Source: an uncultured archaeon (GTDB lineage: Archaea > Nanobdellota > Nanobdellia > Woesearchaeales > CAIVOO01). From it: a DNA stretch of 64,000 nucleotides. The stretch covers positions 1,558 to 65,557 of the forward strand of contig CAIVED010000027.1 in NCBI GenBank assembly GCA_903904885.1. The letters run 5' to 3'. The translations under genes were made by a program, and so were the position numbers. The stretch's first letter is position 1. The number at the start of each line of letters is the position of its first letter. Under the pieces are notes generated by a model that was given only the letters and a program-made list of their open reading frames with translations, was not told the DNA's origin and did no database searches. This document shows positions 1 to 64,000 of this stretch, piece by piece.

Positions 1-1
1 C

Positions 2-2707
2 AGAAGTTCCGCCAGTGTAGTTGTTGCCCGCAGCAGGAGTCAGGTTTAAAACAGTTGGAGCGATGTTTTCCATTATCAGAAGGCTGTTTGAGGTTAGTGT
101 CGTTCCGTCCTGGGTGCCGTCATTGGGAGTTACCTTGCAGGTCCAGTTCTGCATCACAGCAAGATCCTGGGACAGCACCATGTTTGTTTTGTTCTGGTAA
201 AGTGAATTTATCTGGGCAGGTGAAAGGGCGTAGCTATAGATAACCGCATCGTCAATAGTTCCGTTGAACATTGCCGCAGGAGGAGCGAATGACTCCATTC
301 CCATGACCAATGGAACAGGAGTCGCTGTGAGCGGGGGGGCAGTTGCATTGAGGCATGCTTCATTTGATGTGTTGCCCAGCCTGTCAAGCTGGCCGTTAAT
401 ATATGTTGCAAGTATTCTTGAGCTGTTGTCATAAACACCCACCACATAATACCAGTTTCCCGGAACAATATTAGTTCCGCCGGCAATGTCCCTGTTAAGG
501 CAGGTAGCGCTGCTGGCATTTCTTACCTCCATCTCTGCCCTGAACAGCGAGCCATTATTATAGATGCTAAGCTTGTATCCCCCGGAAGTGCTTCCCTGCT
601 TTGCAAAAATCTTCATGTCGCTTGCATTGCTTGATACCTTTACCCATGCTGCCAGGGTTATTGCAGTAGTTATGTTCAGCGAAGTGCTGTCTGTAATGTT
701 TATCGAATCGTTTGTTAGCCCTCCGTCAAACATGTAGGCGCCTTTTCCGTCATGGCCGCCTGTGCTGTTCCAGGTTGCTCCCAAAACCACTCCGTTATTT
801 GCAAATCCGGAATAATCCTTTGTAAATGTTGAATTGCTTCCTCCCTCAAAAGGAATGTTGAGCTCTGTTACCGATGTCCCGTTGATGAACCAGTTGTAGA
901 TGCTTTTTACAGGATTGCTCTCTGGGTCAGCTGTTGACTGGTTGTAGCAGGTAAGGTTTTCTGTCGTGAGATTTGTGCCGAAGGTTGAATTCAGGATTGG
1001 AGTTGACTGGGTTGGGGGGGAATTTACATTCACTGTGAAATTCAAAGGTGCAAATGCGCACTGGCTTTGGTTATTGCACGCATAGCAGTTCCACAATATT
1101 TTGCCGCTGAGGCTTGTTCGATTAAACGCTGTTGAATTCGCCGTCCCGCTTAGGCTGTTTGTTCCGTTTGCCTGCCAGGTTCCTGTGTAATTCCAGTAGA
1201 ATGTTATGTTAGTTAGATTCGCGGCAGTGGTTGCATTGCAGGTGAAATTAACAGAGTTTATTGAGGTTACGCTGCCATCTGCGGGACTCACAAGGGATGT
1301 ATTCACTCCCTGAACCTGGGCAGTATAGGAGACATTGAAATAGAGCGCATCCCAGATAGTGTATCTTGTGCCGCCCCCTGTGGAACGGCGGGCTTCCGAC
1401 CTTATCATTGATTTGTTGCCTGAAGAACTGAAGAAATTTTCGCATGCCCAGGTCTTGTTTAATGTTACATTTGTGCAGGTGAACGAAGGAGCTCCTACGG
1501 GACAGGTTGTAGTCATATTCGTGAAGTTTGTCCCATTCTGATTATCAATTGCAATGTAGCAGTCTCCGCCGGGATCGGTTGTGTTCCATTTATAACAAAG
1601 ATAAACACTGTCAACACTCTGGCAGTCGCTGACGCTCAGGTTGTACTGTTTTATCCTGACACCTGCATACCCTGTGCTCGTCATGCTGTGGGTTTCATTG
1701 TAGCCGTCAGCGCATCCCAAATAGCTCCCGCCGGAACCGCAGGCAGCAGGATAGGTTCCGTTGCAAACCGCGCCAAAGCTTCCCTTTGTAGCAGTTTGCT
1801 CTGCAGAGCAGTTGCTCGCCCCTGTATTAAATATTGCATCGTGCAGATAGTCAAATTCAAGATAGGCGTTTGAATCATTATCCGCGTTGAAAATCTTGAG
1901 GTCAAAGGTGTCGCTGCTGTCATTCATGTTTGACAGGGCAACATCATACATCCCGGGCTCTGCTATTACAGGTGTTGATGCAAGAAGAACAGAGCCGTCT
2001 TTTTCATAAACCTCAATTGAAGTGTTCGAGCTTTGGTTGTTTCTGGCATAGATGTTAATCACATTCCCGTTGGTCATGTTTTCGCTGAACCACGCCCGGA
2101 CGTACTGGTTCGCATAAACCGGCTCCGACCAGATGCCATCCTGCGCAGAAATCTGAGGGTAGATATCAGAAATAACCGAGCGGTTTTCATCAAGGTGCTG
2201 GGCGGTTGTTATGTTGATTTCAGCAAAACCAGGATCCCCCCGGGTCAAGGAAAAATCATAGCCCTGGCCTACAGAAAGTCCGTTCATTATCGTAACCCAG
2301 CTTCCGCTGCAGCTCTGCAAAGCAAAATCCCAGTCCTTGCACTTGAAAAGATAATTTCCTTTTGCAACCGCCTTGACATCTGCGCTTTTGAAATCAAGCC
2401 CGGACGCATCTATTGAATAGGCCTGGGCAAACCCAAATTTTGAGGGGCTCGGCGTTCCAATCTTCAGGTTGCCTATGCTGCTCCTGTTTGCCTTCGGGAA
2501 AATTACCGCGGGCGCCTGGCTTGAATTAACCGCATTTCTTATGGCATTTCCGGTAATTGACAAAACATTTGAAATGCCCCCAAGAATGCTGTGATTCGAG
2601 CCGGGAATGGAAACAATTGACGGGAAAACTGAGAATATTGCTAGCGCTAGGAAAACAACCAACACCGCCAAGATTGCAAATCTAACCCGCTTTCCCTTTT
2701 TTTTCAA
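2..2707 (-). CDS. Large secreted/surface protein with LamG-like jellyroll domain; runs off the left edge (partial)
   Basis: Not in the ORF track because it is open at the edge. Manual translation of both ends: TTG at 2707 gives MKKKGKRVRFAILAVLVVFLALAIF...SITGNAI (signal plus ITG motif); near 200-270 FNGTIDDAVIYSYALSPAQINSLY is a typical LamG_3 C-terminal motif. The middle was not fully translated. Confidence 0.8.
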   Translation of the reverse strand, partial: MKKKGKRVRFAILAVLVVFLALAIFSVFPSIVSIPGSNHSILGGISNVLSITGNAIRNAVNSSQAPAVIFPKANRSSIGNLKIGTPSPSKFGFAQAYSIDASGLDFKSADVKAVAKGNYLFKCKDWDFALQSCSGSWVTIMNGLSVGQGYDFSLTRGDPGFAEINITTAQHLDENRSVISDIYPQISAQDGIWSEPVYANQYVRAWFSENMTNGNVINIYARNNQSSNTSIEVYEKDGSVLLASTPVIAEPGMYDVALSNMNDSSDTFDLKIFNADNDSNAYLEFDYLHDAIFNTGASNCSAEQTATKGSFGAVCNGTYPAACGSGGSYLGCADGYNETHSMTSTGYAGVRIKQYNLSVSDCQSVDSVYLCYKWNTTDPGGDCYIAIDNQNGTNFTNMTTTCPVGAPSFTCTNVTLNKTWACENFFSSSGNKSMIRSEARRSTGGGTRYTIWDALYFNVSYTAQVQGVNTSLVSPADGSVTSINSVNFTCNATTAANLTNITFYWNYTGTWQANGTNSLSGTANSTAFNRTSLSGKILWNCYACNNQSQCAFAPLNFTVNVNSPPTQSTPILNSTFGTNLTTENLTCYNQSTADPESNPVKSIYNWFINGTSVTELNIPFEGGSNSTFTKDYSGFANNGVVLGATWNSTGGHDGKGAYMFDGGLTNDSINITDSTSLNITTAITLAAWVKVSSNASDMKIFAKQGSTSGGYKLSIYNNGSLFRAEMEVRNASSATCLNRDIAGGTNIVPGNWYYVVGVYDNSSRILATYINGQLDRLGNTSNEACLNATAPPLTATPVPLVMGMESFAPPAAMFNGTIDDAVIYSYALSPAQINSLYQNKTNMVLSQDLAVMQNWTCKVTPNDGTQDGTTLTSNSLLIMENIAPTVLNLTPAAGNNYTGGTS

Positions 2708-3072
2708 ATGCCTTTGCCTCTCTTTCAAGCAATTCTATTATCAAAGATTTTATCGTAACAGAATTTTCTGCGCAGTAAATCTTCGCCTTCCTGTGCAGCT
2801 CGTCGCTGAGTTCTATGTTTATGTTTCCCATTTTCTAATTTAGTTTATTTAGTTCATCTAATTCAATTAGCTTATTAAGCTTAATTAACTTATTAAACTT
2901 ATTTAAAGTATATACTTTATATAAATTACTTACTTTTTCATTTATAAAGTTTTCTGTTTTTTTAGAAAAAATGCAATCAAATCCTCTATTTGAAAATGCC
3001 ACTAATTCCGCCCCATAAAAACCATCCCCACAATGGAAGAAATAACTTTGTTTATTTAAAAATCTTTTGTAA

Positions 3073-4383
3073 TTATTTCCTTTTCCTTACAACAATCACT
3101 CTCAAAACAATCCCAAGAACAAATGCAGCAACAGCCCCGATTGTAAGGTAGTTTGTCAGCGCAGGCTCAAGAGCAAAATATGAAATAATCGCGCCTGCAA
3201 GGCCTGCGAATGCCGCAATGATTAGCAGTATTGAAATGACGGATAAAACAGCAAGCCCTATTCCCTGAGTCCTTGGTGATTTTTCCCTGAAGAAATCCGG
3301 CTTGGCTTTTGCTTCTGCCCTTGCAGAGGGCTTTTCGTAAATCCTCTCAAGTTTCTCAATCTTCCGTTCATCACGGACAATCTCAGATTCCTGCCTTCTT
3401 TCAAATCTCTTAAGCGACATGACCTCTTTTTCCAAATCAAGAATCTTTCTTGTAAGCAGGGACTCCATTCCCTTCATGTTTCTTTCGATGTCTGTGTACC
3501 GGGCATACAATCTTGAACTCTCCCTAATCTCCCTTATCTCCTTTTTCTCAAGGTCAATCTCTGACTGGATTCCTGCAAGCTGCTTTGCAAACTCTTTTTT
3601 TGACAATGATTCAGATTCAACAAGGCCTATGTATCTCCTGAGTTTTACCAGGTCGGAAAGCTCTGTTTTCATTACATCAAATTCATGGTTTATGCTTTCA
3701 ACAATTGACTTTACCTGCTCTGAGGTTACATTCTGCGCCGTGCTCTGGTTTGTCTTCAGAATCTCCTTTGCAAGCAAATCAACCCTTGCGTTCAGCAACC
3801 CTGTCCTTTTTTCAAGCTCAGAGGCTGTGATTGTGTCCTTTATTTTTTTGATTTCAGCAACTTCCCTTTTCATGGAGACAAGTTCCTGGGTGACATTTGC
3901 TGCCAGTTCTTTCATCTGGCCCTTTGTGGCAACTACCTTCATTTGCTCGGTTATTCTTGAGAATACCTTCGCGGTGTTATTATTGACATCTTCAATATTT
4001 CTGGTGAGAGAATTTGTGTATTCTACAACTTTCTTGTTTGTGCTTGAATTGATTTCAGAAAGCTTCCTGGCAATCTCATCCTTTAGTTTTTCGAATCTTG
4101 ACTCAAAGTCCTTTTTGTCTATTTTCTTTTCATCGACTGCCTTGATTGATGCGTCAAGGTCCCAGATTTTCCTGAGATTGTCGTTTATCTCGCCTATTTT
4201 TATCTTGAGGGCGTTGATTTTTTCCTTTGGGGCGTAGTCCTCCCTAATCCTGTCAACATCCTCCTTAACCCTGAATGAAGCTGAAATTGATTCAGACTGC
4301 TTGGACTTGATTTCATCCATGTCGCTTTTTATGCCTGCAAAAGAATTTTTCAGTATAGCCTTAAGCTGTGATAGTTCGTCCAT
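3073..4383 (-). CDS. Long coiled-coil protein with two C-terminal transmembrane helices
   Basis: 436 aa, K/E-rich heptads, two hydrophobic segments at the C-terminus. Confidence 0.75.
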   Translation of the reverse strand: MDELSQLKAILKNSFAGIKSDMDEIKSKQSESISASFRVKEDVDRIREDYAPKEKINALKIKIGEINDNLRKIWDLDASIKAVDEKKIDKKDFESRFEKLKDEIARKLSEINSSTNKKVVEYTNSLTRNIEDVNNNTAKVFSRITEQMKVVATKGQMKELAANVTQELVSMKREVAEIKKIKDTITASELEKRTGLLNARVDLLAKEILKTNQSTAQNVTSEQVKSIVESINHEFDVMKTELSDLVKLRRYIGLVESESLSKKEFAKQLAGIQSEIDLEKKEIREIRESSRLYARYTDIERNMKGMESLLTRKILDLEKEVMSLKRFERRQESEIVRDERKIEKLERIYEKPSARAEAKAKPDFFREKSPRTQGIGLAVLSVISILLIIAAFAGLAGAIISYFALEPALTNYLTIGAVAAFVLGIVLRVIVVRKRK

Positions 4384-4472
4384 TTCAAGTACCCCAAATC
4401 ACCCCTTAAGAGTGTAAAAAACATATCAGGTATTTAAAGGTTTTGTTTATTAAGTACTTTAGAATAGTAATA

Positions 4473-4500
4473 ATTATAGTTATAACTTTATAACTATAAT
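4473..4500. promoter_or_regulatory. Perfect 13-bp inverted repeat, possible operator or terminator
   Basis: ATTATAGTTATAA-CT-TTATAACTATAAT between the rnp4 stop and the promoter of 3073..4383. Confidence 0.4.
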
Positions 4501-4507
4501 AGATACA

Positions 4508-4798
4508 TCATTTATAAACGAACCGTCTAAACGTCCTGCAATTCAGGCAGTAACAAACTACCTTTCCTTTGGAAACCCTGACCCTGCAGTTCCTGCCGGG
4601 AACAAAATAGCTCAGGCATTTCCTGCAGAACCTCCTTTTCAGCTCCCGGGGAATCGGGGTCTTGGTTTTTGTTGACAGCGACCAGGCAAGCTTCACATAC
4701 CTGTCCGCAAGCTCCTGCCTGGCAGACTCCGCCTGCCTGAAAAGCTCCCTAATCTGGCGCTCAGCAGTTTCCCTGATTTTCGCATTTTTTTCTTTCAT
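4508..4798 (-). CDS. rnp4: Ribonuclease P protein component 4 (Rpp21/Rpr2)
   Basis: LADRYV..A, KRRFCRKC...PG.NCRVR...CLNC..FRR zinc-ribbon signature. Confidence 0.9.
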   Translation of the reverse strand: MKEKNAKIRETAERQIRELFRQAESARQELADRYVKLAWSLSTKTKTPIPRELKRRFCRKCLSYFVPGRNCRVRVSKGKVVCYCLNCRTFRRFVYK

Positions 4799-4851
4799 CT
4801 GCCCGGCAAATTTCAGTTAAGTTTTAATATACCCTGTGATGTTCCAGTGAC

Positions 4852-6138
4852 ATGGGATTTATAAAAATGCTCTTTTTCAGGAAGGAGAAGGCAAAGCCGA
4901 GAAAAACAAGGGTAAGCGTTTCCGAGCTTCAGGAACAGTATCAGAATCTTCTGGGAGACAGCCTCAATGAATTTGAAACAGAGGTGTCGAGAATGCTGAG
5001 GGACACTGAAGACAGCAAGAGAGAGATAGTCCCCCTTCTTGAGGAGCTCAGGAACGCAGAGCTTAACAATGACAAGACCCCCATGAAAGAAAGGCATTTT
5101 ATGGAGGGCAACCGCCTTTCCTACATAAAGACGGTGAATAATTTTGCATCAAAAATCAGCGAGCCTGAAGACATATCAGATGAAACAGCAAGGGTTTATC
5201 TTGCAGAATACGCTGAAAACGCCGATGAGTTCAAAAAAGCCTCATTCAGGCCGGGCCAGATAACATCGCATTTCTTCGGGGACCTTCTCAAGAGAATAAA
5301 TGCGCAGCTTGCAAGGATAGACAAAAATTCAAAGGACCTTCTTGCGCTTATGAAAAGCGACAGCGTAAAGCTCCTGTCAGAAACAAAAAACAGGATAACT
5401 GCGCTGCAGAAAGAGATTGAAAAAAATGAGGCCCATGCAAAGGCGCTGGAACAGGCGGAAATTGACTATGAAGAGCTGAAGAAAGAAAGGGCCTTTTTCG
5501 AGCAGAGGGTCAGTTCAATCAGAAAAAACAGCTCCTTCGCCCAGCTTGGGGAGCTCAGCAGCCTGCTTAGGCGGACAGAGGAGGAGCTAAAAATAACCGA
5601 TGCAGAGTTCATTGACAATTTTCTCCAGATTGAAAAGGCGCTTAAGAAATTCTCAAAAAGCGATGATGAAACTCTCATAGGCAAATACATTGACGACCCG
5701 GTGTCAACTGTTCTCAGCGACCCCGACCTGAGGATTCTCGGAATACTGGCCAAAACAAGCGAGGCTCTCAAAAGCGGCGCCCTTGAGATAGAGGAGAAAA
5801 AGAAGGAAAAGCTTGCCGAGAAAATAGCATCCCTCAGCAGGGAAAAGTTCACAAAATTCATAATATCCCATAACGACCTGACGCTAAAGATAAATGAGTT
5901 CAGCAGGCGGCTCAAGCAGAACAACTCCCAGAGGGAGCTTGATGACATAAAATACAAGCTTGAGCACGTCCAAAAAAAGCAGGAGACTGCCGGAGAGAAC
6001 ATAAAAAAGCTCAACCAGCAGATTGAGAATTCGCGGATAGTTGAGTTCAAGGAAAGCATAGAGAATGCGTTTGAAACCATGAATTCGCCAATAGAGGTGG
6101 AGATTTATGAGGATAAGGATAAAAAAGGCGGAGTATAA
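4852..6138 (+). CDS. Coiled-coil hypothetical protein
   Basis: 428 aa charged helical ORF, no catalytic motif recognised. Confidence 0.7.
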   Translation: MGFIKMLFFRKEKAKPRKTRVSVSELQEQYQNLLGDSLNEFETEVSRMLRDTEDSKREIVPLLEELRNAELNNDKTPMKERHFMEGNRLSYIKTVNNFASKISEPEDISDETARVYLAEYAENADEFKKASFRPGQITSHFFGDLLKRINAQLARIDKNSKDLLALMKSDSVKLLSETKNRITALQKEIEKNEAHAKALEQAEIDYEELKKERAFFEQRVSSIRKNSSFAQLGELSSLLRRTEEELKITDAEFIDNFLQIEKALKKFSKSDDETLIGKYIDDPVSTVLSDPDLRILGILAKTSEALKSGALEIEEKKKEKLAEKIASLSREKFTKFIISHNDLTLKINEFSRRLKQNNSQRELDDIKYKLEHVQKKQETAGENIKKLNQQIENSRIVEFKESIENAFETMNSPIEVEIYEDKDKKGGV

Positions 6139-6219
6139 GCTTACAGGCATCATTGCGGTTGGAGTGGCTGCCTGGCTGACAAACAACTTTCTTTCGCTGA
6201 TTGATTTGATACTGAAGCA

Positions 6220-6678
6220 ATGAAAACCCTGGAAGAATTCACCGGCTGTTTCACCAATGAAAAAATAGATGGCATCATAACCCTGAGAAACTGCTCCTTT
6301 CTGGCTGATGAAGAATTAATCAGCCTGAAAAACAGGGCAGGGCGGGAGCCGTTTTCAATCGGCCTTTTTCTTGGGGAGATTAAAAAAAACAATTTTGTTC
6401 CCGGCACCCCCCTTTTGGACATGATATCAAAAATGTCTGACAAAAAAATATTTGTGAACCGGAAAACCGCATGGCTGTTTTTGTGCGGCAGGGATATTTT
6501 CGGCAGGGGAATTGCAAAGTCAAACGTGAATAAAGGCCTTGCGCTGGTGCAGAATGAGGCTGACGAGAATCTCGGCTACGGGGAGATTATTGCAGACCTG
6601 GGCAATAAAGACAAGGTTGTTGTTAAGAATCTTTTTGACAGGGGGAATTTTCTTAGACGGGAGAGAAATGGAAGATAA
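6220..6678 (+). CDS. NIP7/UPF0113-like PUA-domain ribosome biogenesis protein
   Basis: GLFLGE...LFLCGRDIF...VQNEADENLGYG...DRGNFLRRE pattern. Confidence 0.7.
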   Translation: MKTLEEFTGCFTNEKIDGIITLRNCSFLADEELISLKNRAGREPFSIGLFLGEIKKNNFVPGTPLLDMISKMSDKKIFVNRKTAWLFLCGRDIFGRGIAKSNVNKGLALVQNEADENLGYGEIIADLGNKDKVVVKNLFDRGNFLRRERNGR

Positions 6679-7093
6679 AACTATTCTTGTTGAGTATGGA
6701 ACAAAAAAATTTCCTCCAGACCCAGGCAAAAACGACCTTTACATATTTATCAGGCCGCTTCCCAGAAACCCGGTTATGAATGAAACTGTTTGCTCAATTG
6801 TTACCGCGGTGTCAGAAAGCAGCATCAGGCTGGTAATAGACCGGGAAGAGTGCATTGAACGAAAGCTGGATGCTGAGCTTGACGGAATTTTTATGAGAAG
6901 GATAAAAACCAATTCGCATGGGGATAATTCTCCGGATATTTTAGTTGGAATTGCTTTTATAGAAAAGTATGGGATTGATAGCGCTCAAAATCTTATCAGG
7001 CAGTACCTGCCTGACCAAAAATGCGAAATGCCTGAAGGCGATGGCACTGAGTTTCTTCACGAAGATCTGCCCCCAGACTTTTGGGGCAGATAA
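6668..7093 (+). CDS. Hypothetical protein
   Basis: ATG at 6668 overlapping the upstream stop; in-frame part of track ORF 6539..7093. Confidence 0.55.
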   Translation: MEDKTILVEYGTKKFPPDPGKNDLYIFIRPLPRNPVMNETVCSIVTAVSESSIRLVIDREECIERKLDAELDGIFMRRIKTNSHGDNSPDILVGIAFIEKYGIDSAQNLIRQYLPDQKCEMPEGDGTEFLHEDLPPDFWGR

Positions 7094-7141
7094 CCAAAAC
7101 CATTAAAAAGATTGAAGCTAAAGCGACAGTGAGGTGAGCAA

Positions 7142-7345
7142 ATGGCAAAAATAAAGCTGAAATGGGAATTTTCGCTTGTGATGTCCCTGCTTTTCGGATG
7201 GACCGGTGTTGACAGGTTCATGATGGGCCAGGTTGGCTGGGGCCTTCTGAAGCTGGTAACCTGCGGAGGGGTTATGGTCTGGTGGCTTGTCGACATGATT
7301 CTTGTTGCCACAAGGCACAAGTTCAGGGATGTTGAGTGGGTGTAA
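7142..7345 (+). CDS. TM2-domain membrane protein
   Basis: GWTGVDRFMMGQVGWGLLKLVTCGG..VWWLVD TM2 motif; GAGGTGA SD upstream. Confidence 0.85.
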   Translation: MAKIKLKWEFSLVMSLLFGWTGVDRFMMGQVGWGLLKLVTCGGVMVWWLVDMILVATRHKFRDVEWV

Positions 7346-7366
7346 GCCCATTTTCTTTTTTTATTT

Positions 7367-7786
7367 TTACTGTTCTTTAAATTTAGGATTAAAATGAATG
7401 CTGTTATCCCTTTTATCCACATAACCCAAAATAAACTCAGGCCTTATGAAAAAAGACCCCCTAAGATAGGAAATTTTTTCGTCATTAAAAACATCAGACC
7501 AACTGACTTTTCCACTTTCTTCCTCCCTTAGCTTTTTCATAATCTGCTCAAATAAGCCAACTGAAACCTGGATTATGATTACTGCATCGTTGCCTTTATG
7601 AGATTCATCAAATCTTGCCTTGGCCTCCGGCATATTTTTAGATTGCAATGTTGCTGTTAAGAACAATTCATTAAATTTTAGCCCATTGTTCATTATGCCT
7701 TCAACACATAGCACAGATGTCCTGTGTATAACCCTCAAATATTTTGAAGTAGACACAATATAATCTTCGTAGTTTGGCGGGGCCAT
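7367..7786 (-). CDS. Hypothetical protein
   Basis: 139 aa ORF with its own TATA-like box upstream. Confidence 0.6.
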   Translation of the reverse strand: MAPPNYEDYIVSTSKYLRVIHRTSVLCVEGIMNNGLKFNELFLTATLQSKNMPEAKARFDESHKGNDAVIIIQVSVGLFEQIMKKLREEESGKVSWSDVFNDEKISYLRGSFFIRPEFILGYVDKRDNSIHFNPKFKEQ

Positions 7787-7822
7787 AAAAAAAGATTATA
7801 AAAACAGGTATATAAACATTTC

Positions 7823-8980
7823 TTATTCGAATTTCTTCTCGCTCTCTTCCAGCGCCTTCAGCCCGGGCAGCTCCTTCCCCTCAAGAAATTCCAGCGCTGC
7901 GCCGCCGGCTGTTGAAACGAATGTGAACTTATCCCCAATGCCCAACTTGTCAATAACGCTGATTGTTTCCCCGCCGCCGACAATGGTTACTGCGCTAATG
8001 TCTGAGATATGGCGGGCAATCTCTTCTGTGCCCTTTGCGAATGAACCAATCTCTATGATCCCCATGGGCCCGTTCCAGATAACTGTCTTGGCGCTGTCAA
8101 GGATTTGATTGTAATACCTCACTGTTGATTCTCCGATATCAACGCCTATGTCATCTTTTTTGATGGCATCAACGCTAACGTTTCGTGAGGCTGCGCCTTC
8201 CTCGATTTTCCCTGAAACAACGCAGTCAATCGGAAGCACAATCCTTTTTTTGTTTGCCTCCAGCAGTTTCTTCGCAATCCCAACATTGTCTGCCTCGTAT
8301 TTGCTTTTCCCGACCTCAAAGCCCATTGCCTTCAGGAAAGTGAACATCATCGCCCCTCCAATCAAAACAATGTCAACTTTTTTCAGCATGTTTCCTATCA
8401 GTCCGATTTTGGTTGACACCTTTGCGCCGCCCATCACTGCAATCGCAGGCTTTGAGATATTCTCAAGATTAAGATTTATGATTTCTCTGATTAATTGGAA
8501 TCCTGCGCATGATGGCAGCAATTTCGGAACCTGAAAAACAGATGAATGGTCCCGATGGCAGACAGAAAAAGCGTCGTTGACAAAAATATCAGCATTCGCA
8601 GCCAATTTTCTTGCAAAGAAATCGTCATTCCCTTCCTCTTCAGGATAAAATCTCAGGTTTTCCAGCATGACAATCCGGTCGTTTGGGATTTTTATGTTAA
8701 TGCAGTCATCCAGCTTTGGAACATTTACCCCCAGCAATTCGGACAGCTTGTCTGCAACAGGGGTTAGCCGCATTTCCTCGACAACCCTCCCCTCAGGCCT
8801 TCCAAAATGCGAGATTATTATTATCTGCCTTGCGCCAGCATTGACAATGTATCTTATTGTTTCGAGGCTTGCCTTTATCCTGGCATCGTCTGTAACTATG
8901 CCCTTGGCTATTGGAACATTATAGTCTGTCCGAAGAAGAACAACCTGGTCTTTGAAATCAACGTCGGTTATTTTTAGCAT
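7823..8980 (-). CDS. pgk: Phosphoglycerate kinase
   Basis: RTDYNVP, SHFGRP, LENLRF, GGAKVSTK, WNGPMG, STAGGA motifs. Confidence 0.97.
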   Translation of the reverse strand: MLKITDVDFKDQVVLLRTDYNVPIAKGIVTDDARIKASLETIRYIVNAGARQIIIISHFGRPEGRVVEEMRLTPVADKLSELLGVNVPKLDDCINIKIPNDRIVMLENLRFYPEEEGNDDFFARKLAANADIFVNDAFSVCHRDHSSVFQVPKLLPSCAGFQLIREIINLNLENISKPAIAVMGGAKVSTKIGLIGNMLKKVDIVLIGGAMMFTFLKAMGFEVGKSKYEADNVGIAKKLLEANKKRIVLPIDCVVSGKIEEGAASRNVSVDAIKKDDIGVDIGESTVRYYNQILDSAKTVIWNGPMGIIEIGSFAKGTEEIARHISDISAVTIVGGGETISVIDKLGIGDKFTFVSTAGGAALEFLEGKELPGLKALEESEKKFE

Positions 8981-8981
8981 T

Positions 8982-12387
<3,406 letters not shown>

Positions 12388-12491
12388 ACATTCGCCTCTA
12401 TTTCACTCTAACTGAAAATATGCTCTCTTTTAAACCAGGATTTAGCCTATTGGCATTTATAAAGGTTTGGTAGCATTTGAGAATGAAAAAT

Positions 12492-13361
12492 TTATTTGCC
12501 AAGTTTTTTTCTTTTCTCTTTTTCTGGTAGTTCAAGATAATTTTCTTTTGAAACTATTGGCCTGCCTATTGCTTTCTCTGCGTCTTTCCTTGCCCTTCCT
12601 GCAACCCCTCCTCCTTTGACAGAAGCGGTTTTACACTCATCAAAACCCCTGGAGTCCTCTTTCTTTGTTATTTCTTTAGTTACTTTCTCTCCAAGCATTG
12701 TAAAGATAAGCTCCAAATCATCCATGTGGTCCCTGAGATTTTGTTTAGCGATGCCTTTATATGCCATATACTCATCAACTGTCTTGCCGAATGTTGCCTT
12801 GCTTATTTCATTTGTTAGGATTGCAAACTCAACATTTTGCTTCACTCCCCGATTTTTCCATTCATCTGTCAGTTCCTGCCTTACTGCTATGCCTCTGACC
12901 CGTTTTTCAACCCATTCATCAGAATACCCTTTTGCCCTGTAAATTTCCTTCATTCTGGCCTGGGCCAATTCGGGGTTTTCTATTTCCTGCACTCTTTCAT
13001 AGCCAACCTTGGCAAGCCAAAGCTTGAACGGCTCTGCCTTTTTTGATGGAATAGATTGTATGATTCTGAAAATTGCCGCAGTATTGGCACAGTTCACGCT
13101 CTGTTTACCCCCAGCAGTTTCAACTGAAAGGGTATGTACAATTTGTACCCACCCCTGCTCAAGGGATTCGTCCCTCTGCTTCATCTTCTGTATATACTGT
13201 TTAGTGTCCTTAGAATCAGTTAATGCATAGACAACATCCTCTATGACAAACCACCACTGATTATCATGCCAAGTCCTTCTTATTTTCTTATCCTGGAAAA
13301 CCACCAGGGCATTATTTGCATCCATTTTGGGTGAGAAAGCATTCTGGCTTATAAATTTCAC
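12492..13361 (-). CDS. Bro-N domain protein (phage antirepressor-like); start may be 13325
   Basis: IRRTWHDNQWWFVIEDVV, FRIIQSIPSKKAEPFKLWLA, NLRDHM. Confidence 0.85.
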   Translation of the reverse strand: MKFISQNAFSPKMDANNALVVFQDKKIRRTWHDNQWWFVIEDVVYALTDSKDTKQYIQKMKQRDESLEQGWVQIVHTLSVETAGGKQSVNCANTAAIFRIIQSIPSKKAEPFKLWLAKVGYERVQEIENPELAQARMKEIYRAKGYSDEWVEKRVRGIAVRQELTDEWKNRGVKQNVEFAILTNEISKATFGKTVDEYMAYKGIAKQNLRDHMDDLELIFTMLGEKVTKEITKKEDSRGFDECKTASVKGGGVAGRARKDAEKAIGRPIVSKENYLELPEKEKRKKLGK

Positions 13362-13410
13362 GTCTGCATGACCAGTGAAGAATTCATATCGATATTAATA
13401 TAGATAGAGT

Positions 13411-14862
13411 CTATTTAGCCATTCCCTTCAACTTCTCCACAATCCATACCATTCCCTCGGTATCAAGACCACAGTATTTCTCTAAGTCTTTCCTTAGCTT
13501 CTCTTTCTCCGTTAAAGGTATCTTAGAGAAAGCTATGTCCAGGAAGGCCAGACTGGCGCTTCCGCCGTTGTTTATCTCCAAATCTGCATAACTCTTGCCG
13601 GTCAAGGCAGGCAGCACATGCTTGATTGAACAGCTGCCTTGCTGGACAGGATTGTAGTAATCAAAGTTTCTGAATGGAACAAGCAGGTCAACAACCCTTT
13701 TGATAACAGAATCTACCCATTTTTTATAAGAAGGGAATAATTTCCCCAGTTCCTTCATTCTCGCTATCTCAAATGACTGGTTGAAGACAATAATACTCCC
13801 TTTGCTGCCAAGAAGCCTCTTTAATTCAGAAACAAATTTCTTCCTCGGATCTTCCTTCCCCGAAGCTAAGAATGAATAATGTTTCACTTCTTTTCCATCA
13901 TCAACATGCAAGGAAAACTGAAATGGAATCTGCTGGTAAGGTTTGCTTTTATCATAAAATGGAATAGCAGAACCGAATGTCTCAAAGTCCAAGTAATAAA
14001 GTGGATATTTCAAGGTAGAAAGAAACTTCTTTATTCCTTCCTTATTCACATGAATCTGTCCTGTTTTAGCGCATTTAAGCTGTATCCCCTGCTTGTCATT
14101 CAGCTTGAAATCCGAAGGAATATCCTTAAGGGAAACAATCCCTCGTTCATAGAGCTCAAACTCCTTGCCTCTTGCATTATACAAATCAAAAACACTTCCG
14201 TCAGGAAGCTGCCAGCATTCTCCCTCAACAGGGCATTCGTAGGGCTTCTTGCATTGCCTGCCAAGAGCAGAAGAAGGGCACTTTTTTGAGTTTATGATAT
14301 TAAACATCTCCTTAACCCTTGAAGGCACAGATTTAATCTCCTCAGCAACTTCTTTTGAGATATCCTCTTTTACAAACAGCTTTTTGACATTAATCTCCCC
14401 TTTTCTTACATATTCATTATTGATATGCATAAGAAAGCATTTGTTAATCTTTAATCCGGCGTGCTCATAAACATACTTCTGGAAAGCAACGTCCGGAATA
14501 TGTTCTTTTTTTACTTCTGTTGACATTTTCACTTCAATAATGTCCCAGCCCTTTGGAATCGGATTAAGAATATCTGCCCTTGAATATAATTGGGTTACAG
14601 AAAAAGCTGCCTCAAACAGGGGCTTTTTCTTTGAAAGCAGTTCAGATGACTTTTTTAGATTCTCACCAAAAGGCTCTGTTGGAATATCAATGCCTTTGGG
14701 AAACAATTTCTTAGCCCATTCCCCAACCAAATTCCCTTCATCAAAAATATGCTGCTGGGCTTTGTCTGTCTTAGGGAGCTTATCTGGCTCATGAAATTCC
14801 ATCCACAAATACTTCGGGCACTGCAAGCCGATCATGTATTTGGATTTGGTTAGGAGGTTCAT
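13411..14862 (-). CDS. DUF2779-domain protein (N-terminal PD-(D/E)xK/Cas4-like part, C-terminal RNase H-like part)
   Basis: LTKSKYMIGLQCPKYLW, ADIL...IIEVK, C..PYECP, YLDFET...PYQQIPFQFSLH, SIKHVLP, YCGLD. Confidence 0.85.
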   Translation of the reverse strand: MNLLTKSKYMIGLQCPKYLWMEFHEPDKLPKTDKAQQHIFDEGNLVGEWAKKLFPKGIDIPTEPFGENLKKSSELLSKKKPLFEAAFSVTQLYSRADILNPIPKGWDIIEVKMSTEVKKEHIPDVAFQKYVYEHAGLKINKCFLMHINNEYVRKGEINVKKLFVKEDISKEVAEEIKSVPSRVKEMFNIINSKKCPSSALGRQCKKPYECPVEGECWQLPDGSVFDLYNARGKEFELYERGIVSLKDIPSDFKLNDKQGIQLKCAKTGQIHVNKEGIKKFLSTLKYPLYYLDFETFGSAIPFYDKSKPYQQIPFQFSLHVDDGKEVKHYSFLASGKEDPRKKFVSELKRLLGSKGSIIVFNQSFEIARMKELGKLFPSYKKWVDSVIKRVVDLLVPFRNFDYYNPVQQGSCSIKHVLPALTGKSYADLEINNGGSASLAFLDIAFSKIPLTEKEKLRKDLEKYCGLDTEGMVWIVEKLKGMAK

Positions 14863-14863
14863 T

Positions 14864-16516
14864 TTACCCGGATCTTTGCAATTTTTTTAACTCCTTGCTA
14901 AATAACTTAAACCGTTTATTCAAAAAATTCTCATAATACTTTGCTAGTATTTTTGGTTTAATTGCTCCAGATTTTCTTTTTAGTTTAAGTTCAACTTTTC
15001 TAAGATCCGATATGGAATTGAAGCAAAGAAGATTGCTTCTGAAAAAATTTTCTTCTTCTTTTTTCTTAGGTTTATATTCTTCACGTTTTTCTATCAGCCA
15101 GTCAGATGGCAAAAAATCTTGTTTTCCGGCATTTTCCCCTCTAGGCAAGAAAATCAAGTTTAATATGCTATTTACTTTATGCTCAGGTATTGAATTTTTA
15201 GACAGAAGGTTATGTGCATAAAAATGATCCCCTTCTCTCTTTGTTTTTTCGGACTCTGTTTCTATTAGACTGGGTGTGCCATTAAGCCAATAGGGTCTTT
15301 TGGATAATAGCATTAGTCTGATACAATTACCAACGCTTGACTTACCGGTACCAAAACTTATTTTTACCAAATCCTCCTTTTTGATGTTTTGTATGGGAAT
15401 ATTTAATGATTTTATTTTATTTCTTGCTAAATTTCTCATTGAAGTTGGGTCCTTTCTAATATTTTGATTGTAACCAGAACCGACATATCGGGATCCCAAA
15501 GCAGACCTCCAAAACCATTTTCTTAGTTCTTTATTTTGACTTTTGGTAGGTGCTTTATTTTTGTTATAATAGAAGAAAATACTCAACACAGTTAGCATAG
15601 TTTGAGAAGGTAGCTCATCTGTACTATTTAATTTAAAATTGCTTTTCAAATAGGCCATAGCATATTTTACTGTCTCTAAAACATTCTTAAAAATCTGGTT
15701 ATATCTTCTTGACTTTTTTTCTCTTATTTTTTCTGCAATTTCACCCAATTTTCGTAAAGAAACATCAACTTCCGCTTCAGGGTCATAATCATTTTTTTCT
15801 TCCAGCTGCAAAATTATTGCGAATGCATGTATAAAAATTATGTCTTTAAGTTTACTAGATATCTTACCCTTATCTTTTTTCTTCCACTCTCTTAAAATTT
15901 TTCTTATACTTGATCTTCTACTCCATGAATCTGATAAGAAAATTGCTTCAGTTGAAATTCTTGTACCTGCTTGATTTATTCTTTCAAATAGCTTTATTGC
16001 ATCCTCAAAATTTCTTGTAGAAACGATGATCGCAGGAAATTTATATCCCTTAAGCATTTTTTCAAATTGATTATAATCAAAATCGGGATTTCCGCGTTCA
16101 TTTTGTTTTAATTCTGGTTTTTTATTAAAATAAAACTCCTTAAAATTAATTGGATTTTTCTGACTTCCTTCGTAATTCTCATCAAATTCTTCTTTGATAG
16201 TTCCTTCAAATCTATCTTGGTTACATAAGTAAAAAAGGGATAACATCCTCTGTTGACCGTCCAATATGAAATATTTATTTCCGGATTTTAAAGGATTCAC
16301 ACCAAATAAATCTCGAGGGTTTATTTTTTTATTTGTTTTCCAGATTGTAAAAACACCTATGGGATAATTCTTGACTAAGCTGTCAAAAAGAGCTTTTATT
16401 TGATTATTTTTCCAAACATAGCCTCTTTGAAACTCGGGGATTGAAACTTTTTTAGACTTAATAAATTTTAATAATCCGTCTAGTGTGAACGTTTTTATTT
16501 CTATTTTGTTTCTCAT
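14864..16516 (-). CDS. DUF262-domain GmrSD-like protein with degenerate C-terminal HNH-like motif
   Basis: IPEFQRGYVW, LDGQQR, FERINQAG; C-terminal DHFY...NSILNL...N..K; very low GC. Confidence 0.85.
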   Translation of the reverse strand: MRNKIEIKTFTLDGLLKFIKSKKVSIPEFQRGYVWKNNQIKALFDSLVKNYPIGVFTIWKTNKKINPRDLFGVNPLKSGNKYFILDGQQRMLSLFYLCNQDRFEGTIKEEFDENYEGSQKNPINFKEFYFNKKPELKQNERGNPDFDYNQFEKMLKGYKFPAIIVSTRNFEDAIKLFERINQAGTRISTEAIFLSDSWSRRSSIRKILREWKKKDKGKISSKLKDIIFIHAFAIILQLEEKNDYDPEAEVDVSLRKLGEIAEKIREKKSRRYNQIFKNVLETVKYAMAYLKSNFKLNSTDELPSQTMLTVLSIFFYYNKNKAPTKSQNKELRKWFWRSALGSRYVGSGYNQNIRKDPTSMRNLARNKIKSLNIPIQNIKKEDLVKISFGTGKSSVGNCIRLMLLSKRPYWLNGTPSLIETESEKTKREGDHFYAHNLLSKNSIPEHKVNSILNLIFLPRGENAGKQDFLPSDWLIEKREEYKPKKKEEENFFRSNLLCFNSISDLRKVELKLKRKSGAIKPKILAKYYENFLNKRFKLFSKELKKLQRSG

Positions 16517-17118
16517 TACAACCTCGCTATCTTCCCTGCATCTGTTAGTTTGATTCCATCTTCTGTGCTAACAAGATCCATGTCTTTCAGTTCGTCAAGA
16601 GCACGGTAAAGCATCGCACTTGATAATTCCACTTTCTTGGCTAAATCGCTTATGCTGTCGAACTTGCCTGATTCCAGCGCTTCAAGTATCTTTTTCTGGC
16701 TCTCGGTTAGTTTGAATGATAACTTTGGAAGATAAACAACAGAGCTTTTGTCCTCTTCAGGATTGTAAGCAATCTTCCTAACTCGGTCATGGCGAGCGTA
16801 AGCAGCAAAAAGAAGTCCAATTGCTTTTGTCTTTCTGCCGGAAGTAATATTCACAAATATCCAGTCATCTTTCGGTTGCAGGTCAATAATCTCAACGCAC
16901 TTGCGAGCTACTTCAACAATGTCATAGACCTCTGTCTTGATTGCCTTGACATCAATAACCTTGCCCAAGGAGCCCTGGATAATCTTCAATGCCTCTGCCT
17001 GCTCCTTGTCAGGCTCTTTGTCAATAAGAAGTATTAATCTGTCAGGCCCAAGCCTTGTTGTAGCCAATATAACTGGCTCTGGACTATATAATGTTGCTAT
17101 AAGTACCTTTTTAACCAT
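16516..17118 (-). CDS. CARF plus winged-HTH regulator (Csa3-like)
   Basis: KVLIATLY..EPV, DRLILL, VNITSGRKT CARF motif, C-terminal wHTH (SISDLAKKVELSSAMLYRAL..LTDAGKIARL); ATG 17118 with AGGGGG SD preferred over 17169. Confidence 0.85.
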   Translation of the reverse strand: MVKKVLIATLYSPEPVILATTRLGPDRLILLIDKEPDKEQAEALKIIQGSLGKVIDVKAIKTEVYDIVEVARKCVEIIDLQPKDDWIFVNITSGRKTKAIGLLFAAYARHDRVRKIAYNPEEDKSSVVYLPKLSFKLTESQKKILEALESGKFDSISDLAKKVELSSAMLYRALDELKDMDLVSTEDGIKLTDAGKIARL

Positions 17119-17273
17119 ATTTGCCCCCTTAGAATCAGTTGGCTCTTGTTTGTTTATAAACATTTCCATAGGAAACCCTCAAAACCTGCTTCTTTATATA
17201 TCTTTCCATATATTAGTATAAATATATACCAAATAATAGAAATGTTTAAATAGAAGCGGGTTAGACTATTGCC

Positions 17274-18146
17274 ATGAAAAATGAAAAAATCAAAAAATAT
17301 CTTCATAAAAAAATAAAGGGATTTCAGCCTATTTCTCAGTATAATGAGGTGGTTTCAATAAAAACAATGATTGCATCAATAACAGCAATGGTTGAAAAAA
17401 CAGGAAAGGTTAACTTTGACTTCTCTGATGTGAAATCAATTCTTGATAATGCAATAGAAATAAGTTTCTTTTCAGGAACTGAGAAAGATATTGCTACGAT
17501 AAGTTGCCCTGAAGTAGATGGTGTTCTTTTGTCTATCGAAGGTCCCAAGACCCTGAGCCTGGATAAATGCAGAAATATTGTGAATAAATTTTCAAAAAAA
17601 ATCAGTGAAAAGGCCAGAATAGTCTGGGGAGCAAAAATAAATAATAAATTGAAAAAAATAAAATGTCTTGCCATATTAGCACAGATAAATAATAGGGATA
17701 TAATTTATGATAAAAAGGATAAGCTAAAGTATATTAAAAAAGAAATTATTAATATAGACCGACCAATTAAGAAATTCATTTTAAAACTTAATGAAATTGA
17801 TGGAATTATGACATATTCCTGCTGTGCGGGGCATTCCATGATTGATAAAGAACAAAAAAATCTTAATATATCTCCTACTTTTGAATCTAGTGATTATTGG
17901 ATCATAAATCATCAAACAGGGGCGATATACGATAATCCTTTCATAAAAATTAGATATGTTCCTAAATCAGAAAGGTTAGTATGTGAAAAAATAATTCCTT
18001 TTTTCATAGTTAGAGGCTTCGAGTTTTCATTTCCTCTGCGCAATAATCGGGAAATTGTATTTTTTTCGAGATGTATTACCAAAATAAACTGGAGAAAACT
18101 GACAAAAGAGCTTTCATTAGAAAAGGAAAAATGGAGATTAAAATGA
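17274..18146 (+). CDS. FtsZ C-terminal-domain fragment fused to a Tyw3-like SCxGH domain
   Basis: VNFDFSDVKSIL, GVLLSIEG, ARIVWGAKI align with FtsZ NLDYADVKAIM/ANVIWGARV; then IDRPI..LNEIDGIMTYSCCAGH. Confidence 0.65.
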   Translation: MKNEKIKKYLHKKIKGFQPISQYNEVVSIKTMIASITAMVEKTGKVNFDFSDVKSILDNAIEISFFSGTEKDIATISCPEVDGVLLSIEGPKTLSLDKCRNIVNKFSKKISEKARIVWGAKINNKLKKIKCLAILAQINNRDIIYDKKDKLKYIKKEIINIDRPIKKFILKLNEIDGIMTYSCCAGHSMIDKEQKNLNISPTFESSDYWIINHQTGAIYDNPFIKIRYVPKSERLVCEKIIPFFIVRGFEFSFPLRNNREIVFFSRCITKINWRKLTKELSLEKEKWRLK

Positions 18147-18589
18147 TGAACGTCATATCAAAAACAGAGCATCTGAACAAGAAGGGCTGGCTTTTAACAA
18201 AAGAAGAAGTTGAAAGCAAGGTAAAAGAATTTCTAAAGCTTGACCCAAATGTAGAAATAATTAGGATTGACGGATTCCAGGCAGAATATGTCACTGTGTT
18301 ATACAGCGAAAAACCCACCTATAAAAAAGAAAGAGATTTCATTCACGAGTTTGAGTTTGATGAAAAAAGAATAAGCATGAGTGACAAAACTTTTCTTAAC
18401 ATATTTGGCATAGAGCCAATACACAAAAAAATAATAGCCATAGAAGGAAGGACAAAAAAAGATGGTCTTTTTTTGTCGACATACAGACACCCAAACAAAC
18501 ATCTGTTTCCTGAAAAAGATATGTTCTACTTCTTCACAATAGAAGAGCCGTATCATGATATAATTGAAGAGGTAAAAGATGAATCTTGA
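18131..18589 (+). CDS. Hypothetical protein (start uncertain)
   Basis: In-frame ATGs at 18131-18146 overlapping the upstream stop; operon-like packing. Confidence 0.55.
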   Translation: MEIKMMNVISKTEHLNKKGWLLTKEEVESKVKEFLKLDPNVEIIRIDGFQAEYVTVLYSEKPTYKKERDFIHEFEFDEKRISMSDKTFLNIFGIEPIHKKIIAIEGRTKKDGLFLSTYRHPNKHLFPEKDMFYFFTIEEPYHDIIEEVKDES

Positions 18590-19280
18590 AGCAATTTATC
18601 CTCAAAGGCCGTTTGTTCTGATAAATGATTCGGGCTTTTATTTTGACGAAATCAATAAGGACTTGAAGGATGTATTGGAATATCCTGATTATGATTTCCT
18701 GCTGAAAAACATTGAGGAATTGAAAAATAGCAAGAAAGTGATAATACTTTATCCAACCCAAAAAAGGGAGATTGAGCTGATGTCAGTTTATCTTCCTATT
18801 GCAAAAACCCCTGTTAACATGCTTCATCTTGCAGGAAAGTTCCTGCAAAATGCAAATAAATATGATGAGAATGAGATGCTCAAATTGGCAGAAAAAGAAA
18901 ACAGATATGGGTGGCTGAGCATTTTTGTTTTTGGAAGACTGCATAAAAAAATTAATCTGAACCCATCATACCTTTTGACAACAAAGCCTTTAATGAAAAT
19001 GTGGGAGCATTATGACTTGAAAGGTATCGCTTTGCCTAATACAAAAGAATATATTAATTCAAATGAAGAATTCAGCCCTATCCTATTTCTTGAATTAGCA
19101 GCTGCCGAGCTTTTAGGAAAAGAAACAAGGGAAAGCATAGCTGTCAAAAAGCTATTAAGCCATAATATTGGCGAAGAGATAAAGTCAGATGAATTGGATT
19201 TGACTGAAAGTCTATTCAACAGCCTAATGAGTGCAGGACTGATTTATCAAAAGGAAAAAGGAAAAATAGTAAGGATATGA
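18579..19280 (+). CDS. Hypothetical protein with possible C-terminal winged helix
   Basis: Ends LFNSLMSAGLIYQKEKGKIVRI, like MCM/RPA-type C-terminal WH; GAGGT SD. Confidence 0.6.
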   Translation: MNLEAIYPQRPFVLINDSGFYFDEINKDLKDVLEYPDYDFLLKNIEELKNSKKVIILYPTQKREIELMSVYLPIAKTPVNMLHLAGKFLQNANKYDENEMLKLAEKENRYGWLSIFVFGRLHKKINLNPSYLLTTKPLMKMWEHYDLKGIALPNTKEYINSNEEFSPILFLELAAAELLGKETRESIAVKKLLSHNIGEEIKSDELDLTESLFNSLMSAGLIYQKEKGKIVRI

Positions 19281-19600
19281 GACAGAAAATGAAAACAATA
19301 CCTGAAAAATACATGAAAAAACTGACAGACTGGAGAAAATGCTGTACTGACCTCACAGAAAAAGAAATAAATGAAGTTGTAAGCTTAGGCAAAGAAATAA
19401 CAATGCAGCCAAAGAAGAAAATGCTTGCCAAAGGGGCAATATTCTTTCTTCAAGGCAATGAACATCTTTCACTGGATAAAATAAATGAGATAGGCGGTTC
19501 AAAAACAAAATACTGCTCTGATGAATCAAAAATCATATGGGCTGCTGAAATAAAAAGCAGAACCGAAAAGCCAAAAATAACCTCTTTTTACATTTATTGA
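19277..19600 (+). CDS. Hypothetical protein
   Basis: ATGA overlap with upstream gene. Confidence 0.55.
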   Translation: MRQKMKTIPEKYMKKLTDWRKCCTDLTEKEINEVVSLGKEITMQPKKKMLAKGAIFFLQGNEHLSLDKINEIGGSKTKYCSDESKIIWAAEIKSRTEKPKITSFYIY

Positions 19601-19664
19601 ACTTCAAACTGTCCAAAAACATTAACAACCTTTAAATATTACTTCGTATATACAAAGTAATACC

Positions 19665-19934
19665 ATGGAAACAGTCACATTGAAGATGGAGAAAGAGATG
19701 GTCAAAGAGATTGACAGCAAACTAAAAGAAAACAGGTACAGCACAAGAACCGAATTCATAAGAGATGCTGTGAGGCATAAGCTAAGCCAGATGGAGAAAG
19801 AACTGATTTTCAAAAGGCTTGAACAGGCCAAGGGAAGTTTAAAAGGGAAAGCCAGAACAGATATAAGCGAAGAGGAAGCAAGGGAGCAGGCTGCAAGAGA
19901 AATAGCAAAGCAATTTGGAATTGAGTTAGATTAA
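19665..19934 (+). CDS. Ribbon-helix-helix (CopG/NikR-like) antitoxin-type protein
   Basis: METVTLKM...EID......YSTRTEFIRDAVR. Confidence 0.85.
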   Translation: METVTLKMEKEMVKEIDSKLKENRYSTRTEFIRDAVRHKLSQMEKELIFKRLEQAKGSLKGKARTDISEEEAREQAAREIAKQFGIELD

Positions 19935-20336
19935 TTCTTCTGGTTTTTTGACAACAATTCCCATAACCCCATAAAAGTGAGCATCACGGCTTATCATCAA
20001 CGCATCATTATCTTTCGCTAAAACAGCATGAAATGCGTCTCCGGAGGGTATTTTCAACTGGTTTTTCATTTTTAATGCATCTTCTGTTTGTTTTTCACTT
20101 GTACTAATATTCACTCTTAATTCCGGAGGCACTATTTCAAACATACTGACTATTTGCTTATCAGTATAAAATTTTCTTAGCTCAACCAGAAGCATATCGC
20201 TTATCAGGAACAAACCCCCTTCATCCACAACCTTCTTTATAAACCTAAACGCCCAATCTCCAAGCGGCCTGAGATTGTCTGAACGATTTTCAAAATAGTC
20301 ACGCCATATGCAGGCGTCAATGTAGTATTTTTGCAT
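19926..20336 (-). CDS. PIN-domain ribonuclease (VapC-like)
   Basis: YYIDACIW, E, GDAFHAVLA, SRDAHF acidic PIN residues. Confidence 0.85.
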   Translation of the reverse strand: MQKYYIDACIWRDYFENRSDNLRPLGDWAFRFIKKVVDEGGLFLISDMLLVELRKFYTDKQIVSMFEIVPPELRVNISTSEKQTEDALKMKNQLKIPSGDAFHAVLAKDNDALMISRDAHFYGVMGIVVKKPEELI

Positions 20337-20431
20337 TAATTCTTAATATATATGCAGTATAAATACTTTGGACGTGGCGGCCGCCACGGCGCATGGTTAA
20401 AATTTATAAAGCTCAATGCATTAAACAAACC

Positions 20432-20599
20432 ATGAACCTCAAAAAATGCCCCCAGTGCGGCTCTTTCAACCTTGTGCCCGAAATAGGCGGAGCAACAGGG
20501 CTGTGGAGATGCAAGAACTGCGGTTACGTTGGTTCATTCTTTGTTGAGCAGACGGTTGATGAAAAAATGTTAAAGAAAACTAAATTTGTAAAAAAATAA
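20432..20599 (+). CDS. Small zinc-ribbon protein
   Basis: CPQCGS...WRCKNCGY; TTTATAAA about 25 nt upstream of the ATG. Confidence 0.7.
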   Translation: MNLKKCPQCGSFNLVPEIGGATGLWRCKNCGYVGSFFVEQTVDEKMLKKTKFVKK

Positions 20600-20770
20600 T
20601 CCGTTTTCTGGGCAGTTCTTATTTTTGCTTCTTGCTTTTGATTGTTGCCTTGATTGCCAGGCCTGCGTTAACTTGCATTCTGCAAGTAACATCATATTCT
20701 TGCATGGCACTCGAGCAGAAGAAGCAGAAACAATATCCGGTTTAATGCAAGAACCAGAAAACTGGATTTT
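20599..20770. repeat. Dispersed structured repeat, copy A (no inserts)
   Basis: Aligns with 46926-47152 (same orientation), 43464-43754 (reverse) and 26924-26999; ends CCGTTTTCTGG...CCAGAAAACTGG. Confidence 0.85.
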
Positions 20771-20802
20771 GTAAGATTGAAAAATTAGGAAAAATGAAAA
20801 AT

Positions 20803-21351
20803 CTATTTGCACAATTCGCAATTATCCTCAAAGCACATGCACTCCGGCGCGTAGTACTCTTTTGCGTGATGGCACAGCGGGCATTTCTCCGGCGGCTCCT
20901 TTCCAACATGGATATAGCCGCATTTTGAGCATTTCCATGCTATTGGCTTGCTTCTCTTGTAGAGTGTCCCATTCTCAAGCATCTCGAGAAGTTTCTTGTA
21001 CCTTTTTTCATGATGGCTTTCAACTTCCCCTGTTTCCTTGAACAATGTTGCAGCAGCCTTGTTCCCTTCTTTCTCAGCATCAACCTGGAAATCAGGGTAC
21101 ATCTGCGATGTCTCGTAATGCTCCCCTTCAATTGCCGCCTTGAGGTTTGCCTTTGTATCGCCAATCCCCTTCAAAAGCTTGAATTCCTGTTCACCATGCT
21201 CAAACTCGTTGTCAGCGGTCTCAAGAAATATCCTTGCAATGTAATGGTAACCTTCCTTTATTGCAACATTTGCGAAAAAAGTGTACTTGTTCCTTGCCAT
21301 TGATTCGCCAGCAAAGGCTTTTTTAAGATTATCTTCTGTCTTACTAACCAT
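20803..21351 (-). CDS. rbr: Rubrerythrin
   Basis: AFAGESMARNKY, EFEH, GEHYE, ESHH, C-terminal CSKCGY..CPLC rubredoxin domain. Confidence 0.93.
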   Translation of the reverse strand: MVSKTEDNLKKAFAGESMARNKYTFFANVAIKEGYHYIARIFLETADNEFEHGEQEFKLLKGIGDTKANLKAAIEGEHYETSQMYPDFQVDAEKEGNKAAATLFKETGEVESHHEKRYKKLLEMLENGTLYKRSKPIAWKCSKCGYIHVGKEPPEKCPLCHHAKEYYAPECMCFEDNCELCK

Positions 21352-21395
21352 TTTATCCCCTTTAATTAAAAATAAAAAAAAAGTTTAAAAAAAAT

Positions 21396-23099
21396 TTAAC
21401 CGCATCCGCCTGTTGCTGGCGCTGTTGAAGCTGTGCTTGCGGCTGCTATTGTTGAACCGCATTCAGCAGGCTTGGTTGAATCGTAGGCAGAGCACATCGC
21501 GCCAAGGATTGAGTTTGCATCCCTTGCACCGCTGTATTCCTGGCCCTCGATGAATATTGTCGGCGAGCCCTGGACTCCAAGCAAATTGCCAAGATTCTGC
21601 TCCTTTGCGAGCAATGCCTCTGCTTCGCTGGCCTGGCAGTCCTTTATCTTCTGGGTGTCAAGCCCCAAATCCTTTGCAACCGCTTCCCAGCAGCTGTCGG
21701 CATTCTGCGCAGAGCATTTTGAGTTCATTGCAACTGCAAATGCGAACCATTTGTCAATTCCCATGTACTTGTTGACGCACAGTTCCCTCACATCCTGGCG
21801 AAGCTCCTGGCCTCCGTGCATTGAGCAGTATTTCTGCGTGCTGTCAAGGCAGGAATCCGCGCTTCCGTAGTTGGAGTAAATCACATAGTGCGGGTTGAAT
21901 ATCGCCTTGCTTCCAAGCTTGTCGTAAACCTGTTTGACTATTTCTTCTGCCTGGTTTCCGTAAGGGCAGTAGGCCATCACAAAGAAATCAACCTGAGGCT
22001 TGTTGTCTCCGAGAGTAACGCCTATGCTCTTGAGCATCTCAGCCTGCTTTTCGGCGCTGATGTAATGATTTGCTCCTGTAACCTCATCAAGCAGCCTGTA
22101 TTTTCCGTTTTCCGGCTCAAACAATGCGCTTACCTGGGCATTATTCTGCCATACATAGGCCTGTTCTGCATTCTTGTCAAATATGAATGCAGGAACAACA
22201 GTAAGATTGTACTGTGAAACCAGTGCCTTGCCTTCATCAGAGCTGATGTCAACATTGTTTACATCCAGGTTAAGGAAAACCTGTTTTAAGGAGTCAACAA
22301 TCTGCGAATCATCACACTGGGCGCATGTTTTGTCGTTAACAACAGTCATTGAAACCTTTGCGTCATCAGTGTATTCGCATTTTGCTGCATTTGTCCCTGC
22401 ATTTGCGCATTTCGGGATTTTCCCATTATTCTGCATGCAGTCAGCATCCGCAGTGCAGGCAGGAATATTGCTGCAGGCAGGGCTGTTCACGTTCTGGCAC
22501 ATTGCCCTTGTAAACGATGCCAGGTCTCTCTGGCCGCTGTAGTCCTTTCCGTTTATCTTGATTGTCGGGCTTCCCTGGGCTCCGGCAATGCCTGATGAGC
22601 TGAATGAAGCAGAAAGCAGCTGTTTTCCCTCTGCGCCTTCATAGCACTTTTTGATTGATGCCTTGTCAAGCTTTAGCTGGTCTGCGCACTGCTCCCAATT
22701 TGCTGGGATGCTTCCTGAATTCTGGTTCATGCACAGGATAAGGTCCATGTACTTTTTAGGCTCGTATTTTATTGCGCAAAGCTGGACAGTATCGCCATTT
22801 ACCTCATTAACGCCATGAAGCGAGTTGAAGCTTCCGTCAGAATTTGCAGTTCCTATGAAATTTAGATTGAAAACAACAGAATCCCCAAGATTCTTAAGCG
22901 CAGGGATGATTGCATCCTCTGCCTGAACTCCGTAAGGGCATTGGCTCATTACATACATGTCAACATTTACTGTGCCTGATTTTGGCGCCTGCATTTTTGC
23001 TGCAAACAGCCAGCCGGCCACAGCCACAACAACAACGATTATGGCCACAGCCCAATAAGCAGAATAATTTTTTTTAGTCTTATGTGTCTTTTTTTTCAT
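21396..23099 (-). CDS. Membrane-anchored double thioredoxin-fold (DsbA/GILT-like) protein
   Basis: N-terminal TM; two repeats of MxxCPYG...GSPT; many Cys. Confidence 0.75.
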   Translation of the reverse strand: MKKKTHKTKKNYSAYWAVAIIVVVVAVAGWLFAAKMQAPKSGTVNVDMYVMSQCPYGVQAEDAIIPALKNLGDSVVFNLNFIGTANSDGSFNSLHGVNEVNGDTVQLCAIKYEPKKYMDLILCMNQNSGSIPANWEQCADQLKLDKASIKKCYEGAEGKQLLSASFSSSGIAGAQGSPTIKINGKDYSGQRDLASFTRAMCQNVNSPACSNIPACTADADCMQNNGKIPKCANAGTNAAKCEYTDDAKVSMTVVNDKTCAQCDDSQIVDSLKQVFLNLDVNNVDISSDEGKALVSQYNLTVVPAFIFDKNAEQAYVWQNNAQVSALFEPENGKYRLLDEVTGANHYISAEKQAEMLKSIGVTLGDNKPQVDFFVMAYCPYGNQAEEIVKQVYDKLGSKAIFNPHYVIYSNYGSADSCLDSTQKYCSMHGGQELRQDVRELCVNKYMGIDKWFAFAVAMNSKCSAQNADSCWEAVAKDLGLDTQKIKDCQASEAEALLAKEQNLGNLLGVQGSPTIFIEGQEYSGARDANSILGAMCSAYDSTKPAECGSTIAAASTASTAPATGGCG

Positions 23100-23222
23100 T
23101 ATCTAAACCCCCTATTTTTTAAACTTCCTCAATAAGTTATATTTAAATTTTGCGAATTATGCACTGGTTTCCGGAGGTATATCCGACAGGTTTAAATATA
23201 ACCTGAAGGTGAATCTGGCGCC

Positions 23223-23891
23223 ATGAAAAGGCTGTTTTTGCTCGCAATCGCACTTCTTTTAGTTCCAATAGTACTCGCATCAACCCCAATGAACTGCTAC
23301 CAGAACTTCACTGCAATCAGATGCGGCGAGCAGGCAGAGTTTAACTCAGCACAGTACTGCGCAGGCATTAACCTGACAATAGAGGACTGCTACAATGAAG
23401 GGGGCAAGTTCACAGTCGTTTTTTCAGGAGTCAAATATTTTAAGGCCCCTGACCCCGTGTCAAGAATAACATTCTTTTTTTACTCAAGAAACTGGGCCTG
23501 GCTTGGGGACGAGACAGACATACCCCTGCCTGATAACAGCACAGTAGCCCAGGTCAGCGATAACAGGTTCATAGTTGTTTCGCCTCTTGGAAGCAAGAAG
23601 GTTGAATCTGTCCAGATAACTATTCCTTTCTGCTACAACCAGATGAACAGCGACCTTGAGAAAATTTACCTCAGAACCCAGGCAGGCAAGATTTGCAGGA
23701 TAGTAACGCCTGAAGAGGTTCCCAGCGAGCCTGCTGCCCAATCCAGCAACCCTTCTGCGCCAGTCGCAGCTCCTGCCACCCAAAGCAAAGCAGACAACGG
23801 CTGGATTCTCGGAGTTCTGCTAGTGGTTGTTGTGATTGTAGCTGTAGTCTTTATCCTGAGAAAGCCGAAGGCTAGGAAGAAGAAGAAATAA
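23223..23891 (+). CDS. Secreted protein with C-terminal membrane anchor
   Basis: Signal peptide, P/A/S linker, TM plus basic tail. Confidence 0.7.
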   Translation: MKRLFLLAIALLLVPIVLASTPMNCYQNFTAIRCGEQAEFNSAQYCAGINLTIEDCYNEGGKFTVVFSGVKYFKAPDPVSRITFFFYSRNWAWLGDETDIPLPDNSTVAQVSDNRFIVVSPLGSKKVESVQITIPFCYNQMNSDLEKIYLRTQAGKICRIVTPEEVPSEPAAQSSNPSAPVAAPATQSKADNGWILGVLLVVVVIVAVVFILRKPKARKKKK

Positions 23892-23940
23892 TTTTATTAT
23901 TCTGTATTGTTTAAGAAACTTTTTAAAATAGACAATCATT

Positions 23941-24219
23941 ATGCTGCCCATGAACTACAATCTTGAACTGGAAAGGGCAGCCAAAGAAATCAGGAAAGCC
24001 AGGGCAAAGAATGTTTGCATCCAGCTGCCTGACGGGCTGAAGCCAAAATCAGATGAGATGGCAAATTATCTTGAAAAAAATACGAGTTCAAAAGTTACCA
24101 TCTGGCTGGGGAGCTGCTTTGGGGCCTGCGACACGCCTTCTGGACTGGAGAATCTCAAAATTGATTTGCTCCTGCAATGGGGGCATAATGAGTTTCAGTG
24201 GAAGAGGCAGCGAAAATGA
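23941..24219 (+). CDS. Diphthamide synthesis Dph2 N-terminal domain only (split or short form)
   Basis: VCIQLPDGLKP, SCFGACD, LLLQWGH; only 92 aa. Confidence 0.8.
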   Translation: MLPMNYNLELERAAKEIRKARAKNVCIQLPDGLKPKSDEMANYLEKNTSSKVTIWLGSCFGACDTPSGLENLKIDLLLQWGHNEFQWKRQRK

Positions 24220-24351
24220 TAGAATCATTTTCTGGTCCTCCGTCGTCTTTTCAATTTGGCAACACCATAAAAGCCTCCGGAGGGCAGCGCAAATGACCGC
24301 GGTCATTTGCTGGTCTCTTTTCGCCAAAAGCTCAAAGAGGCAAAGTTCAGG

Positions 24352-24822
24352 ATGATTGACTACATCCTAGCCCTGGTTATTTCTTTCGCCGGCATAATTT
24401 TAGGAAGTATTCTCGCATTGATTGCCCCTGAAGAGCTGAAAGCCGGGAAAAAATGGTGGCAGCTTCTTGAATGGGCTGTTTTCATAGCAATAATCGCTGC
24501 AATGTTTTATTTTGCAAAAATAAACTTTCTCTGGACAGGCCTTATTGCGGCACTGCTCGCTCTCCTTAAAATCGCAAAAATGGACTATCCTGCGCTTGCG
24601 TTTGTGCTGCTGCTTTCGTTTGCAGACGGATTTTTGTTCCTGGCAGCTTCGCTGATTTTCATCTACGGGCTTCCGAAGGGAACGCTTGAAGCCATGCCAA
24701 TCGTTAATATGAGGAATTCCAAGAAATCAATCTTAAGGGTTTTGCTTGGCTGCGTTAAAAGAAACATCCTGTATCTTATTCTCGGCCTTGCTGTTCTACC
24801 ATTTCTGGCTGCTTATCTTTGA
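24352..24822 (+). CDS. Multi-pass membrane protein
   Basis: Hydrophobic segments, IAPEELKAGKKW; ATG 24352. Confidence 0.65.
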   Translation: MIDYILALVISFAGIILGSILALIAPEELKAGKKWWQLLEWAVFIAIIAAMFYFAKINFLWTGLIAALLALLKIAKMDYPALAFVLLLSFADGFLFLAASLIFIYGLPKGTLEAMPIVNMRNSKKSILRVLLGCVKRNILYLILGLAVLPFLAAYL

Positions 24823-25338
24823 GTAATATCCAATATGCTTGACTATCATGTGAAGCGGTATTGTCACAAGGCACAGATAGATCCATATCCATAATGAGGG
24901 AACATAGAAGAACGATGAAAAAACAAGGGCCCCGATAACCAGGTCAATCTGGTCGAATGGAATCCAGCTCTTTCCGGGGGCTATGGCAAACCTTCTCTTG
25001 AAAAAGCTCTTCACCAAATCGCCGAAGATTGCGCCGAACCCGAGCAATGCACCGAACCAGACCGGAAAAGAGCTGTAGTCTATAAGGCTCAGTTCCGTGA
25101 AAATATCAGCTTTGTAAAAAAACTGCTGCAGGTAAAAAATCAGCAGCCCGCCAAGTGTTGCGAAAAAAAGCCCTCGCCATGTCTTGTGGCTGCCGAAAAC
25201 CGGCTCACCGCCGAGCTTTTTCCTGAAATCCACAGGATAGGCAAGGAAATTTATCCTCTTGACAAGCACCGGCGCTATGTTTGCAAAATAGGCAGGGAGG
25301 ATGAAATACAATGCCTGAAGCAAAATCATATAGTCCAT
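24796..25338 (-). CDS. carS: CDP-archaeol synthase
   Basis: PAYFANIAP, GSHKTWRG, GDLVKSFFKRR, DQID. Confidence 0.9.
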   Translation of the reverse strand: MDYMILLQALYFILPAYFANIAPVLVKRINFLAYPVDFRKKLGGEPVFGSHKTWRGLFFATLGGLLIFYLQQFFYKADIFTELSLIDYSSFPVWFGALLGFGAIFGDLVKSFFKRRFAIAPGKSWIPFDQIDLVIGALVFSSFFYVPSLWIWIYLCLVTIPLHMIVKHIGYYSKISSQKW

Positions 25339-25736
25339 ATTAGCAATGCAACCCCTATTCCTATGGCAATCCCTGCCAGCACCTGAAGCGGTGTGTGGCC
25401 CTCAAAATACCTCAGCTTTTTCTTCAGCTTTTCATTCAGTGCAGTGGTTATTATCCCTATCTGCCTTCTTGATGTCATTGAATCATACATCACAATTATC
25501 GCAACAAAAAGGGCAAGCATGAAAAGGTTCGACACGCCTTCCAAAAGATAGATTGATGCTGCAACCGCAACTATTGTTGCAGTGTGGGAGCTTGGCATCT
25601 TGCCAGGCAGGAGAATCATCTTCAGATGGAAGTTTTTTGTCCTGATTCCGTCAATTATGAACTTCAAAAGCTGGGCAATGAACCAGGCAATTATTCCCGC
25701 GAGAAAGATTTTGTTGAGAAGGATATTCCAGAGCAT
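25326..25736 (-). CDS. Divergent PAP2-family (DUF212) membrane phosphatase
   Basis: GKMPSSHTA, VMYDS, GHTPLQVLAG. Confidence 0.85.
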   Translation of the reverse strand: MLWNILLNKIFLAGIIAWFIAQLLKFIIDGIRTKNFHLKMILLPGKMPSSHTATIVAVAASIYLLEGVSNLFMLALFVAIIVMYDSMTSRRQIGIITTALNEKLKKKLRYFEGHTPLQVLAGIAIGIGVALLIWTI

Positions 25737-25784
25737 TTGCCGTATTATTCCCAGACGGTTTAAAAACTTTTTCCCACAGAAACC

Positions 25785-25792
25785 TTTATAAA
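25785..25792 (+). promoter_or_regulatory. TATA box of tRNA-Asn
   Basis: TTTATAAA about 25 nt before the tRNA. Confidence 0.6.
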
Positions 25793-25816
25793 TGTGCTTC
25801 CTGAACGACCTTTTAC

Positions 25817-25945
25817 GCCCCCGTAGCTCAGCAGGTTCCTTGAGAGCCTAGCTTTCAGGGTTGCAAAGAGCGCATGGCTGTTAACCATGAGGTCACCAGA
25901 CAGAAAGATAATCTTTCTGGGTGAATTCGAGTCTGGTCGGGGGCG
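25817..25945 (+). tRNA. tRNA-Asn(GTT) with two non-canonical introns (D-loop 25837-25866; position 53/54 25900-25925)
   Basis: Acceptor GCCCCCG/CGGGGGC, anticodon arm CATGG-CTGTTAA-CCATG, T-arm ACCAG/CTGGT; both introns form bulge-helix-bulge motifs (GCAG/TTGC and CACC/GGTG central helices). Confidence 0.9.
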
Positions 25946-25947
25946 TA

Positions 25948-26718
25948 TTATTTTCTTAGTAAATTTTCTCGAATTGAAAGAGAAGTACCTGGAGGCACAA
26001 ACCCTTGTTTTTTCCAGAGAAAGTACTTTGTTAACTGGACAGGCGAATTAAATCCAATTTCAGACATCCATTTATTCAGTCTTGGAACACCATTAATCTG
26101 AATGTAATAATTTCTGTGAACCTTCCCCTTTCTTGTCTGAAATCTGGAATTTGAATAAAATTTAAATTTTAAATCTTCCAGTATTTTCTTTGTTGAATTA
26201 TGTAAAACTTCGTCAGAAGTTTGATAATCAATAACTGGGTAATAATTGATGTTTTTGTGCCTTGCCTTGAAAGCAAGGCTAAAATCAGCGTCAGCGAGAC
26301 CTCTCAGGAATGACCTTTTAATTTCAGGATTGCTTTTAAGAATTATGCTTGGAAACTCATAATTTGACTTTTTCCCTAAAGGCAATCCGCATTTTTCATG
26401 GAGAAATGAGAGTATTGTTTTTGAGTATATTGTTATATTAGCTGTTGTCTTTTTTGATAAAACTTTTACATTTTTATTAAACAGCTTTTTTATTAATGGA
26501 CATAAGAAGGATTTATACCATTTTAGCTCTTCAGAAAGATTTCCATCATATGAAATATAGTAATTAACCCCATTCCTCTTTTTATAAACACTCATCGATC
26601 CGTCTCCAAGATGAAACCCGAGCAGATAAGCTAATTCTAGATTTAGTGTTTCGGGCAGTTTTATTTTTTGTTTCAAGTCTAAATCACTAAAAGAGATATC
26701 TGAGGAGTCAAATTTCAT
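25948..26718 (-). CDS. Free-standing LAGLIDADG (DOD/intein-type) endonuclease
   Basis: LAYLLGFHLGDG and FLRGLADADF motifs; stop codon 2 bp from the tRNA-Asn 3' end; low GC. Confidence 0.85.
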   Translation of the reverse strand: MKFDSSDISFSDLDLKQKIKLPETLNLELAYLLGFHLGDGSMSVYKKRNGVNYYISYDGNLSEELKWYKSFLCPLIKKLFNKNVKVLSKKTTANITIYSKTILSFLHEKCGLPLGKKSNYEFPSIILKSNPEIKRSFLRGLADADFSLAFKARHKNINYYPVIDYQTSDEVLHNSTKKILEDLKFKFYSNSRFQTRKGKVHRNYYIQINGVPRLNKWMSEIGFNSPVQLTKYFLWKKQGFVPPGTSLSIRENLLRK

Positions 26719-26821
26719 AACTTGAATATAGACTGACCATTTAAATACTCATCGTCGAGGGATGTCCAGTGAACTTTTGAGGGAAAGGTTTATAAAACAT
26801 TTCTTTGTGCAGTTATTCATC

Positions 26822-26896
26822 GGGCCCGTAGCTTAGTTTGGCTGGAGCGTACGACTGATAATCGTAAGGTCCCGCGTTCAAATCGCGGCGGGCCCA
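26822..26896 (+). tRNA. tRNA-Ile(GAT), intron-less
   Basis: GGGCCCG/CGGGCCC acceptor, TACGA-CTGATAA-TCGTA, TTCAAAT T-loop; TTTATAAA at 26789. Confidence 0.95.
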
Positions 26897-26923
26897 TTTA
26901 ACGCTTTCAAAAGGTAATAATTG

Positions 26924-26999
26924 TTTCTTGCGTGGCAATATAGCAAAAGAAGTGAAAACAATATCAAGCTTAACGCAAGAACCAGAAACCGGGAATTTT
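26924..26999. repeat. Dispersed structured repeat, partial copy D (right half)
   Basis: TTCTTGCGTGGCA..AGCAAAAGAAG..AAACAATATC..TAACGCAAGAACCAGAAA matches the right half of copy A. Confidence 0.7.
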
Positions 27000-27038
27000 A
27001 TTAAAAAGCTTTAAAAAACCGCTGGGTAACTAATAATT

Positions 27039-27122
27039 CGGATGTGACCAAAAGCTGATGATTTAGATATCCCCGTCTGATTACAAATGAAGATGGAAAT
27101 CTTATGAAGCTGGTCAAAATCC
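27039..27122 (+). ncRNA. Candidate C/D box guide sRNA
   Basis: Box C TGATGA 27056, D' CTGA 27077, C' ATGAAGA 27087, D-like ATGA 27104, terminal stem TGACCA/TGGTCA, TTTAAAAA at 27010. Confidence 0.55.
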
Positions 27123-27138
27123 AAAGGTTAAAACGTAG

Positions 27139-28011
27139 TTAGTCTAGTCTTACATATCGCCCGATTTGGGCTACAAGGTCGCTGATTTTTATATGCCTTG
27201 GTTTGCCCGGCGTTCCCTTGTCATAGCCAAGCACTTCTCTGTTATCCAGTTCTAACGAAACTCTTCCATGATTTGGAACTCCAACCGTGCTTGTGCATTC
27301 CTGCGCCTCTCCTGTTCCGGTTGAAACCCCCAGAATTTTCTCCCGACTGGGGTCCAGTTTAACTAGGAGAATCTCAAGATTGCCCCCTTTTCTTAGACTC
27401 AAAGAAAATGCACCTTTTTTGTGCTCGCTGCGGCTTCCTATTTTGACAGATTGATTGTCCCAAGAATTAGTTAGCAACAACTCTTCTTCAGGACCAGTGA
27501 TAATTCTATAGTTTGATTTTCTCATGAAATCAAACCTGCTGTTTATTCTTTCAAGATTTTCGTCAGGATCTCCATCGCCTCTGTAAGAAAAACTACTGAA
27601 GGCACACTGATCCACAGGTATTCTTCCAACAACCACCGGTTCTTTGCTTCTCATAAGACATACTTCATCTCCACTGTACTGCAAAGAATATGGCTGGTTT
27701 TTTGCAGAAAGATAATCATTTATCTGGGCAATCACAGCTTGCCCCCTTTCAGAAGTCAACCTCTCCTTAAGGTAAGGTTTTAGGTTCGCTCTTAGAGTAG
27801 TTGCTGCATTAAAAGGTGCGATAGGAGCAAGCACTTTTGGGTGATACTCTTCTCTTTTTCTTGGCCCATCATCTGGAGGCTCGTTCTTTACAACCTTCTC
27901 TTCACTGCCAGATGAAGCATAGTGTCTTAAACTCTCGGTAAGAAAATAACTTCTGCGCCTAGAATCAACATCATCTCCATATCCCATAAAAAAATATTTT
28001 ATGGTACTCAT
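27139..28011 (-). CDS. Hypothetical protein
   Basis: 290 aa ORF, no motif recognised; start uncertain. Confidence 0.6.
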   Translation of the reverse strand: MSTIKYFFMGYGDDVDSRRRSYFLTESLRHYASSGSEEKVVKNEPPDDGPRKREEYHPKVLAPIAPFNAATTLRANLKPYLKERLTSERGQAVIAQINDYLSAKNQPYSLQYSGDEVCLMRSKEPVVVGRIPVDQCAFSSFSYRGDGDPDENLERINSRFDFMRKSNYRIITGPEEELLLTNSWDNQSVKIGSRSEHKKGAFSLSLRKGGNLEILLVKLDPSREKILGVSTGTGEAQECTSTVGVPNHGRVSLELDNREVLGYDKGTPGKPRHIKISDLVAQIGRYVRLD

Positions 28012-28089
28012 TTATAAACATTTCTCTTGTTACCATTTAAAAATAGAAAATACAGAAAACTATATAAAAAACCCTGATTGCAGTGAAAT

Positions 28090-28713
28090 ATGGACGACAA
28101 AACATTTGCTAATTTTCTGAAAATATTGGTATTATACAAGCTTAAACAGATTCCGAGAAATTCATCAAATCAGTATCATGATGAAAAAGAGGGCGTTTTT
28201 TATCGGAGAAGAGAAACAGATGCAGAGCATGTTTATTCTAGTTTAAGGCTTGCGGATTTTTTTCTCACGTCTGAAACTGAATTTGCAGATTTAAGCAGGC
28301 TAAGAGTATACGAACTGATTATGTACCATGAGGATGTTGAAATCATCGCCAGAGATACAGGAATTTCTGAAATAGAAAAAAGAAAAAATAAGGAAAAAAA
28401 AGAACGAGAAGCTTTGAAGATATTGCATCCAAGATATCCTGCTCATTTAGATGACAAACTTATTCTTTTGGATGCTGAATACAGGGAAAGACATACTGAA
28501 GAATCCAAATTTGCAAAGGGAATCGACAAACTGGATGCGTTGGTGCATGAGCTTCAATATCCCACAGATTGGGGCCCGAAAGGATTTGATGAAAAAAATG
28601 TCAGGGCATGGTTCCAGCCGGCTTTTGAATATTCCCCGACATTTATGGCATATTTTGAAAAAATTATTGAGCATTTGAATCAGAATGGGTATTTCAATAC
28701 AAACAGAGAATAG
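28090..28713 (+). CDS. HD-domain hydrolase (YfbR/HDDC2-like)
   Basis: LKQIPR, RETDAEH, YHE (degenerate HD), ESKFAKGIDKLD. Confidence 0.75.
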   Translation: MDDKTFANFLKILVLYKLKQIPRNSSNQYHDEKEGVFYRRRETDAEHVYSSLRLADFFLTSETEFADLSRLRVYELIMYHEDVEIIARDTGISEIEKRKNKEKKEREALKILHPRYPAHLDDKLILLDAEYRERHTEESKFAKGIDKLDALVHELQYPTDWGPKGFDEKNVRAWFQPAFEYSPTFMAYFEKIIEHLNQNGYFNTNRE

Positions 28714-28753
28714 AAAATACAACTTTTATAAACAGAGCAGAAACAATAGATTT

Positions 28754-30307
28754 GTGCCAAAAACAATCAAAATCCCGGAGATTTCTGAAGAGGAGGTTGT
28801 CAACCTTGCTGTTGACACAATAGGCAGGAAAAAGCAGGCCCTTGTTTTTGTTGCAACCAAGTCAAGCGCTGAGGCAACTGCTGACAAGATTGCAGCCAAA
28901 ATAAAAGATAACATTGATGTTGAATTGTCAGAAAAGCTTCTGCATGCGCTGCCAAGGCCAACAAAGCAGTGCCAGCGCCTTGCAAGGAATGCAAAAAAGG
29001 GCGTTGTTTTCCATCACTCAGGATTGCATCACCACCAGAGGGAATTGATAGAAGACAAATTCCGGGATGGTACAATCAAAATAATCTGCTGCACTCCGAC
29101 ATTGGCAGCAGGGCTTGACTTGCCGGCATTCCGCGCAATTCTCAAGGATTTGAAACGATACAACGGCAGGTGGGGAACTTCATGGATTCCTGTTTTGGAG
29201 TACCAGCAGATGTGCGGCCGTGCAGGAAGGCCGGGAAAAGAGGATTTCGGCGAGGCAATAATAATTGCATCAACAGAAGCTGACAAGGAAGAGATTTACG
29301 AAAAATATGTTATCGGGGACGTGGAGCCGATTTACTCCAAGCTTGCTGTTGAACCGGTTCTTCGAACCTATGTCCTCTCTCTTATCGCAACCGAAGTCGT
29401 CAATTCAAGGCAGAAGCTGATTGATTTTTTCAAGAAAACATTCTGGGCCCAGCAGTACAAGGACATGGAAAAGCTTGAAAAGATAATGATGAAAATGGCA
29501 AACCTCCTTGAGGAGTTTGATTTCATTGCGATTTCATCAAAAAAATCGGATTTCAGGGCCGCAAGCGACATAGAGGATGACAGGATAATTTCAACTCCCA
29601 TTGGCAAGAGGGTTGCTGAGCTTTACATTGACCCAATAACCGCCCATAATATTATTCTCGGGCTGAAAAAAGCGGGCAACAAGCCGTCGGCATTTGCCCT
29701 TTTGCAGCTAATAAGCAACCAGCTTGAGCTGAGGCCGAAGCTGGCTGTGAGAAAAAATGACTATGAAACAGTAAGCGAGAAACTTCTGCAGGAGGAGCTT
29801 CTTGCAAATGAGCCAGCAATATACGACCCGGAATACGGCGACTTCCTTGACTCGGTAAAAACAGCAATGTTCCTTGAGGAATGGATAAGCGAGAAAACCG
29901 AAGAAGAAATACTTGAGAAATTCAATGTCCGCCCGGGCGAAATCAAAACAAAAATAGACAGCGCAGACTGGCTGCTCTATGCGATGGAAGAGCTTGCAAG
30001 AATGATTCAAAGGCAGGAACTGCTCAAAGAGATTGCGAAATTAAGATTGCGGGTAAAGCACGGGATAAAAGAAGATATTCTCCAGCTAATGCAGCTTAAA
30101 GGAATAGGCAGGGTGAAGGCAAGAAAATTATTTGCCAACAAGATAAAGGCCTTGGAAGACGTGAGGCAGGCAAGCTTCGGAGCCCTTGCCCAGGTAATAG
30201 GAGCGAAAACAGCGGCCAGCGTTAAAGAGCAGCTGGGAGAAAAGATTGAGGCTGTGCCGGAAAAAAAGAGAAAGGGGCAGCTGAGTTTATTGGGGTATAA
30301 GGATTAA
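28754..30307 (+). CDS. Hel308/Ski2-like helicase lacking the N-terminal RecA1 domain
   Basis: ALVFV, FHHSGL, TPTLAAGLDLP, QMCGRAGRPG, winged helix, ratchet, HhH GIGRVKARKL; no Walker A or DExH; GTG 28754 follows TTTTATAA. Confidence 0.85.
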   Translation: MPKTIKIPEISEEEVVNLAVDTIGRKKQALVFVATKSSAEATADKIAAKIKDNIDVELSEKLLHALPRPTKQCQRLARNAKKGVVFHHSGLHHHQRELIEDKFRDGTIKIICCTPTLAAGLDLPAFRAILKDLKRYNGRWGTSWIPVLEYQQMCGRAGRPGKEDFGEAIIIASTEADKEEIYEKYVIGDVEPIYSKLAVEPVLRTYVLSLIATEVVNSRQKLIDFFKKTFWAQQYKDMEKLEKIMMKMANLLEEFDFIAISSKKSDFRAASDIEDDRIISTPIGKRVAELYIDPITAHNIILGLKKAGNKPSAFALLQLISNQLELRPKLAVRKNDYETVSEKLLQEELLANEPAIYDPEYGDFLDSVKTAMFLEEWISEKTEEEILEKFNVRPGEIKTKIDSADWLLYAMEELARMIQRQELLKEIAKLRLRVKHGIKEDILQLMQLKGIGRVKARKLFANKIKALEDVRQASFGALAQVIGAKTAASVKEQLGEKIEAVPEKKRKGQLSLLGYKD

Positions 30308-30337
30308 AGGGTTAAATATAAAAAGAAGCTAATAAAG

Positions 30338-31132
30338 ATGGGTTCCATGAATTTCAAACCGGCAATATTCCAGAAGCCAAATGCCAGCATTCTCAAAAAA
30401 GAGGGGTTTATGTGCATTGACTGCCACTGCCATACAAATTATTCTGACGGGGCAAAGCTGGACGAGGTTCTAAAAGCGTGCAGAAAGAAAGGGATTGGCG
30501 TCGCAATAACAGACCACAATGAAATAAAAGGCGCTGTGGAAGCGTTGAAGCAAAAGGAAATTATGGTAATCCCAGGCATGGAAATAAACACCAGCGACGG
30601 CCCACACCTGCTGGCATATTTCTACAACATAGCAGAGCTGGAGGATTTCCACAATAAGTTCATTGAACCGAGAAGGGTCTTCAAGCCCAGGATGATGGTA
30701 AAGCTCACAATGCTTGAAACTCTAGACAAGCTTGAAAGCTATAACTGCGTTACAGCCCTGGCTCATCCCTATGCCCCGCTCTGGACAAATTTCAATTTCG
30801 CGCTCATGAAAAATCCCGAAAACCGGGAGGTTGTGAAAAGGGTTGATGCAATAGAGGTAATCTCCGGCCTGCAGAGGAAAATCTCAAACCTCAACGCAAG
30901 GGAGCTTCAGGTGCTTTTTGACAAGGCCGCAACAGGCGGAAGCGATGCCCACTCGGCAAAGGACGTCGGCAACTGCCTGACCCTGGCAGAAACAAACAAT
31001 GCAGAGGATTTCCTTGAAGAGATAAGAAAAAAGAGAACCATTGCCATAGGAAAAGAAAAAATAAGGCAGAAAGCCCGGCTTGCATCCAAATTCATCAGGA
31101 AGACGATAAAGATAGCAGTGACCGGAAAATGA
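30338..31132 (+). CDS. PHP-domain metal-dependent phosphoesterase
   Basis: DCHCHTNYSDG, ITDHN, AHP, GGSDAH. Confidence 0.9.
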   Translation: MGSMNFKPAIFQKPNASILKKEGFMCIDCHCHTNYSDGAKLDEVLKACRKKGIGVAITDHNEIKGAVEALKQKEIMVIPGMEINTSDGPHLLAYFYNIAELEDFHNKFIEPRRVFKPRMMVKLTMLETLDKLESYNCVTALAHPYAPLWTNFNFALMKNPENREVVKRVDAIEVISGLQRKISNLNARELQVLFDKAATGGSDAHSAKDVGNCLTLAETNNAEDFLEEIRKKRTIAIGKEKIRQKARLASKFIRKTIKIAVTGK

Positions 31133-31638
31133 AAATTGCAAATATTCTTACAGTTTCACGGATTGTCCTTGCGCCAATAATACTGGTTTTGATATTGTAT
31201 AAAATCTGGGCTGCTGCGATAATCCTTCTTGCAGCTGCGTTTCTTACAGACATATTTGACGGTTATCTGGCCAGGAAGCTGAAGCAGGAGTCCCATTTCG
31301 GGAAGGTGCTTGACCCTGTTGCTGACAAGATGCTTGCTTTCTGCGCAATTTTCGGGCTGCTTTATGTCTTCGGGAAGGCAGAAACAAACTGGATTTACGG
31401 GATAATGTTTTTTTCAAAGGACATTCTGAACTTCGCATTTCTCATTTTCAAAAACGCCTACAGGCTCAAAAAAATTCACCCCAGGCCTCTCGGGAAAATA
31501 ACCTCCGTATTCCAGGCAATAACTCTTTTCTGGATCATTTTAGGGCTGCCAAACGATTTGATGTGGATTTATCTTGTATTCTTTTTGGGGATAGCATCAA
31601 GCATAGATTATTACCTGGCTTTCAGGAAGAGAAAATAA
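31129..31638 (+). CDS. CDP-alcohol phosphatidyltransferase (PgsA-like)
   Basis: TDIFDGYLARK...FGKVLDPVADK. Confidence 0.9.
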   Translation: MKIANILTVSRIVLAPIILVLILYKIWAAAIILLAAAFLTDIFDGYLARKLKQESHFGKVLDPVADKMLAFCAIFGLLYVFGKAETNWIYGIMFFSKDILNFAFLIFKNAYRLKKIHPRPLGKITSVFQAITLFWIILGLPNDLMWIYLVFFLGIASSIDYYLAFRKRK

Positions 31639-31684
31639 ATTTCAGCTTCATAATATTTTTAAACCCGCAGGCCAGAAAAAATGC

Positions 31685-31954
31685 ATGAACCCGCTCAGAA
31701 TAAACTACATTGCCGACGCAGGGCTGGCCCTGGCTTTTGTTGTTAATTGCCTAACTGGACTGCTGAAATTCTCCTGGTTTTGGAATTTCACTCATCTGAA
31801 TTACAGGGCAGTCAATTTCAGGCTTCTTGGTTTTGTCCATGACTGGAGCGGGATAATCCTGCTTATTCTGATTCTGGCCCATCTTGTTTTGCACTGGAGA
31901 TGGATTGTTTCATCAACAAAAGCGATATTCTCAAAAAAACAGATTGCCAATTGA
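31685..31954 (+). CDS. DUF4405-like small membrane protein
   Basis: TG.L, HDWSG, HLVLHWRWI. Confidence 0.7.
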   Translation: MNPLRINYIADAGLALAFVVNCLTGLLKFSWFWNFTHLNYRAVNFRLLGFVHDWSGIILLILILAHLVLHWRWIVSSTKAIFSKKQIAN

Positions 31955-32002
31955 GCCGGCAGGGCAAACCCTTAAAAAACAGCGCTGATTGTGATAAGCT
32001 GT

Positions 32003-32120
32003 GCCCCTGTAGTATAGCTTGGATAGAATACGGGCTTGCGGTAGCGGCGAACAATGTTCGCCTGAGTTTACAGCTCACTGCAAACAGCCTGTGACCCGGG
32101 TTCGAATCCCGGCGGGGGCG
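32003..32120 (+). tRNA. tRNA-Arg(GCG) with canonical 37/38 intron (32042-32085)
   Basis: GCCCCTG/CGGGGGC acceptor, CGGGC-TTGCGG|A-GCCTG, CCGGG-TTCGAAT-CCCGG; BHB helix TTGC/GCAA. Confidence 0.9.
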
Positions 32121-32123
32121 TTC

Positions 32124-33380
32124 TTACTCATACCTCAGCGCATCAACAGGATTAAGCTTGGAAGCGCGATATGCAGGTATCGCACCGGCTATCATTCCGA
32201 TTCCGACAGAAACAACAATTGCCACAATCAGGATAGTCGGGCTGACAAATGACGTGCCGCCCAGGCCAAATGCCCCTCTTCCCCCTCCGGTAAGCTGTAT
32301 CCCGCCAAGAGAGCTTATTGTTTCCGAGGAGATGACCCCGACTATTATTCCGCCTATTCCCCCAACCAGCCCAATCAAACCGGAATTAAACAGGAATATC
32401 AGCAGAATGTCCCTGTTCTTCGCCCCTATTGCTTTCATCATGCCTATCTCCCTTGTTTTTTCAAGCACAGATGTGAACATCGTATTTGCTATCCCCACTG
32501 CGCCGACTATGAGCGATATTCCTGCTATTGCCCCCAGAAACAGGGCAAGCGCATTCATTGTCTGCTGAATTGTCTGCTGGAAAGATGTGGGAGAAGAAAC
32601 GCTGAAATCCTGCTTGTTCGCCTGCAGAATCCCCCTTGAGAGCATCAGCTTGGAGGTAATAAGATTCATGGTGTCGTTTGCAAGATCAACATTCGCTATT
32701 TTTACCTGTATTGAATTAAGCTCAGTCTGCCCCACATTCGGCAAAACATCCCTTGCAACAGCAAGGGGAATGTAAATGGAAGAGCCTTCTGAAAGTATTC
32801 CAACAACATTAAACGACTTGCCCTCAATTGTTATTTTGTTGTTCAGCGCAATTGTCTTGCCAAAAACTGAATTTGCAACATTTGCCCCTATGACCGCAGA
32901 ATAGGTGTCTCCCTGCAAAAGGAACCTTCCGGAGCTGAGAGTTGATGTGGTAATATCTTTCCATACAGAAGTGTCAACGCCAGTAACTGAAAGCGTGGCG
33001 GTCTTGGCCGAAAACACAACACTCGGACGGTCAGAAACTTGGCCAAGGACATAATCAACATTCGGTATGCTTTTCAGGACAGTTATATCTCTCGATGTCA
33101 GATTTTTCCCCTGGAGGGACGTGCCTCCTCCTTCAGGTCCTCCTGGACCCCCGCCAAAACCAGCGCCCCTTGCCCTTGAAAATCCGGGGCTGACTGTTAT
33201 TATGTTTGCACCCAACCCCCCAAGCCGCTCTGACAATGTCCTTTGGGCTCCCTCGCTGATGGAAACAATCGCAACCACTGCGCCGATTCCTATTATGATT
33301 CCGATGATGGTCAGCCAGCTTCTCAGCTTGCTGTGAAAAAGTATATTAAGCGCCAGCTGGACTGATTTTCTTAGCCTCAT
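32124..33380 (-). CDS. ABC transporter permease (MacB/FtsX family)
   Basis: RSWLTIIGIIIG, VLEKTREIGMMKAIGA, PAYRASKLNPVDALRYE. Confidence 0.93.
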   Translation of the reverse strand: MRLRKSVQLALNILFHSKLRSWLTIIGIIIGIGAVVAIVSISEGAQRTLSERLGGLGANIITVSPGFSRARGAGFGGGPGGPEGGGTSLQGKNLTSRDITVLKSIPNVDYVLGQVSDRPSVVFSAKTATLSVTGVDTSVWKDITTSTLSSGRFLLQGDTYSAVIGANVANSVFGKTIALNNKITIEGKSFNVVGILSEGSSIYIPLAVARDVLPNVGQTELNSIQVKIANVDLANDTMNLITSKLMLSRGILQANKQDFSVSSPTSFQQTIQQTMNALALFLGAIAGISLIVGAVGIANTMFTSVLEKTREIGMMKAIGAKNRDILLIFLFNSGLIGLVGGIGGIIVGVISSETISSLGGIQLTGGGRGAFGLGGTSFVSPTILIVAIVVSVGIGMIAGAIPAYRASKLNPVDALRYE

Positions 33381-34453
33381 TTTTTGGATTTTGCATTTCT
33401 AACCCAGTCGGGGGTCTCACCCTTTTCCTGATGATGCTTTTCTGCTTTCCTCCTGAAAAATTTCATGTAGACCAGGAACACCACAATAATGCAAACTATG
33501 CCGATAATCAGCAAAGTGCCGCTTCCAAATGCCGAAGTTCCATTGGTTCTCCCTGCGCCCTGGAAATTTCCTGCTGCAGAAGAATTCCTCAGCCTTGTGA
33601 AATTGCCGCTGCTGCTTATTGCATACGGAAGCTCCATGTTGGCAACCCTCCTAATCCCTATATTGTCAGTGTAGTAAACATCAAATTTCAGGTTTTTGGA
33701 AACAGGACCGAAGCTTTCATTGCCAAAGTTCCTCGGGGAGCTTGCGTTCCTAAATCCTGCTGGCTGCGCAAGTTTCGGTGTAATTGTGAACCCGACCACG
33801 GTGTAATCCCCGCTTGCAAGATTCCCCACCATCTGGCCGCTGGTTCCGGTAGTTGAAAAGTCCTGCTGGTCAGGAATTCTTACCACCACCGAGTTTGCAG
33901 TGTATTTTCCGGCATTTGCTATGGCAATTGAAACCTGGGAACCGGTTATGTCCTGCATCACTGCGTCAAATGCTGTTCTCGCATCCTGTATTGTGATATT
34001 GAAGTGCCTTATCATGGGAGTTGAATTGCTCCATATGCCCGGGCTAAGCTGAACTTCTACGTCCGACTCACCATCAAGAGCATCCTTGTCCACCCTAAGG
34101 TGATAGGGAACCATCCAGTCTTTTTTGTAATCCTGTATGTATGTATCATCGGGAAGTGTCCTCAATCCGCTGGCATTGCCGTCAAGGGAAAAGGGATAGC
34201 TCATTAGCATCTCAAATCTTGAGCCGTTGCAGACATAGTTCTGCATCCAGTTTACCTGGAACACAACATCAACATAGCTGTCCGGCTGGGCAGGATAGGG
34301 ATTCTGGTTAACCAAAGTAACATTCAGGGCACAGTCTGCGTAATAGCTGTCAGCCACTGAACTCGCTGAATTTGATGAGCCTGGCGCATATGCAATGTTA
34401 GCCAAAAGCAAAACTAATCCTGCAATAATCATTAAATTTCCCAAGATTTTCAT
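33377..34453 (-). CDS. COG1361-like Ig-fold accessory membrane protein
   Basis: Signal, NQNPYPAQP, VGNLASGD, C-terminal TM; inside the ABC operon. Confidence 0.7.
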   Translation of the reverse strand: MKILGNLMIIAGLVLLLANIAYAPGSSNSASSVADSYYADCALNVTLVNQNPYPAQPDSYVDVVFQVNWMQNYVCNGSRFEMLMSYPFSLDGNASGLRTLPDDTYIQDYKKDWMVPYHLRVDKDALDGESDVEVQLSPGIWSNSTPMIRHFNITIQDARTAFDAVMQDITGSQVSIAIANAGKYTANSVVVRIPDQQDFSTTGTSGQMVGNLASGDYTVVGFTITPKLAQPAGFRNASSPRNFGNESFGPVSKNLKFDVYYTDNIGIRRVANMELPYAISSSGNFTRLRNSSAAGNFQGAGRTNGTSAFGSGTLLIIGIVCIIVVFLVYMKFFRRKAEKHHQEKGETPDWVRNAKSKK

Positions 34454-35181
34454 TTCTTCCGTCCCTCCTTTCTATTTACTGTTTCTTTTTCTATTTTTCC
34501 GTCTTTCATGTAAATAATCCTCTTTGCATATTTCACAAGATTTAATTCATGGGTTATAAGCACTACGGTTTTGCCTTCCCTGTTCATCCTGCTAAGGAAG
34601 TCTATCACAAATTTCCCTGTTTCGCTGTCAAGGTTTCCCGTGGGCTCATCTGCCAGTATTATTTCAGGGTCGTTTGCCAGCGCCCTTGCGATAGCAACCC
34701 TCTGCTGCTGCCCGCCGCTCAGCTGTCCGGGCCTGTGACGCATCCTGTTCCCCAGCCCAAGGGTGGTAAGCAGTTCCTGGGCCCTGCTTTTGGCAAGCCG
34801 CTCAGGAGCATCCACTATTTCCATTGGAAGCATGACATTTTCAACTGCGCTTAATGTTGGAAGCAAATTAAATTGCTGGAATATGAAGCCCACGGTCTTG
34901 CCTCTCAAAAAAGCAAGCGAAGACTCGGACATTTCGGATATGTTCTTGTCCTTGAGATAAATTGCGCCCCACGATGGCTTGTCCAGCGCCCCAATCATGT
35001 TCACCATTGTTGATTTGCCGGAGCCTGACGGGCCTGTTATGGCTACAAAATCTCCCTGATTTATGTCCAGGTTTATTTCTTTTAGCACAACAAGAGGCTC
35101 TGCCTCGCCCATATCATATTTCTTCCATACATTTTTGAGGCTAAGCACTGGTTTTTGGTTCATTTTGATTTCATCTCCCAA
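34450..35181 (-). CDS. ABC transporter ATP-binding protein (LolD/MacB-like)
   Basis: [28 protein letters not shown]. Confidence 0.95.
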
Positions 35182-35617
35182 AAAAAGGCCCGGGGCCTGC
35201 TCTTGGAGGCTCGGTGTGGGTTTGGTTTTCCATCCATCCGTAAAAATCAGTTTCTGAGCGCATAACTATGTCGCCTGAGTCCGCATCAACAAGATACAGA
35301 TATCTCCTGGATGAGTCGTAGAGAGAAACCTGAATTATGTTTTTATTCTGCCCCTCTCTTGCAAATCCCCTTGCCATGTCAGATATCTGAATCTTGTAAT
35401 CTGAAATATTTTCCCCGCTGATAGACAAATCTTTGGCAACAGCGCTTTTTGCCAACTCCACCTGGGAAGGGTTGGCAGCAATTCTATGGGGCTCTGAATG
35501 GTTCAGCCTGACCAGGCCAAATATGACTATTGCGCAAAAAACAGCTACAAATGCCAGGGCCACTCCTTTCCAGAACAGGTTTCCATGAGATTCTTTATTT
35601 CTTTTTTCTTTTGCCAT
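35171..35617 (-). CDS. Membrane-anchored hypothetical protein (PepSY-like end)
   Basis: N-terminal TM, YLVDADSGDIV. Confidence 0.6.
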   Translation of the reverse strand: MAKEKRNKESHGNLFWKGVALAFVAVFCAIVIFGLVRLNHSEPHRIAANPSQVELAKSAVAKDLSISGENISDYKIQISDMARGFAREGQNKNIIQVSLYDSSRRYLYLVDADSGDIVMRSETDFYGWMENQTHTEPPRAGPGPFFGR

Positions 35618-35826
35618 ATCAGCTTAATAATATGAAACAGCATATAAAAGTTTCTGTAACTGGTTTCATTTTTGTGAAACGTCAGAAATTGCTCTGAATA
35701 AAAGCTTCTTTGCTTGATGGAACTAAAAACCAGCAATTTCTGAGCGTGCTCAAGAACCACTTTACAAGCAAGTGGTTCTTGACACCAATGGAAACATTTA
35801 AAATCCAGCATTGAAAAACATGGAGC

Positions 35827-36315
35827 ATGAAGAGGTACAAGCTCGTAATCGCTGTGGTCCTGATGGCAAGTTCAATAGTGCTGCTTCTAAGCAAGCTATT
35901 CACACCCCAGCCAATACAGATAATCCTGGAAACCGGACAGGAGGTTACAACCCAAAATCCAAGCTATTATGGCCTTTCAGAAGTCCTGCTGCTTGTGGTT
36001 GCATCATTTGTCATAGGCGCCACGGCCATATACCTTTTTTACAATTCAGAGCAGGTCGCAGTAATTGCATCCAATGGCCAGAAAATTGACAAAAGCAAAT
36101 ACAGGCATATCTCCAATATTCTAAAAAGCGATGAAAAAAAGATATTTGATGCCCTTGTGGATGAAAATGGCGAGATGCTCCAAAACAGGCTGGTTGTTAA
36201 AACGGGGCTTTCAAAGGTTTCTGTTACGAGAGCCCTGGCAAAACTTGGAGAAAAAAGCATAGTAACCAGGGAAAGGCACGGGCTTACAAATAAAATACGA
36301 GTTAAACTAGAATAA
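35827..36315 (+). CDS. Membrane-bound winged-helix regulator (COG2512-like)
   Basis: 2 TM then DEKKI...GEMLQ..L...TGLSKVSVTRAL..L..K.IV.RERHGLTN; divergent from the ABC operon. Confidence 0.8.
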   Translation: MKRYKLVIAVVLMASSIVLLLSKLFTPQPIQIILETGQEVTTQNPSYYGLSEVLLLVVASFVIGATAIYLFYNSEQVAVIASNGQKIDKSKYRHISNILKSDEKKIFDALVDENGEMLQNRLVVKTGLSKVSVTRALAKLGEKSIVTRERHGLTNKIRVKLE

Positions 36316-36326
36316 GCCTATGAAAA

Positions 36327-37877
36327 TCATGACACCTTAGCTGCACTGAAGGTTATTGTCGCATTCTTTGCCCCTGCGCCAACATTGCTCGGGACAACAA
36401 GCCTTGAAGGAACCTTAAAATTATCTGCAGGGTTCATGTACTGAAGAAGAGGGCATAGGACATTCGGTGTCTCTGAAGAATTCGGAACCTCTGCATAGGT
36501 CGTGTTCAAATCAGAACAGGCCCCTGATTCGGCAGCAACACCCTTTATCCGGAAACTAGGGCTGGTTCCGCCAATAAACTGCCCCGCATTTTTGTTTGAT
36601 GTGTAGTTTATGCTGATATTATCCGTGCCATCATTCTCGATGGTTATGAAACCCCTCTGGAAGTACCAGCTTCCGTTTATGGCTGCGCTCGAATTGAAAT
36701 CTTCCTCAGCAACATCATACTCCCAGGTTTCATTGAGATAGAGTTGACTATACCCCGGGGTAATGTAATATCCATAGGAAATCAGCGTCTTGTTTATTGA
36801 GGTGTCAAAAGCGGCGTACGGGTACATGATATAATGCAGGGAAGACTTGTTGACCCAGCCCGTTCCGTTATATTCAAATACCTTGTTTGAAGCATAGGGT
36901 ATGGCTGGCAAATAGCCGCCAACCAGAACTATTTTTTTCCTTAGGGAATCATAAACCATTGCCCCCAGGGATCTCTGTGCCGGAGGAGACTCCCCTGATA
37001 GCGAAGGGGTAACATTTGTCCAGGAGTTTCCATCATACTCCCAGGTTTCATTTAAATAGTTGCTGCCATAGTCCCCGAAGAAGACAGTTACATTCCTGCC
37101 GGCATCATAGGCCATAGCGGAATAAAGTGCCTGTGTAGGATGGGTTCCGCTTGTCCTGTTGGTCCAGGTATTTGCGCTTGCATTATACTCCCAGGTTTCA
37201 GAACCAGAGCACAGCACAGTAACATTTCTCTTGCTGTCAAAAGCCATGGGAGCATCGCCAGTGGGCAAAGGGCTGGTCGGTGGAAACAGCTGCTCCCAAT
37301 CCCCTGATGAATTGAATTTCCAGGTCTCATTTAAATAGGTTCCATTGGTCCCTCCAAAAAGTATTATTGCGCCTATGGACTTGTCATAGGCCATTGAATG
37401 GCCCTCAAAAGCATTTGGATGATGCGTGATGATTAAATTTGTCCACTGCCTGTTGCTGTAATTAAACTGCCATGTTTGGACGTTGAAATCCGGCGAAGGA
37501 AAGTCAGGCGCAGTAGTCTCTGTTCCGTACATTATGGACACTCCAAGCGTATCATCATATATAAAATTAACATGCCCATTATATGGCCTCTCTTCCGAGA
37601 CATCAGTTAGATTTGTCACGTTGTGCAAATCCACATAACCAAGCTCGCTGTCAAGAATAGCCTCAGAGGCATTCGCATTAACCCTGCCGGCGCCGAAATT
37701 AACAGAGCCGGTCACAAGAACTGAAACCTCCTCGGTGAGATTGAAAGAAGTGCTTGAAGAGCCCGCAGATGAAAAACCAGCAATTTGCACCATCCTGGAA
37801 GGCGTAATTAACAAGGATGCCAGCATGACAATGATTAAAATTCCAATCAAAAGCGCCAGGGTTTTATTTTTCAGCAA
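36327..37877 (-). CDS. Secreted Kelch-like beta-propeller surface protein
   Basis: Repeats MAYD....ILFGG...NETWEYD. Confidence 0.8.
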   Translation of the reverse strand: MLKNKTLALLIGILIIVMLASLLITPSRMVQIAGFSSAGSSSTSFNLTEEVSVLVTGSVNFGAGRVNANASEAILDSELGYVDLHNVTNLTDVSEERPYNGHVNFIYDDTLGVSIMYGTETTAPDFPSPDFNVQTWQFNYSNRQWTNLIITHHPNAFEGHSMAYDKSIGAIILFGGTNGTYLNETWKFNSSGDWEQLFPPTSPLPTGDAPMAFDSKRNVTVLCSGSETWEYNASANTWTNRTSGTHPTQALYSAMAYDAGRNVTVFFGDYGSNYLNETWEYDGNSWTNVTPSLSGESPPAQRSLGAMVYDSLRKKIVLVGGYLPAIPYASNKVFEYNGTGWVNKSSLHYIMYPYAAFDTSINKTLISYGYYITPGYSQLYLNETWEYDVAEEDFNSSAAINGSWYFQRGFITIENDGTDNISINYTSNKNAGQFIGGTSPSFRIKGVAAESGACSDLNTTYAEVPNSSETPNVLCPLLQYMNPADNFKVPSRLVVPSNVGAGAKNATITFSAAKVS

Positions 37878-37919
37878 AGACTATCACCATGCCTGGTTTT
37901 GGCTTGGTAGTTTATAAAA

Positions 37920-38711
37920 TTATCCTTTGCCCGCATGCTTTTTGCGCCTGTAAAAAAGAAGCGATGCAGCAATTATCACAGCCAAAACAGCAAGCGGCAG
38001 CAGCCACCCATTGTCAAATGCCCCGCCTATGAAAAACGCAAGCCCTGCCGGCGAGAACTTGGAATATGCGCAGCATGGCATCTGGATTCCGGCAAGCTCG
38101 TCCTTTGTGAAATGGCTGTAAAACGCCCCGCAGTATCTCAGCTGGAAAGAAACAGGGCAATTGACAGCCCCGCCATTAAAAACATAGTTTGAGGGAAAAA
38201 TGTAATAGTCACTGTTCCTTTTTTCTGTCAGGAACTTTTTCGGGTCTGAGCGGAACTCGAGGAGGGAGTTATATGAATTGAATTTCACAATTATGTTGTT
38301 CTGGTTCGGTTCTGCGCAGTATTTTTCAGTTATCAGCGGCTGTCCCTTGTATTTCAGCAGTTCATAGTAGTATGCATTATTGCTGCCGGCTTCAACAACT
38401 ATGCAGAAAGCCGCGCCGTCGCCAAGTGAAGCAAATGATTTGTCTTCCACCAGGCTTTGTATCACCGCTCCAACCTCCTCGCTCGAGGCAGCAGGAATCT
38501 CTGCTTCAACAGGAGTTTCAGCAGGGGTTTCGGCAGAAATGGGAACTGGCTCCTCTGCCGCAGTCTCCTCAACAAAAGTGTTGTTGCCTGCGGAAATAAC
38601 ATCATAGGACTGAAGCCCGGTAATAGCGGGATAAGAATATTTATTGTAAATGAAAGAGACTGCCATTAGCGCGGTCAGAAGAAACAACAAAACAACCAGC
38701 GCCCCTTTCAT
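37920..38711 (-). CDS. Membrane-anchored secreted protein
   Basis: Signal with ITG motif, C-terminal TM plus basic tail. Confidence 0.65.
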   Translation of the reverse strand: MKGALVVLLFLLTALMAVSFIYNKYSYPAITGLQSYDVISAGNNTFVEETAAEEPVPISAETPAETPVEAEIPAASSEEVGAVIQSLVEDKSFASLGDGAAFCIVVEAGSNNAYYYELLKYKGQPLITEKYCAEPNQNNIIVKFNSYNSLLEFRSDPKKFLTEKRNSDYYIFPSNYVFNGGAVNCPVSFQLRYCGAFYSHFTKDELAGIQMPCCAYSKFSPAGLAFFIGGAFDNGWLLPLAVLAVIIAASLLFYRRKKHAGKG

Positions 38712-38714
38712 TCC

Positions 38715-40481
38715 CTACCTCTTTTTCTGCTCATTGAAATATTCCTCAACCATCTGCAATGTGCTAACCTCTTCCGGCGAGCGATCGTCCCTCAGCCGCC
38801 TGACCCTCGGGAACCTAAGCGCGTAGCCTGAATTGTATGTGGGTGATTTCTGTATTTCCTCATAGGTCACCTCAACAACAATCTCCGGCTTTATTTTCAC
38901 TTCCTTGCCTTTCTCAGAGATTACATGCTTTTTAAGCATTTGCGTCAATTGCTCAAATGAAACGCCCTCCTCCTCTTTTTCTTTTATCCCTGTTCCAACC
39001 TTGCCGACTTCCATGTATTCCCCGGAATCCTCATCAAGGCAGGCAAGAGTGAAGCTTGAAAGCCAGCCGGCCCTTTTCCCTGAGCCCCATTCCCCTCCGA
39101 CAATGACCAAATCCAGTTCTTTCATTGTGGGCTTTAGCTTTATCATGAATCCAACTCTTGAGCCGGGCTTGTAGGGTGCTTTCAGGTTTTTCATCATGAC
39201 ACCTTCATTGCCAGCATTCAAAGACTGCCGGTAGAATTTCTCTGCATCGGTTTTGCTTTCAGTTATGATTTGCTCTGCCAAAACAATGGCCCATTTTTTC
39301 GGCTTTACGATTTTCTCAATCAGCTTCCTTCTTTCCTCAAAAGGGGTTTTAATTGTGGTTTTGTTATTGTAATAAAGAATGTCAAAAACATTAAGCTCAA
39401 CAGGAAACTCTTTTGCCGTCTTTTCGATGTCATATTTTCTTTTTATTCTCTGGGAAACATCCTGGAACGGCCGGTATTTTTTTGTTTTCGGGTTGTAGCC
39501 AACAGCCTCGGAATCAAGAATGAATGATGCATTCTGGGTGTTTTCTTTTATTGCCTCGACAACATCAGGGAACTGGTGCGTGACATTTTCCAGCCTTCTT
39601 GTGTAAAGCATTATTTTGTCCCTATTCCTGTGAACCTGGATTCTGAAACCGTCATATTTGTATTCTATTGCTGCAGGTGTTTCGACACGCTCAAAACCCT
39701 CATTGAAATCCGCAACTTTCTGGGCGAGCATAACCTTGACAGGCCTCCCCACCTCAAACTCGATTTCAGCCAGTCCCTTTTCTCCTGATTTTTTCGCCGC
39801 CTTTGCAACAATGGAGAAATCATTGGCAACATCATAGGCATTCTGCACAATCTCCAGAAAATGATTGTACCTGTCCCGGTTTTTCTCAGGAAATGCCACA
39901 TTGTTCAGCTTTTTGTCATAGTCCAGCCCGATTTCCTTTCCAAAAACAGACCACACAATTGCATCCCTTATCGTTCCCTCGCCAAGGCCAACCCTCAAAT
40001 CCTCAAGAACAGTCCTTATTATGTACCTTGCCTCATTTGGCTTTGCGCTTGTCAGCAATTCGGCAACAAGCTTGACTTTCACGTCAACACTGCCCAGGCC
40101 CTCGATTGTTGCAAGCTTCCTGATATTTTCAAAAACCTTTGAGACGGTCAATTCAGATGAGAATAAAGTTCTTTGGTGCTTTTTTCCAATGAGATCCTCT
40201 GCTGTTGCGCCCAAATCCCCTGTTTTCTTCAGGCTCTTTTCTATCAAATCTTTCGAGAGGCCTGTTGCGGTTTCAAGGGCCTTAAGCACCATCTTGGAAG
40301 CAAAACCGATTTTTCTCTCATCCCAGGGAGGAAAAACCTTCCCCCCGGCAAGAAGAACAACCTTGTCAATGTCGTCCGCAGGGACCTCCTTCAGAAACTC
40401 GGATAAAATATGTGTTTTTTCCAAACGCTTTGTCGTATTGTCCAGCTGTTCATACAGCTCTGCCAGTTTGGAGTATTTCAT
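38715..40481 (-). CDS. lig: ATP-dependent DNA ligase
   Basis: EYKYDGFR, EGVMMK, KLK, ALRFPR. Confidence 0.97.
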   Translation of the reverse strand: MKYSKLAELYEQLDNTTKRLEKTHILSEFLKEVPADDIDKVVLLAGGKVFPPWDERKIGFASKMVLKALETATGLSKDLIEKSLKKTGDLGATAEDLIGKKHQRTLFSSELTVSKVFENIRKLATIEGLGSVDVKVKLVAELLTSAKPNEARYIIRTVLEDLRVGLGEGTIRDAIVWSVFGKEIGLDYDKKLNNVAFPEKNRDRYNHFLEIVQNAYDVANDFSIVAKAAKKSGEKGLAEIEFEVGRPVKVMLAQKVADFNEGFERVETPAAIEYKYDGFRIQVHRNRDKIMLYTRRLENVTHQFPDVVEAIKENTQNASFILDSEAVGYNPKTKKYRPFQDVSQRIKRKYDIEKTAKEFPVELNVFDILYYNNKTTIKTPFEERRKLIEKIVKPKKWAIVLAEQIITESKTDAEKFYRQSLNAGNEGVMMKNLKAPYKPGSRVGFMIKLKPTMKELDLVIVGGEWGSGKRAGWLSSFTLACLDEDSGEYMEVGKVGTGIKEKEEEGVSFEQLTQMLKKHVISEKGKEVKIKPEIVVEVTYEEIQKSPTYNSGYALRFPRVRRLRDDRSPEEVSTLQMVEEYFNEQKKR

Positions 40482-40514
40482 TGGCTTAAAAAAGGAGTTT
40501 TCGTTTAAAAAGGT

Positions 40515-42674
40515 TTATTTTTTGCGTGAGGATTTTGAAAGTTTGACATCCCGCTTGGCGTCCTTGAGCATTTTTTTTATTGCAGCAATATGCGAAAGTG
40601 AATGCAAGTCAGTGCTTACTATATCCTTCAAGGTAGCTTCATTTTTCGCGTACCTTTCCAGTGTTTGCTTGAGACTTACTAAGAAATATTTGAATTGCTC
40701 TGCCTGAGTGGCATAGATTTTTCTCCGTCTAAATGACACGTCCTCAGATTCAGGCTCATCAGCAAATAAACCCGGCTGGCTGGTATTTGCCCCAAGACGG
40801 TCTATAAACGCGCTTATATCCTGCCTTATTTCACTTTGTGTTGTTTTGCCTCTGATAACCGCATCATATGCTATCTCCAGCTGTTCGTCAAAAGTAAGTT
40901 TCCTTCTCTCAACTCCTCCTCTTCCTTCAACCGGGACAGTTAAATTTTCATTTGCAAACAGCATGGCCGCAGAATAGCTAAGAAGGCCTTCCCCGACTAA
41001 AGTTTTTACCTCTGGTGCAACCAGTTTAGCAAAACTTAAAACATCCAGACCGGTCCTTCTGCTGATTTTGAGCATTTTAACAACATCATTCAGTCCTTCT
41101 GCTCCGGCAAGTTCATAAACTTCAATCAAAGCATTTCCCCTCTCTTCTGCAGTAAATGGTTCCTGGGTATTTTCATCATTCTGCAGCCAGGACCTTAATT
41201 CCCTGCTGAGATTTTGGATTTCGATTACCCGCACGGTATCCACTCCTGCGTGCTTGCAGGCCTCATATCTTCTGTGACCACAAATAAGTTTGTATTCCTT
41301 TCGTCCTATTTTTTCTACCAGGAGCGCATTGAACAGTCCGGCCATCTTAATAGATTCACCCAAAGATTCTACTTCATTATCCGCAACAGGGCCTCTTGGA
41401 TTTTCAGGGTCAGGGGTAATGTATTCCAATTTCACAACTTTAATTTTTCTGGTTGCTTTTCTTTGAACAGTCGGCCGATCTCTTGACTCAATTTCTCTCA
41501 GTTTTTTAGCAATGGTCACATGGCATATTGAACCACCATTGGCTGCAGTTCCATTAGTGAGCGCGTCCAGGTACTCTGTATGCTTCGCAACGGCAGTTTC
41601 AAGCATACTGAGGCTTTTTAGGCAGGAGTCTACTTTTTCCTCAAGCGAACCCTGCACATTTGCCTTGTAATCATCATCAATCCTGCTGAGTTTCCAGGTT
41701 CTGGAAATATAATCTCTTGCCATTCCCAGACTCTCCCTGACCTCGAGAATGTTTTGTTTTCTGCAGGCTGCTCTGCGCTCTGCCTGGCTTTGCCTGTTAA
41801 TCTGCGCCAGGTCTGTTTCGTCTTCAACCTCAGGAATATTCTCCAAATCCCGCCTCCTTTTTTGCTGGGCAATTATGCGCTTTGCCATAGCGGATAATTC
41901 CTTTGGAACAGACGCCTGGCGTGAGGCCTTCAAAATATCCCTATAAATTATTTCTTTAAATTTTTCAAAAGGGGTATTTGCATATTTCAGGGCAAGCTCA
42001 TGCTGTTCTGTCTTGCCTGGAATCCAGGATAACAAAACTGCCCTTTCATAGCTCAGACCTTCCTCTGCAACTATTTTCTTTACTCTATATGCACAGTTAT
42101 ACACATATCTGTATGCGTCCCGGATAGCTCTTTCAGGCACACTGGCATATTTGCTGAATTCTTTTACAGTAAAAGGCGGCTTGCTCTGGTATTCTCTTGC
42201 CTTATTTTCATCGTTCATCAGTCTTACAATTTCCTCTGCCCTCCTGAAAGGAGGCGGAGCAACCTGGCTGTCCTCCTGGATTTGGATTATCCTCCTCTCA
42301 AGAATTGGCAAAGGTATTTTGGAATTCCTGACATCTATTTCTATGTCTGCAAATCCTGCTTCCTTTGCTGCAAGAAGTCTTCTATGGCCATAAATCAGAA
42401 AAAGAATATCATCATCATCTGAAACACCTTTAAGAACAGTATTTTTATCCTCTTCCTTGACGTCATGCCTCCCGAGAATATATTCCCGGTATACCCTGCC
42501 TTTAACCCATTCAGCCAGGGGGTATGATATCTGCCCGTGACTCGCCATGGATTTAGAAAGCTGCGTTAATTTGTCCTCTTTAACCGTTTTTCTCGGCTGG
42601 CCAAGGTCAGGCTTAACAGTCTCTAAAGACGCGACAAATCTCGTTGAAGTTAAATCAATTCTGGCAACATCCAT
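40515..42674 (-). CDS. Protein with two tandem ParB/Srx domains
   Basis: QPRK..SMASHGQ..LIYGHRRLLAA and NPRG..SIKMAGL..LICGHRRYEAC, each followed by a helical/HTH region. Confidence 0.8.
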   Translation of the reverse strand: MDVARIDLTSTRFVASLETVKPDLGQPRKTVKEDKLTQLSKSMASHGQISYPLAEWVKGRVYREYILGRHDVKEEDKNTVLKGVSDDDDILFLIYGHRRLLAAKEAGFADIEIDVRNSKIPLPILERRIIQIQEDSQVAPPPFRRAEEIVRLMNDENKAREYQSKPPFTVKEFSKYASVPERAIRDAYRYVYNCAYRVKKIVAEEGLSYERAVLLSWIPGKTEQHELALKYANTPFEKFKEIIYRDILKASRQASVPKELSAMAKRIIAQQKRRRDLENIPEVEDETDLAQINRQSQAERRAACRKQNILEVRESLGMARDYISRTWKLSRIDDDYKANVQGSLEEKVDSCLKSLSMLETAVAKHTEYLDALTNGTAANGGSICHVTIAKKLREIESRDRPTVQRKATRKIKVVKLEYITPDPENPRGPVADNEVESLGESIKMAGLFNALLVEKIGRKEYKLICGHRRYEACKHAGVDTVRVIEIQNLSRELRSWLQNDENTQEPFTAEERGNALIEVYELAGAEGLNDVVKMLKISRRTGLDVLSFAKLVAPEVKTLVGEGLLSYSAAMLFANENLTVPVEGRGGVERRKLTFDEQLEIAYDAVIRGKTTQSEIRQDISAFIDRLGANTSQPGLFADEPESEDVSFRRRKIYATQAEQFKYFLVSLKQTLERYAKNEATLKDIVSTDLHSLSHIAAIKKMLKDAKRDVKLSKSSRKK

Positions 42675-42776
42675 CCAACATCCCCCAATAGTAGCAAACT
42701 AGATTGAAGCAGTTTATAACGATTATTGTTCTTTAAAATAGATAATTTTAAATAGAGATTTTTGTTTAAAAACCAA

Positions 42777-43448
42777 ATGGATGTCGAAGAATGCATCAAA
42801 ACGAGGAGGGCCATAAGGAAGTTTCTTGATATTGATTTGCCAAAAGACAAGATTGTTGCAATTCTTGAGGCGGGGAGGATGGCACCGACTGCAGGCAATC
42901 TCCAGAATCATGAAGTAATTGTTGTTACAGACAAGGCATTGAGAAGGGCGGTTGCAGAGGCGTGCCTGCAGCAGTACTGGATTGCCCATGCGCCTGTTAT
43001 CCTGGTTGTTGTCGCAGAGCACGAGGTGCAGAAAATGCACTACGGAAAAAGAGGGGAAACGTATTCAATACAAAGCGCCGCAAACGTGGCAATGAACATG
43101 ATTCTGCAGGCCCATGCGCTCGGCGTTTCCAGCTGCTGGGTGGGCGCATTTGACGAGGAAATGATGAGGCGTTCGCTTGGAATCCCCGGAAAGGTAACTC
43201 CCCTGACAGTGATTCCGCTAGGATATGCGGATGAACAGGTTCCAATTCCGCCGAGAAAATCCTTCTATTCAACAATCTGGCTTGAGCAGTACGGCAACCA
43301 GATAAGGGATGTAAATCTTGCGCTGGGGGAATACGGCGCATTCCTGCAGGGAAAAATAAATAAGGCAAAGGCAGGGACAGAAGAGCAGGTCAGCAGGATT
43401 GTGAGGCATCTGGCCAAGATAATTCCCAAGAAGAAGCCTAAGAAGTAA
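42777..43448 (+). CDS. Nitroreductase family protein
   Basis: TRRAIRKF, APTAGNLQ, LGVSSCWVG, PLGY. Confidence 0.9.
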   Translation: MDVEECIKTRRAIRKFLDIDLPKDKIVAILEAGRMAPTAGNLQNHEVIVVTDKALRRAVAEACLQQYWIAHAPVILVVVAEHEVQKMHYGKRGETYSIQSAANVAMNMILQAHALGVSSCWVGAFDEEMMRRSLGIPGKVTPLTVIPLGYADEQVPIPPRKSFYSTIWLEQYGNQIRDVNLALGEYGAFLQGKINKAKAGTEEQVSRIVRHLAKIIPKKKPKK

Positions 43449-43463
43449 CATCTCTCCTGAAAC

Positions 43464-43754
43464 AAAATTCCGTTTTCTGGTTCTTGCATTACCCTCCAGG
43501 TTTATTCTGCTTCTTTTGCTCGAGTGCCATGCAAGAATAAAACGCAAGAAAATGCTACGCATTTTCTGCGCGCAGAAAATCCCTCTGGGATTTTCTTGCG
43601 TATTAACTGCCGAAGGCAGTTTAAATGCAGGCCTGGCAATCCAGAACAACAGCAAAAGCAAGAAGCTAGTTTAAGCGCAAGAGAAGCATAGCTTCTCTGC
43701 GCGCAGAAAATGCCATAGCATTTTCTTGCGGCCTGCCCAGCAAACGGGATTTTT
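43464..43754. repeat. Dispersed structured repeat, copy B (reverse orientation; twin-hairpin inserts at 43543-43600 and 43676-43730)
   Basis: Reverse complement aligns to copy A outside the inserts; 43676-43730 is the exact reverse complement of 46948-47002. Confidence 0.9.
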
Positions 43755-43774
43755 ATAGCGGAAAATCATGTAAA

Positions 43775-43810
43775 GAAAAAAAAAGAATTCTCCATGCCCC
43801 GGAGGGCATG
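43775..43810 (-). terminator. Hairpin plus T-run downstream of ftsZ
   Basis: CATGCCC-TCCG-GGGCATG followed shortly by a 9-T run on the minus strand. Confidence 0.4.
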
Positions 43811-43993
43811 AAGACCCTTACTGCCTTCATCTCTTAATTTGTTGGGGGTGGTTAAAAAACGAAGGCAAGAAAACGCACCGTGAACCGGTGAGCGTAAAGA
43901 TAATGCCGACTTCATCGGCATTATCAGACTTGCAAATCCAGAGATTTGCAAGTGATTTCTTGCACAAATATCATTAAACCACAAGGTAATTGC

Positions 43994-45070
43994 TTACCTT
44001 ATGATTTCTATCCCAAGCTCCCTGCTTACCTGTACTTGCTTTGTGGACGGCTTGCTGTAGTCCTGCTTTCCAAGTATCCAAGGCGACTGGACTCCTGTTA
44101 TGATTGTCATAACGGTTATCCTGCCCTTCATATCATCCTGGACTCTTGCGCCCCAGATGACATTTGCGTCCTCATCCATTGTCTCGGTTACCAATTCGCC
44201 AATCCTGTTAATGTCGTCAAGCGTCATGTCAGGACCGCCGTTAACCTGGATGATTGCACCTGTTGCTCCTGTGTATGTTATGTCAAGCAATGGGTTTGCC
44301 AATGCTCCTCTTACCGCCTCTTCTACCCGGTTAGTTGTGTCCGAGCTTCCTACTCCAATTGCCGCAACTCCTCCGTTGCTCATGATTGCCTTGACATCTG
44401 CGTAGTCAAGGTTAACCAATGATGGTATTGCAATTGTTTCGACAATTCCTTTGATCATTGTTGAAATCAGTTCGTTTGCAACTGCGAATGCCTGGGTAAC
44501 CGGAAGGTTACCTGCAATCTGGACAAGCCTGTTGTTGTCAATCACAATTACTGTGTCTGACACCTGCCTAAGCTGCTGCAATCCGAATTCTGCCTTGTCA
44601 ATTCTTGCCCTTTCAATCTTGAAAGGCATTGTGACTGTTCCTATGACGATTGCGCCAACATCCTTTGAAAGCTGGGCAATTACAGGAGCTGCTCCTGTTC
44701 CTGTTCCGCCGCCCATACCGGCGCATACGAATACCATGTCAGCGTCCTTAAGTGTTTCCTTAAGCTGCTGAAGTGATTCCTTTGCTGCCTCGGATCCTTT
44801 TTCAGGGAATCCTCCGCATCCAAGACCCTTAGTTACATTTCTTCCCAAAAGAAACTTTCGGTCTGACTCTGTTATCTGCAAGTGCTGCTGGTCTGTGTTA
44901 ACTGCGATGACCTCAGCTCCCTTGACACCTTTCTTGTAGAGCCAGTTAACCATGTTATTACCTGCTCCGCCAACGCCAATAACCTTAATATTAGCCTGGC
45001 CGATGTCAACTCCTTCGAATTGTGTTGTTTGTTCCTGCGCCCTTAAAGCGTTTTGCACCAAAAAGTCCAT
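43994..45070 (-). CDS. ftsZ: Cell division protein FtsZ (FtsZ2-like N-terminus)
   Basis: GVGGAGNN, GMGGGTGTG, NLDYAD; ATG 45070 with GGAGG SD. Confidence 0.97.
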   Translation of the reverse strand: MDFLVQNALRAQEQTTQFEGVDIGQANIKVIGVGGAGNNMVNWLYKKGVKGAEVIAVNTDQQHLQITESDRKFLLGRNVTKGLGCGGFPEKGSEAAKESLQQLKETLKDADMVFVCAGMGGGTGTGAAPVIAQLSKDVGAIVIGTVTMPFKIERARIDKAEFGLQQLRQVSDTVIVIDNNRLVQIAGNLPVTQAFAVANELISTMIKGIVETIAIPSLVNLDYADVKAIMSNGGVAAIGVGSSDTTNRVEEAVRGALANPLLDITYTGATGAIIQVNGGPDMTLDDINRIGELVTETMDEDANVIWGARVQDDMKGRITVMTIITGVQSPWILGKQDYSKPSTKQVQVSRELGIEIIR

Positions 45071-45191
45071 TTTAGTCCTCCCCCAGTTTTGCTCTCTTTT
45101 GGGAAATTGATTTTTTTGTTTTATCGGGATAGCGTGAACTAACGAAAGCTTTATATAGTAGTTCATACTATACTCTATTCCAGAAACAGTT

Positions 45192-45266
45192 ATTTCGTCG
45201 CCAAAACGAAATCGATTTGGTTTAAGTCGCCAAACTTAAACTCGTTGTGTTTCGCCAAAAACACAA
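45192..45266. repeat. Three tandem hairpins sharing the loop CGCCAA
   Basis: ATTTCGT-cgccaaa-ACGAAAT; GTTTAAGT-cgccaa-ACTTAAAC; TTGTGTTT-cgccaa-AAACACAA. Confidence 0.8.
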
Positions 45267-45443
45267 TTTTAATTTTTCTATATATTATATATCTTATATT
45301 TAAACACTTCTGTGAATGAATGTATATTTTGCAGTATACAGATGTGTATACTGGGAGATGAAATACATTCTTTACTGGAGAGTGGTTTTAATAACAAATT
45401 CAATAGAGAAAGTTTTATTACTGAATGAAAACCTCTCAGAAAA

Positions 45444-46157
45444 ATGAAAAACAAGGAATTCTTTTATCTGCAGTATAATAAAATAAACTGGCAGAATCAG
45501 GAGAAGACGAAGATAAATGCTTTGGTGAATAATCATATCATTCAAAATATCATTCTAAAGAACAAGCGCCAAAGTATTAAGATATTTGACATTGGTTTCG
45601 GCATAGGTTTTTTTATGAAAATGCTATCTGAAGCTTTAACCCGATCTTACAATGAGATTACTCTGGCAGGGTGTGAACCTTCCAAAAAGAATTACGATTA
45701 TTTCATTGAGAGAAATTCGCTGAAAAAATTGGAAACATACAACAAAACATTTCAGGAAATAAAAACCAGCAAAAAATTTGATTTCATTACCGCAATTTAC
45801 GTGTTCCCTCATTTCACTTTGGAAGATTTGGATAGTATTGCAAAAAAAATCAATTCTATGCTTGAAACTGCGGGGAAATTTATTCTAGTCGTTGCCAATG
45901 AAAAATATCTAAAGGGAAAGCTAAGAGACAAAAGAGACCTGTTTATAGAAAAAAATACATTTCGGTGGAACGGGAAAGAATATTGGGAGGTCCTGCATTA
46001 TTCGGATATACCTGAGATAGGCAAGGTCATAGACTATAATAGGGAAGAATCTTTTTATATTGACTTGTTTGAAAAGTATAATTTTAGGCTGGCAGAGAGA
46101 AAGAATTTAGACGACAAGGGTTTTATCTGCACAGTATTTGTATTCGAGAAAAAATAA
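45444..46157 (+). CDS. Class I SAM-dependent methyltransferase
   Basis: IFDIGFGIG, GCEPS, FDFITAIYVFPH. Confidence 0.8.
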   Translation: MKNKEFFYLQYNKINWQNQEKTKINALVNNHIIQNIILKNKRQSIKIFDIGFGIGFFMKMLSEALTRSYNEITLAGCEPSKKNYDYFIERNSLKKLETYNKTFQEIKTSKKFDFITAIYVFPHFTLEDLDSIAKKINSMLETAGKFILVVANEKYLKGKLRDKRDLFIEKNTFRWNGKEYWEVLHYSDIPEIGKVIDYNREESFYIDLFEKYNFRLAERKNLDDKGFICTVFVFEKK

Positions 46158-46163
46158 AAGAAA

Positions 46164-46913
46164 ATGCTATCCATAATCGGCATCGGACTGAACGACGAAA
46201 AGGACATAACCCTGAAAGGATTGGAGTTAATCAAGCAATCTGATTTTGTCTACTTGGAAAGCTACACATCAATCCTGCAGTGCGATGTTTCTGCTCTTGA
46301 GAAATTATATGGAAAGAAAATTATTTTGGCAGACAGGACTCTTGTCGAGCAGAAAGCAGAGGAAACGATTCTCAAGAATGCAAAAACAAAAAATGTTTCA
46401 TTTCTGGTTATCGGTGATGCGCTTTCTGCAACAACACACACTGATTTGCTGAAGAGAGCAAAGGATTTGGGAATCAAAGTCAACATTGTCCATAACGCTT
46501 CCATTTTGACAGCTGTCGCTGAAACAGGCCTGCAGCTGTACAAATTCGGCAAGACAACAAGCATGCCGTTTCCTGAGAAGAATTTCCAGCCGGAAACGGC
46601 CTATGAGGTAATTAAAGATAATTTATCATCAGGTCTGCACACTTTGGTGTTGCTAGATCTCCGCCCGCAGGAAAACAAGTTTATGACAGTAAACCAGGCA
46701 ATTAATATCTTATTGGAGATACAGGAAAAAAGAAAGGAAAAAACAATAACTAAAATTATTGGCTGCGCACGTCTTGGAAGTGAAAAACCAACAATCAAAT
46801 TTGGCACAGCAAAAGAACTGAAAGACTTCAACTTCGGCAAGCCGCCCCACTGCTTAATAATCCCGGGAAAAATGCATTTTGCTGAAGAGGAATTTGTTGG
46901 GCAATTCAAATAA
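46164..46913 (+). CDS. dph5: Diphthine synthase
   Basis: IGIGL..EKDITLKG, ESYTS, GDALSATTH, GLQLYKFG, HTLVLLD. Confidence 0.95.
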   Translation: MLSIIGIGLNDEKDITLKGLELIKQSDFVYLESYTSILQCDVSALEKLYGKKIILADRTLVEQKAEETILKNAKTKNVSFLVIGDALSATTHTDLLKRAKDLGIKVNIVHNASILTAVAETGLQLYKFGKTTSMPFPEKNFQPETAYEVIKDNLSSGLHTLVLLDLRPQENKFMTVNQAINILLEIQEKRKEKTITKIIGCARLGSEKPTIKFGTAKELKDFNFGKPPHCLIIPGKMHFAEEEFVGQFK

Positions 46914-46925
46914 ATGTTTCAAACA

Positions 46926-47152
46926 AAAACCTTTTTTCTGGGCAGACCGCAAGAAAATGCTATGGCATTTTCTGCGCGCAGAGAAGCTATGCTTCTCTTG
47001 CGCTTAAACTAGCTTCTTGCTTTTGCTGTCTGCCCCGATTGCCCAGCCTGCCATAAATTGCTTTCAGCAATTAATATCATTTCCTGCATGGCAGTTGAGC
47101 AGAAGAAGCCAAAACAACATCAAATGTAATGCAAGAACCAGAAATCGGTTTT
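46926..47152. repeat. Dispersed structured repeat, copy C (one twin-hairpin insert, 46948-47002)
   Basis: Colinear with copy A; about 80 bp identical to copy B in inverted orientation. Confidence 0.9.
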
Positions 47153-47176
47153 AATTATGCAATTGCCAAGAAATAC

Positions 47177-47749
47177 CTACTTCTGATTTGTAGCTGCTTC
47201 TTCCTCGCATGCGCCTGCGCTGCACTTGCATGTTTCCTTCTCAGAAAATGCCCTTTCATCAGTTGAGCAGTAATATTCCATCAAAGTTTGGTCATCCTTG
47301 CAGTAATCCTCATAGACACGAAGATCATTTGTCAAAACCTTGCCTTTAACCGTGAAATTCATCCCGCCGTCTGTATCGTTGCAGTTTGCATAAGAAACAC
47401 ATGCACCTTTTTGGCAGAACGTTGTATCACCGCACTGGGCAATTGAGCCGCTCTTGTGAATCTCTTTGCATCTCGCCTTTGCCGTTCCGGGATTCTCGCA
47501 CTTTGGCTCGTACAAATCCCCCACAGGATTGTCCTGGAAGCAGTAGGCATTCTCAGCCCTCGGAACCCCGCAGTCTGAATCAGAAGTGCAGGCAATCTTT
47601 GCCGGCGCTGCTGCAGGAGTCTCATTGACCGCTACAGGCTGTGCTGCTGTTGCATTCTGCTGTATCTGCGGCAGATTATCCTGAACCTGCTTCTGGCTGC
47701 ATGCAAAAAGCAGAACAGAAAGAAGAATCATCACGATTATTATACGCAT
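47177..47749 (-). CDS. Cys-rich lipoprotein with CxD[ST]DxG module
   Basis: Lipobox LFAC; CNDTDGG..KG..DYC..LMEYYC..CKC..GAC. Confidence 0.7.
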   Translation of the reverse strand: MRIIIVMILLSVLLFACSQKQVQDNLPQIQQNATAAQPVAVNETPAAAPAKIACTSDSDCGVPRAENAYCFQDNPVGDLYEPKCENPGTAKARCKEIHKSGSIAQCGDTTFCQKGACVSYANCNDTDGGMNFTVKGKVLTNDLRVYEDYCKDDQTLMEYYCSTDERAFSEKETCKCSAGACEEEAATNQK

Positions 47750-48594
47750 TTTCCCTCAAGGCATGAGCACGTGTGCTCCGCATATACACATCTCCCGCTC
47801 ACACAGCTCCATTCCCAGAGCTTATTTACATCAAGGCAGATATCGCCTATGTTCTGCCCGAATCGGTCTGTGCATATTCCCTTAACATTATAGTTTGCCC
47901 CGCCATCGGTGTCTGTGCATCCGCTGTTACTGCTTGAGTTTGATGAGGAGGAATTCCTGCTTGAATTTGAAGATGAATGGGTTGCTGTCGATGACTCATT
48001 TGATGATATGACCTGCTGGGCGCTGAATGTCTGCTTTTTTATGTTGTTGCTCTCATCAGGCTCCTTAAAAGCATTGCCTGAATCCAGGGTAAGGGTAAGC
48101 GCATAAATTCCCTCATTCAGGTTGTATGTATTTCCTATCTTGCTGGTCAGCCCACCGGCATCTATTGTTGTATTGTAGGGATAGTCCTCTGATTTGATCA
48201 CATCATTCCCCTTCATTATTTTTATATTGTAAGCAAAATTTTTTATGCTCTCTGTTCCCACATTCTTGATTTTAAATGAAACATCAAAATCCTCCCCGGG
48301 AAGGGGATAGATTGTGCTCATAAGGAAATTCGAAACTGCCAAGTCTGCTTTAGTTGGTGTTCCCTGGCCCGCAGGAGCTGTTGCATTAGAAGCAGGCGCA
48401 GTACTCTGGTTTGCTGCGGTCTGATTCGCTGTCTGGTTCGAAGAAGGCGCCGGCTGGGCTGCTGTGTTGTTTGAAGGCGCAACTACCGGAACAGTTCCGC
48501 CGCCGTTGGTAACATGGATTACCTTGATTCCCTGCTCCACGCATCCCAGAAGGAATAGCAAAGCAATGCAAACTATTATTATGTGGATACGCAT
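47740..48594 (-). CDS. Lipoprotein with CARDB-like domain and CxD[ST]DxG module
   Basis: LLGC lipobox from ATG 48594; DLAV..IKNVG..DESNN; CTDTDGG module. Confidence 0.7.
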   Translation of the reverse strand: MRIHIIIVCIALLFLLGCVEQGIKVIHVTNGGGTVPVVAPSNNTAAQPAPSSNQTANQTAANQSTAPASNATAPAGQGTPTKADLAVSNFLMSTIYPLPGEDFDVSFKIKNVGTESIKNFAYNIKIMKGNDVIKSEDYPYNTTIDAGGLTSKIGNTYNLNEGIYALTLTLDSGNAFKEPDESNNIKKQTFSAQQVISSNESSTATHSSSNSSRNSSSSNSSSNSGCTDTDGGANYNVKGICTDRFGQNIGDICLDVNKLWEWSCVSGRCVYAEHTCSCLEGKCV

Positions 48595-48929
48595 TGTCCC
48601 TTTGAACACTCGCATCTTATGTTTTTGCTTGTCATCTTGCCGTCTTCGCAATAATATTCAACAAGGAACGGGCCAACGCATTTGTCAGCATAGCCTGTTC
48701 CGCCAACTGTAACTATCCCCTTTACGCTTTGGTCAATTCCGTTATCAGAATCAGAGCATCCTGCCTGGACTGGTGCGCTGTTGCCAAGAGCTGATGTTGC
48801 CTTGCCCTGAACAGGAGCAGATACTGTATTTCCTGAGCAGCCTGTAAACGTAAGCGAAAGCACAAGCGCCATGCTCAACAGCATCAGAATCCATAAAAAC
48901 AGAAAATTTCTCTGAATAGGGTGCATCAT
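48579..48929 (-). CDS. Small lipoprotein with CxD[ST]DxG module
   Basis: FTGC lipobox; CSDSDNG..KG..DKC..LVEYYC..CEC..GQC. Confidence 0.7.
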   Translation of the reverse strand: MMHPIQRNFLFLWILMLLSMALVLSLTFTGCSGNTVSAPVQGKATSALGNSAPVQAGCSDSDNGIDQSVKGIVTVGGTGYADKCVGPFLVEYYCEDGKMTSKNIRCECSKGQCVST

Positions 48930-49094
48930 GGCATAATTTAAGACAAGGGTATATTTAAATATTTCCCTTTAAAAGAGGCTGCAACAGTGCCGCCTAGCGA
49001 AGTTATCCATTTAAACATAAAACTCCAAGTAAATCGGATAGACATCATAATACATATCCAGACGGAGCGCGGCACTGGTAAAAACAGCCAAAGG

Positions 49095-49102
49095 TTTTAA
49101 AA
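49095..49102 (+). promoter_or_regulatory. TATA box in front of the tRNA-Gln 5' fragment
   Basis: TTTTAAAA about 25 nt before 49128, same spacing as the other tRNA promoters. Confidence 0.6.
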
Positions 49103-49127
49103 ACAAGCATAATACAGAATATTTCAC

Positions 49128-49152
49128 AGCCCCGTGGTGTAGTGGTCAAGCA
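49128..49152 (+). repeat. Duplicated 5' 25 nt of mature (spliced) tRNA-Gln
   Basis: AGCCCCGTGGTGTAGTGGTCAAGCA equals exon 1 (50095-50116) joined to the first 3 nt of exon 2 (50142-50144). Confidence 0.9.
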
Positions 49153-49187
49153 AAAATATTTAAATACTCCCAAACTGAATTTATTCA

Positions 49188-50147
49188 ATGAGAATTAAAC
49201 TAAAAAAATTAAAACAAAAAGAACTGATTAATAATTTCAAAAAAGAAAACAGTCTCACCTGGGCAGAACTTTCTGATGTACTAGGCGTCAAAAAGGGGGC
49301 ATTGCTGAACTGGTATTATGAAAGAACACTATTACCCCGTTCAGTTTATAAAAAGATAGACCCAAGAGGCATTTATAGAAAGTTCATAATACAAGAATAT
49401 AGTGAAAAGTGGGGAAAAAGTAAAGGGGGCCACAATTCAAAGGGGAATACTAAGTATGTAAAAGCCCCTCAATATTCCGAAAAATTAGCGGAGCTTGTAG
49501 GAATAATTCTTGGTGATGGAAATTTGAATTTGTACAATAAAAACGGCTTTGGAACTTATTCAATTAGAATAACTGGCGATGCCAACAAAGACGCGGAATA
49601 CTTAAGAGTTTACATACCCCATTTATTTAGAGATATTTTTAACGTAGAAGCAAAAATATACAAACCAAAAAACAATAATGGGTTAGTAGTGCTAGTTCAT
49701 AGCAGGATGGTCCTAGAGCATATGGAAAAAATGGGTTTAAAGAATGGAAATAAGCTTAAAAATCAGATTACGATACCCAAATGGATATGGAGTTCTGATT
49801 CTTATTTGAGAGCATGCACAAGAGGATTAATCGATACGGATGGTTCAATTTATGAGCTTAAAACACACTGGCCAGGCACTTATCAGATAAATTTTGAGAA
49901 TAGCAATATGACCCTACTAAAAGACTTCAGAAAAGCTCTGATTCACATAGGGTTTATTGTATCAAAAATCTGCTCTAACCGGTCCAAGATAAGAGGGAAA
50001 AAGATATATATAACTCGTAAAGACCAGATAGAAAAATATTATAAAGAGATAGGTTCTTCAAATCCTAGAAAGAGAGAAATACTTAAAAGAAGCCAGCCCC
50101 GTGGTGTAGTGGTCAAATTTCTCTCTGAAAAGAAAGACCAGGCATAG
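49188..50147 (+). CDS. Free-standing LAGLIDADG endonuclease with N-terminal HTH; 3' end overlaps tRNA-Gln
   Basis: LTWAELSDVLGV HTH; LAELVGIILGDG and TRGLIDTDG; TTTAAATA at 49159. Confidence 0.88.
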   Translation: MRIKLKKLKQKELINNFKKENSLTWAELSDVLGVKKGALLNWYYERTLLPRSVYKKIDPRGIYRKFIIQEYSEKWGKSKGGHNSKGNTKYVKAPQYSEKLAELVGIILGDGNLNLYNKNGFGTYSIRITGDANKDAEYLRVYIPHLFRDIFNVEAKIYKPKNNNGLVVLVHSRMVLEHMEKMGLKNGNKLKNQITIPKWIWSSDSYLRACTRGLIDTDGSIYELKTHWPGTYQINFENSNMTLLKDFRKALIHIGFIVSKICSNRSKIRGKKIYITRKDQIEKYYKEIGSSNPRKREILKRSQPRGVVVKFLSEKKDQA

Positions 50148-50210
50148 TGGCCTTTGGCAGTCTGAAACTGAAGACAGCCATTGACGGCGGTTCGAATCCG
50201 CCCGGGGCTA
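50095..50210 (+). tRNA. tRNA-Gln(TTG) with D-loop intron (50117-50141) and 37/38 intron (50158-50175)
   Basis: AGCCCCG/CGGGGCT acceptor, GTGGC-CTTTGG|A-GCCAT, GGCGG-TTCGAAT-CCGCC; BHB helices GGTC/GACC and CTTT/GAAG. Confidence 0.9.
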
Positions 50211-50266
50211 TTATTTGCTGTTAAAAAACCCCAAGTATTTTAAAATATGGCTGACTTGGCTCAAAC

Positions 50267-51880
50267 ATGAGACAGTACCTGTTTTTTACGCTATTCCCGA
50301 TTTTGCTGCCTATTTTTATTATTGCTGCAATCTTTCTGCCAATTTTTTTGCAGAACCCTTACATAAGCAGTGTAAAATTTTCCGCGAACATCAGCAATAG
50401 CTCTGATATTTATGTTGAAGAAATCATTTCAATTGACTCATTCAGCAATTATTACCGTTCTGATTTCAGGGAGTTTGAGGGAAATGCCATTGTAGAAGAT
50501 ATAAATGTCTATGACACAACGGAAAATGTTCCCGTGCAGTTTGAGTTGGCGCAAAAGGATGGGAAAATAAAGGGCGTTAAATGGACATTTCTAACAAACG
50601 GAAAAAGCAACAGAATAGTCCTGTCCTACCGGTTGAAAAATGCCATTGCTCTTTATTCTGATGTGGCAGACTTTGAATGGAACTACAAAATATCCCGCAA
50701 GACAGGGCCGGGCATTCGCGCCCTTTCCAATATGCCTGAGGTCATAGCATCATATATTGAAGGGGCGAGAACTGATTTCAAATTTTATCTGCCAAGTGCG
50801 GGAATCCATGCCTGGTCCTATCCGCTTAAACAAAGGGACATCAAAATTGGCAACAATACGGTGGATTACGGGGGGCAAACAGGCCGGTTCAGCAGCAGTG
50901 TCAGCCTGGCAAGGGGGATTGATTTCAGGATTGCATTTCCTTCGGGAATAATGGCAGGAAATAAAATTGATGCAGAAGGACTCTCAAAAATAGAAAACGA
51001 GGAAAAAATCATCGGAATAACCAGGCCGTTGGTTAAATTTGCCGCGCCGGTGTTAATTGCAATCCTGCTCTTCCTATTGGTCTATTTTGCTGTTGGCAGG
51101 GAATACAAGACTGAGGGATATGAAGCGGTTTATGAACGGGATATCCCCTACGATTATTCGCCGGCCATAGTAAGCGCTCTTGTCAATCAGGACACAAAAG
51201 AGCCCAAGCAAGAAGACTTCATAGCGGTCATTCTCAATCTCAGCACAAAGGGCTACCTCAAATTCCAGCGGGAAAAAAATGACTATGAAATAACATTCAT
51301 AAACAAGGACATTTCCGCCCTTGCCCGGCACGAACAGCATGCAATCGAAATACTTAAGGAATATTCAACAAACGGAAAGTTGTCGTTTAATTTCCTGAAA
51401 GGCCTTATTGAAAAAGACCAGACAGCATTCAGGATAATGTTTCGCGAGTGGCAGGGCAATGTGAAAAAAGAAGCGGTTGGCATGAACTTTTTTTCAGCTG
51501 CCCCGGCCATAAGGTTGCTGTTCTACATTTTCTGCTTCGGATTTTTAATTTACGGAATGGGCCTCGGGCCATTTTCGCTGATGATACGGGACACTGTTCT
51601 TTTCCTGGGAATACTCTGCGCAATAATTCTTGTTTTCGCCATGAACATAATTTTCAGGCAGGCGCTGCCTAAAAGAACAAGGAATGGCTCGCTTCATTAC
51701 GCAAGGTGGATGAACTTCAAGAAATTCCTTGAGGATTTCAGCGAGCTTAAGCGCCATCCTCCGGAATCAATAGTGGTGTGGGAAAGGTACCTTGCCTATG
51801 CACTGTCTCTTGGCGTTGCTGACACTGTGAAGAAAACGATGAGTCTGTCCAAAAAGACAAAAGTGCCGCCAGTTATATGA
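50267..51880 (+). CDS. DUF2207-family membrane protein (no Gly-rich tail)
   Basis: [46 protein letters not shown]; paralog of 52619..54373. Confidence 0.8.
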   Translation: MRQYLFFTLFPILLPIFIIAAIFLPIFLQNPYISSVKFSANISNSSDIYVEEIISIDSFSNYYRSDFREFEGNAIVEDINVYDTTENVPVQFELAQKDGKIKGVKWTFLTNGKSNRIVLSYRLKNAIALYSDVADFEWNYKISRKTGPGIRALSNMPEVIASYIEGARTDFKFYLPSAGIHAWSYPLKQRDIKIGNNTVDYGGQTGRFSSSVSLARGIDFRIAFPSGIMAGNKIDAEGLSKIENEEKIIGITRPLVKFAAPVLIAILLFLLVYFAVGREYKTEGYEAVYERDIPYDYSPAIVSALVNQDTKEPKQEDFIAVILNLSTKGYLKFQREKNDYEITFINKDISALARHEQHAIEILKEYSTNGKLSFNFLKGLIEKDQTAFRIMFREWQGNVKKEAVGMNFFSAAPAIRLLFYIFCFGFLIYGMGLGPFSLMIRDTVLFLGILCAIILVFAMNIIFRQALPKRTRNGSLHYARWMNFKKFLEDFSELKRHPPESIVVWERYLAYALSLGVADTVKKTMSLSKKTKVPPVI

Positions 51881-51900
51881 GAACTCAGTTATAAAATTTC

Positions 51901-52527
51901 TTAACGTGCAACCGCAATGGTGCTTGGGCTTCTTCTTCCGATTATTGGACCGTCAAGAACTTCAAAGCCCGCCTTTCGCAAATTTTCCCTGACCCATCCG
52001 GCATAGCTGTAGGTGCTGAGCTTTCCGCCGGTTTTCATTTTATTCCTGATATTCCTGAAGAATTCTTCGGTCCACAGTTCAGGGACTTTCGCAGGGCTGA
52101 AGGGCGCGAAAAAAACATAGTCTGCTTTTTCTCCGGCTTCCAGGATTTTTTCCCTTGCATCCCCAAACATCATGACAAGTTTGCATCCTTTTGATTCGTA
52201 GACATTTTTGCCCTCAAAAAATCCCCTTACAAATTCCTTTATCATTTCAAAGCTTTTGAAATCCGCATCAATCTCAAGAATTTTTTTTAATATCGTTTCA
52301 TCATTCTCAAAACAATAAACTGTTGAAGGCCCCAGATCCAGCGCAGCCGCAGCACTGTACCCCAAACCGAAGCAGATATCAAAAATCACCTTTCCGGGAA
52401 CAACATCCAATGCCCTGACATGCTTTTCAATGGCCTCCTGTTTAGCTCCATAAAGCGTGTGATAATTATCTCCCACTTCATCACTATGGTAAGTTATTGA
52501 TCCGTCCCGGGTGATTATTTTGTTCAT
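51901..52527 (-). CDS. MnmC1/MnmD-like tRNA methyltransferase
   Basis: TRDGSIT, YH...GA..EA..K, DICFGLGY, FSPAKVPELWT, LSTYS. Confidence 0.8.
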   Translation of the reverse strand: MNKIITRDGSITYHSDEVGDNYHTLYGAKQEAIEKHVRALDVVPGKVIFDICFGLGYSAAAALDLGPSTVYCFENDETILKKILEIDADFKSFEMIKEFVRGFFEGKNVYESKGCKLVMMFGDAREKILEAGEKADYVFFAPFSPAKVPELWTEEFFRNIRNKMKTGGKLSTYSYAGWVRENLRKAGFEVLDGPIIGRRSPSTIAVAR

Positions 52528-52618
52528 GAGTGTGATTCAATTTAGTAACCCTAATAAAGTTATTCCTTACCCATAAAAAACGCTGCTTTTTTAAGCAAAT
52601 AGTTCATTTATCCTAAGA

Positions 52619-54373
52619 ATGAACAAGAAAATCCTGCTTTTGCTGTTTCTGTTAATAATCCCTTTCGTATCCGCAAAATCCTACACCCTTGACAAAGCTA
52701 ACATTGATGTTATTGTTAATGATGACTCAAGTTTGTCTGTAAGTGAATTGATAACATTCAATTTCAACGGGCCTTTCACGTTTGCCTACAGGGATTTCGT
52801 TTATGATAAGGAAGTTATTGAAAATCTTAGTGCCTATGAGTATTCAAACAACCAGACAACTGAACTAAAATCAGAAATAACTTCGGTTAATGGCGGCGAA
52901 AGGATTACATGGCATTATTCCGCGGAAAATGAAAAAAAGCAGTTTCTAATAACATACACGCTGAAAAACGCATTGAAAGTCTACAATGACGTTGCAGAAT
53001 TCAACTGGAAAATCTGGGGCGACGGCTGGGACCATTCCCTGAAAGAAATGGTTGGCACATTTAAGCTTCCAAAAGCGGCTGAAAAGCCAACAGATGTTTA
53101 TTCCTGGGGGCATCCCGCATTAGACGGAAAGATTGCAATACAAAACAACCAAAAAGTGATCTTCCAGGCATTTGACATCCCTGCACAGCAGTGGGTTGAA
53201 TTGAGGGTTATTTTTCCGGCTAGCCTGATTTCAAACGCAGATTCTGCGAGCAGGATTAATTCAGACGGGCTCCAAAACATAATAAACGAAGAAGCCAATT
53301 ACGGCAAGAAATCAGAATCCGCAAAAAAATTCGAGGCGCTTATTGCAAAGTTGTTATTCTGGTTCATTGTAGGGCCAATCATATTAATTATAGTATTGTT
53401 CATTATCCTTTACCTTGCCTACGGCCGGGAGCCGGCTGTAAATTACGAACAGGAATATGAAAGGGAAATTCCCTATGACTATTCCCCTGCAATTGTAAGC
53501 GCGCTGATAGAGCAGGCCAGCAAAAAGCCGAATGCAAGGGATTTTGTCGCAGTCCTCCTCAATTTATGCACCAAGGGCCATCTTAAGCTTCAGGTTATCC
53601 AGAAGAAAAAATTTCTCGGCATTTTCGGCAAGGATTCAGATTACGAAATAATCCTGCAAAAGAAGGACCGCTCAAAACTTGCAGGCCATGAAAAAACAGT
53701 CCTTGGAATAATTGAAGGTTATGCAACAGAAAATAAAATCGCTTTTGAAGAGCTTAAGAGCGAGATACGAAGCGACAGCATGGATTTCAGGATGAAATTC
53801 ATGGACTGGCAGAAGGAAGTTAAGGATGAAGCAACAAAACAGGGCTTTTTTGCAAAAAGCAGCGTTCACCTCATCTTCAATATTATTTGCATAGCGCTGA
53901 TTGTAATTGGCATATTTGTCTTCTCTTTTGGCTTTGGAATTGCAGGTTTCATCGGGCTTTTCATGAACAACGCCATATTCCGGCAGGCTCTTCCAAGGAG
54001 AACAGAAAAAGGGGCATTGCATTACAAAAGGTGGATGAACCTTAAAAAATTCATAAAAGACTTCAGCGCAATGGAGGAGCACCCGCCGGAGTCCATTGTT
54101 TTGTGGGAGAAATATCTTGTTTACGCTGTAACTCTCGGCGTTGCAGATGAAGTGCAGAAAAGCATGAAACTGATTCTGCCGGATAAAAACTACACCAATT
54201 CCACCATATTCATTGGCGCTGTTAATTACCACGCGCTTAGCACAGCAGGATTTGTAAATTCTGTCAACACATTCAGCTCCTCATTCGCAACTGCCTCAGG
54301 CACATCCGGCTCAGGAGGATTCGGAGGAGGCGGTGGCGGCGGTGGAGGAGGAGGCGGAGGGGGAGCTGGGTAA
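52619..54373 (+). CDS. DUF2207-family membrane protein
   Basis: [24 protein letters not shown]-terminal [10 protein letters not shown]...G tail. Confidence 0.88.
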
Positions 54374-55300
54374 ATGAAAGTCTTGGTAACCGGCGGGGCC
54401 GGTTTCATTGGAAGCCATATTGTTGATTTTCTTGTTGCTAAAGGAAATGATGTTGTTATCATAGACAATTTAAGCACAGGCAAAAAAGAACATCTGAACA
54501 AAAAAGCCAAATTCTATGAAGCGGACATAACCAAGGATATAGACTTCATTTTCCAAAAAGAAAAACCGGACATTGTAATTCATACAGCTGCTCAGGTAAT
54601 GCTGAGGGAATCCATTAAAGACCCGCTTAATGACGCAAAGATAAATATTCTGGGAACGATAAATGTTCTTGAGTCCTGCCGGAAGAATAATGTTAAAAAA
54701 ATAATTTATACATCAACAGGAGGCGCGCGCGTCGGAGAGCCGGAATATCTGCCTGTTGATGAAAAACACCCGCTAAATCCCTGCTCTCCCTACGGCATAT
54801 CAAAGCATACTGCCGAGCATTATGTCTGGATGTACCGCCAATTATATGATTTGGACTATCTCATATTTTGCTTTGGAAATGTCTACGGCCCAAGAGATGA
54901 CCCAAAATGCAAAAGAGTGATTTCAGTTTTCATCGACAGCATGCTCAGGAATGAACCCCCTTTAATATTTGGCGACGGAAACCAGACAAGGGATTTCATC
55001 TATGTTCTTGATTTGGCTGAATTCATTGTAGAAAACATTGGAAAAAATCCAAAGCAAAAATTATTCCATCTTGCAAACAGTGAGCAGATAAGCGTAAATG
55101 AAATTTTCAGGATATTAAAGGAAGTTTCTGGATTCAGGGAAGAAGCCAAACATATTGAAGCAATAAAAGGAGAAGTAAGAGATATTGTTCTTGACACTTC
55201 TCTTGTTAAAAAAGAACTCGGATGGAACCCAAAGCACAGCTTCAATGAAGGGCTAAAAGAAACATTTGAGTGGTTCAAGAAAAATCAATCAGTCCAGTAA
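54374..55300 (+). CDS. NAD-dependent epimerase/dehydratase (UDP-glucose 4-epimerase-like)
   Basis: [25 protein letters not shown]. Confidence 0.92.
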
Positions 55301-55310
55301 GCCTTTTCTC

Positions 55311-55405
55311 ACAAACCTTTCCTCGTCAAACTGGTTCTTTAAGAATTTTGAGCACTCTGACTTGTTCTCCCAGAAATACATGCACTTGTTCTTGAACGCT
55401 GAAAA
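55311..55405. repeat. 95-bp exact direct repeat, copy 1 (orphan 3' end of the small Cys-rich gene)
   Basis: Identical to 56116-56210. Confidence 0.95.
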
Positions 55406-55467
55406 AATAGTTTTTAAATTTTGCTTAAAAATGCGCCTTTTACGGCAGGGGTTTTAGCGCCAAAAAA

Positions 55468-56049
55468 CTAGGTTGGACTTGCCAGGCATTGAAAATCCTG
55501 CGCTGGATGCCAGCAGGACGGGTTTCCCGGACTACAGCAGAATTGTCTGGTGGTATCGCAACATTCATCCCCGCATGGGTCTTCATTAGGGGAATCGCCG
55601 CATACATGAGCTGCTGGGGCTGTTTCCTGAGGCTTAGAACCTGAAAAACAGGAAGGATAGCTCTGCTTCAAATTCAGGGCGGCATCCTGCAATTCCGGGG
55701 GCAGCAAATCAAAAGCGCCAGGCAAAGGCAAGTCCCGCTTCCTAACCTCCTTAATTACAAAAACCTTCTTCCCATCCTTCTCCACTGGAACTATTTCAAA
55801 CTCATAATACTGCAAAAACTTAACAAGCTCATCCTTGCTCGGAACAAAAGCCCTCCAATTATTATCTGCAGTTAAATGGTTAAAATCAAAAAGAGGAACA
55901 TTATTAAAACCCCACTCATTCGAAAGCAAAACAATCGTCCCATCATCAATGCTGCCCCAGTCAATCTTGTCCAAAGCGCCCTGCTCACTATATGCATAAA
56001 CAATTCCAGCAAAAACAACAATAATCAAAATCAATAACAGCCTCTTCAT
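55468..56049 (-). CDS. Secreted protein with Cys-rich C-terminus; cargo between the 95-bp repeats
   Basis: Signal peptide; C-terminal CGD..CGDECC..CC..C..C; strongly G/T-skewed coding strand. Confidence 0.7.
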   Translation of the reverse strand: MKRLLLILIIVVFAGIVYAYSEQGALDKIDWGSIDDGTIVLLSNEWGFNNVPLFDFNHLTADNNWRAFVPSKDELVKFLQYYEFEIVPVEKDGKKVFVIKEVRKRDLPLPGAFDLLPPELQDAALNLKQSYPSCFSGSKPQETAPAAHVCGDSPNEDPCGDECCDTTRQFCCSPGNPSCWHPAQDFQCLASPT

Positions 56050-56093
56050 TTTCCCTATTATGTCATTTAAAGCTTTTAAATCTTACTGAAAAA

Positions 56094-56303
56094 TCAGTTT
56101 AGCAAACCCTTCCTGACAAACCTTTCCTCGTCAAACTGGTTCTTTAAGAATTTTGAGCACTCTGACTTGTTCTCCCAGAAATACATGCACTTGTTCTTGA
56201 ACGCTGAAAATCTCCAGCAGCTGGCGCATACTCCACTCTCTGGCTTTTCTTTTTTTGGTGATTTTTCCCTGCTCATTTTTTTCTGATTCGCCTTCTTTTT
56301 CAT
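56094..56303 (-). CDS. Small Cys-rich protein (start 56303 or 56276)
   Basis: CASC..C.YFWE.K.ECS; 3' end conserved with mostly synonymous changes in the duplicate at 55289-55405. Confidence 0.6.
   Translation of the reverse strand: MKKKANQKKMSREKSPKKEKPESGVCASCWRFSAFKNKCMYFWENKSECSKFLKNQFDEERFVRKGLLN
56116..56210. repeat. 95-bp exact direct repeat, copy 2
   Basis: Identical to 55311-55405. Confidence 0.95.
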
Positions 56304-56377
56304 TAGCCCATGAAAGGGGGGAGGATTTAAAAAGCTTATGTGCAACATTTATAAATAACCATTCCCTAACCGGACCT

Positions 56378-57154
56378 GTGAAAAACGTAAAAGGCCAGAT
56401 AACCCTTTTTGTTATTATTGGCATTGTTATCATAGCAATTATCGCAATTTTCCTTTCTATGCGGTCCCAGGTTTCAGAGACGAAACCAGTTTCAAAGGGC
56501 GTTGATGTTGAACCAGTGCAGCTCTATGTTGAATCCTGCATAAAGTCGGTTGGTGAGGATGCGATTGTTTTCACAAGCAGGCAGGGCGGCTATTTTGAGC
56601 TGCCGGAGCTTTCAACAACGGATTATTTTTCAAATACTGCTTATTACTTTAGCATTGACAAAAACCTGATGCCCTCGCAGGAAAGGGTTGAAAAGGAAAT
56701 TTCAAAATACATGGACAATGAGTTGTTTTTTTGCCTTAAAAATTTTGAGGATTTCAGAAAGGAAGGGATGGATATAAAAATAGCAAACATAAGCACAACA
56801 ACACTGATTCTGCCCTCAAGCGTGCTGTTCAAAGTGAACATGCCCCTGACAATTAAAACACAGCAGGCTAAAACAGGGCTAAGCGATTTCAGCGGCTCGC
56901 TTGAGAATATAAGGCTTAAAACTATTTACAACATCACAAAGGACATGACAGAAGAGCAGATGAAAAAATTTGATTCGATATGCGTAAGCTGCATATTAAG
57001 AATGGCAATTGAAAATGATGTATATATTGACATTCAAAGGCTTGGCAATGACACCATCTTGTTTACAATCACAGACTATAACTCCAAAATAAAAGATGAA
57101 CCGTTCGAATACATGTTTGCAAATAAATACAACCTAACCGGTGCAACCAGATGA
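56378..57154 (+). CDS. Class III signal peptide (pilin-like) protein
   Basis: GTG start after TTTATAAA; KG/QITLFVIIGIVII prepilin cleavage motif. Confidence 0.75.
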   Translation: MKNVKGQITLFVIIGIVIIAIIAIFLSMRSQVSETKPVSKGVDVEPVQLYVESCIKSVGEDAIVFTSRQGGYFELPELSTTDYFSNTAYYFSIDKNLMPSQERVEKEISKYMDNELFFCLKNFEDFRKEGMDIKIANISTTTLILPSSVLFKVNMPLTIKTQQAKTGLSDFSGSLENIRLKTIYNITKDMTEEQMKKFDSICVSCILRMAIENDVYIDIQRLGNDTILFTITDYNSKIKDEPFEYMFANKYNLTGATR

Positions 57155-59238
57155 AAAAGCAGTTTATTTTCATTGCAGTTATTTTTTTAGTGTGCTCTAT
57201 TTATGTTTGCGCAGCCTGCCCTCCGGAATGCTCAACACAGGCAAGCATAACCCCTGACTCTTATAGCAATCAGGCTTCATACTCAAATTCTGATTTCTAT
57301 GCAAACTCAGACCCCGCAAAATGGAAGTGGAATCTTGTGGACTGGAACAATCAGGGACTGCAGCAGGCGCTTAATACAAACCCGGAAGCCAGCAAAAGGT
57401 ACATGGAGAGCAAAGGCTGCCTGAAATGCAGCATTGGCAACACAGGCAATGTAAACCTGGCATTTTCACAAAATGGAATAAGCCACCCTAACGGGGGCTT
57501 TGTTTCAGCAAATTCAAATTATCCGCAGGGAACCTCATTTGAGGCCACAGCGGATAACATAATTGCCCACTACCCTGCATCTTCAACCATCTCTGTCCCA
57601 GTCACAGACACAGTGACTATTGACACTGGGGGTGAAACATTGACTTTAACCGGCTCAAACATGCCTCCGGACACAAACGTCTTCGGAAAAATAACATTCA
57701 AAAACGGCCAGGCCTATTTTAGAACAGACGAGGACCTTTACATAAACTATGTGCAGATAAGCCGTTCAGCCATGACAGGCGAAACCCCATCAAGCAATGA
57801 AGCAATGATATTTTTTACGGGCAATTATGTGCCGGGGGTAACTACGGACTATGTATCAATTAATCCCGCAAGCAAGAACTTTTTTGTCTATGCTGATGAT
57901 GAGCCAGGGGGAATCATCATGAATTTCGGCCCAGGAAACCCTTTTTTTCAATCAAACGATGCTAAGGGGCATCCTATTTTAAGAGATACTGACAAGGTTA
58001 GCCTCTTTGCGGCCTATAACAATGAGATGTACTATGTTGCACCTTCTACAGTTGCGGGGTATCCCGTAGTCAAGGTGAAAGAAACAAGCGACGATAAGCT
58101 TGTTTATTCGGTAACTAATGGACCGTTTAGTTTTTCCAAGAATTATGACAGCAATATAGAGGGCCAAGTAAATGAGATTTTTGCTGAACTCGACCCAAAC
58201 CTAAAACTAACAACCACACCGATGCTTATAAATCCTATAGACAGCAGCGACAACCCAATTATGTCAGCATATGCAAATGGAAAACAGGTCAATCTAACAT
58301 CAATCTCAATCGATGGCCATAACAGGGTATTCTTCATCACAGACACGGGAAGCCTGTCTTTGGACTATGATTTTTATCTTCAGCAGGGTCTTCAGCCAGG
58401 CCAGACACTGCCGCCGCTTGAAATAAATGGCCGCCAGACTAGAACATTTCAGGTTGGCGATTCAAAAATAATAATAACAACTAAAACATATAGTGAAAAC
58501 GACCTGAGGGACATTGTTCAAATGAATCCCGATTACAAGATTATATCAGGGGTTCCTGCAAACAAGATAGATATTTTTAAACAATTTATTGAAGAACTCC
58601 CGGAGGAGATGCTGAATAGTTTCCGAGGCATAGCTGTACAGCCCAATGTGGCTTATACATATGCTGCTGTAACCGAAAGCAAAAAGTTGAGCTATTTTAA
58701 CACCGGCGCACTTAGCAAAGAAGGAGGCATTATTACTGCTCCTGACACTTACTTTTGGTGTGAAGAATGCTCAGATGAATACATTTTCGACAGGATTAAC
58801 GGGCTTCTCATCCATGAGATAGGGCATGAGTTTGTCATGAGAAAAAGAAATGAAGAAGGCCTTGCATGGTATGAATCAGACTCAACATTTGACAAGAAAT
58901 GGGAGGCTACATACGGAAACACGCCTCCGCCCTATGGGAAACTAAGCAAACAAGAAAATCCTTTTACAGTGTCTCTGAAGTGGATAAAGTCAATAGATGT
59001 GCGTAGCGACGACCCCTATGACAGTTTTCTAAACGCCTATGCCAACACAAATAATGATGAATATAAAGCAGTGGCTTTCGAGACATTCAACTCTGACGCT
59101 GAGTATGTTAAAAGCACGTTCCTGGACCCAAATTCAAAGTTTTATGACGCAAGATATTTAAAGCAAATTGAACTCCTCTGCGAAGAAGGCGGGATAAAGG
59201 CTAAGAATTGCCAGGCTTTTGGAGTGCCGTACAAATGA
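57151..59238 (+). CDS. Secreted protein with C-terminal zincin metallopeptidase domain, paralog 1
   Basis: Signal, FY.NSDPA.W.W..VDW, HEIGH, YA.TN..E..A..FE. Confidence 0.75.
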   Translation: MKKQFIFIAVIFLVCSIYVCAACPPECSTQASITPDSYSNQASYSNSDFYANSDPAKWKWNLVDWNNQGLQQALNTNPEASKRYMESKGCLKCSIGNTGNVNLAFSQNGISHPNGGFVSANSNYPQGTSFEATADNIIAHYPASSTISVPVTDTVTIDTGGETLTLTGSNMPPDTNVFGKITFKNGQAYFRTDEDLYINYVQISRSAMTGETPSSNEAMIFFTGNYVPGVTTDYVSINPASKNFFVYADDEPGGIIMNFGPGNPFFQSNDAKGHPILRDTDKVSLFAAYNNEMYYVAPSTVAGYPVVKVKETSDDKLVYSVTNGPFSFSKNYDSNIEGQVNEIFAELDPNLKLTTTPMLINPIDSSDNPIMSAYANGKQVNLTSISIDGHNRVFFITDTGSLSLDYDFYLQQGLQPGQTLPPLEINGRQTRTFQVGDSKIIITTKTYSENDLRDIVQMNPDYKIISGVPANKIDIFKQFIEELPEEMLNSFRGIAVQPNVAYTYAAVTESKKLSYFNTGALSKEGGIITAPDTYFWCEECSDEYIFDRINGLLIHEIGHEFVMRKRNEEGLAWYESDSTFDKKWEATYGNTPPPYGKLSKQENPFTVSLKWIKSIDVRSDDPYDSFLNAYANTNNDEYKAVAFETFNSDAEYVKSTFLDPNSKFYDARYLKQIELLCEEGGIKAKNCQAFGVPYK

Positions 59239-59828
59239 AAAAAACAATATTATTACTGCCCTTTATTTTGCTGTTTACAAACCTTGCGCTGGCAGAGACA
59301 GTGCATTATTACGAATTTAATGTGGTGTACAACAACAGTTATTTCTCGTATAATTCGCTTTCAGTCCAAACACTGCAGGAAGGCCAGGAAATCTGGAATT
59401 TTCCGGGATTGTACCAAGCAGAAGTGGTGTCATCTGACCAAAAGGTGCTAAACTACAGCAAATTTGACCTGCCAAGAGGAGTTTTTTTTGATAATTTCGA
59501 TGAAAACGGGAGTGCCGTATCAGGAGGCAGCATAATTCTAAATGAAACAGAAGCAAGAATCCACCTGCCATACTTCGACAACGCAAAAGAAATAAACATC
59601 TACGACGAAAACGACATAAAGAAGCTGACAATTGACGTTTCAATGTACTCAAAAAACATAACTGCGGCAGTTTGGGAATTGAAACCTGCGCCAATTGAAA
59701 GCATAATCGGAAAACCGATAACCTCGGAAAAGGACAGGCTCAACAGAATTGTTGCAGTTGTAATAATCTCAGTACTTGTAATAATCGTTGAAGTAATCAT
59801 AATCAAAACAAGAAAAAAAGAAGAATAA
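59235..59828 (+). CDS. Secreted, C-terminally anchored partner protein
   Basis: Signal, HYYEFNVVYN..NFPGLYQAEVV, LPYFDNAKEI, C-terminal TM; ATG 59235. Confidence 0.7.
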   Translation: MKKTILLLPFILLFTNLALAETVHYYEFNVVYNNSYFSYNSLSVQTLQEGQEIWNFPGLYQAEVVSSDQKVLNYSKFDLPRGVFFDNFDENGSAVSGGSIILNETEARIHLPYFDNAKEINIYDENDIKKLTIDVSMYSKNITAAVWELKPAPIESIIGKPITSEKDRLNRIVAVVIISVLVIIVEVIIIKTRKKEE

Positions 59829-59835
59829 ACTTGAA

Positions 59836-61839
59836 ATGAAATGGACCCTGGCGCTATTTATTCTGCTGATTTTAATCCCCATAGCCCAGGCCCCCTGCGA
59901 CACATCAAAGCCGACAGCAGAATGCTACAATGATGCATCATTCTATTCCAACTCAGACCCTGCCAGATGGGACTGGAACTATGTAAACCTTCAAAAAATC
60001 GACTGGAGCAACAACCCAAAACTGCAGGACGAGCTGAACAGAAACCCGGAGAGCGCCAAAAAATACCTTCAAAAAACCGGATGCCCAACCTGCAGCCTTG
60101 ATAACACCCAAAACACAGGAAGACTGGCTTTTTCTGAAAGAGGCATAATGCACCCAAATGGAGATTTTGTTTCACCAGCCAGCTATTATGCCGGCACAAA
60201 ATTTACTGCAACTGACAAGGGCATTGTTGTAACTCCATCAATATCAAGAACAAACACAATAAATGTCCCTCCAAAAACAGACACTGTTACAATCGACACA
60301 GGAGGAAACTCATTTTTCATTATGGAAGGCAGCAAAGAACTTACAGCAGACATCAATGGAAAAATTACTTTCAGGAACGGACAGGCCTACCTGAACGTAG
60401 GCGATAATGTTATCATAGGCCAGGTAAAGGTGGAACCCCTCACCATACTTGGGGAAAATCCCGTGAACAAAGATGTAAGAATATTTTTTGACGGGCTTCC
60501 CCACACTGGAACAAGTGAAGATTACCTTTCCATAAACACCAACCCTGATTCAAAGAAATTTTTTGTACACGCCGACAGCAATGCGGGGGGAATCGGGCTG
60601 ACATTCCTGAAAAACAACCCTTTTTTTGACATGAAGAGGGACACGGACAGGGTGCGCATCTTTGCGGACTACAATGCCAACATTGCCTATCTGCCGGTTT
60701 CCCTGGAAAACCAGTACCCCAAAGTCCAGGTGACAGAAACCAGCAACGACAAAGTCGGCTACGGCATTGACAACGGCCCGCTGAACTTTTACAAGGAATA
60801 CAACAAAGCAGGGGGGAAAGGCTACTCAACAAGCAACGAGCTGCTTTCTTCTTTTGACACAGACCCGAAGCTTACAACTGCAAGAATGGCCATAACCCTT
60901 GCCGACAGCAGCGGAAACCCAATCATTACTGCAGCAAATTTGAACGGGAAACAGGTCAGCCTGAAAACAATAACTATAAATGAGAATAAGCAGGCATTTT
61001 TTGTAACAGACCAAGGAGAAATGATAAAATTTGACCAGGGCGCATTTCAGCCCGGGCAGCCGCTGCCACTTATGCAAATGCTCAATAATCCAACTGTAAT
61101 GAATGTTCGCTCATCAACCGGAAATGCAAAAGTTCTCATCACAGAAAAAGAGCTAAACGAAGATGAAATGCGGGCTTTGCTGCAAAGTTATCCCGACTAC
61201 AAAATTATAAGTGGGGTTCCGCCAGAAAAATTAAGTGGGATTATGAAAATACTAGACAATCTTCCTCCGGAAATGATAAACAGTCTCAGAGGGGTAAATG
61301 TTTTTAAGGATGACAAGTACTATGCGGATTACATAAAGGATAAATATAAGATTGCTCCTAAAGGTGTCGCTGGCATTGCTCTGGATGGGGGAGTTGTTCT
61401 GATTCCGCCACTGGCGCTTGAGTGCTCTGGAGAGTGCACAGATGCAGAGTTTAAAAGCCAATACAAGCTTTTCTATCATGAGATAGGGCATGAATTTGAG
61501 TCCCGCCTTAAAGCAGAGGCAAGCCAAAGCGGATTGCCAACGATTGATGAAGAATGGGGGAGACTGAAGATCCCCTATGGTAAAGAAGCGAAGGGTGTAA
61601 ATGACAAGGACATCTCAGACTTTGCCCCCCATGGCGGCTGCATAACTAACTATGCCTGCAAGAACCCTGGAGAGAATTTTGCAGAGACCATAAGCATAGC
61701 AGAAGCATACCCCGAGAAATTCAAAGCTTTGGTGGACTGCAGCAAGACAAAAGAGTGCAGAATATACGAAGAAGAAATCAAAATCGCATGCAAATACGGC
61801 GCATTGAGCACTGAAAGGTGCAAGTCTTTTGGGATGTGA
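59836..61839 (+). CDS. Secreted zincin metallopeptidase, paralog 2
   Basis: Colinear with paralog 1; HEIGH, YACKNPGENFAE. Confidence 0.78.
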   Translation: MKWTLALFILLILIPIAQAPCDTSKPTAECYNDASFYSNSDPARWDWNYVNLQKIDWSNNPKLQDELNRNPESAKKYLQKTGCPTCSLDNTQNTGRLAFSERGIMHPNGDFVSPASYYAGTKFTATDKGIVVTPSISRTNTINVPPKTDTVTIDTGGNSFFIMEGSKELTADINGKITFRNGQAYLNVGDNVIIGQVKVEPLTILGENPVNKDVRIFFDGLPHTGTSEDYLSINTNPDSKKFFVHADSNAGGIGLTFLKNNPFFDMKRDTDRVRIFADYNANIAYLPVSLENQYPKVQVTETSNDKVGYGIDNGPLNFYKEYNKAGGKGYSTSNELLSSFDTDPKLTTARMAITLADSSGNPIITAANLNGKQVSLKTITINENKQAFFVTDQGEMIKFDQGAFQPGQPLPLMQMLNNPTVMNVRSSTGNAKVLITEKELNEDEMRALLQSYPDYKIISGVPPEKLSGIMKILDNLPPEMINSLRGVNVFKDDKYYADYIKDKYKIAPKGVAGIALDGGVVLIPPLALECSGECTDAEFKSQYKLFYHEIGHEFESRLKAEASQSGLPTIDEEWGRLKIPYGKEAKGVNDKDISDFAPHGGCITNYACKNPGENFAETISIAEAYPEKFKALVDCSKTKECRIYEEEIKIACKYGALSTERCKSFGM

Positions 61840-61847
61840 AAGAAAAA

Positions 61848-63809
61848 ATGAATAAAAAAATCTTAATTTGCTTTATTGCATTGATTCTTTTAGCTGCGAC
61901 TGCCCATGCAGCATGCGACTATTCCGCAAAGGAAAAAATAACTGCAGAATGCTATGACAGCGCTGAATTCTACCAAAAATCAAACCCTGCGCTGTGGAAC
62001 TTTGCACAGGTAAAATGGGACAACCCTGCTATATGGAGCAACCCCAAAATACAGAACACATTAAACACAAACGAGAACGCAAGAAACGAATACTTCAAAA
62101 AAACAGGATGCGCAGGATGCACATTTGTTAAGATAACTGATATCTATTGTGACGCCAAAAAAGTCCCAAGTTGCGCATCCGCCAATGCTGCGATGGCAAA
62201 TTTTCTTACTTTTTCCAGCACAGGAATCAAGCACCAAAACGGCGACTTTGTAACACCAAAAAACTATCCAGAAGGAACAGCGATAAGGGCAGACAAAAAT
62301 GGCATAACAGTTTTCCTGACAAGCAAGGCCAAATCAATAAATGTTCCAGCAACTGACACTCTTACCATAAATACAGCACTCTCTAATAATCCCACATTGA
62401 CTGGGGCAGGAATTCCTACGGGAGTTATCGTAAAAGGTTCTCTAAGCTTCAAAAACGGCCAGGCATATGTAAAAGGGGGGGCTAGTGCAACCATAAATAA
62501 TGTTGAGATAAAAACATTTACTGATACCCTCATCTTTTTCAATGGGGAACGGCAACCTCTAGCAGAGAATAAAGATTACATCTCATTGAACCCTTCAACC
62601 AGAAAAATGTTCATTAACAGCAAAAGCGAGTTTGGCATTGCAAGTATAGATTTTCAGGAAAATAATCCGTTCTTCAAAATAGAGAAAAAAGATGAATTGA
62701 GCATTTGGGGCATAAAGAATGCTGAAATTAGCATTCGAAACAGGGACTCGGAACTCCTGATTCCTGCGGTGAATATAAAAGCAAAAAATCAGGACTCATC
62801 TGTAGAAATTAGTTCTGGAATGGTAAACATTATTTTGAAGGGGAAAACCCGATTGTTAGGGGAACCACGTTTAGAGGCAGATATCAATTATGGTAACGCA
62901 GGTTCTTCTCCAATGAGCATAACTGCGCAGGATGAAAATGGAAAAAGCTTGCTTGGAACTGACAAAAACCCCCAAAAAATTGTCATAGACAACTACAATG
63001 AATTTGTAACAATAAGCGAGAAAGAGGGTGAAGGGTTAGGCAAAGAGGGGTGGAAGGTAAGTGAAAGATTGAAAATGAACTACGACCCCCAGACAGCTGT
63101 GCAGGGAAGAGCCATAATCCTGGATAAAAGGCCAAGCGACAGGGAATTGCAAAGATTGATTGCGACCAGTAACGGGAAGGTTATAATAATGGGAGTTACA
63201 GATCCGGCGATGGCAAGGGAAATATACGACTCGCTTTTAAAAATGCCTACTAAACTGGCTGGCAGCGTATTTGCAATTGATGTGACAAGTTCTGATAAAG
63301 AATTTGCTAAGCTATTAAGTGGAAATCCGAACTCAGACACGGGTGCTACTCAGGCTTTTGCAGGACCTGATGGGATTGTTGTTTTTAAAGGAAACGAATT
63401 TTTTAATCAGAGGAATTTATTTCATGAAAGCGCGCATACGCGTGTTTTTTCGTTAGCTCAAACTAACCCCGAGTTTTCAAATGCCTGGAACTCTGCAGCA
63501 GGCAATGTTTACGGAAAAGGCCTCGCACTTCCGCTTCCTGGCAATACATTGCCTGTAGCCTGGGCAGATGGCAGCGATGGCGCAAGAAATGGGTGTGTTA
63601 GAGCATACGGCTGTAACGAACTGCATGAAGACGTTGCAACATTTACAGAGATGGCTTATACCAAACCGGATAATATGAAGATATTGGTTAGAGGAAAAGA
63701 CCCAAGATATCTACAAAAACTTGATTTGTGCTGCTCTTACGGATTTATGGACGGGGCGCAGTACAAGCTCATAACAGGAAACACAAAAAAGTGTGGTGAA
63801 GCAGGATGA
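61848..63809 (+). CDS. Secreted zincin metallopeptidase, paralog 3
   Basis: ATG 61848; shared N-terminal motifs; HESAH, YGCNELHEDVA. Confidence 0.75.
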   Translation: MNKKILICFIALILLAATAHAACDYSAKEKITAECYDSAEFYQKSNPALWNFAQVKWDNPAIWSNPKIQNTLNTNENARNEYFKKTGCAGCTFVKITDIYCDAKKVPSCASANAAMANFLTFSSTGIKHQNGDFVTPKNYPEGTAIRADKNGITVFLTSKAKSINVPATDTLTINTALSNNPTLTGAGIPTGVIVKGSLSFKNGQAYVKGGASATINNVEIKTFTDTLIFFNGERQPLAENKDYISLNPSTRKMFINSKSEFGIASIDFQENNPFFKIEKKDELSIWGIKNAEISIRNRDSELLIPAVNIKAKNQDSSVEISSGMVNIILKGKTRLLGEPRLEADINYGNAGSSPMSITAQDENGKSLLGTDKNPQKIVIDNYNEFVTISEKEGEGLGKEGWKVSERLKMNYDPQTAVQGRAIILDKRPSDRELQRLIATSNGKVIIMGVTDPAMAREIYDSLLKMPTKLAGSVFAIDVTSSDKEFAKLLSGNPNSDTGATQAFAGPDGIVVFKGNEFFNQRNLFHESAHTRVFSLAQTNPEFSNAWNSAAGNVYGKGLALPLPGNTLPVAWADGSDGARNGCVRAYGCNELHEDVATFTEMAYTKPDNMKILVRGKDPRYLQKLDLCCSYGFMDGAQYKLITGNTKKCGEAG

Positions 63810-64000
63810 AAGCAAAACTGATTTTATTTTTTATGGTTTTTTTGTGCGCAATAAACGCAGCACTGGGAGTAAGCCACTATTACGAAATCAATCTAATTTA
63901 CAATGACAGCAAAATCACCTATGAATACGTTATAGTCAGCCTATTACAAGCAGACGAGCAAATAGGAAATCTTCCTGGCAGTTATAGCGCAGAAATAGTT
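63806..64000 (+). CDS. Partner protein, paralog of 59235..59828 (partial)
   Basis: MKAKLILFF...HYYEINLIYNDS..GNLPGSYSAEIV. Confidence 0.7.
   Translation, partial: MKAKLILFFMVFLCAINAALGVSHYYEINLIYNDSKITYEYVIVSLLQADEQIGNLPGSYSAEIV

Follow-up and report, generated by a model that had tools for sequence, protein, structure and literature searches.

The region between 12.48 and 20.40 kb of the window (the whole stretch of DNA that was analysed, 64,000 nucleotides in length) is most likely a defence island, gained by horizontal transfer, of a DPANN archaeon that lacks CRISPR. One of its operons is headed by a Csa3-like CARF–wHTH transcription factor, which probably works in the manner of BrxR and CapW, controlling its own mobile defence operon in response to a ligand.

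Extent and gene content of the island

The island comprises 10 genes in approximately 7.9 kb (12480–20395) and interrupts the intergenic spacer that separates ppsA from a Zn-ribbon ORF. As the sequence-only reading had proposed, the block is low in G+C, with values of 0.30–0.38 in 1-kb intervals from 14 to 20 kb, versus approximately 0.42 for the contigs; the Bro-N end of the minus-strand cluster has a value of 0.40. In a genome of the same genus (G067, locus L069), ppsA lies approximately 100 bp from the homologue of positions 20432–20566, and none of the island genes is found between ppsA and the Zn-ribbon ORF, while ppsA itself is 81–83% identical between the two congeners. The island is also absent from most of the phylum. 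The regulator was not found in G067 or in a genome of the same family (G393), and is 77–80% identical to copies from other families and another order (G026 and G180). No integrase is encoded in the island, and a repeat search found no direct repeats flanking it. The genome is small and DPANN-like, and the closest homologues derive from Nanoarchaeota or Woesearchaeota.

Four co-oriented genes occupy the minus strand on the left side of the island. These encode the regulator (16516–17169, 217 aa), a GmrSD/BrxU-like DUF262 protein (14864–16516, 550 aa), a DUF2779 protein in which Cas4-like and DEDD exonuclease domains are fused (13411–14862, 483 aa) and a Bro-N/DinD-like protein (12492–13361, 289 aa). 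The tight packing of the first three, on which the sequence-only reading had relied, is present: the CARF and DUF262 genes overlap by 1 bp (base 16516 is common to both), a single base (14863) separates the DUF262 and DUF2779 genes, and the three are translationally coupled. The fourth gene follows after 49 bp, or after 85 bp if it begins at ATG 13325, which is its likely true start as judged from the sequence. Since the gap contains a promoter-like element, GAAATTTATAAG, the Bro-N gene appears to be a separate transcription unit with its own promoter, and its earlier placement in the operon is not supported.

The right-hand end of the regulator gene was likewise revised. It had been set at a Met codon at 17118, which is internal to the ORF, is preceded by a GGGGG Shine–Dalgarno-like run and would give a protein of 200 aa. 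The ORF extends to ATG 17169; because, in all 15 of the related loci with the same ATG-plus-TATA motif, this upstream ATG can be read in frame without interruption, the longer start appears at least as likely as the internal one.

The four genes first described are thus present, but their description omitted a divergent four-gene operon (17274–19600, plus strand; 290, 172, 233 and 107 aa) that uses a control region in common with the CARF operon. The first and last of its proteins resemble the FtsZ C-terminal domain (FtsZ_C, 3.2e-7; TIGR00065 positions 171–339, 3.9e-12), and homologues are found beside a second CARF copy on contig C23 and at three of the related loci (L052, L061 and L062). On its right-hand edge the island carries, according to profile matches, a small RHH-type regulator (19665–19934, plus strand) and a PIN-domain gene (19926–20336, minus strand), which are convergent with a 9-bp overlap.

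The regulator and its control region

The assignment of the first gene to the Csa3-like CARF–wHTH proteins is borne out by both profiles and fold. The regulator matches TIGR01884 (Csa3) with 85.2 bits, over a cut-off of 60.2, and the PADLOC CARF3 profile PDLC01849 at 3.4e-70; HTH_5, MarR and TrmB profiles match residues 150–205. Its AlphaFold model has a pLDDT of 93.5, and the best full-length Foldseek match is Csa3 (2wte/6wxq, 7e-11, 207 columns). In VIA-align comparisons with CARF domains, Z scores of 16–17 were obtained; the CARF domain of the model superposes on cA4- and cA6-binding CARF domains with Z 16–17 and an rmsd of 2.1–2.6.

Residues of the ligand pocket were located in the model, in which strands are found at residues 4–9 and 86–90, and in an alignment of 35 regulator sequences whose overall identity falls to 28%. 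The CARF signature, given in the available text of PMC4012209 as Ser or Thr after strand 1 and [DN]x[ST]xxx[RK] after strand 4, is represented by T9 and by N90-I-T92-S-G-R-K96. K96 is invariant in the alignment, and R95, T9 and the Gly-containing motif 2 are conserved in 90% or more of the sequences. Motif 2 of Csa3, Leu-x2-Gly-h-Arg, is described as the phosphate-binding floor of the pocket (PMC8699464, excerpts); its counterpart is I91-T-S-G94-R95-K96, which retains the Gly and a basic residue and has Arg in place of the middle hydrophobic one. Motif 1, T-h-G-F-N/D-E, contacts adenine in Csa3a according to the same excerpts (PMC8699464). The corresponding stretch is T9-L-Y-S-P-E14-P-V-I-L-A19, where the Thr, the hydrophobic residue and the Glu are kept and the Gly-Phe and Arg are not, the residues being mapped by their position in the strand-1/helix-1 loop and not by a residue-level structural alignment. 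Because motif 1 is only partly kept, specificity of the regulator for cA4 seems doubtful.

The promoters of these regulators are marked, across the family, by an 18-bp palindrome, TTCTAY-N6-RTAGAA. Exact TTCTAY-N(5-8)-RTAGAA sites occur in 12 of the 35 regulator upstream regions (5,950 bp in all) and are missing from the other 23; elsewhere, only four were found in the 414,480 bp of remaining locus DNA and one in the 1.31-Mb genome, the latter preceding the second CARF gene on C23. The sites are often paired in related loci, 19–20 bp apart. No site with one mismatch or fewer is present in the window. Two adjacent degenerate copies, with two mismatches each, are found at 17204–17241 (minus strand; site A, 17241–17224; site B, 17221–17204) and are candidate operators. 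The outer half of each overlaps the BRE-like element of one of the divergent promoters. On the CARF side the TATA box, TATATAAA (17193–17200, minus strand), lies 23 nt upstream of ATG 17169, in an ATG-plus-TATA arrangement that is conserved across related loci, and a second TATA-like sequence, TTTATAAA (17153–17160), falls within the long CARF ORF. The divergent operon has its TATA box, TTTAAATA (17245–17252, plus strand), 22 nt upstream of ATG 17274; this element mirrors the CARF-side one in an inverted repeat (17150–17169 and 17236–17255).

Nucleases, variable cargo and the search for a signal

The DUF262 protein is a candidate type IV restriction enzyme, as indicated by its sequence and model. 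It matches PF03235 GmrSD_N (1.4e-28, 100.8 bits), and the motif D86-G-Q-Q-R90 is invariant in 45 sequences. The C-terminus carries a divergent His-Me-finger motif (D430-H431, N449, N453 and N462), of which D430-H431, N453 and N462 vary little or not at all in the alignment; the PF07510 GmrSD_C match, at 17.9 bits, is below the cut-off of 23. Among PDB profiles the match is to BrxU (7p9k, 2.5e-24), with the BrxU C-terminal stretch included in the alignment. The model has a pLDDT of 84.7, and BrxU is again the best Foldseek match (1.6e-10), followed by SspE and DndI.

The third protein matches PF11074 with 141.3 bits (cut-off 23.3; 2.4e-41) and, weakly, RNase_H_2. Its description as a PD-(D/E)xK domain joined to an RNase H-like domain was correct, the catalytic residues being conserved, and this architecture is already published (PMC3985635 and PMC13621843, excerpts of both). 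In 24 sequences, D97, E110 and K112 of the N-terminal Cas4-like domain are invariant, as are D292, E294, D392, Y463 and D467 of the C-terminal DEDDy-type 3′–5′ exonuclease; C15, C210 and C216 are conserved in 90% or more, a level that a fourth Cys does not reach. The PADLOC Cas4 profile matches at 6.4e-6, and Pfam Cas_Cas4 reaches 17 bits, below its cut-off of 22.7. DUF2779 is present in 99 of the 401 phylum genomes, mostly without the CARF regulator, and shows no enrichment in regulator-bearing genomes (9 of 42). Restriction genes were found within three genes of 13 of 20 CARF-free DUF2779 loci, marking DUF2779 as a resident of defence islands; the other seven have housekeeping neighbours only.

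The fourth protein has a Bro-N match (2.4e-13) and resembles phrog_15286 (5e-80). Its residues 13–285 match positions 1–276 of the 286 in the PADLOC profile PDC-S13 (PDLC04920) at 2.7e-110, the defence function of PDC-S13 being a candidate label.

Relatives of the regulator are found in 42 of the 401 phylum genomes, and the neighbourhoods of 40 related loci were sampled from a total of approximately 1,185 homologues. It is apparent that the regulator is an operon head: the following gene runs in the same direction at 33 of 34 loci, and at 30 it lies no more than 60 bp away. What follows it is variable. The CARF–GmrSD–DUF2779 order is repeated at only one of the 40 loci (L050), so that the head position stands but a conserved four-gene set does not. 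Unmistakable restriction, DISARM or McrBC-like genes are in the regulator operon at 10 of 34 loci. The cargo includes type I RM (L032, L047 and L066), type IIG RM (L035, L036 and L039), GmrSD (L036, L050 and L066), DISARM-like genes (L063), EVE plus AAA_5 (L052) and MNT/HEPN toxin–antitoxin pairs. Genes of repair type are near the regulator at some loci (HhH-GPD at L034, PCNA and Hjc at L048, RNase_T at L046), and UvrD–nuclease fusions are frequent partners. Cargo without a defence-like appearance was observed at several loci (a phosphatase at L059, a beta-lactamase-fold RNase at L060, KaiC with a Na/H exchanger at L064 and an epimerase at L065), and at eight loci the cargo has no Pfam match. 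Of the 19 loci for which 5 kb or more of downstream sequence is available, 16 have a Cas4-family nuclease no farther than 9 kb away, and the stand-alone Cas4-family partners carry Cys15 and CxxCx5C in all eight cases. Judged by these neighbourhoods, what the family conserves is the regulator together with a Cas4-family nuclease, other cargo being exchangeable, and it is the DUF2779 protein that occupies the Cas4-family slot at this locus.

That the window lacks a CRISPR array and cas core genes had been stated for its 64 kb; the searches for these, and for the cas10 and CD-NTase genes suggested earlier, were extended to all 44 contigs of the assembly (1.31 Mb; completeness 98.73%). Cmr2, Csm1 and Cas1 gave no match at E≤0.01 in the assembly, and no match to CD-NTase or SMODS was found in the genome. 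No array was detected in the assembly with a crude script for exact 18-mers occurring at least three times at 45–110 bp, arrays often being unassembled in such genomes. The regulator does head its nuclease operon in the absence of any CRISPR-Cas detected in the genome. Four of the phylum's 401 genomes gave Cas10-like matches, all short of the cut-off, and only one of them, a weak match in G357, is among the 42 regulator-bearing genomes. GGDEF proteins are not commoner with the regulator (18 of 41 genomes versus 190 of 400), and no oligoadenylate or cyclic-nucleotide synthase correlated with it in the phylum genomes.

Proposed mechanism, alternatives and known systems

Repression, a ligand, inducibility and an anti-viral role may be inferred from these data. 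A regulator dimer would bind the 18-bp palindromes at its own and the divergent promoter, where these sites overlap the BRE/TATA elements, keeping both operons low. In infection, a nucleotide-type ligand in the conserved CARF pocket would alter DNA binding and lift this control. The GmrSD-like enzyme could then cut foreign, probably modified, DNA, and the DUF2779 protein might degrade the ends, in the 5′–3′ direction via its Cas4-like domain and 3′–5′ via its DEDD domain.

The same genes could be read as a DNA-repair or recombination module, in which the regulator would sense DNA damage or replication stress and induce an end-processing nuclease and a DinD-like protein, the restriction genes being mere neighbours within a variable stretch. 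The C-terminal half of the Bro-N protein weakly resembles DinD (NF008573, 7.8e-6, far below the cut-off), repair-type genes and UvrD–nuclease fusions accompany the regulator elsewhere, seven of the 20 CARF-free DUF2779 loci are among housekeeping genes only, and the DUF2779 homologue MMSYN1_0389 is described as quasi-essential in a minimal Mycoplasma, suggesting a housekeeping role there (PMC13621843, excerpts). The absence of the island from a congener and most of the phylum is, however, unlike a core repair function. The immediate partner of the regulator is a GmrSD/BrxU-type enzyme, and the restriction, DISARM or McrBC-like genes in 10 of 34 regulator operons and the RM genes at 13 of 20 CARF-free DUF2779 loci, together with the PADLOC defence-candidate match of the Bro-N protein, make a repair module rather unlikely. 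It is unlikely, too, that the regulator is a ligand-independent autorepressor whose CARF domain is a dimerization scaffold only, limiting the cost of the cargo without any signalling. No cognate synthase was found in the searches above, Csa3 motif 1 is altered, the regulator moves together with the island, and its gene is often located at assembly breaks, as would be expected of a conserved module in variable elements; but the constraint on the pocket (K96, R95, T9 and motif 2) is hard to square with a scaffold, and the CARF domain superposes on cA4- and cA6-binding domains.

The sequence-only reading had added, as speculation, that a symbiont's regulator might sense cA4 made by a type III CRISPR system of its host. 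Structurally, the regulator comes closest to the cA4-binding Csa3, the genome is of the small, DPANN-like kind, and Cas10 is nearly absent from the phylum, so that any oligoadenylate would need an external source. The adenine-contacting Gly-Phe of motif 1 is not kept, however, and a host-derived cA4 signal is very unlikely. The least probable reading is that the protein acts as a Crn1-type ring nuclease (CARF–wHTH, like Sso1393 and Sis0811), which would destroy cyclic oligoadenylate instead of controlling genes. Full-length Sis0811 and SSO1393 match the model better in rmsd than Csa3 does (Foldseek TMq 0.63–0.67, rmsd 4.1–4.5; VIA-align Z 13.4–16.0 over 181–186 residues), and T9 provides an alcohol side chain after strand 1; yet the profile assignment is to Csa3, over its cut-off, the operon-head position and promoter palindromes indicate DNA binding, and the phylum genomes searched offered no source of oligoadenylate.

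The GmrSD/BrxU type IV enzymes cleave modified DNA in an NTP-dependent manner. The DUF262 protein shares with BrxU/GmrSD (7P9K), SspE and DndI an N-terminal DUF262 domain with DGQQR and, in divergent form, a C-terminal DH...N...N motif. BrxU is its best match by sequence profile and fold, but the identity is only 14%, and the protein belongs to a distinct family of approximately 548 aa, with members in archaea and bacteria at 40–50% identity. The DUF2779 protein has the Cas4-like and DEDD fusion and the catalytic residues of MMSYN1_0389 of JCVI-syn3.0 (PMC13621843 and PMC3985635, excerpts). The latter is described as quasi-essential and with two cysteines only (PMC13621843, excerpts), whereas the archaeal proteins keep Cys15, Cys210 and Cys216 of the Cas4-type cluster, and the protein studied here is accessory, within a putative regulated defence operon.

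The regulator resembles the Csa3/Csa3a proteins of Saccharolobus solfataricus and Sulfolobus islandicus (2WTE, 6WXQ and 6W11; TIGR01884) in its length and two-domain build, and it retains their phosphate-binding motif 2 as well as the general CARF signature. According to the excerpts of PMC8699464, Csa3a also has an 18-bp palindrome, directly upstream of BRE/TATA, and a nearby Cas4-family nuclease, but that palindrome is TCCC-N8-GGGA, versus TTCTA-N8-TAGAA here, and the DNA binding of Csa3a in vitro is described as non-specific and cA4-independent. Identity to Csa3 is only 15–17% in structural alignments, and the Gly-Phe of motif 1 is replaced. Csa3a is found with type I-A CRISPR-Cas and binds cA4 made by Cas10, whereas no array, Cas1 or Cas10 was detected here, and the cargo consists of restriction and other innate defence genes and not of an adaptation cassette.

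The wHTH–WYL regulators BrxR and CapW stand first in bacterial defence systems such as BREX and CBASS. The archaeal regulator is outside that family: its sensor is a Rossmann-like CARF domain in place of WYL, and searches of Pfam, NCBIfam and PADLOC gave no WYL match. The ligand of CapW is given as single-stranded DNA in the available text of PMC11662680. In functional outline the two groups would nevertheless be alike, each being a small ligand-sensing wHTH regulator that heads, or diverges from, varied defence operons and has palindromic operators at its own promoter, and an analogy between CARF and WYL domains was drawn by Makarova et al. in 2014 (PMC4012209, excerpts).

Gene content and fold of the regulator operon

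Four co-oriented open reading frames, of 217, 550, 483 and 289 aa, occupy window 12492-17169 on the minus strand. ORF 1 and ORF 2 overlap at base 16516, ORFs 2 and 3 are one base apart, and ORF 4 follows after 49 bp. All of the domains assigned to them in the sequence-only reading (CARF plus wHTH, DUF262, DUF2779 and Bro-N) were upheld by profile searches. The regulator (CARF plus wHTH; 16516-17169, minus strand) matched TIGR01884 'Csa3' with 85.2 bits (cut-off 60.2) and PADLOC CARF3 (PDLC01849) at 3.4e-70, with additional Pfam matches to HFX_2341_N, CARF_Card1 and several HTH families. The family is already catalogued, as the PADLOC CARF3 profile and under the names 'Csa3' and 'CRISPR locus-related DNA-binding protein'.

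The right end of the regulator had earlier been placed at 17118. An ATG, preceded by GGGGG, does lie there and is the start used by several homologues, but the frame extends to an ATG at 17169, and the N-terminal extension from that codon opens M-E-x-F/Y-I-N in many relatives. The upstream ATG is in frame and stop-free in all 15 of the loci having an ATG and then a TATA-like word 48-60 nt upstream. A TATATAAA box (17193-17200) precedes ATG 17169 by 23 nt, a distance typical of leaderless archaeal mRNAs. The gene is therefore given as 16516-17169, with 17118 as a possible second start.

A model of the regulator built from the alignment had a pLDDT of 93.5. Its best Foldseek matches were to S. 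solfataricus Csa3, free and with cA4 (2wte, 6wxq, 6w11), over the full length and at E values from 7e-11 to 5e-9. VIA-align superposed Csa3 on the regulator with Z 16.1 over 192 residues, and the CARF domain on those of Can2, Cam1, Card1 and Csm6 with Z 16-17 and rmsd 2.1-2.6. Csa3 was found by the fold search alone; querying the PDB by sequence, whether with the regulator itself or with a profile, did not retrieve it at E<=0.01. The CARF signature, as defined in PMC4012209, is present as T9 and N90-I-T-S-G-R-K96, and K96 is invariant in 35 sequences down to 28% identity. Set against Csa3 as portrayed in passages of PMC8699464, the regulator retains phosphate-binding motif 2, whereas Tyr-Ser stands in place of the adenine-stacking Gly-Phe of motif 1. 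The pocket is conserved, then, yet cA4 specificity is not to be assumed.

The second ORF (GmrSD_N/DUF262, 550 aa, minus strand) matched Pfam at 1.4e-28 and PADLOC PDC-M55C at 4e-35, as well as HEC-05. It is a member of a family of ~548-aa proteins that counts 615 relatives at E<=1e-5, with 40-50% identity both in archaea and in bacteria, Omnitrophota and Patescibacteria among the latter. In an alignment of 45 members DGQQR is invariant, as are the C-terminal residues D430-H431...N453...N462. The profile found BrxU (7p9k) at 2.5e-24, C-terminal stretch included, and the best folds for the model (pLDDT 84.7) were BrxU, then SspE and DndI; the Pfam GmrSD_C match reached 17.9 bits only. From sequence and model, the protein is read as a divergent GmrSD/BrxU-type type IV restriction enzyme of putative activity.

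The third ORF (DUF2779, 483 aa, minus strand; Pfam 2.4e-41) was aligned with archaeal members, 24 in all. The PD-(D/E)xK residues D97, E110 and K112 are invariant, as are the exonuclease residues D292, E294, D392, Y463 and D467, and Cys15, Cys210 and Cys216 are retained in at least 90% of the sequences. A search of the PDB with the DUF2779 profile returned no solved relative. The two-nuclease architecture is already published, in the parts consulted of Majorek et al. 2014 (PMC3985635) and of a 2026 analysis of MMSYN1_0389 (PMC13621843).

The fourth ORF (Bro-N, 289 aa, minus strand) matched Pfam at 2.4e-13 and PADLOC PDC-S13 at 2.7e-110, and its C-terminal half is weakly DinD-like. The PDC-S13 alignment begins at residue 13, for which there is an ATG at 13325, and a GAAATTTATAAG element lies ~25 nt upstream of that codon. 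The gene is probably under its own promoter.

The island and its control region

The low-GC block recorded earlier was confirmed, with a GC of 0.30-0.38 at 14-20 kb of the window against ~0.42 for the contigs. In G067, a genome of the same genus, ppsA (the housekeeping gene bordering the island on the left) is followed by ~100 bp, by a homologue of the Zn-ribbon ORF that borders the island on the right (window 20393-20599), and then by a homologue of 21458-22965. Window ~12480-20395 is therefore an insertion relative to G067. It contains the four minus-strand genes, a divergent four-gene operon (17274-19600), an RHH gene and a PIN gene. An integrative element was considered and rejected, as no integrase, border tRNA or flanking direct repeats were found at the island. 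Copies with 77-80% identity to the regulator are present in other families and another order, but it was not found in the congener G067 or in the only other genome of the family, and housekeeping ppsA reaches only 81-83% identity between the two congeners. These comparisons point to recent transfer.

At 19665-20336 the plus-strand RHH gene and the minus-strand PIN gene converge with a 9-bp overlap, unlike the usual co-directional antitoxin-toxin order. Adjoining the island is a rubrerythrin gene (20803-21351, minus strand) that G067 lacks at the corresponding position, window 20567-21457 being replaced there by 86 bp; a search of G067 with the window gene as query did not find it. The ppsA of G067 (G067:C10:14619-18251, locus L069) is one open frame of 1224 aa, against 802 aa in the window genome. 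The match splits at residue ~425, so that ~400 extra residues are inserted in G067, and these look intein-like.

The metagenome contigs covering the region, all short and shallow, derive from four runs of a single freshwater-sediment study; the runs listed for the island include none of RNA. A joint of 12387 (the ppsA start) to 19615 (just past the divergent operon) was found in two runs, on one shallow contig each, with sides of 32 and 59 letters. At most it hints weakly at a population variant in which most of the island may be missing or exchanged, with the RHH and PIN genes kept.

The divergent operon (17274-19600, plus strand) encodes proteins of 290, 172, 233 and 107 aa, two of which resemble the C-terminal domain of FtsZ. 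The 290-aa protein matches FtsZ at positions 171-339 only, which cover the C-terminal but not the GTPase domain; the 107-aa protein has a weak FtsZ_C match. PADLOC, PHROGs and NCBIfam gave nothing for the operon's proteins beyond noise or weak FtsZ_C, and the ESM Atlas no usable match. Homologues of the 233-aa protein adjoin the regulator in three related loci (L052, L061, L062). A second copy of the regulator, 86% identical, runs off the end of a 3.6-kb contig of the same genome (C23:1-3609, locus L033; 37% GC) and is preceded by a perfect TTCTATCAAATAGTAGAA palindrome. Next to it lie a divergent 482-aa ATPase of the AAA+/nSTAND3 type with two domains and homologues of two divergent-operon proteins, one FtsZ_C-like (142 aa) and the other related to the 172-aa protein; this locus may represent either a further island or variation between strains.

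A palindrome, TTCTAY-N6-RTAGAA, lies upstream of the regulators. Exact copies (spacer 5-8) were found in 12 of 35 upstream regions of 170 bp, four times in the other 414,480 bp of the regulator loci, and once in the 1.31-Mb genome, in front of the contig 23 copy of the regulator. The palindromes are often paired, 19-20 bp apart, and their right half leads into a GAAA-N2-3-TATATAAA element, whose sequence is read as BRE/TATA. Region 17119-17273 of the window holds two degenerate copies, both with two mismatches. At 17241-17224 the outer half of the palindrome overlaps with the BRE-like element belonging to the divergent promoter (TATA 17245-17252, plus strand, 22 nt before ATG 17274), and at 17221-17204 it overlaps with that belonging to the regulator promoter (TATA 17193-17200). 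The two promoter elements are mirror images as well (inverted-repeat pair I15). In the case of Csa3a, too, passages of PMC8699464 describe a palindrome of 18 bp, situated 12 bp upstream of BRE/TATA. The regulator may bind the palindromes of its own family. That inference is weaker at the window locus, because the copies there are degenerate, and is further weakened because the same paper reports DNA binding by Csa3a in vitro as non-specific and cA4-independent.

Genomic context, signal producers and variable cargo

The assembly comprises 1.31 Mb in 44 contigs, with a completeness of 98.73% and a contamination of 2.18%, and the window belongs to contig 27. Rfam matches to tRNA of 118 nt (32003-32120, plus strand) and 116 nt (50095-50210, plus strand) went unreported by ARAGORN and probably represent intron-containing genes. 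Together with the archaeal ribosomal and RNA-polymerase genes of a related genome of the same order, and the source names of the closest homologues (Nanoarchaeota, Woesearchaeota archaeon), these features indicate a DPANN-type archaeon.

Cmr2, Csm1 and Cas1 had no match at E<=0.01 in the whole assembly, in searches that were positive in control genomes, and a simple repeat script found no CRISPR array. The description of the locus as CRISPR-less therefore stands for the genome as assembled. The sequence-only reading had named cas10 and CD-NTase as genes to be sought here; for CD-NTase, the genome gave no SMODS match. Among the 401 sampled genomes of the phylum, Cas10-like matches (TIGR02577, E<=1e-3) occurred in four, none of them above the cut-off. 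One of these, G357, is the sole Cas10-like genome among the 42 with a regulator, and its regulator is a distant relative (29%). The genome does encode one GGEEF-type protein of 301 aa (C34:10389-10733; locus L068, ORF 1378-2283), in which the diguanylate-cyclase-type motif is intact. GGDEF domains are present in 191 of the 401 genomes, which seems many for archaea. They are not enriched in the other regulator-bearing genomes (18 of 41), and GGDEF was rejected as the signal source. None of the cyclic nucleotide producers searched for (Cas10, SMODS, GGDEF) tracks the regulator.

Relatives of the regulator (E<=1e-10) were found in 42 of the 401 genomes and 39 of 280 genera, and its Csa3-like clade numbers ~1,185 proteins at E<=1e-10. 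Many homologues lie within ~1 kb of a contig end (e.g. G180:C64:3-602, G399:C78:2-511 and G137:C2:4-624), and in a large protein collection most of their contigs are just 1-5 kb long, which fits a conserved gene amid strain-variable DNA that breaks assemblies. The viral collection yielded one relative (L070:7995-9433), on a contig of a giant-virus MAG bin. A 278-aa gene begins right at its stop codon, as in the archaeal loci, and the contig is probably a mis-binned archaeal one.

Forty places were fetched with up to 9 kb on each side, and ORFs were called by a simple greedy script and then clustered. The next gene is co-directional in 33 of the 34 loci with at least 400 bp downstream, and follows within 60 bp in 30 loci, often at -4 to +3. 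The upstream gene is divergent in 25 of 35 loci and is often an AAA+ ATPase (eight loci). By Pfam, the cargo includes type I RM (L032, L047, L066), Eco57I/MmeI-type RM (L035, L036, L039), full GmrSD (L036, L050), DUF262-HNH (L066), DrmE-helicase-PLD (L063) and EVE plus AAA_5 (L052), besides MNT/HEPN pairs (L039, L040, L058) and Schlafen-type, RhuM and Bro-N proteins. Unmistakable restriction-type genes are in the operon in 10 of 34 loci, the window counted, and defensive cargo in 21 of 34 once Cas4-like nucleases, toxin-antitoxin pairs, Bro-N, RhuM and Schlafen-type proteins are counted as well. In eight loci the cargo has no Pfam match, and four look non-defensive (L059, L060, L064, L065).

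A conserved linkage of the four genes, which the neighbourhood check on the 40 loci addressed, was not borne out. By tblastn of the window proteins, DUF2779 was found in five of these loci, Bro-N in six and DUF262 in none (E<=1e-5), and a fixed four-gene system was rejected. Other GmrSD proteins were identified by Pfam in L036, L050 and L066. The order CARF-GmrSD-DUF2779 recurs in L050 only, and BLASTP similarity between the window DUF262 protein and the L050 GmrSD is confined to the N-terminal motif region.

Of the 19 loci with at least 5 kb downstream, 16 have a nuclease of the Cas4/RecB family within 9 kb (19 of the 41 loci overall), mostly co-directional and downstream of the regulator. 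It occurs as a ~400-aa PDDEXK_1 protein (Cys15 plus CxxCx5C), as this domain in fusion with a UvrD helicase, or as DUF2779. The partner in the downstream operon is the PDDEXK_1 form or DUF2779, never both, and in the window DUF2779 fills this slot; BLASTP detected no significant similarity between DUF2779 and a stand-alone PDDEXK_1 partner. DUF2779 occurs in 99 of the 401 genomes, a tally that, like the one for GGDEF, takes in four genomes flagged unpublished, on which no single claim depends. It is not enriched in regulator-bearing genomes (9 of 42), and lies within 8 kb of the regulator in six of the nine genomes having both. Twenty high-scoring DUF2779 loci were taken from genomes lacking the regulator. 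RM or type IV restriction genes lie no more than three genes away in 13 of them, and the other seven have only housekeeping or unannotated neighbours. GmrSD is adjacent in L080 and L089, a MazG plus Schlafen-helicase pair in L077 and Bro-N in L082.

Interpretation and comparison with known systems

Almost all that is understood of CARF domains concerns their role as receptors of the cyclic oligoadenylates made by type III CRISPR systems, with the RNA-repair regulator RtcR as the main exception. Passages of Makarova et al. 2014 (PMC4012209) call the CARF domain of RtcR divergent and state that each CARF family has members unlinked to CRISPR-Cas. Our search of the literature found nothing on Csa3-like regulators heading non-CRISPR defence islands in Nanoarchaeota or Woesearchaeota, nor on a promoter palindrome or Cas4-family partner of Nanoarchaeota Csa3-like regulators; the 2020 CARF census by Makarova and colleagues was outside that search and may list the neighbourhoods of this clade. 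The words CRISPR, CARF, defence and restriction are absent from a 2026 Nanobdellota preprint. The observation itself is real and coherent. A well-conserved Csa3-like clade heads RM, GmrSD, DISARM-like and toxin-antitoxin operons in a phylum nearly without Cas10.

Taken together, the data make it fairly probable that the island carries a mobile defence operon under a ligand-gated, CARF-based autoregulator, working like bacterial BrxR/CapW. The GmrSD-type enzyme would be the cutter, and the Cas4-like/DEDD fusion (DUF2779) would be the end-degrading nuclease. A DNA-repair module, for which the UvrD-fused partner nucleases speak and against which the restriction-type cargo does, is improbable. Slightly less credit is given to a ligand-independent repressor of the island, favoured by the altered motif 1 but opposed by the invariant K96. 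The suggestion of the sequence-only reading that cA4 comes from the host cell is very unlikely; the fold match to cA4-bound Csa3 speaks for it and the Tyr-Ser replacement against it. A Crn1-type ring nuclease has the slenderest chance of all.

It is possible, if doubtful, that the CARF-wHTH protein and the Cas4-family nuclease form an autonomous, mobile and CRISPR-independent control cassette, through which a non-CRISPR nucleotide signal would switch on plugged-in cargo in Cas10-less archaea. That signal might be, for instance, a nucleic-acid degradation product of the partner nuclease, another second messenger or a host-cell signal. CARF signalling would then be uncoupled from type III CRISPR, and the Csa3-Cas4 pairing might predate the CRISPR adaptation module or have survived from it.

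DUF2779, a widespread two-headed nuclease, gains a defined and testable setting, in a Cas4-like slot beside a restriction enzyme. A ligand, if found, would bear on the timing of innate defences in CRISPR-less, genome-reduced archaea and on what CARF pockets sense beyond CRISPR, and would make the regulator an archaeal counterpart of the bacterial BrxR/CapW regulators.

Follow-up and report, generated by a model that had tools for sequence, protein, structure and literature searches.

Two nested families of non-coding, hairpin-forming repeats, probably mobile DNA, in a small archaeal genome

The window analyzed here is a stretch of 64,000 nucleotides from an uncultured archaeon of the order Woesearchaeales, the genome of which (G000; 1.31 Mb, 98.7% complete) derives from freshwater sediment. 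An original prediction, made from the sequence alone, described a dispersed, structured non-coding element in four copies, A to D, and all four lie where they had been placed, with copy B consisting of a right half only and copy C inverted. The ORF ends agree with its placement of A, C and D between convergent genes: according to Pfam, copy A is flanked by a zinc-ribbon ORF and rubrerythrin, copy C by a nitroreductase and FtsZ, and copy D by a TP_methylase and a 190-aa ORF. Copy B begins 28 nt past a tRNA-Ile gene. As had also been stated, there is no transposase in the window. The features are given below in window coordinates (contig coordinates, prefixed C27, in brackets); the helix positions of copy A were taken from the columns of the family alignment.

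20599..20770, plus strand: full-length copy A of the main element, free of insertions; best nhmmer match, covariance-model score 172.6 bits
20601-20611 / 20754-20765: terminal arms of copy A
20612-20619 / 20659-20666: helix P2 of copy A, mismatched in this copy (GCAGTTCT versus AGGCCTGC)
20671-20677, TTC loop 20678-20680, 20681-20687: helix P3 of copy A
20697-20705 / 20745-20753: helix P4 of copy A
26822-26896: tRNA-Ile
26924..26999, plus strand: copy B, right half only, equal to the P4 module; 80% to copy A
43464..43754, minus strand: copy C of the main element, with two mini-element insertions inside
43543..43600 (C27:45100-45157), no strand assigned: mini-element doublet of two inverted hairpin units, lying in copy C between P3 and P4
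43677..43730 (C27:45234-45287), no strand assigned: mini-element doublet inside copy C, within the 5' arm of P2 at GCAGGC^CTTAA
46926..47152, plus strand: copy D of the main element, with one mini-element insertion inside
46948..47001 (C27:48505-48558), no strand assigned: mini-element doublet inside copy D, within the 5' arm of P2 and positioned as in copy C

The terminal inverted repeats of the prediction (TTTTCTGG...CCAGAAA) are present, and the three apical stems with a common TTC loop are exactly as it gave them. The second-stem variant TCTTGCG/CGCAAGA exists as well but had been assigned to the wrong copy: it is located in copy B, the P4 of which is a compensated variant (TTCTTGCG / CGCAAGAA), and not in copy D, where TTCCTGCA stands opposite TGCAAGAA as a mismatch. 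The left 127 nt of copy D are 90% complementary to the matching part of copy C. The added length of copies C and D is foreign to the main element and is due to the insertion of a second repeat of 55–57 bp, twice in C and once in D. In copy C, the insertion point between P3 and P4 reads GTTAATA^TTTTATT in the orientation of the element, and the same site is occupied in another copy of the family (C12:87441). This nested, REPIN-like mini-element in C and D had been overlooked in the original prediction.

A genome-wide nhmmer search of both strands yielded 153 matches to the main element, which resolve into 81 non-overlapping segments at 76 sites and span 13,291 bases, about 1% of the genome. Forty-nine sites were flagged as full length, including copy B, whose alignment had been stretched across the tRNA; among the partial sites, 11 hold a right half only and 4 a left half only. 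The main element is a multi-copy, non-coding, imperfect palindrome of 170–185 bp, and its strands are predicted to fold into a four-helix cloverleaf comprising a weak terminal stem, in which the inverted termini pair, P2 (8 bp, covarying, around a 41-nt loop), P3 (a hairpin at the apex that keeps its TTC loop while the stem sequence is nearly free to vary) and P4 (a sequence-invariant 9-bp stem around a conserved 41-nt loop). The termini, ...CCGTTTTCTGG / CCAG(A/C)AAACGG..., show 67.9% complementarity across 17 positions and reach about 20 nt past CCAG, where the end profiles show similarity between copies fading; T-runs, only 4 long, lie at both outer ends. The right half is better conserved than the left, with a mean column identity of 0.82 versus 0.75. 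The sole internal ORF, a micro-ORF of 13 codons in the right half (ATGGCA...TAA), was rejected as coding; its variation has no third-position pattern, and by eye 2 of 40 copies carry 1-nt indels.

Covariation was assessed on 40 clean copies of the main element, with 500 shuffles and slid partners as controls. P2 is paired in 94.1% of cases, with double changes in five of its eight pairs (9, 13 and 15 cells), and P3 in 89.7%, with double changes in all seven. The covariation score of the whole structure is 0.190, compared with 0.113 after shuffling (none of 500 shuffles scored as high) and at most 0.082 for slid partners. Among the 40 copies, P3 occurs with 23 different stems and P2 in 10 variants, and P4 is invariant. 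Aligned across species, 10 copies from two further species are 91.5% paired in P2, 84.5% in P3 and 98.9% in P4, and three of them have a U-A to C-G change in P4. The constraint on structure that the original prediction postulated is thus upheld by P2 and P3 covariation far above both controls, in the 40-copy alignment, and by covariation in the copies from other species. The proposed pseudoknot fared differently: the complementarity of GCTTCTT/AAGAAGC is present (77% paired in the 40 copies) but almost without covariation, so the pseudoknot is rejected, and both it and the terminal stem are mere palindromic similarity. On a star-like tree built from the remaining columns, the stem states scatter (24 changes versus 23.9 shuffled; 33 versus 31.4). 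The end branches of this tree are long (median 0.18), but 21 columns do not vary at all; constraint on resident copies, implying a host function, explains this combination no less well than a filter imposed by selfish transposition.

Comparison with related genomes agrees with the predicted behavior as mobile DNA. In the congener G001 the element is missing from sites A, C and D, and at site B a full copy adjoins the same tRNA in the opposite orientation; the empty sites are too diverged to be aligned at the level of single bases. G001 has 17 covariance-model matches, at different sites, and a third species carries the main element on five contigs; at one site common to the latter and G000, the conserved blocks are intact and the loop has diverged. 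The covariance model had no match in 39 other genomes of the order. A pattern scan of a genome collection returned the congener and five matches in unrelated bacteria, none of which fit the model and the number of which is about chance level by estimate. Pattern scans of viral contigs gave no match for either repeat, and BLAST searches of plasmids and phages none at all. Four freshwater-sediment DNA runs contain the stretch, and no RNA run is listed as doing so; no empty-site allele was seen in the DNA runs at a contig depth of only 2–5, and the only joints of their contigs, for example a 63-nt skip at 43537-43601, resemble cross-matches from other copies. For the main element, no target duplication of at least 5 bp rises above permuted controls at any fixed offset, with lengths of 2–4 bp masked by the A/T-rich, partly conserved flanks.

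The mini-element combines two 27-nt hairpin units in inverted orientation, a REPIN-like doublet layout in which each unit has a conserved, bulged foot and a free but always complementary apex. Units begin C-N-C-A-(A)-G, and a strict pattern detects 45 of them in the genome and none in a shuffled genome, with forward and reverse units always adjacent. All 45 units have a complementary variable foot pair; the apex stems are 3–5 bp long in each (mean 3.84, compared with 0.63 shuffled), and 39 of the apexes are distinct. Insertion is precise, involves no target duplication and is mostly into the main element, the consensus of which is restored exactly when the insert is excised at TTCTTG^CATGG (four copies) and, in P3, at AACTTG^CC and AACTG^CA; exact restoration also occurs within another mini-element unit at ATT^TTCTG (two cases). 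Some main elements contain mosaic clusters of units. Across the order the distribution is patchy, with the mini-element in 8 of 401 genomes, from eight families, and a reversed control pattern in none.

Which molecule folds can be approached through the pairs themselves. The P2 and P3 cells comprise 535 Watson-Crick, 11 G-T and 18 A-C combinations, a single G-T pair occurs across all 45 mini-unit apex stems, and in tandem contexts the main element has the same orientation as the upstream gene in 15 cases and the opposite one in 22 (p = 0.32). Since G-T is no commoner than A-C and orientation is unbiased, folding at the DNA level, or on both strands, appears favored over a single functional RNA strand. 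The foremost alternative is that the copies are structured RNAs with a host function, or else transcript elements acting in cis (3'-UTR stabilizers, terminators or small regulatory RNAs), spread through the genome and selected at each locus. The copies do strongly favor gene 3' ends: by crude ORF calls, 29 lie in convergent, 37 in tandem and 5 in divergent (promoter) spacers, compared with 14.0, 43.2 and 13.8 expected (p = 1.3e-5). The persistence of conserved blocks and paired stems despite long end branches, the intact blocks of the copy common to related species, and the short T-runs at both outer ends also speak for such a role. Against it, G-U is no commoner than A-C, unlike in typical RNA helices, the orientation is indifferent to the upstream gene, the T-runs are just 4 long and most sites examined differ between congeners. 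The Rfam search that the original prediction had recommended likewise gave nothing at the gathering score and, on 18 copies at E ≤ 1, nothing but one chance match to a snoRNA (E = 0.12). We regard an RNA function as unlikely, although it retains appreciable weight.

Pairing that is strictly Watson-Crick on both strands, together with a symmetry close to two-fold, would also suit protein-binding or cruciform sites that were once mobile and are now mostly fixed, domesticated for chromosome organization or DNA topology in the manner of bacterial BIME/REP. The invariant P4 module resembles a sequence-specific binding site, units cluster as mosaics inside elements, and the 76 sites are spread roughly evenly over 1.31 Mb. 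Among the genomes searched, however, the main element is confined to one genus and therefore represents no general feature of these archaea; congeners differ in site occupancy, the mini-element occurs patchily in eight families of the order, as a spreading element would, and no binding protein is known. Domestication thus seems quite improbable as the main explanation.

The search for a mobilizing enzyme covered PF01797, PF07282, PF01609, PF01548 and PF13358 genome-wide, together with the genes at about 20 sites. Y1/RAYT (PF01797), TnpB (PF07282), IS110 (PF01548) and IS630-type (PF13358) genes are all absent from the 98.7%-complete genome. It does hold two DDE_Tnp_1 (IS4/5-type) genes, but no ends or sequence resembling the element lie near them; the family of these genes was not found in the element-carrying G001, yet was found in genomes without the element. 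The ORFs scanned (14 in the window, 20 between elements and 7 beside doublets in G058) are all housekeeping or of unknown function. Five had no family at first, and in a rescan at E ≤ 0.01 those of 158 and 408 aa still had none, while those of 214, 285 and 699 aa gave weak, sub-threshold matches only. Among the neighbors examined, no copy adjoins a TnpB-, Y1- or IS110-type gene. PF01797 is absent from G000, G001, G017, G058, G155 and G310, and a Y1/RAYT gene is absent from six of the seven mini-element carrier genomes searched, G239 lying outside the search; the Y1 genes in G107 and G286 are flanked by unrelated hairpins. A 3.4-kb segment of G286 between two inverted 159-nt repeats was judged by gene content (a nucleotidyltransferase, a class II aminoacyl-tRNA synthetase and an OB-fold gene) to be no transposon. 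Pattern scans of genome, metagenome and viral collections detected no cognate autonomous element with the ends of the main element. The mobilizing enzyme may have escaped recognition or been lost from the genome. Descent from a guide-RNA scaffold or transposon end (TnpB/IscB right-end RNA, IS110 bridge RNA or IS200/IS605 PATE), as the original prediction had in part suggested and as the size of about 175 nt, the two stems each around a large loop, the better conserved right half and the surplus of lone right halves might indicate, is largely refuted and very improbable, because TnpB, IS110 and Y1 genes are absent from the genome and Y1 also from the congener, besides which Rfam has no match, no copy adjoins such a gene among the neighbors examined, and the loops are conserved whereas guide segments would vary.

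The mini-element is most readily compared with the REP/REPIN sequences of bacteria and their RAYT transposase (Bertels & Rainey 2011, PMC3116915; preprint 10.1101/2021.07.10.451892), structured selfish DNA of a kind reported as undetected in archaea. It likewise is an inverted doublet of short imperfect palindromes, extragenic and in tens of copies, with a conserved hairpin foot, a variable rest and mosaic clusters of units. Its units, however, start with C-N-C-A and not with the GTAG/CGTC tags given in PMC3733652. It differs further in its archaeal host, in that the variable part is the apex of the unit rather than the spacer between units, and in that no Y1/RAYT gene flanked by mini-element repeats was found in the carrier genomes searched. 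For MITEs, densities are reported to be high in DPANN archaea, with 105 per Mb in one Woesearchaea genome, in a census that gives densities and no structures (PMC11602168). The main element is MITE-like in being short, non-coding, intergenic and multi-copy, with imperfect terminal inverted repeats and a presence or absence that differs between related species. Unlike MITEs, it has no cognate insertion sequence with its ends among the collections scanned, a second element inserts preferentially into it, and its internal helices evolve by compensation, which a transposase binding double-stranded ends would not need.

The bacterial ERIC/IRU and Correia/NEMIS elements are imperfect palindromes of 100–160 bp, intergenic and often in transcribed regions, with size variants that arise by internal insertions at fixed sites; we know of no transposase of their own. 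Correia elements duplicate TA, and in ERIC compensatory changes have been reported and read as selection at the RNA level. The main element shares the imperfect palindrome and the size variants produced by internal insertion at fixed sites, but it is unrelated to these elements in sequence and hosts and does not favor G-U in its stems. Elements of the IS200/IS605 group have hairpins conserved at the foot and insert without target duplication beside a short sequence resembling their own end. The mini-element target ...CTTG^ is comparable in this respect with the element end ...CTTG-CG; TnpA/TnpB are absent, and the element is two-fold symmetric, without distinct left and right ends.

Taken together, we consider it probable, at roughly 0.6, that the repeats are mobile DNA, non-coding and hairpin-forming, in two nested families, a MITE-like main element and a REPIN-like mini-element, which is the part of the predicted mobile structured element that stands, its PATE and guide-RNA variants having fallen away. 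We infer that both would be copied as DNA by a trans-acting enzyme able to recognize folded DNA, either single-stranded hairpins or extruded cruciforms, along with a small set of fixed motifs, namely the P4 module, GCAAG/CTTGC and GCAG/CTGC. Copies would remain mobile or be retained only as long as they preserve folds and motifs, which would maintain the stems. A bolder version, which we consider rather improbable, is an archaeal counterpart of REPINs without RAYT, in which a class of structure-specific enzyme not recognized as a transposase copies hairpin or cruciform repeats. Such an enzyme could be a host nuclease or recombinase that processes junctions or hairpins, cutting at TG^CA-like sites beside the GCAAG/CTTGC foot and inserting without target duplication, and the larger cloverleaf element would serve as a second substrate and preferred landing pad.

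In this archaeon, whose genome is very small, two interacting repeat families make up about 1% of the sequence and keep their helices by compensating changes, the smaller one inserting precisely and without target duplication, and none of the transposases that usually explain such repeats is present. If the mobilizing activity were found, it would represent a new route by which DNA moves in archaea and perhaps also a new enzyme of structure-guided DNA insertion. The elements could then serve as lineage-specific markers when strains are typed, they would be one cause of rearrangement between genes in reduced genomes, and the roughly 70 diverged copies would constitute a natural data set on the evolution of DNA hairpins.

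The dispersed structured repeat is a real family and not a product of chance. As the original prediction held, the window contains four copies of the main element, an imperfect palindrome of 170–185 bp, and the three full copies lie between convergent ORF ends:

20599-20770, + strand, copy A
26924-26999, + strand, copy B (right half)
43464-43754, - strand, copy C
46926-47152, + strand, copy D

The extra length of copies C and D comes solely from insertions of another repeat, the mini-element. Iterated nhmmer searches of the source assembly (G000), seeded with copy A, grew from 82 to 111 to 153 matches. Being a long imperfect palindrome, the element is often matched on both strands at one place, and the matches collapse to 81 non-overlapping segments at 76 sites, which cover 13,291 bases (1.0% of the genome). 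Forty-nine sites were flagged as full length, including copy B, where the alignment is stretched across a tRNA; 11 are right-half only and 4 left-half only. By crude ORF calls (longest ORFs, at least 90 aa), 29 sites occupy convergent spacers, 37 tandem ones and 5 divergent ones, whereas the abundance of the three spacer types predicts 14.0, 43.2 and 13.8 (p=1.3e-5); the remaining sites are inside small doubtful ORFs (4) or at a contig end (1). The main elements thus favour positions past the ends of genes and avoid promoter regions. One stretch of ~3 kb without any ORF of at least 90 aa (G000:C1:21624-24673), possibly the locus of an rRNA or another RNA, has a main-element copy at either end.

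For the analysis of pairing, 40 of the 49 full copies were aligned; L005, L009, L017, L027, L029, L037, L042 and L049 were left out for large insertions, as was copy B (L041). To the three helices given by RNAalifold, the terminal stem and a crossing pairing, originally put forward as a pseudoknot, were added before pairs were counted.

Helices of the main element in the 40-copy alignment
Terminal stem: 67.9% paired; covariation weak
P2 (GCAGGCCT / AGGCCTGC): 94.1% paired; double changes in 5 of 8 pairs, with 9, 13 and 15 cells at three central pairs
P3, apical hairpin: 89.7% paired; double changes in 7 of 7 pairs
P4 (TTCTTGCAT / ATGCAAGAA): 96.4% paired; nearly invariant and uninformative within G000
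Crossing pairing: 77.0% paired; double-changed cells 2, 4 and 1 only

The crossing segments are thus complementary yet hardly covary, which speaks against the pseudoknot. The second stem does have a compensated variant, TTCTTGCG / CGCAAGAA, but in copy B and not in copy D, to which it had been assigned. For the whole structure, the covariation score is 0.190, compared with 0.113 in shuffles (none of 500 reaches the observed value) and at most 0.082 with slid partners. Across the 40 copies the P3 stem core takes 23 different forms and P2 occurs in 10 variants. Nineteen copies have TTC as their P3 loop; in 15 the TTC comes with an insert of 8–13 nt, mostly containing CTGCGC. The tree built from non-stem columns is star-like, with none of 37 inner branches well supported and a median end branch of 0.18, and the stem states are scattered on it like shuffled labels (24 changes vs 23.9; 33 vs 31.4), so the covariation does not go back to a handful of inherited changes. 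A model-guided alignment of ten copies from two other species, which is biased toward the structure, shows 91.5% (P2), 84.5% (P3) and 98.9% (P4) pairing, and in three of these copies a P4 pair has changed from U-A to C-G.

If selection acted on a helix in a single RNA strand, G-U pairs should be tolerated and A-C pairs should not. The P2 and P3 cells comprise 535 Watson-Crick, 11 G-T and 18 A-C combinations; orientation in tandem gene contexts is 15 along the gene and 22 against it (p=0.32); the two strands of copy A fold to a similar degree (z of -2.5 and -3.1); and no Rfam family matched the element, with the window searched at the gathering score and 18 copies at E<=1. On these grounds, we infer that what selection acts on is folding of the DNA, or else both strands.

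The mini-element is a separate family of 55–57 bp, present at 28 loci in G000, and is a doublet of two inverted hairpin units, C-N-CAAGAAAA-apex-TTTTCTG-N'-G and the reverse-complement form C-N-CAGAAAA-apex-TTTTCTTG-N'-G. The strict unit pattern has 45 matches (22 + 23) in G000 and none in a shuffled genome. In all 45 units the N/N' foot pair is complementary (G-C, A-T or C-G) and the apex stem has 3–5 bp, with a mean of 3.84 vs 0.63 in shuffled sequence; the apexes are of 39 different kinds, with a single G-T pair in total. This covariation supports two separate hairpins rather than an alternative outer stem. By an automatic test 18 of the 28 loci lie within main-element sites, as do six of the other ten on inspection. 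Since the uninterrupted main element is known, the insertion points can be read exactly, and removal of the doublet restores the consensus without duplicated bases.

Insertion points of the doublet
TTCTTG^CATGG, P4 5' arm: four copies, each with its own apex pair
AACTTG^CC, AACTG^CA and GTTG^CA: in P3
GTAATA^TTTT: seen in two copies
GGCACTC^: seen in four copies, of which three are alike
GCAGGC^CTTAA: shared by copies C and D
ATT^TTCTG: twice, within another unit

At the P4 site, copies L032 and L047 read TTCTTG-CG-CATGG, the exact remnant that would be left by a deletion between the 8-nt direct repeats that an insertion makes. Mosaic arrays of three to four nested hairpin units occur within main-element copies at G000:C3:17557-17762, C37:13956-14222 and C11:13971-14262, and resemble bacterial BIMEs.

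Across the order, the doublet pattern was found in 8 of 401 genomes, spread over eight families (both strands counted, 39 matches in G000, 18 in G058 and 2–4 in the other carriers), and a reversed control pattern in none of the 401. The congener G001 has the main element but no doublet, and the two elements therefore have separate histories. In G017, a doublet lies in frame and without a stop (L127 ~1498-1555, on G017:C63) inside the 111-aa ORF of a putative gene (1412-1747), a situation that resembles the palindromic elements inserted into Rickettsia coding genes. In G286, each member of an inverted pair of another, 159-nt repeat (L136 994-1152 / 4513-4671, on G286:C26; 97% complementary) contains a doublet, and the pair flanks 3.36 kb with genes for a nucleotidyltransferase, a class II aminoacyl-tRNA synthetase and an OB-fold protein.

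A covariance model of the main element (R1) has at least 66 matches in G000 (66 candidates per genome were scored), 17 in G001 and none in 39 further genomes, of which 5 belong to the same family and 34 to other families of the order. The G001 sites syntenic to copies A, C and D lack the element, and past the same tRNA-Ile that adjoins copy B, the G001 spacer has a full copy oriented opposite to copy B. At the place syntenic to copy A, the rubrerythrin gene (window 20803-21351) is absent as well and the neighbours are 86 nt apart. When 185,579 species genomes were scanned with an exact pattern, the output was the G001 record and five bacterial matches alone; none of the five fits the model, and by our own estimate their number is about that expected by chance. 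True copies were also found on five metagenome contigs from one sample, representing a third species whose flanking genes are 77–85% identical to those of G000. One of these copies has the same gene-element junction as G000:C6:3867-4037, with conserved blocks intact and the loop diverged, so at least one insertion is older than the split of the two species. No main element was found in the viral contigs, plasmids and phages scanned.

Among the families and neighbouring genes examined, no mover of either element was found. G000 is without Y1/RAYT (PF01797), TnpB (PF07282), IS110 (PF01548) and IS630-type DDE_3 (PF13358). Its two DDE_Tnp_1 genes, mutually 69% identical, have no element-like ends; their protein was not detected in G001 and occurs in six element-free genomes. 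The Y1 search took in all doublet carriers but G239; Y1 is absent from G000, G017, G058, G155 and G310, as it is from G001 (main element only), and present in G107 and G286, where unrelated hairpins flank it. The genes examined next to elements are ordinary.

The assembly itself (1.31 Mb, 44 contigs, GC ~42%) has a marker completeness of 98.7% and a contamination of 2.2%. That the organism is an archaeon follows from the tRNA matches of intron-bearing length listed below and from its genes for FtsZ, ATP-dependent DNA ligase, eIF-1A, RFC and CDC48. The order has at least 136 families, and its listed genomes are nearly all of 0.6–2.1 Mb, with two larger (to 2.7 Mb), which suggests a group of DPANN type. 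The window stretch is present in freshwater-sediment metagenome runs and has these further features:

21396-23099, - strand, 567-aa ORF combining a GILT domain with DsbA/thioredoxin domains
25948-26718, - strand, 256-aa ORF with a LAGLIDADG_3 domain (E=3.4e-6), directly upstream of tRNA-Ile and copy B; could be a free-standing homing-endonuclease-like gene
26822-26896, tRNA-Ile (GAT) beside copy B, intronless in G000; its counterpart in G001 (L075 850-950) has an apparent insertion past the anticodon region, probably an intron
32003-32120 and 50095-50210, tRNA matches of 116–118 nt to a 71-position Rfam model, unreported by ARAGORN and presumably intron-bearing
40515-42674, - strand, 719-aa ORF with a ParB N-terminal domain as sole Pfam match
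55287-55405 / 56092-56210, direct 119-nt repeat pair (94% identity, 805 nt apart), unrelated to both elements

There may be resemblances to ERIC and Correia elements and to the mechanics of IS200/IS605. In anatomy and population behaviour the main element is like a MITE, but differs in that no cognate insertion sequence was found and in its internal compensatory evolution. The mini-element has REPIN architecture, but lacks, among the carriers searched, the RAYT association that defines REPINs, and its host is an archaeon. One study states that REPINs are undetected in archaea (10.1101/2021.07.10.451892). A published census already gives a high MITE density for DPANN genomes, and its supplementary sequences might include the same repeats (PMC11602168). 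A literature search for archaeal REP-like elements with compensatory hairpins gave nothing closer.

Part of the evidence favours a possible host function of the resident copies, namely the strongly conserved blocks that persist despite a star-like tree and the copy at a site common to G000 and the third species. On the whole, the best reading of the main element is as non-autonomous mobile DNA on whose folded form selection acts; it is nested with a second, REPIN-like element.

Follow-up and report, generated by a model that had tools for sequence, protein, structure and literature searches.

HE1 is a free-standing homing endonuclease gene of the LAGLIDADG family that converges on a tRNA-Asn(GTT) gene with two introns, at one of two LAGLIDADG loci in the window (the whole 64,000-nt stretch analysed; see Table 1 for coordinates). 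Its product carries two motifs, LLGFHLGDG and LRGLADADF, in a single polypeptide, and the ORF is intact. Pfam LAGLIDADG_3 matches residues 133-222 (27.6 bits against a cut-off of 22.5), and weaker Pfam matches to LAGLIDADG_1 and LAGLIDADG_2 fall at residues 32-105. The motif aspartates D39 and D145, the presumed catalytic acidic residues, are unchanged across 30 aligned homologues. The closest solved structures are the V-ATPase intein endonuclease domains 7qsu and 7qss (E ~1e-8; 9e-9), and the NCBIfam matches are to models of intein-containing RtcB, V-ATPase A, DnaB and RFC. The GC content of HE1 is 31.5% versus 42.5% for the 1.31-Mb genome of the present contig (G000), which places it within the lowest 2.4% of 750-nt windows.

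The HE1 stop codon (25948-25950) lies on the opposite strand, 2 nt past G73 of tRNA-Asn; Pfam and the tRNA scanner confirm the 2-bp abutment described from the sequence alone. At its other end the ORF starts 103 nt from an intron-less tRNA-Ile(GAT), a distance earlier given as about 100 bp. The LAGLIDADG ORF stands alone between the two tRNA genes, with no integrase or recombinase gene. In a genome of the same genus (G001), tRNA-Ile(GAT) is also present beside the corresponding locus, but HE1 is absent; the tRNA-Asn there is intron-less, is preceded by a homologous TATA-like box and is followed by an unrelated 214-aa ORF. Four DNA read sets gave short low-depth contigs, one of which covers 25747-26187 and is identical to the present sequence; a joined allele lacking HE1 or the introns was not found among these contigs.

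Table 1. Features of the window discussed in the text, with the evidence for each.
Feature	Position	Strand	Basis
TATA-like box TTTATAAA, ~25 nt upstream of the tRNA-Asn 5' end	25785..25792	+	read from sequence; putative promoter
tRNA-Asn(GTT) gene, 129 nt, three exons	25817..25945	+	7-bp acceptor stem and T-loop; alignment with 73-nt genes of relatives
tRNA-Asn intron 1, 30 nt, D-loop position 20/21	25837..25866	+	alignment; boundaries slide 1-2 nt
tRNA-Asn intron 2, 26 nt, T-stem/T-loop junction, position 53/54	25900..25925	+	alignment
HE1, free-standing double-motif LAGLIDADG homing endonuclease gene, 256 aa	25948..26718	-	Pfam
TATA-like box TTTAAATA/TATTTAAA, 23-30 nt upstream of the HE1 ATG	26741..26748	-	read from sequence; putative function
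Proposed relic GTCGAGGGATG	26754..26764	+	local score 6, indistinguishable from chance
tRNA-Ile(GAT), intron-less, neighbour outside the HE1/tRNA-Asn unit	26822..26896	+	ARAGORN; Rfam 65.4 bits
tRNA-Arg(GCG), canonical-position intron only; MacB/FtsX permease gene 3 nt away	32003..32120
5' fragment of an intron-less tRNA-Gln	49128..49152	+	22 nt equal exon 1, next 3 nt match exon 2; 23-nt direct repeat
HE2, LAGLIDADG gene, 319 aa	49188..50147	+	Pfam LAGLIDADG_3, 43.3 bits
tRNA-Gln(TTG), introns in the D-loop (50117-50141) and at the canonical position (~50158-50175)	50095..50210	+	Rfam 45.2 bits; sequence reading; fold

The tRNA-Asn gene is the sole tRNA-Asn match that BLAST finds in the genome. 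Alignment of nine tRNA-Asn genes, including intron-less ones, defines its two insertions, and both fold as bulge-helix-bulge (BHB) structures, so that the two non-canonical introns read from the sequence, including the one at 53/54, are borne out. Intron 1 has a GCAG/UUGC helix with bulges GUU and AAA, and its outer helix is the D-stem; it is not found in the tRNA-Asn of G001, G027, G016 or G005, and it shares an alignment column with the intron of G044. Intron 2, which ends 22 nt from the HE1 stop codon, has a CACC/GGUG helix, bulges AGA and AAU, an 8-bp inner helix and a weak outer helix. The 3-nt bulge/4-bp helix/3-nt bulge pattern appears for both introns in the minimum-free-energy and centroid folds (z = -4.7), and the inferred splice sites fall inside the bulges. 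The genome has one gene for the host splicing endonuclease EndA (PF01974, 102.4 bits, G000:C10:19413-19673), and it is plausible that this enzyme removes both introns; since there is a single tRNA-Asn gene, they are presumably spliced.

Because of its two introns the tRNA-Asn gene scores only 13.2 bits in Rfam, below the gathering score, and ARAGORN with bacterial settings misses it over the window. Most multi-intron tRNAs are likewise missed by Rfam at an E-value threshold. The tRNA counts given below for relatives come from an intron-tolerant scanner that yields about 50 false candidates per 1.31 Mb, too few to account for the adjacency of endonuclease and tRNA genes, and single 'i53/54' or 'iTloop' calls of this scanner by endonuclease 5' ends are putative. 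Removal of segments followed by acceptance by ARAGORN was unspecific as a tRNA detector and was dropped. A simple D-arm integrity test mislabelled ordinary tRNAs and was left unused, and for that reason it is an impression only that tandem loci are enriched in introns near the 5' end.

The segment GTCGAGGGATG, upstream of HE1, had been proposed as a relic of the tRNA-Asn end. It is a 7-of-8 local match to the tRNA-Asn 3' exon, but 30% of 2000 shuffles and 26% of 620 other windows of 103 nt score at least as well, so the proposal is not confirmed. By eye it sits at the edge of the segment that is replaced relative to G001, and BLAST homology resumes at 26783. No direct repeat of the tRNA-Asn end of at least 10 nt is found on the far side of HE1, and the closest relative of this locus (L075, below) also lacks a relic. 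The claim that the Asn instance is older rested on this chance-level match and is not supported. The Asn locus had also been called a mirror image of the Gln case; a true 3' relic exists in the relatives L062 (23 + 17 nt) and L071 (21 nt), where the comparison is apt, but not in this window. With no relic at the Asn locus, no feature of the window maps a break to 53/54, and we infer a break at this position of tRNA-Asn from co-occurrence and from relatives.

HE2, the other LAGLIDADG gene of the window, is 26% identical to HE1 and is tandem with a tRNA-Gln(TTG) gene. The reading frame of HE2 closes inside the tRNA gene, whose first 53 nt (exon 1, the D-loop intron and the start of exon 2) it shares. 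The tRNA-Gln fragment upstream of HE2 occupies the place of the intact tRNA-Gln of G001, which has neither the D-loop intron nor an endonuclease, and HE2 is the only gene between the Gln repeats, with no integrase or recombinase. Both tRNAs of the window with non-canonical introns thus touch the 3' end of a LAGLIDADG gene, as the sequence-only reading stated, HE1 across a 2-nt gap and HE2 by the 53-nt overlap. Also as stated there, the canonical-intron tRNA-Arg has no such neighbour, and a MacB/FtsX permease gene adjoins it instead.

Only three LAGLIDADG ORFs occur among the 7205 ORFs of at least 60 aa in the genome, and all three abut multi-intron tRNAs (Asn, Gln-TTG and Cys). The third copy, HE3, at the Cys locus on contig C4, behaves like HE1 and HE2; no HE3-like gene is found upstream of the tRNA-Cys of G001, which has a 5' intron. 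A 10-nt repeat at this locus, ATGCGGGGGT, matches the acceptor 5' strand and the T-arm alike and was not counted, because repeats of that length also occur in controls. A LAGLIDADG neighbour accompanies 3 of about 10 tRNAs with non-canonical introns and none of about 32 others (one-sided Fisher p ~0.01, with intron classes of our own assignment, partly by eye). The tRNAs with non-canonical introns and no endonuclease nearby are Lys-TTT, Ile-TAT, Pro-TGG, Asp, two Leu and one at C1:35847, and a search for endonuclease remnants beside them found none (best E = 0.35). Abutment on a tRNA is by itself unremarkable in so compact a genome: of the 1044 ORFs of at least 150 aa, 21 (2%) terminate no more than 80 nt from a tRNA, the three LAGLIDADG genes being among these 21.

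Homologues of the endonuclease occur in 27 of 60 related genomes and are absent from the other 33; G001 has none. Among free-standing loci, a tRNA lies within 80 nt of the endonuclease 3' end or across it in 30 of 37 in a first sample and 17 of 21 in a second, named sample. In total the scanner places a tRNA at the 3' end of 47/58 free-standing homologues from Woesearchaeota and Nanoarchaeota (29 tandem and 18 convergent), against the 21/1044 of ordinary ORFs in the present genome as control, although the related genomes in these counts are not independent of one another. Further tRNA ends, beyond the 47, were recognised by Rfam at L004 (70 bits) and L063 (36 bits) and by eye at L058, L064 and L085. 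The association, which had been judged only suggestive at n=2, is now far stronger, at 3/3 in the genome and by these counts in its relatives. Possible exceptions to the 3'-end rule are L064 and the putative candidates L016, L078, L081 and L087. A search of a phage collection gave a single weak match, in a Bacillus phage. The patchy distribution, five matches with internal stops, low GC and variable flanks are traits of mobile elements.

The endonuclease tree tracks both the identity of the tRNA and the orientation of the pair. On a tree of 60 proteins, isotype requires 23 changes, where 300 shuffles average 38.1 and never fall below 34, and orientation requires 6, where the shuffles average 16.4 and never fall below 10. 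HE1 is one of many lineages in the Woesearchaeota and Nanoarchaeota (DPANN), each of which keeps to a single tRNA species in a single orientation and is fused by its 3' end to the tRNA. HE1 and HE2 fall in separate, well-supported clades, Asn convergent and Gln tandem. HE1 is sister, with support 99, to its closest homologue L075, which belongs to a Candidatus Nanoarchaeia MAG, is 44% identical along the whole protein and is convergent across a 6-nt gap with a tRNA-Asn bearing a 53/54 intron. The different clades, the third copy, the dozens of tRNA-fused homologues and the co-occurrence at tRNA-Asn (below) strongly support the suggestion that the Asn locus is an independent second instance of the system seen at Gln, and the system proves to be general.

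The insertion at 53/54 is found in three tRNA-Asn genes (those of the present genome, L075 and L061), and a convergent endonuclease accompanies it in 3/3. Among 21 recognised tRNA-Asn genes of relatives, none has a 53/54 intron or an endonuclease ORF within 1.5 kb. This contingency is biased, as two of the three positives were located via the endonuclease; tRNA-Asn-like BLAST matches were obtained in only 32 of the 60 relatives, and heavily interrupted genes escape BLAST. The flanking genes are unlike among the three loci. D-loop introns without an endonuclease occur in the tRNA-Asn of four relatives. At several linked loci (L071, L083, L008 and L004, and also the relic junctions of L063 and L070) the tRNA lacks an intron on the side of the endonuclease, and coexistence therefore does not need an intron.

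At 7 of 39 loci, namely Gln of the present genome and six in relatives, the endonuclease gene stands between direct repeats of the tRNA end that are 17-23 nt long, compared with at most 13 nt in an inverted-repeat control. The repeats enclose 0.8-1.0 kb with the LAGLIDADG ORF alone. The tRNA-end copies mostly break at intron sites: the repeat stops at the intron boundary of the working copy at Gln and in L047, L017 and L062, begins at position 53 in L071, and ends at about position 21 in L063 and L070. The remaining 32 loci have no such repeat.

HE1 is probably a selfish, free-standing homing endonuclease directed at a tRNA gene and accompanied in its moves by a protective BHB intron, an arrangement known as 'collaborative homing', and we favour this reading with some reserve. 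The end of the tRNA-Asn gene would be its home. In this scheme HE1 would recognise an uninterrupted tRNA-Asn gene and cut it in the T-arm, around 53/54, and the break would be repaired from an allele bearing the endonuclease gene. As the gene is only 22 bp from the site, the gene and the 26-nt insertion at 53/54 would be copied together. The insertion would split the recognition site and so make the carrier immune, and since it folds as a BHB, the host splicing endonuclease could excise it from the pre-tRNA, leaving the single-copy tRNA-Asn functional. During moves to another locus or isoacceptor, homology would come from the tRNA alone, and one-sided repair would then deposit a second tRNA end at the opposite border of the gene, which would account for the tRNA-end relics at Gln and in relatives. 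Contact by the 3' end of the endonuclease gene rather than its 5' end is unaccounted for by this model. We found no published description of such a pairing of endonuclease and tRNA intron.

The tRNA end may instead serve the endonuclease gene as a safe harbour. Mobile genes would settle there because it is harmless and offers processing and termination signals, such as RNase P and RNase Z cleavage and tRNA-derived stop codons; they would not target intron sites, and introns would accumulate independently. This explanation is the less expected one, yet several observations fit it. In 5 of 15 convergent loci the genes overlap (-19 nt) and the endonuclease stop is a TGA antisense to the T-loop, and in 3 of 15 tandem loci they overlap (-10 nt) and U8-A9-G10 of the tRNA is read as TAG or TGA. 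The four linked tRNAs without a nearby intron (L071, L083, L008 and L004) and the numerous non-canonical introns without an endonuclease also agree with it. It leaves three findings unexplained: the tRNA-end copies break off at intron boundaries or else at position 21 or 53, a given clade stays with a single tRNA isotype, and a 53/54 intron is observed in tRNA-Asn only where the endonuclease is present (3/3 versus 0/21).

The endonuclease may once have been encoded inside a large BHB intron of a tRNA gene, as in archaeal rRNA introns, with a duplication of the adjoining exon allowing a short precursor to yield the tRNA and leaving the ORF outside and a small intron behind. This proposal concerns origin and is compatible with collaborative homing, but appears improbable. 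At Gln, the fragment, HE2 and the second copy of exon 1 formally make up one 1-kb intron (49149/49152 to 50142), L064 has a 3' tRNA fragment that runs from the canonical intron boundary directly after the endonuclease stop, and the endonuclease 3' end is always in contact with exon sequence. HE1, on the other hand, lies beyond G73 of tRNA-Asn on the other strand with no second 3' exon, the 32 loci without a repeat do not fit, and no locus was found with an ORF between the splice sites and no duplicate of an exon.

Two further explanations are each very unlikely. The tRNA-end repeats could be att sites of a plasmid or virus, with the LAGLIDADG gene as a passenger of an integrase-type element; the architecture (tRNA fragment, same-strand gene of about 1 kb, tRNA with a new 24/25 intron) matches a locus of Caldiarchaeum subterraneum where an ORF was called a recombinase (PMC3293823). 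That label came from a machine-learning classifier, and 'homing' and 'LAGLIDADG' do not appear in the accessible portion of the text. The repeats enclose only the LAGLIDADG ORF, no integrase or recombinase family is found in the scanned ORFs beside HE1 and HE2, and the Asn locus has no direct repeats of a tRNA part at its two borders. Alternatively, the protein could have been domesticated as a maturase-like or DNA-binding factor for the neighbouring tRNA and be inherited vertically, with which the conserved motif aspartates and the stable pairing of clade and tRNA agree. Against this stand its absence from G001 and from more than half of the relatives, the matches with internal stops, the low GC, the differing flanks of the Asn pairs, and the 21 relatives in which tRNA-Asn works without an endonuclease. 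Chance adjacency in a compact genome, where a permease gene can lie 3 nt from tRNA-Arg and 2% of ORFs end by a tRNA, has a negligible probability and is refuted by the counts (3/3 and 47/58 versus 21/1044).

How non-canonical introns arrive in archaeal tRNA genes "remains open" according to cited work, whose text, in its accessible portion, does not mention homing endonucleases. The window and its relatives tie a candidate enzyme to intron-bearing tRNA genes on three grounds: endonuclease lineages are tRNA-specific, tRNA-end copies break where introns sit, and the sister genome has neither the intron nor the enzyme. The pairing may be a source of odd archaeal tRNA introns. If the homing reading is correct, collaborative homing, known for group I introns of phages, would also take in introns of cellular genes that are spliced by proteins, the frequent escape of DPANN tRNA genes from standard callers (as with tRNA-Asn) would have a reason, and the family would be a pool of natural endonucleases with tRNA-gene specificities.

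A broader reading, which we offer tentatively and think possible rather than probable, is that free-standing LAGLIDADG endonucleases homing into tRNA genes are a general engine of archaeal tRNA gene disruption. Each invasion would plant a short BHB intron that gives immunity at the cut, one-sided repair would scatter tRNA fragments, and later loss of the endonuclease, for example by recombination between duplicated exon copies, would leave an orphan intron. Endonuclease visits in the past would then have left as their scars the orphan introns of D-loop and T-arm, the tRNA fragments and perhaps also the split tRNA genes, and the Caldiarchaeum 'recombinase' element of 2012, as far as it is described in the accessible portion of PMC3293823, would be of the same kind.

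The nearest sequence relatives of HE1 are the LAGLIDADG (DOD) domains borne by inteins. Unlike these, HE1 is a stand-alone 256-aa ORF: it lacks a Hint splicing domain and does not form part of a host protein. LAGLIDADG enzymes such as I-DmoI are encoded inside BHB introns of archaeal rRNA genes. Archaeal group I introns with LAGLIDADG endonucleases have also been surveyed, and the hosts given in the accessible portion of the survey include Woesearchaeota (PMC6125680). The enzymes of both kinds of intron share with HE1 the family, the archaeal hosts and conserved RNA genes as targets, but their ORF lies within the intron, whereas the HE1 ORF stands apart from the tRNA gene, whose introns are short and contain no ORF. 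Non-canonical BHB introns are likewise seen as mobile and recently gained in the tRNA intron 'transposition' in Thermoproteales that Fujishima et al. reportedly described in 2010, with no enzyme said to be proposed in the accessible portion of the account; the HE1 system differs in that the genes with introns have a candidate enzyme physically joined to them.

The tRNA-Thr(GGU) locus of Caldiarchaeum subterraneum has, according to the accessible portion of the report, a 5' tRNA fragment (1-27), then an insertion of 1.87 kb that contains an ORF of 813 bp, and then a tRNA with a new 24/25 intron, and the ORF was called a putative recombinase with integrase-type integration proposed (Sugahara et al. 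2012, PMC3293823). As far as it is described there, the architecture is the same as that of the Gln case in the present genome and in G004, with a fragment whose end coincides with the new intron site. The tRNA likewise has immediately before it, in the same direction, a gene of about 270 codons, and alleles with and without the insertion coexist. The differences are that the host belongs to another phylum and that the ORF is likened by its architecture and not as a LAGLIDADG sequence.

Collaborative homing, known from phage group I introns, has in common with HE1 an endonuclease gene that lies beside the target gene and not within it. In both, an ORF-less intron at the presumed cut site would make its carriers immune, and intron and endonuclease gene would be inherited together. 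In the HE1 system the intron is a BHB intron that would be cut out by a protein enzyme of the host, while the known system is a self-splicing group I intron. The HE1 system also differs in having a cellular tRNA gene as its target, with a cut presumed at the intron site, a LAGLIDADG enzyme, and a gene fused base-to-base to the tRNA end. Since the 26- and 30-nt introns of tRNA-Asn are BHB and not group I introns, the HE1 system would be a variant of collaborative homing and not a strict member.

The association of LAGLIDADG genes, tRNAs and non-canonical introns described in the sequence-only reading is real and widespread in the order Woesearchaeales; the part of that reading that fell away is a proposed remnant of a tRNA end beyond HE1, the LAGLIDADG gene at tRNA-Asn. 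HE1 ends 2 bp from the tRNA as described, with its stop codon (25948-25950) 2 bases past the discriminator base. Residues 133-222 match Pfam LAGLIDADG_3 (27.6 bits, curated cut-off 22.5), and the N-terminal half has weaker Pfam matches to LAGLIDADG_1 and LAGLIDADG_2. The motif pair is LLGFHLGDG and LRGLADADF, and the aspartates that end the motifs, D39 and D145, do not vary when HE1 is aligned with 29 homologues. Among solved structures, those closest to it in sequence are archaeal V-ATPase intein endonuclease domains (7qsu, E = 9e-9), and the NCBIfam matches are to intein-containing proteins only. The GC content of HE1 is 31.5%, within the lowest 2.4% of 750-nt windows; the other two LAGLIDADG genes of the source genome G000, HE2 and HE3, have 33.6% and 36.7%, and the genome has 42.5%.

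Location of the LAGLIDADG genes and of tRNA-Asn with its introns
Feature	Location	Strand	Remarks
tRNA-Asn(GTT)	window 25817-25945	plus	found by sequence reading and scanner
tRNA-Asn intron 1	window 25837-25866	plus	30 nt, position 20/21 (alignment)
tRNA-Asn intron 2	window 25900-25925	plus	26 nt, position 53/54 (alignment)
HE1	window 25948-26718	minus	LAGLIDADG ORF, 256 aa
HE2	window 49188-50147	plus	adjoins tRNA-Gln(TTG)
HE3	G000:C4:56305-56994		adjoins 175-nt tRNA-Cys

Because of its two insertions, tRNA-Asn was missed by ARAGORN over the window and has an Rfam score of 13.2 bits. The insertion sites were set by alignment with six tRNA-Asn genes from relatives, which are uninterrupted or differently interrupted. 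The precursor folds with z = -4.7, and each insertion lies in a motif of the bulge-helix-bulge (BHB) type: intron 1 has the helix GCAG/UUGC, bulges GUU and AAA, and the D-stem as outer helix, and intron 2 has the helix CACC/GGUG, bulges AGA and AAU, and an inner helix of 8 bp. The splice sites from the alignment fall inside the bulges for both introns, and alignment and fold agree on the two non-canonical BHB introns, one at 53/54, that had been read from the sequence. G000 encodes a splicing endonuclease (102 bits), and since this is the sole tRNA-Asn match in the genome, the introns must presumably be removed. An independently assembled contig (X2 record 6) is identical to the window over 25747-26187, so it is not the assembly of the window alone that yields the junction of tRNA-Asn and HE1. 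No HE1-less allele was seen in four low-depth runs.

Aligned locally to the 20-nt 3' exon of tRNA-Asn, the proposed remnant, GTCGAGGGATG (26754-26764), scores 6; scores at least as high occur in 30% of 2000 shuffles and likewise in 26% of 620 other 103-nt stretches. No direct repeat of at least 10 nt was found between tRNA-Asn and the far side of HE1. The same-genus genome G001 has an intron-less tRNA-Asn (73 nt), an unrelated 214-aa ORF and tRNA-Ile in this order, and its homology with the window picks up again at 26783 by BLAST and about 26766 by eye, which places the remnant at the edge of the replaced segment. With a chance-level score at such an edge, it is evidence of nothing. The ORF in HE1's place (L038:167-811, G001:C1) has no Pfam match.

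Abutting a tRNA is by itself ordinary in G000: of 1044 ORFs of at least 150 aa, 21 have their 3' end within 80 nt of one of the 42 tRNAs, and tRNA-Arg has a MacB/FtsX permease gene ending 3 nt away. Three of these 21 are all the LAGLIDADG genes of G000 (3 of 7205 ORFs in a profile search; a Pfam search was also run). The sequence-only reading had proposed a contingency test, and across G000 a LAGLIDADG gene adjoins 3 of the 10 or so tRNAs classed, partly by eye, as having non-canonical introns (ARAGORN, Infernal and scanner) and 0 of the 32 others (one-sided Fisher p ~0.01). HE3 (229 aa) lies directly upstream of tRNA-Cys(GCA), the two together spanning G000:C4:56305-57175 (L001:1305-2175). 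This tRNA has several insertions, one of them, the first, immediately after position 8, and Rfam detects its T-arm only; the G001 orthologue also has a 5' intron and no upstream endonuclease. At G000:C24:129444-129692, 70 nt separate a tRNA-Asp(GTC), which has a 16-nt insertion in its T-loop, from the tRNA-Lys(TTT) that comes next and has an insertion in its D-loop; no endonuclease gene or remnant was found near this pair. A TAT-anticodon tRNA (Ile-UAU type; G000:C37:20559-20690) has a D-loop and a canonical intron. Two identical 125-nt tRNA-Tyr genes (G000:C6:43000-43124 and C24:128848-128972) are a real duplication or assembly redundancy.

At the Gln locus, window 49128-49149 is an exact copy of tRNA-Gln exon 1 (22 nt), and the GCA directly after it agrees with exon 2 and not with the D-loop intron, so the fragment resembles what would be left 5' of a break near position 25 in an uninterrupted gene. 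G001 has an intact tRNA-Gln(TTG) at this place, with neither D-loop intron nor endonuclease. In G004, from another genus of the same family, the tRNA-Gln(CTG) locus is built alike: a fragment of 25 nt and an endonuclease frame of 299 aa go with a tRNA whose D-loop intron is at the same site. The tRNA-Gln(TTG) of G004 has a canonical intron only; the element is therefore in different isoacceptor genes of the two genomes. In its final 53 nt (50095-50147) the HE2 ORF runs through exon 1 and the D-loop intron of tRNA-Gln into the start of exon 2, and its stop TAG (50145-50147) lies within the 3' strand of the D-stem. In L046 (G005:C43) an intron-less tRNA-Gln is preceded, at a distance of about 150 nt and with no intervening endonuclease, by a 16-nt copy of the tRNA-Gln(CTG) 5' end, which may be the footprint of a lost element.

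Homologues of HE1 are found in 27 of 60 related genomes (E <= 1e-3) and not in G001; five have internal stops. Of 40 loci fetched, 37 remained after removal of two inteins (frames of at least about 950 aa) and one locus without a profile-matching ORF. In 30 of the 37, a scanner that tolerates T-arm introns placed a tRNA over the endonuclease stop or no more than 80 nt from it. Two further tRNAs, at L004 (70 bits) and L063 (36 bits), come from Rfam, those at L058 and L064, with an unusual T-loop, were recognised by eye, and L016, L056 and L074 have none at the endonuclease 3' end. In a second sample, from species representatives of Candidatus Woesearchaeota, Nanoarchaeota, Candidatus Nanoarchaeia and Iainarchaeum, the count is 17/21, with L085 added by eye. 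The scanner total is 47/58, comprising 29 tandem loci (stop at the tRNA 5' end) and 18 convergent loci (stop at the tRNA 3' end). Convergent junctions overlap by 19 nt in 5 of 15 loci, the stop being a TGA antisense to the T-loop, and tandem junctions by 10 nt in 3 of 15, where U8-A9-G10 is read as TAG or TGA; in the relatives the tRNA often supplies the stop codon. The gap in the HE1 clade is 0 to 6 nt. A tRNA on the endonuclease 5' side was verified in L064, with L016, L078, L081 and L087 as candidates. In L064 (G002:C56:1-2420) a complete Cys-like tRNA with two introns precedes the endonuclease gene on the same strand, and directly after the endonuclease stop comes a 3' tRNA fragment of a different allele (about positions 39-73), which would also be the layout of an ORF within a giant intron at the canonical position.

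Direct repeats of the tRNA end, 17-23 nt long, lie beyond the endonuclease gene in 7 of 39 loci (G000 Gln, L047, L017, L063, L070, L062 and L071); the longest in an inverted-repeat control is 13 nt. L014 was rejected as an eighth, its copy being a second tRNA gene. The copy ends at the D-loop intron start of the working gene in G000 Gln, L047 and L017, and at about position 21, with no intron there, in L063 and L070. In the convergent loci it begins at the 3' boundary of a canonical-position intron (L062) or at position 53 of an intron-less gene (L071). The breaks thus fall in two clusters, the D-loop/D-stem border and 53/54, which coincide with the endonuclease-adjacent intron sites. The upstream tRNA-Leu fragment of L070 (G011:C49, 128-200) is split by an insertion of 37 nt, with 6 nt duplicated, which points to more than one event at this locus. 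Some tRNA 3' ends are also copied on the side opposite the endonuclease, 80-110 nt downstream of the tRNA, and these copies lie outside the simple model (L019 2382-2398, 17 nt; L014 1214-1228, 15 nt; L010 2388-2397, 10 nt; G000:C6:7116-7189 +81 nt, 13 nt).

A BLAST survey with the G001 tRNA-Asn gave matches in 32 of 60 relatives, from which 29 loci were fetched and 21 genes recognised. Fourteen are uninterrupted, three have a D-loop intron at about 16/17, two a canonical-position insertion, one canonical and T-loop insertions, and one 20/21 and canonical insertions; none of the 21 has a 53/54 intron, and none of the 29 loci an endonuclease ORF. All three tRNA-Asn genes with a 53/54 insertion (G000, the Candidatus Nanoarchaeia locus L075 and L061) have a convergent endonuclease (p ~5e-4 at face value, with relatives not independent, two of the three positives found via the endonuclease and heavily interrupted genes escaping BLAST). 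A 53/54 intron occurs in 5 of 18 convergent loci (L006, L007, L059, L061 and L075; L057 has a T-loop intron) and in 1 of 29 tandem loci (L082). The introns at about 16/17 in L113, L114 and L128 (G017, G006 and G004) are similar, ending in GGAGCAA[CT]C, and occupy another site than the 20/21 intron of G000 and G044.

In a tree of 60 proteins (IQ-TREE, LG+G4, SH-aLRT support), HE1 is sister to the L075 protein (support 99), also convergent on a tRNA-Asn with a 53/54 intron, within a six-member, all-convergent clade (98). The eight members of the HE2 clade (97) are all tandem on tRNA-Gln, seven with a labelled D-loop intron, and a second eight-member clade (99) is at tRNA-Gln with an intron at about 9/10. 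Among sister pairs the shared tRNA is Pro, Tyr, Phe, initiator Met, one with a CAT anticodon, Arg, Ser, Leu or Gly. Isotype changes number 23 (mean 38.1, minimum 34 in 300 label shuffles) and orientation changes 6 (mean 16.4, minimum 10). HE1 and the L075 protein are 44% identical over their full length, and their neighbours differ: DUF212, CDP-archaeol synthase and tRNA-Ile in G000, a metallophosphoesterase at L075, and a radical SAM protein and M50 peptidase at L061, the third Asn locus, whose endonuclease is from another clade than HE1. Since kin share labels, the tree counts are compatible with both vertical descent and target-specific homing; the patchy distribution favours homing.

Endonuclease homing is the simplest account of the breaks, introns and fragments. 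The endonuclease would cut an uninterrupted tRNA gene at the D-loop/D-stem border or at 53/54, and repair from the carrier allele would copy the endonuclease gene, tens of bp away, together with the short insertion, which interrupts the site and would be spliced from the RNA. Where only the tRNA is homologous, one-sided repair would leave the recipient's tRNA end as a fragment. Anatomy, distribution and co-occurrence are what was observed; cleavage, immunity, the repair route and splicing are inferred, and the mechanism is a well-motivated proposal. It gives no reason why the endonuclease 3' end is the one that touches the tRNA, or for carriers without an adjacent intron. Endonuclease genes parked at a safe harbour are a less favoured reading, as is descent from an ORF-bearing intron, which is compatible with homing. 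An integrase-type element and a domesticated protein likewise rank below homing, and so does chance adjacency.

No description of LAGLIDADG genes tied to archaeal tRNA genes was found in the open-access and bioRxiv literature, and an earlier report elsewhere is possible. A 2026 preprint on Asgard tRNA introns found no general arrival route and does not consider homing endonucleases. The closest published locus is the Caldiarchaeum tRNA-Thr polymorphism. There a 5' fragment (1-27) is followed by a 1.87-kb insertion, whose 813-bp ORF lies directly upstream of a tRNA that has gained a new intron at 24/25 (PMC3293823). Its authors read it as integrase-type integration, and the text contains neither "homing" nor "LAGLIDADG" (PMC3293823). 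Collaborative homing has been described for phage group I introns (PMC3984707); the scheme proposed here is the same, but with BHB introns in place of group I introns.
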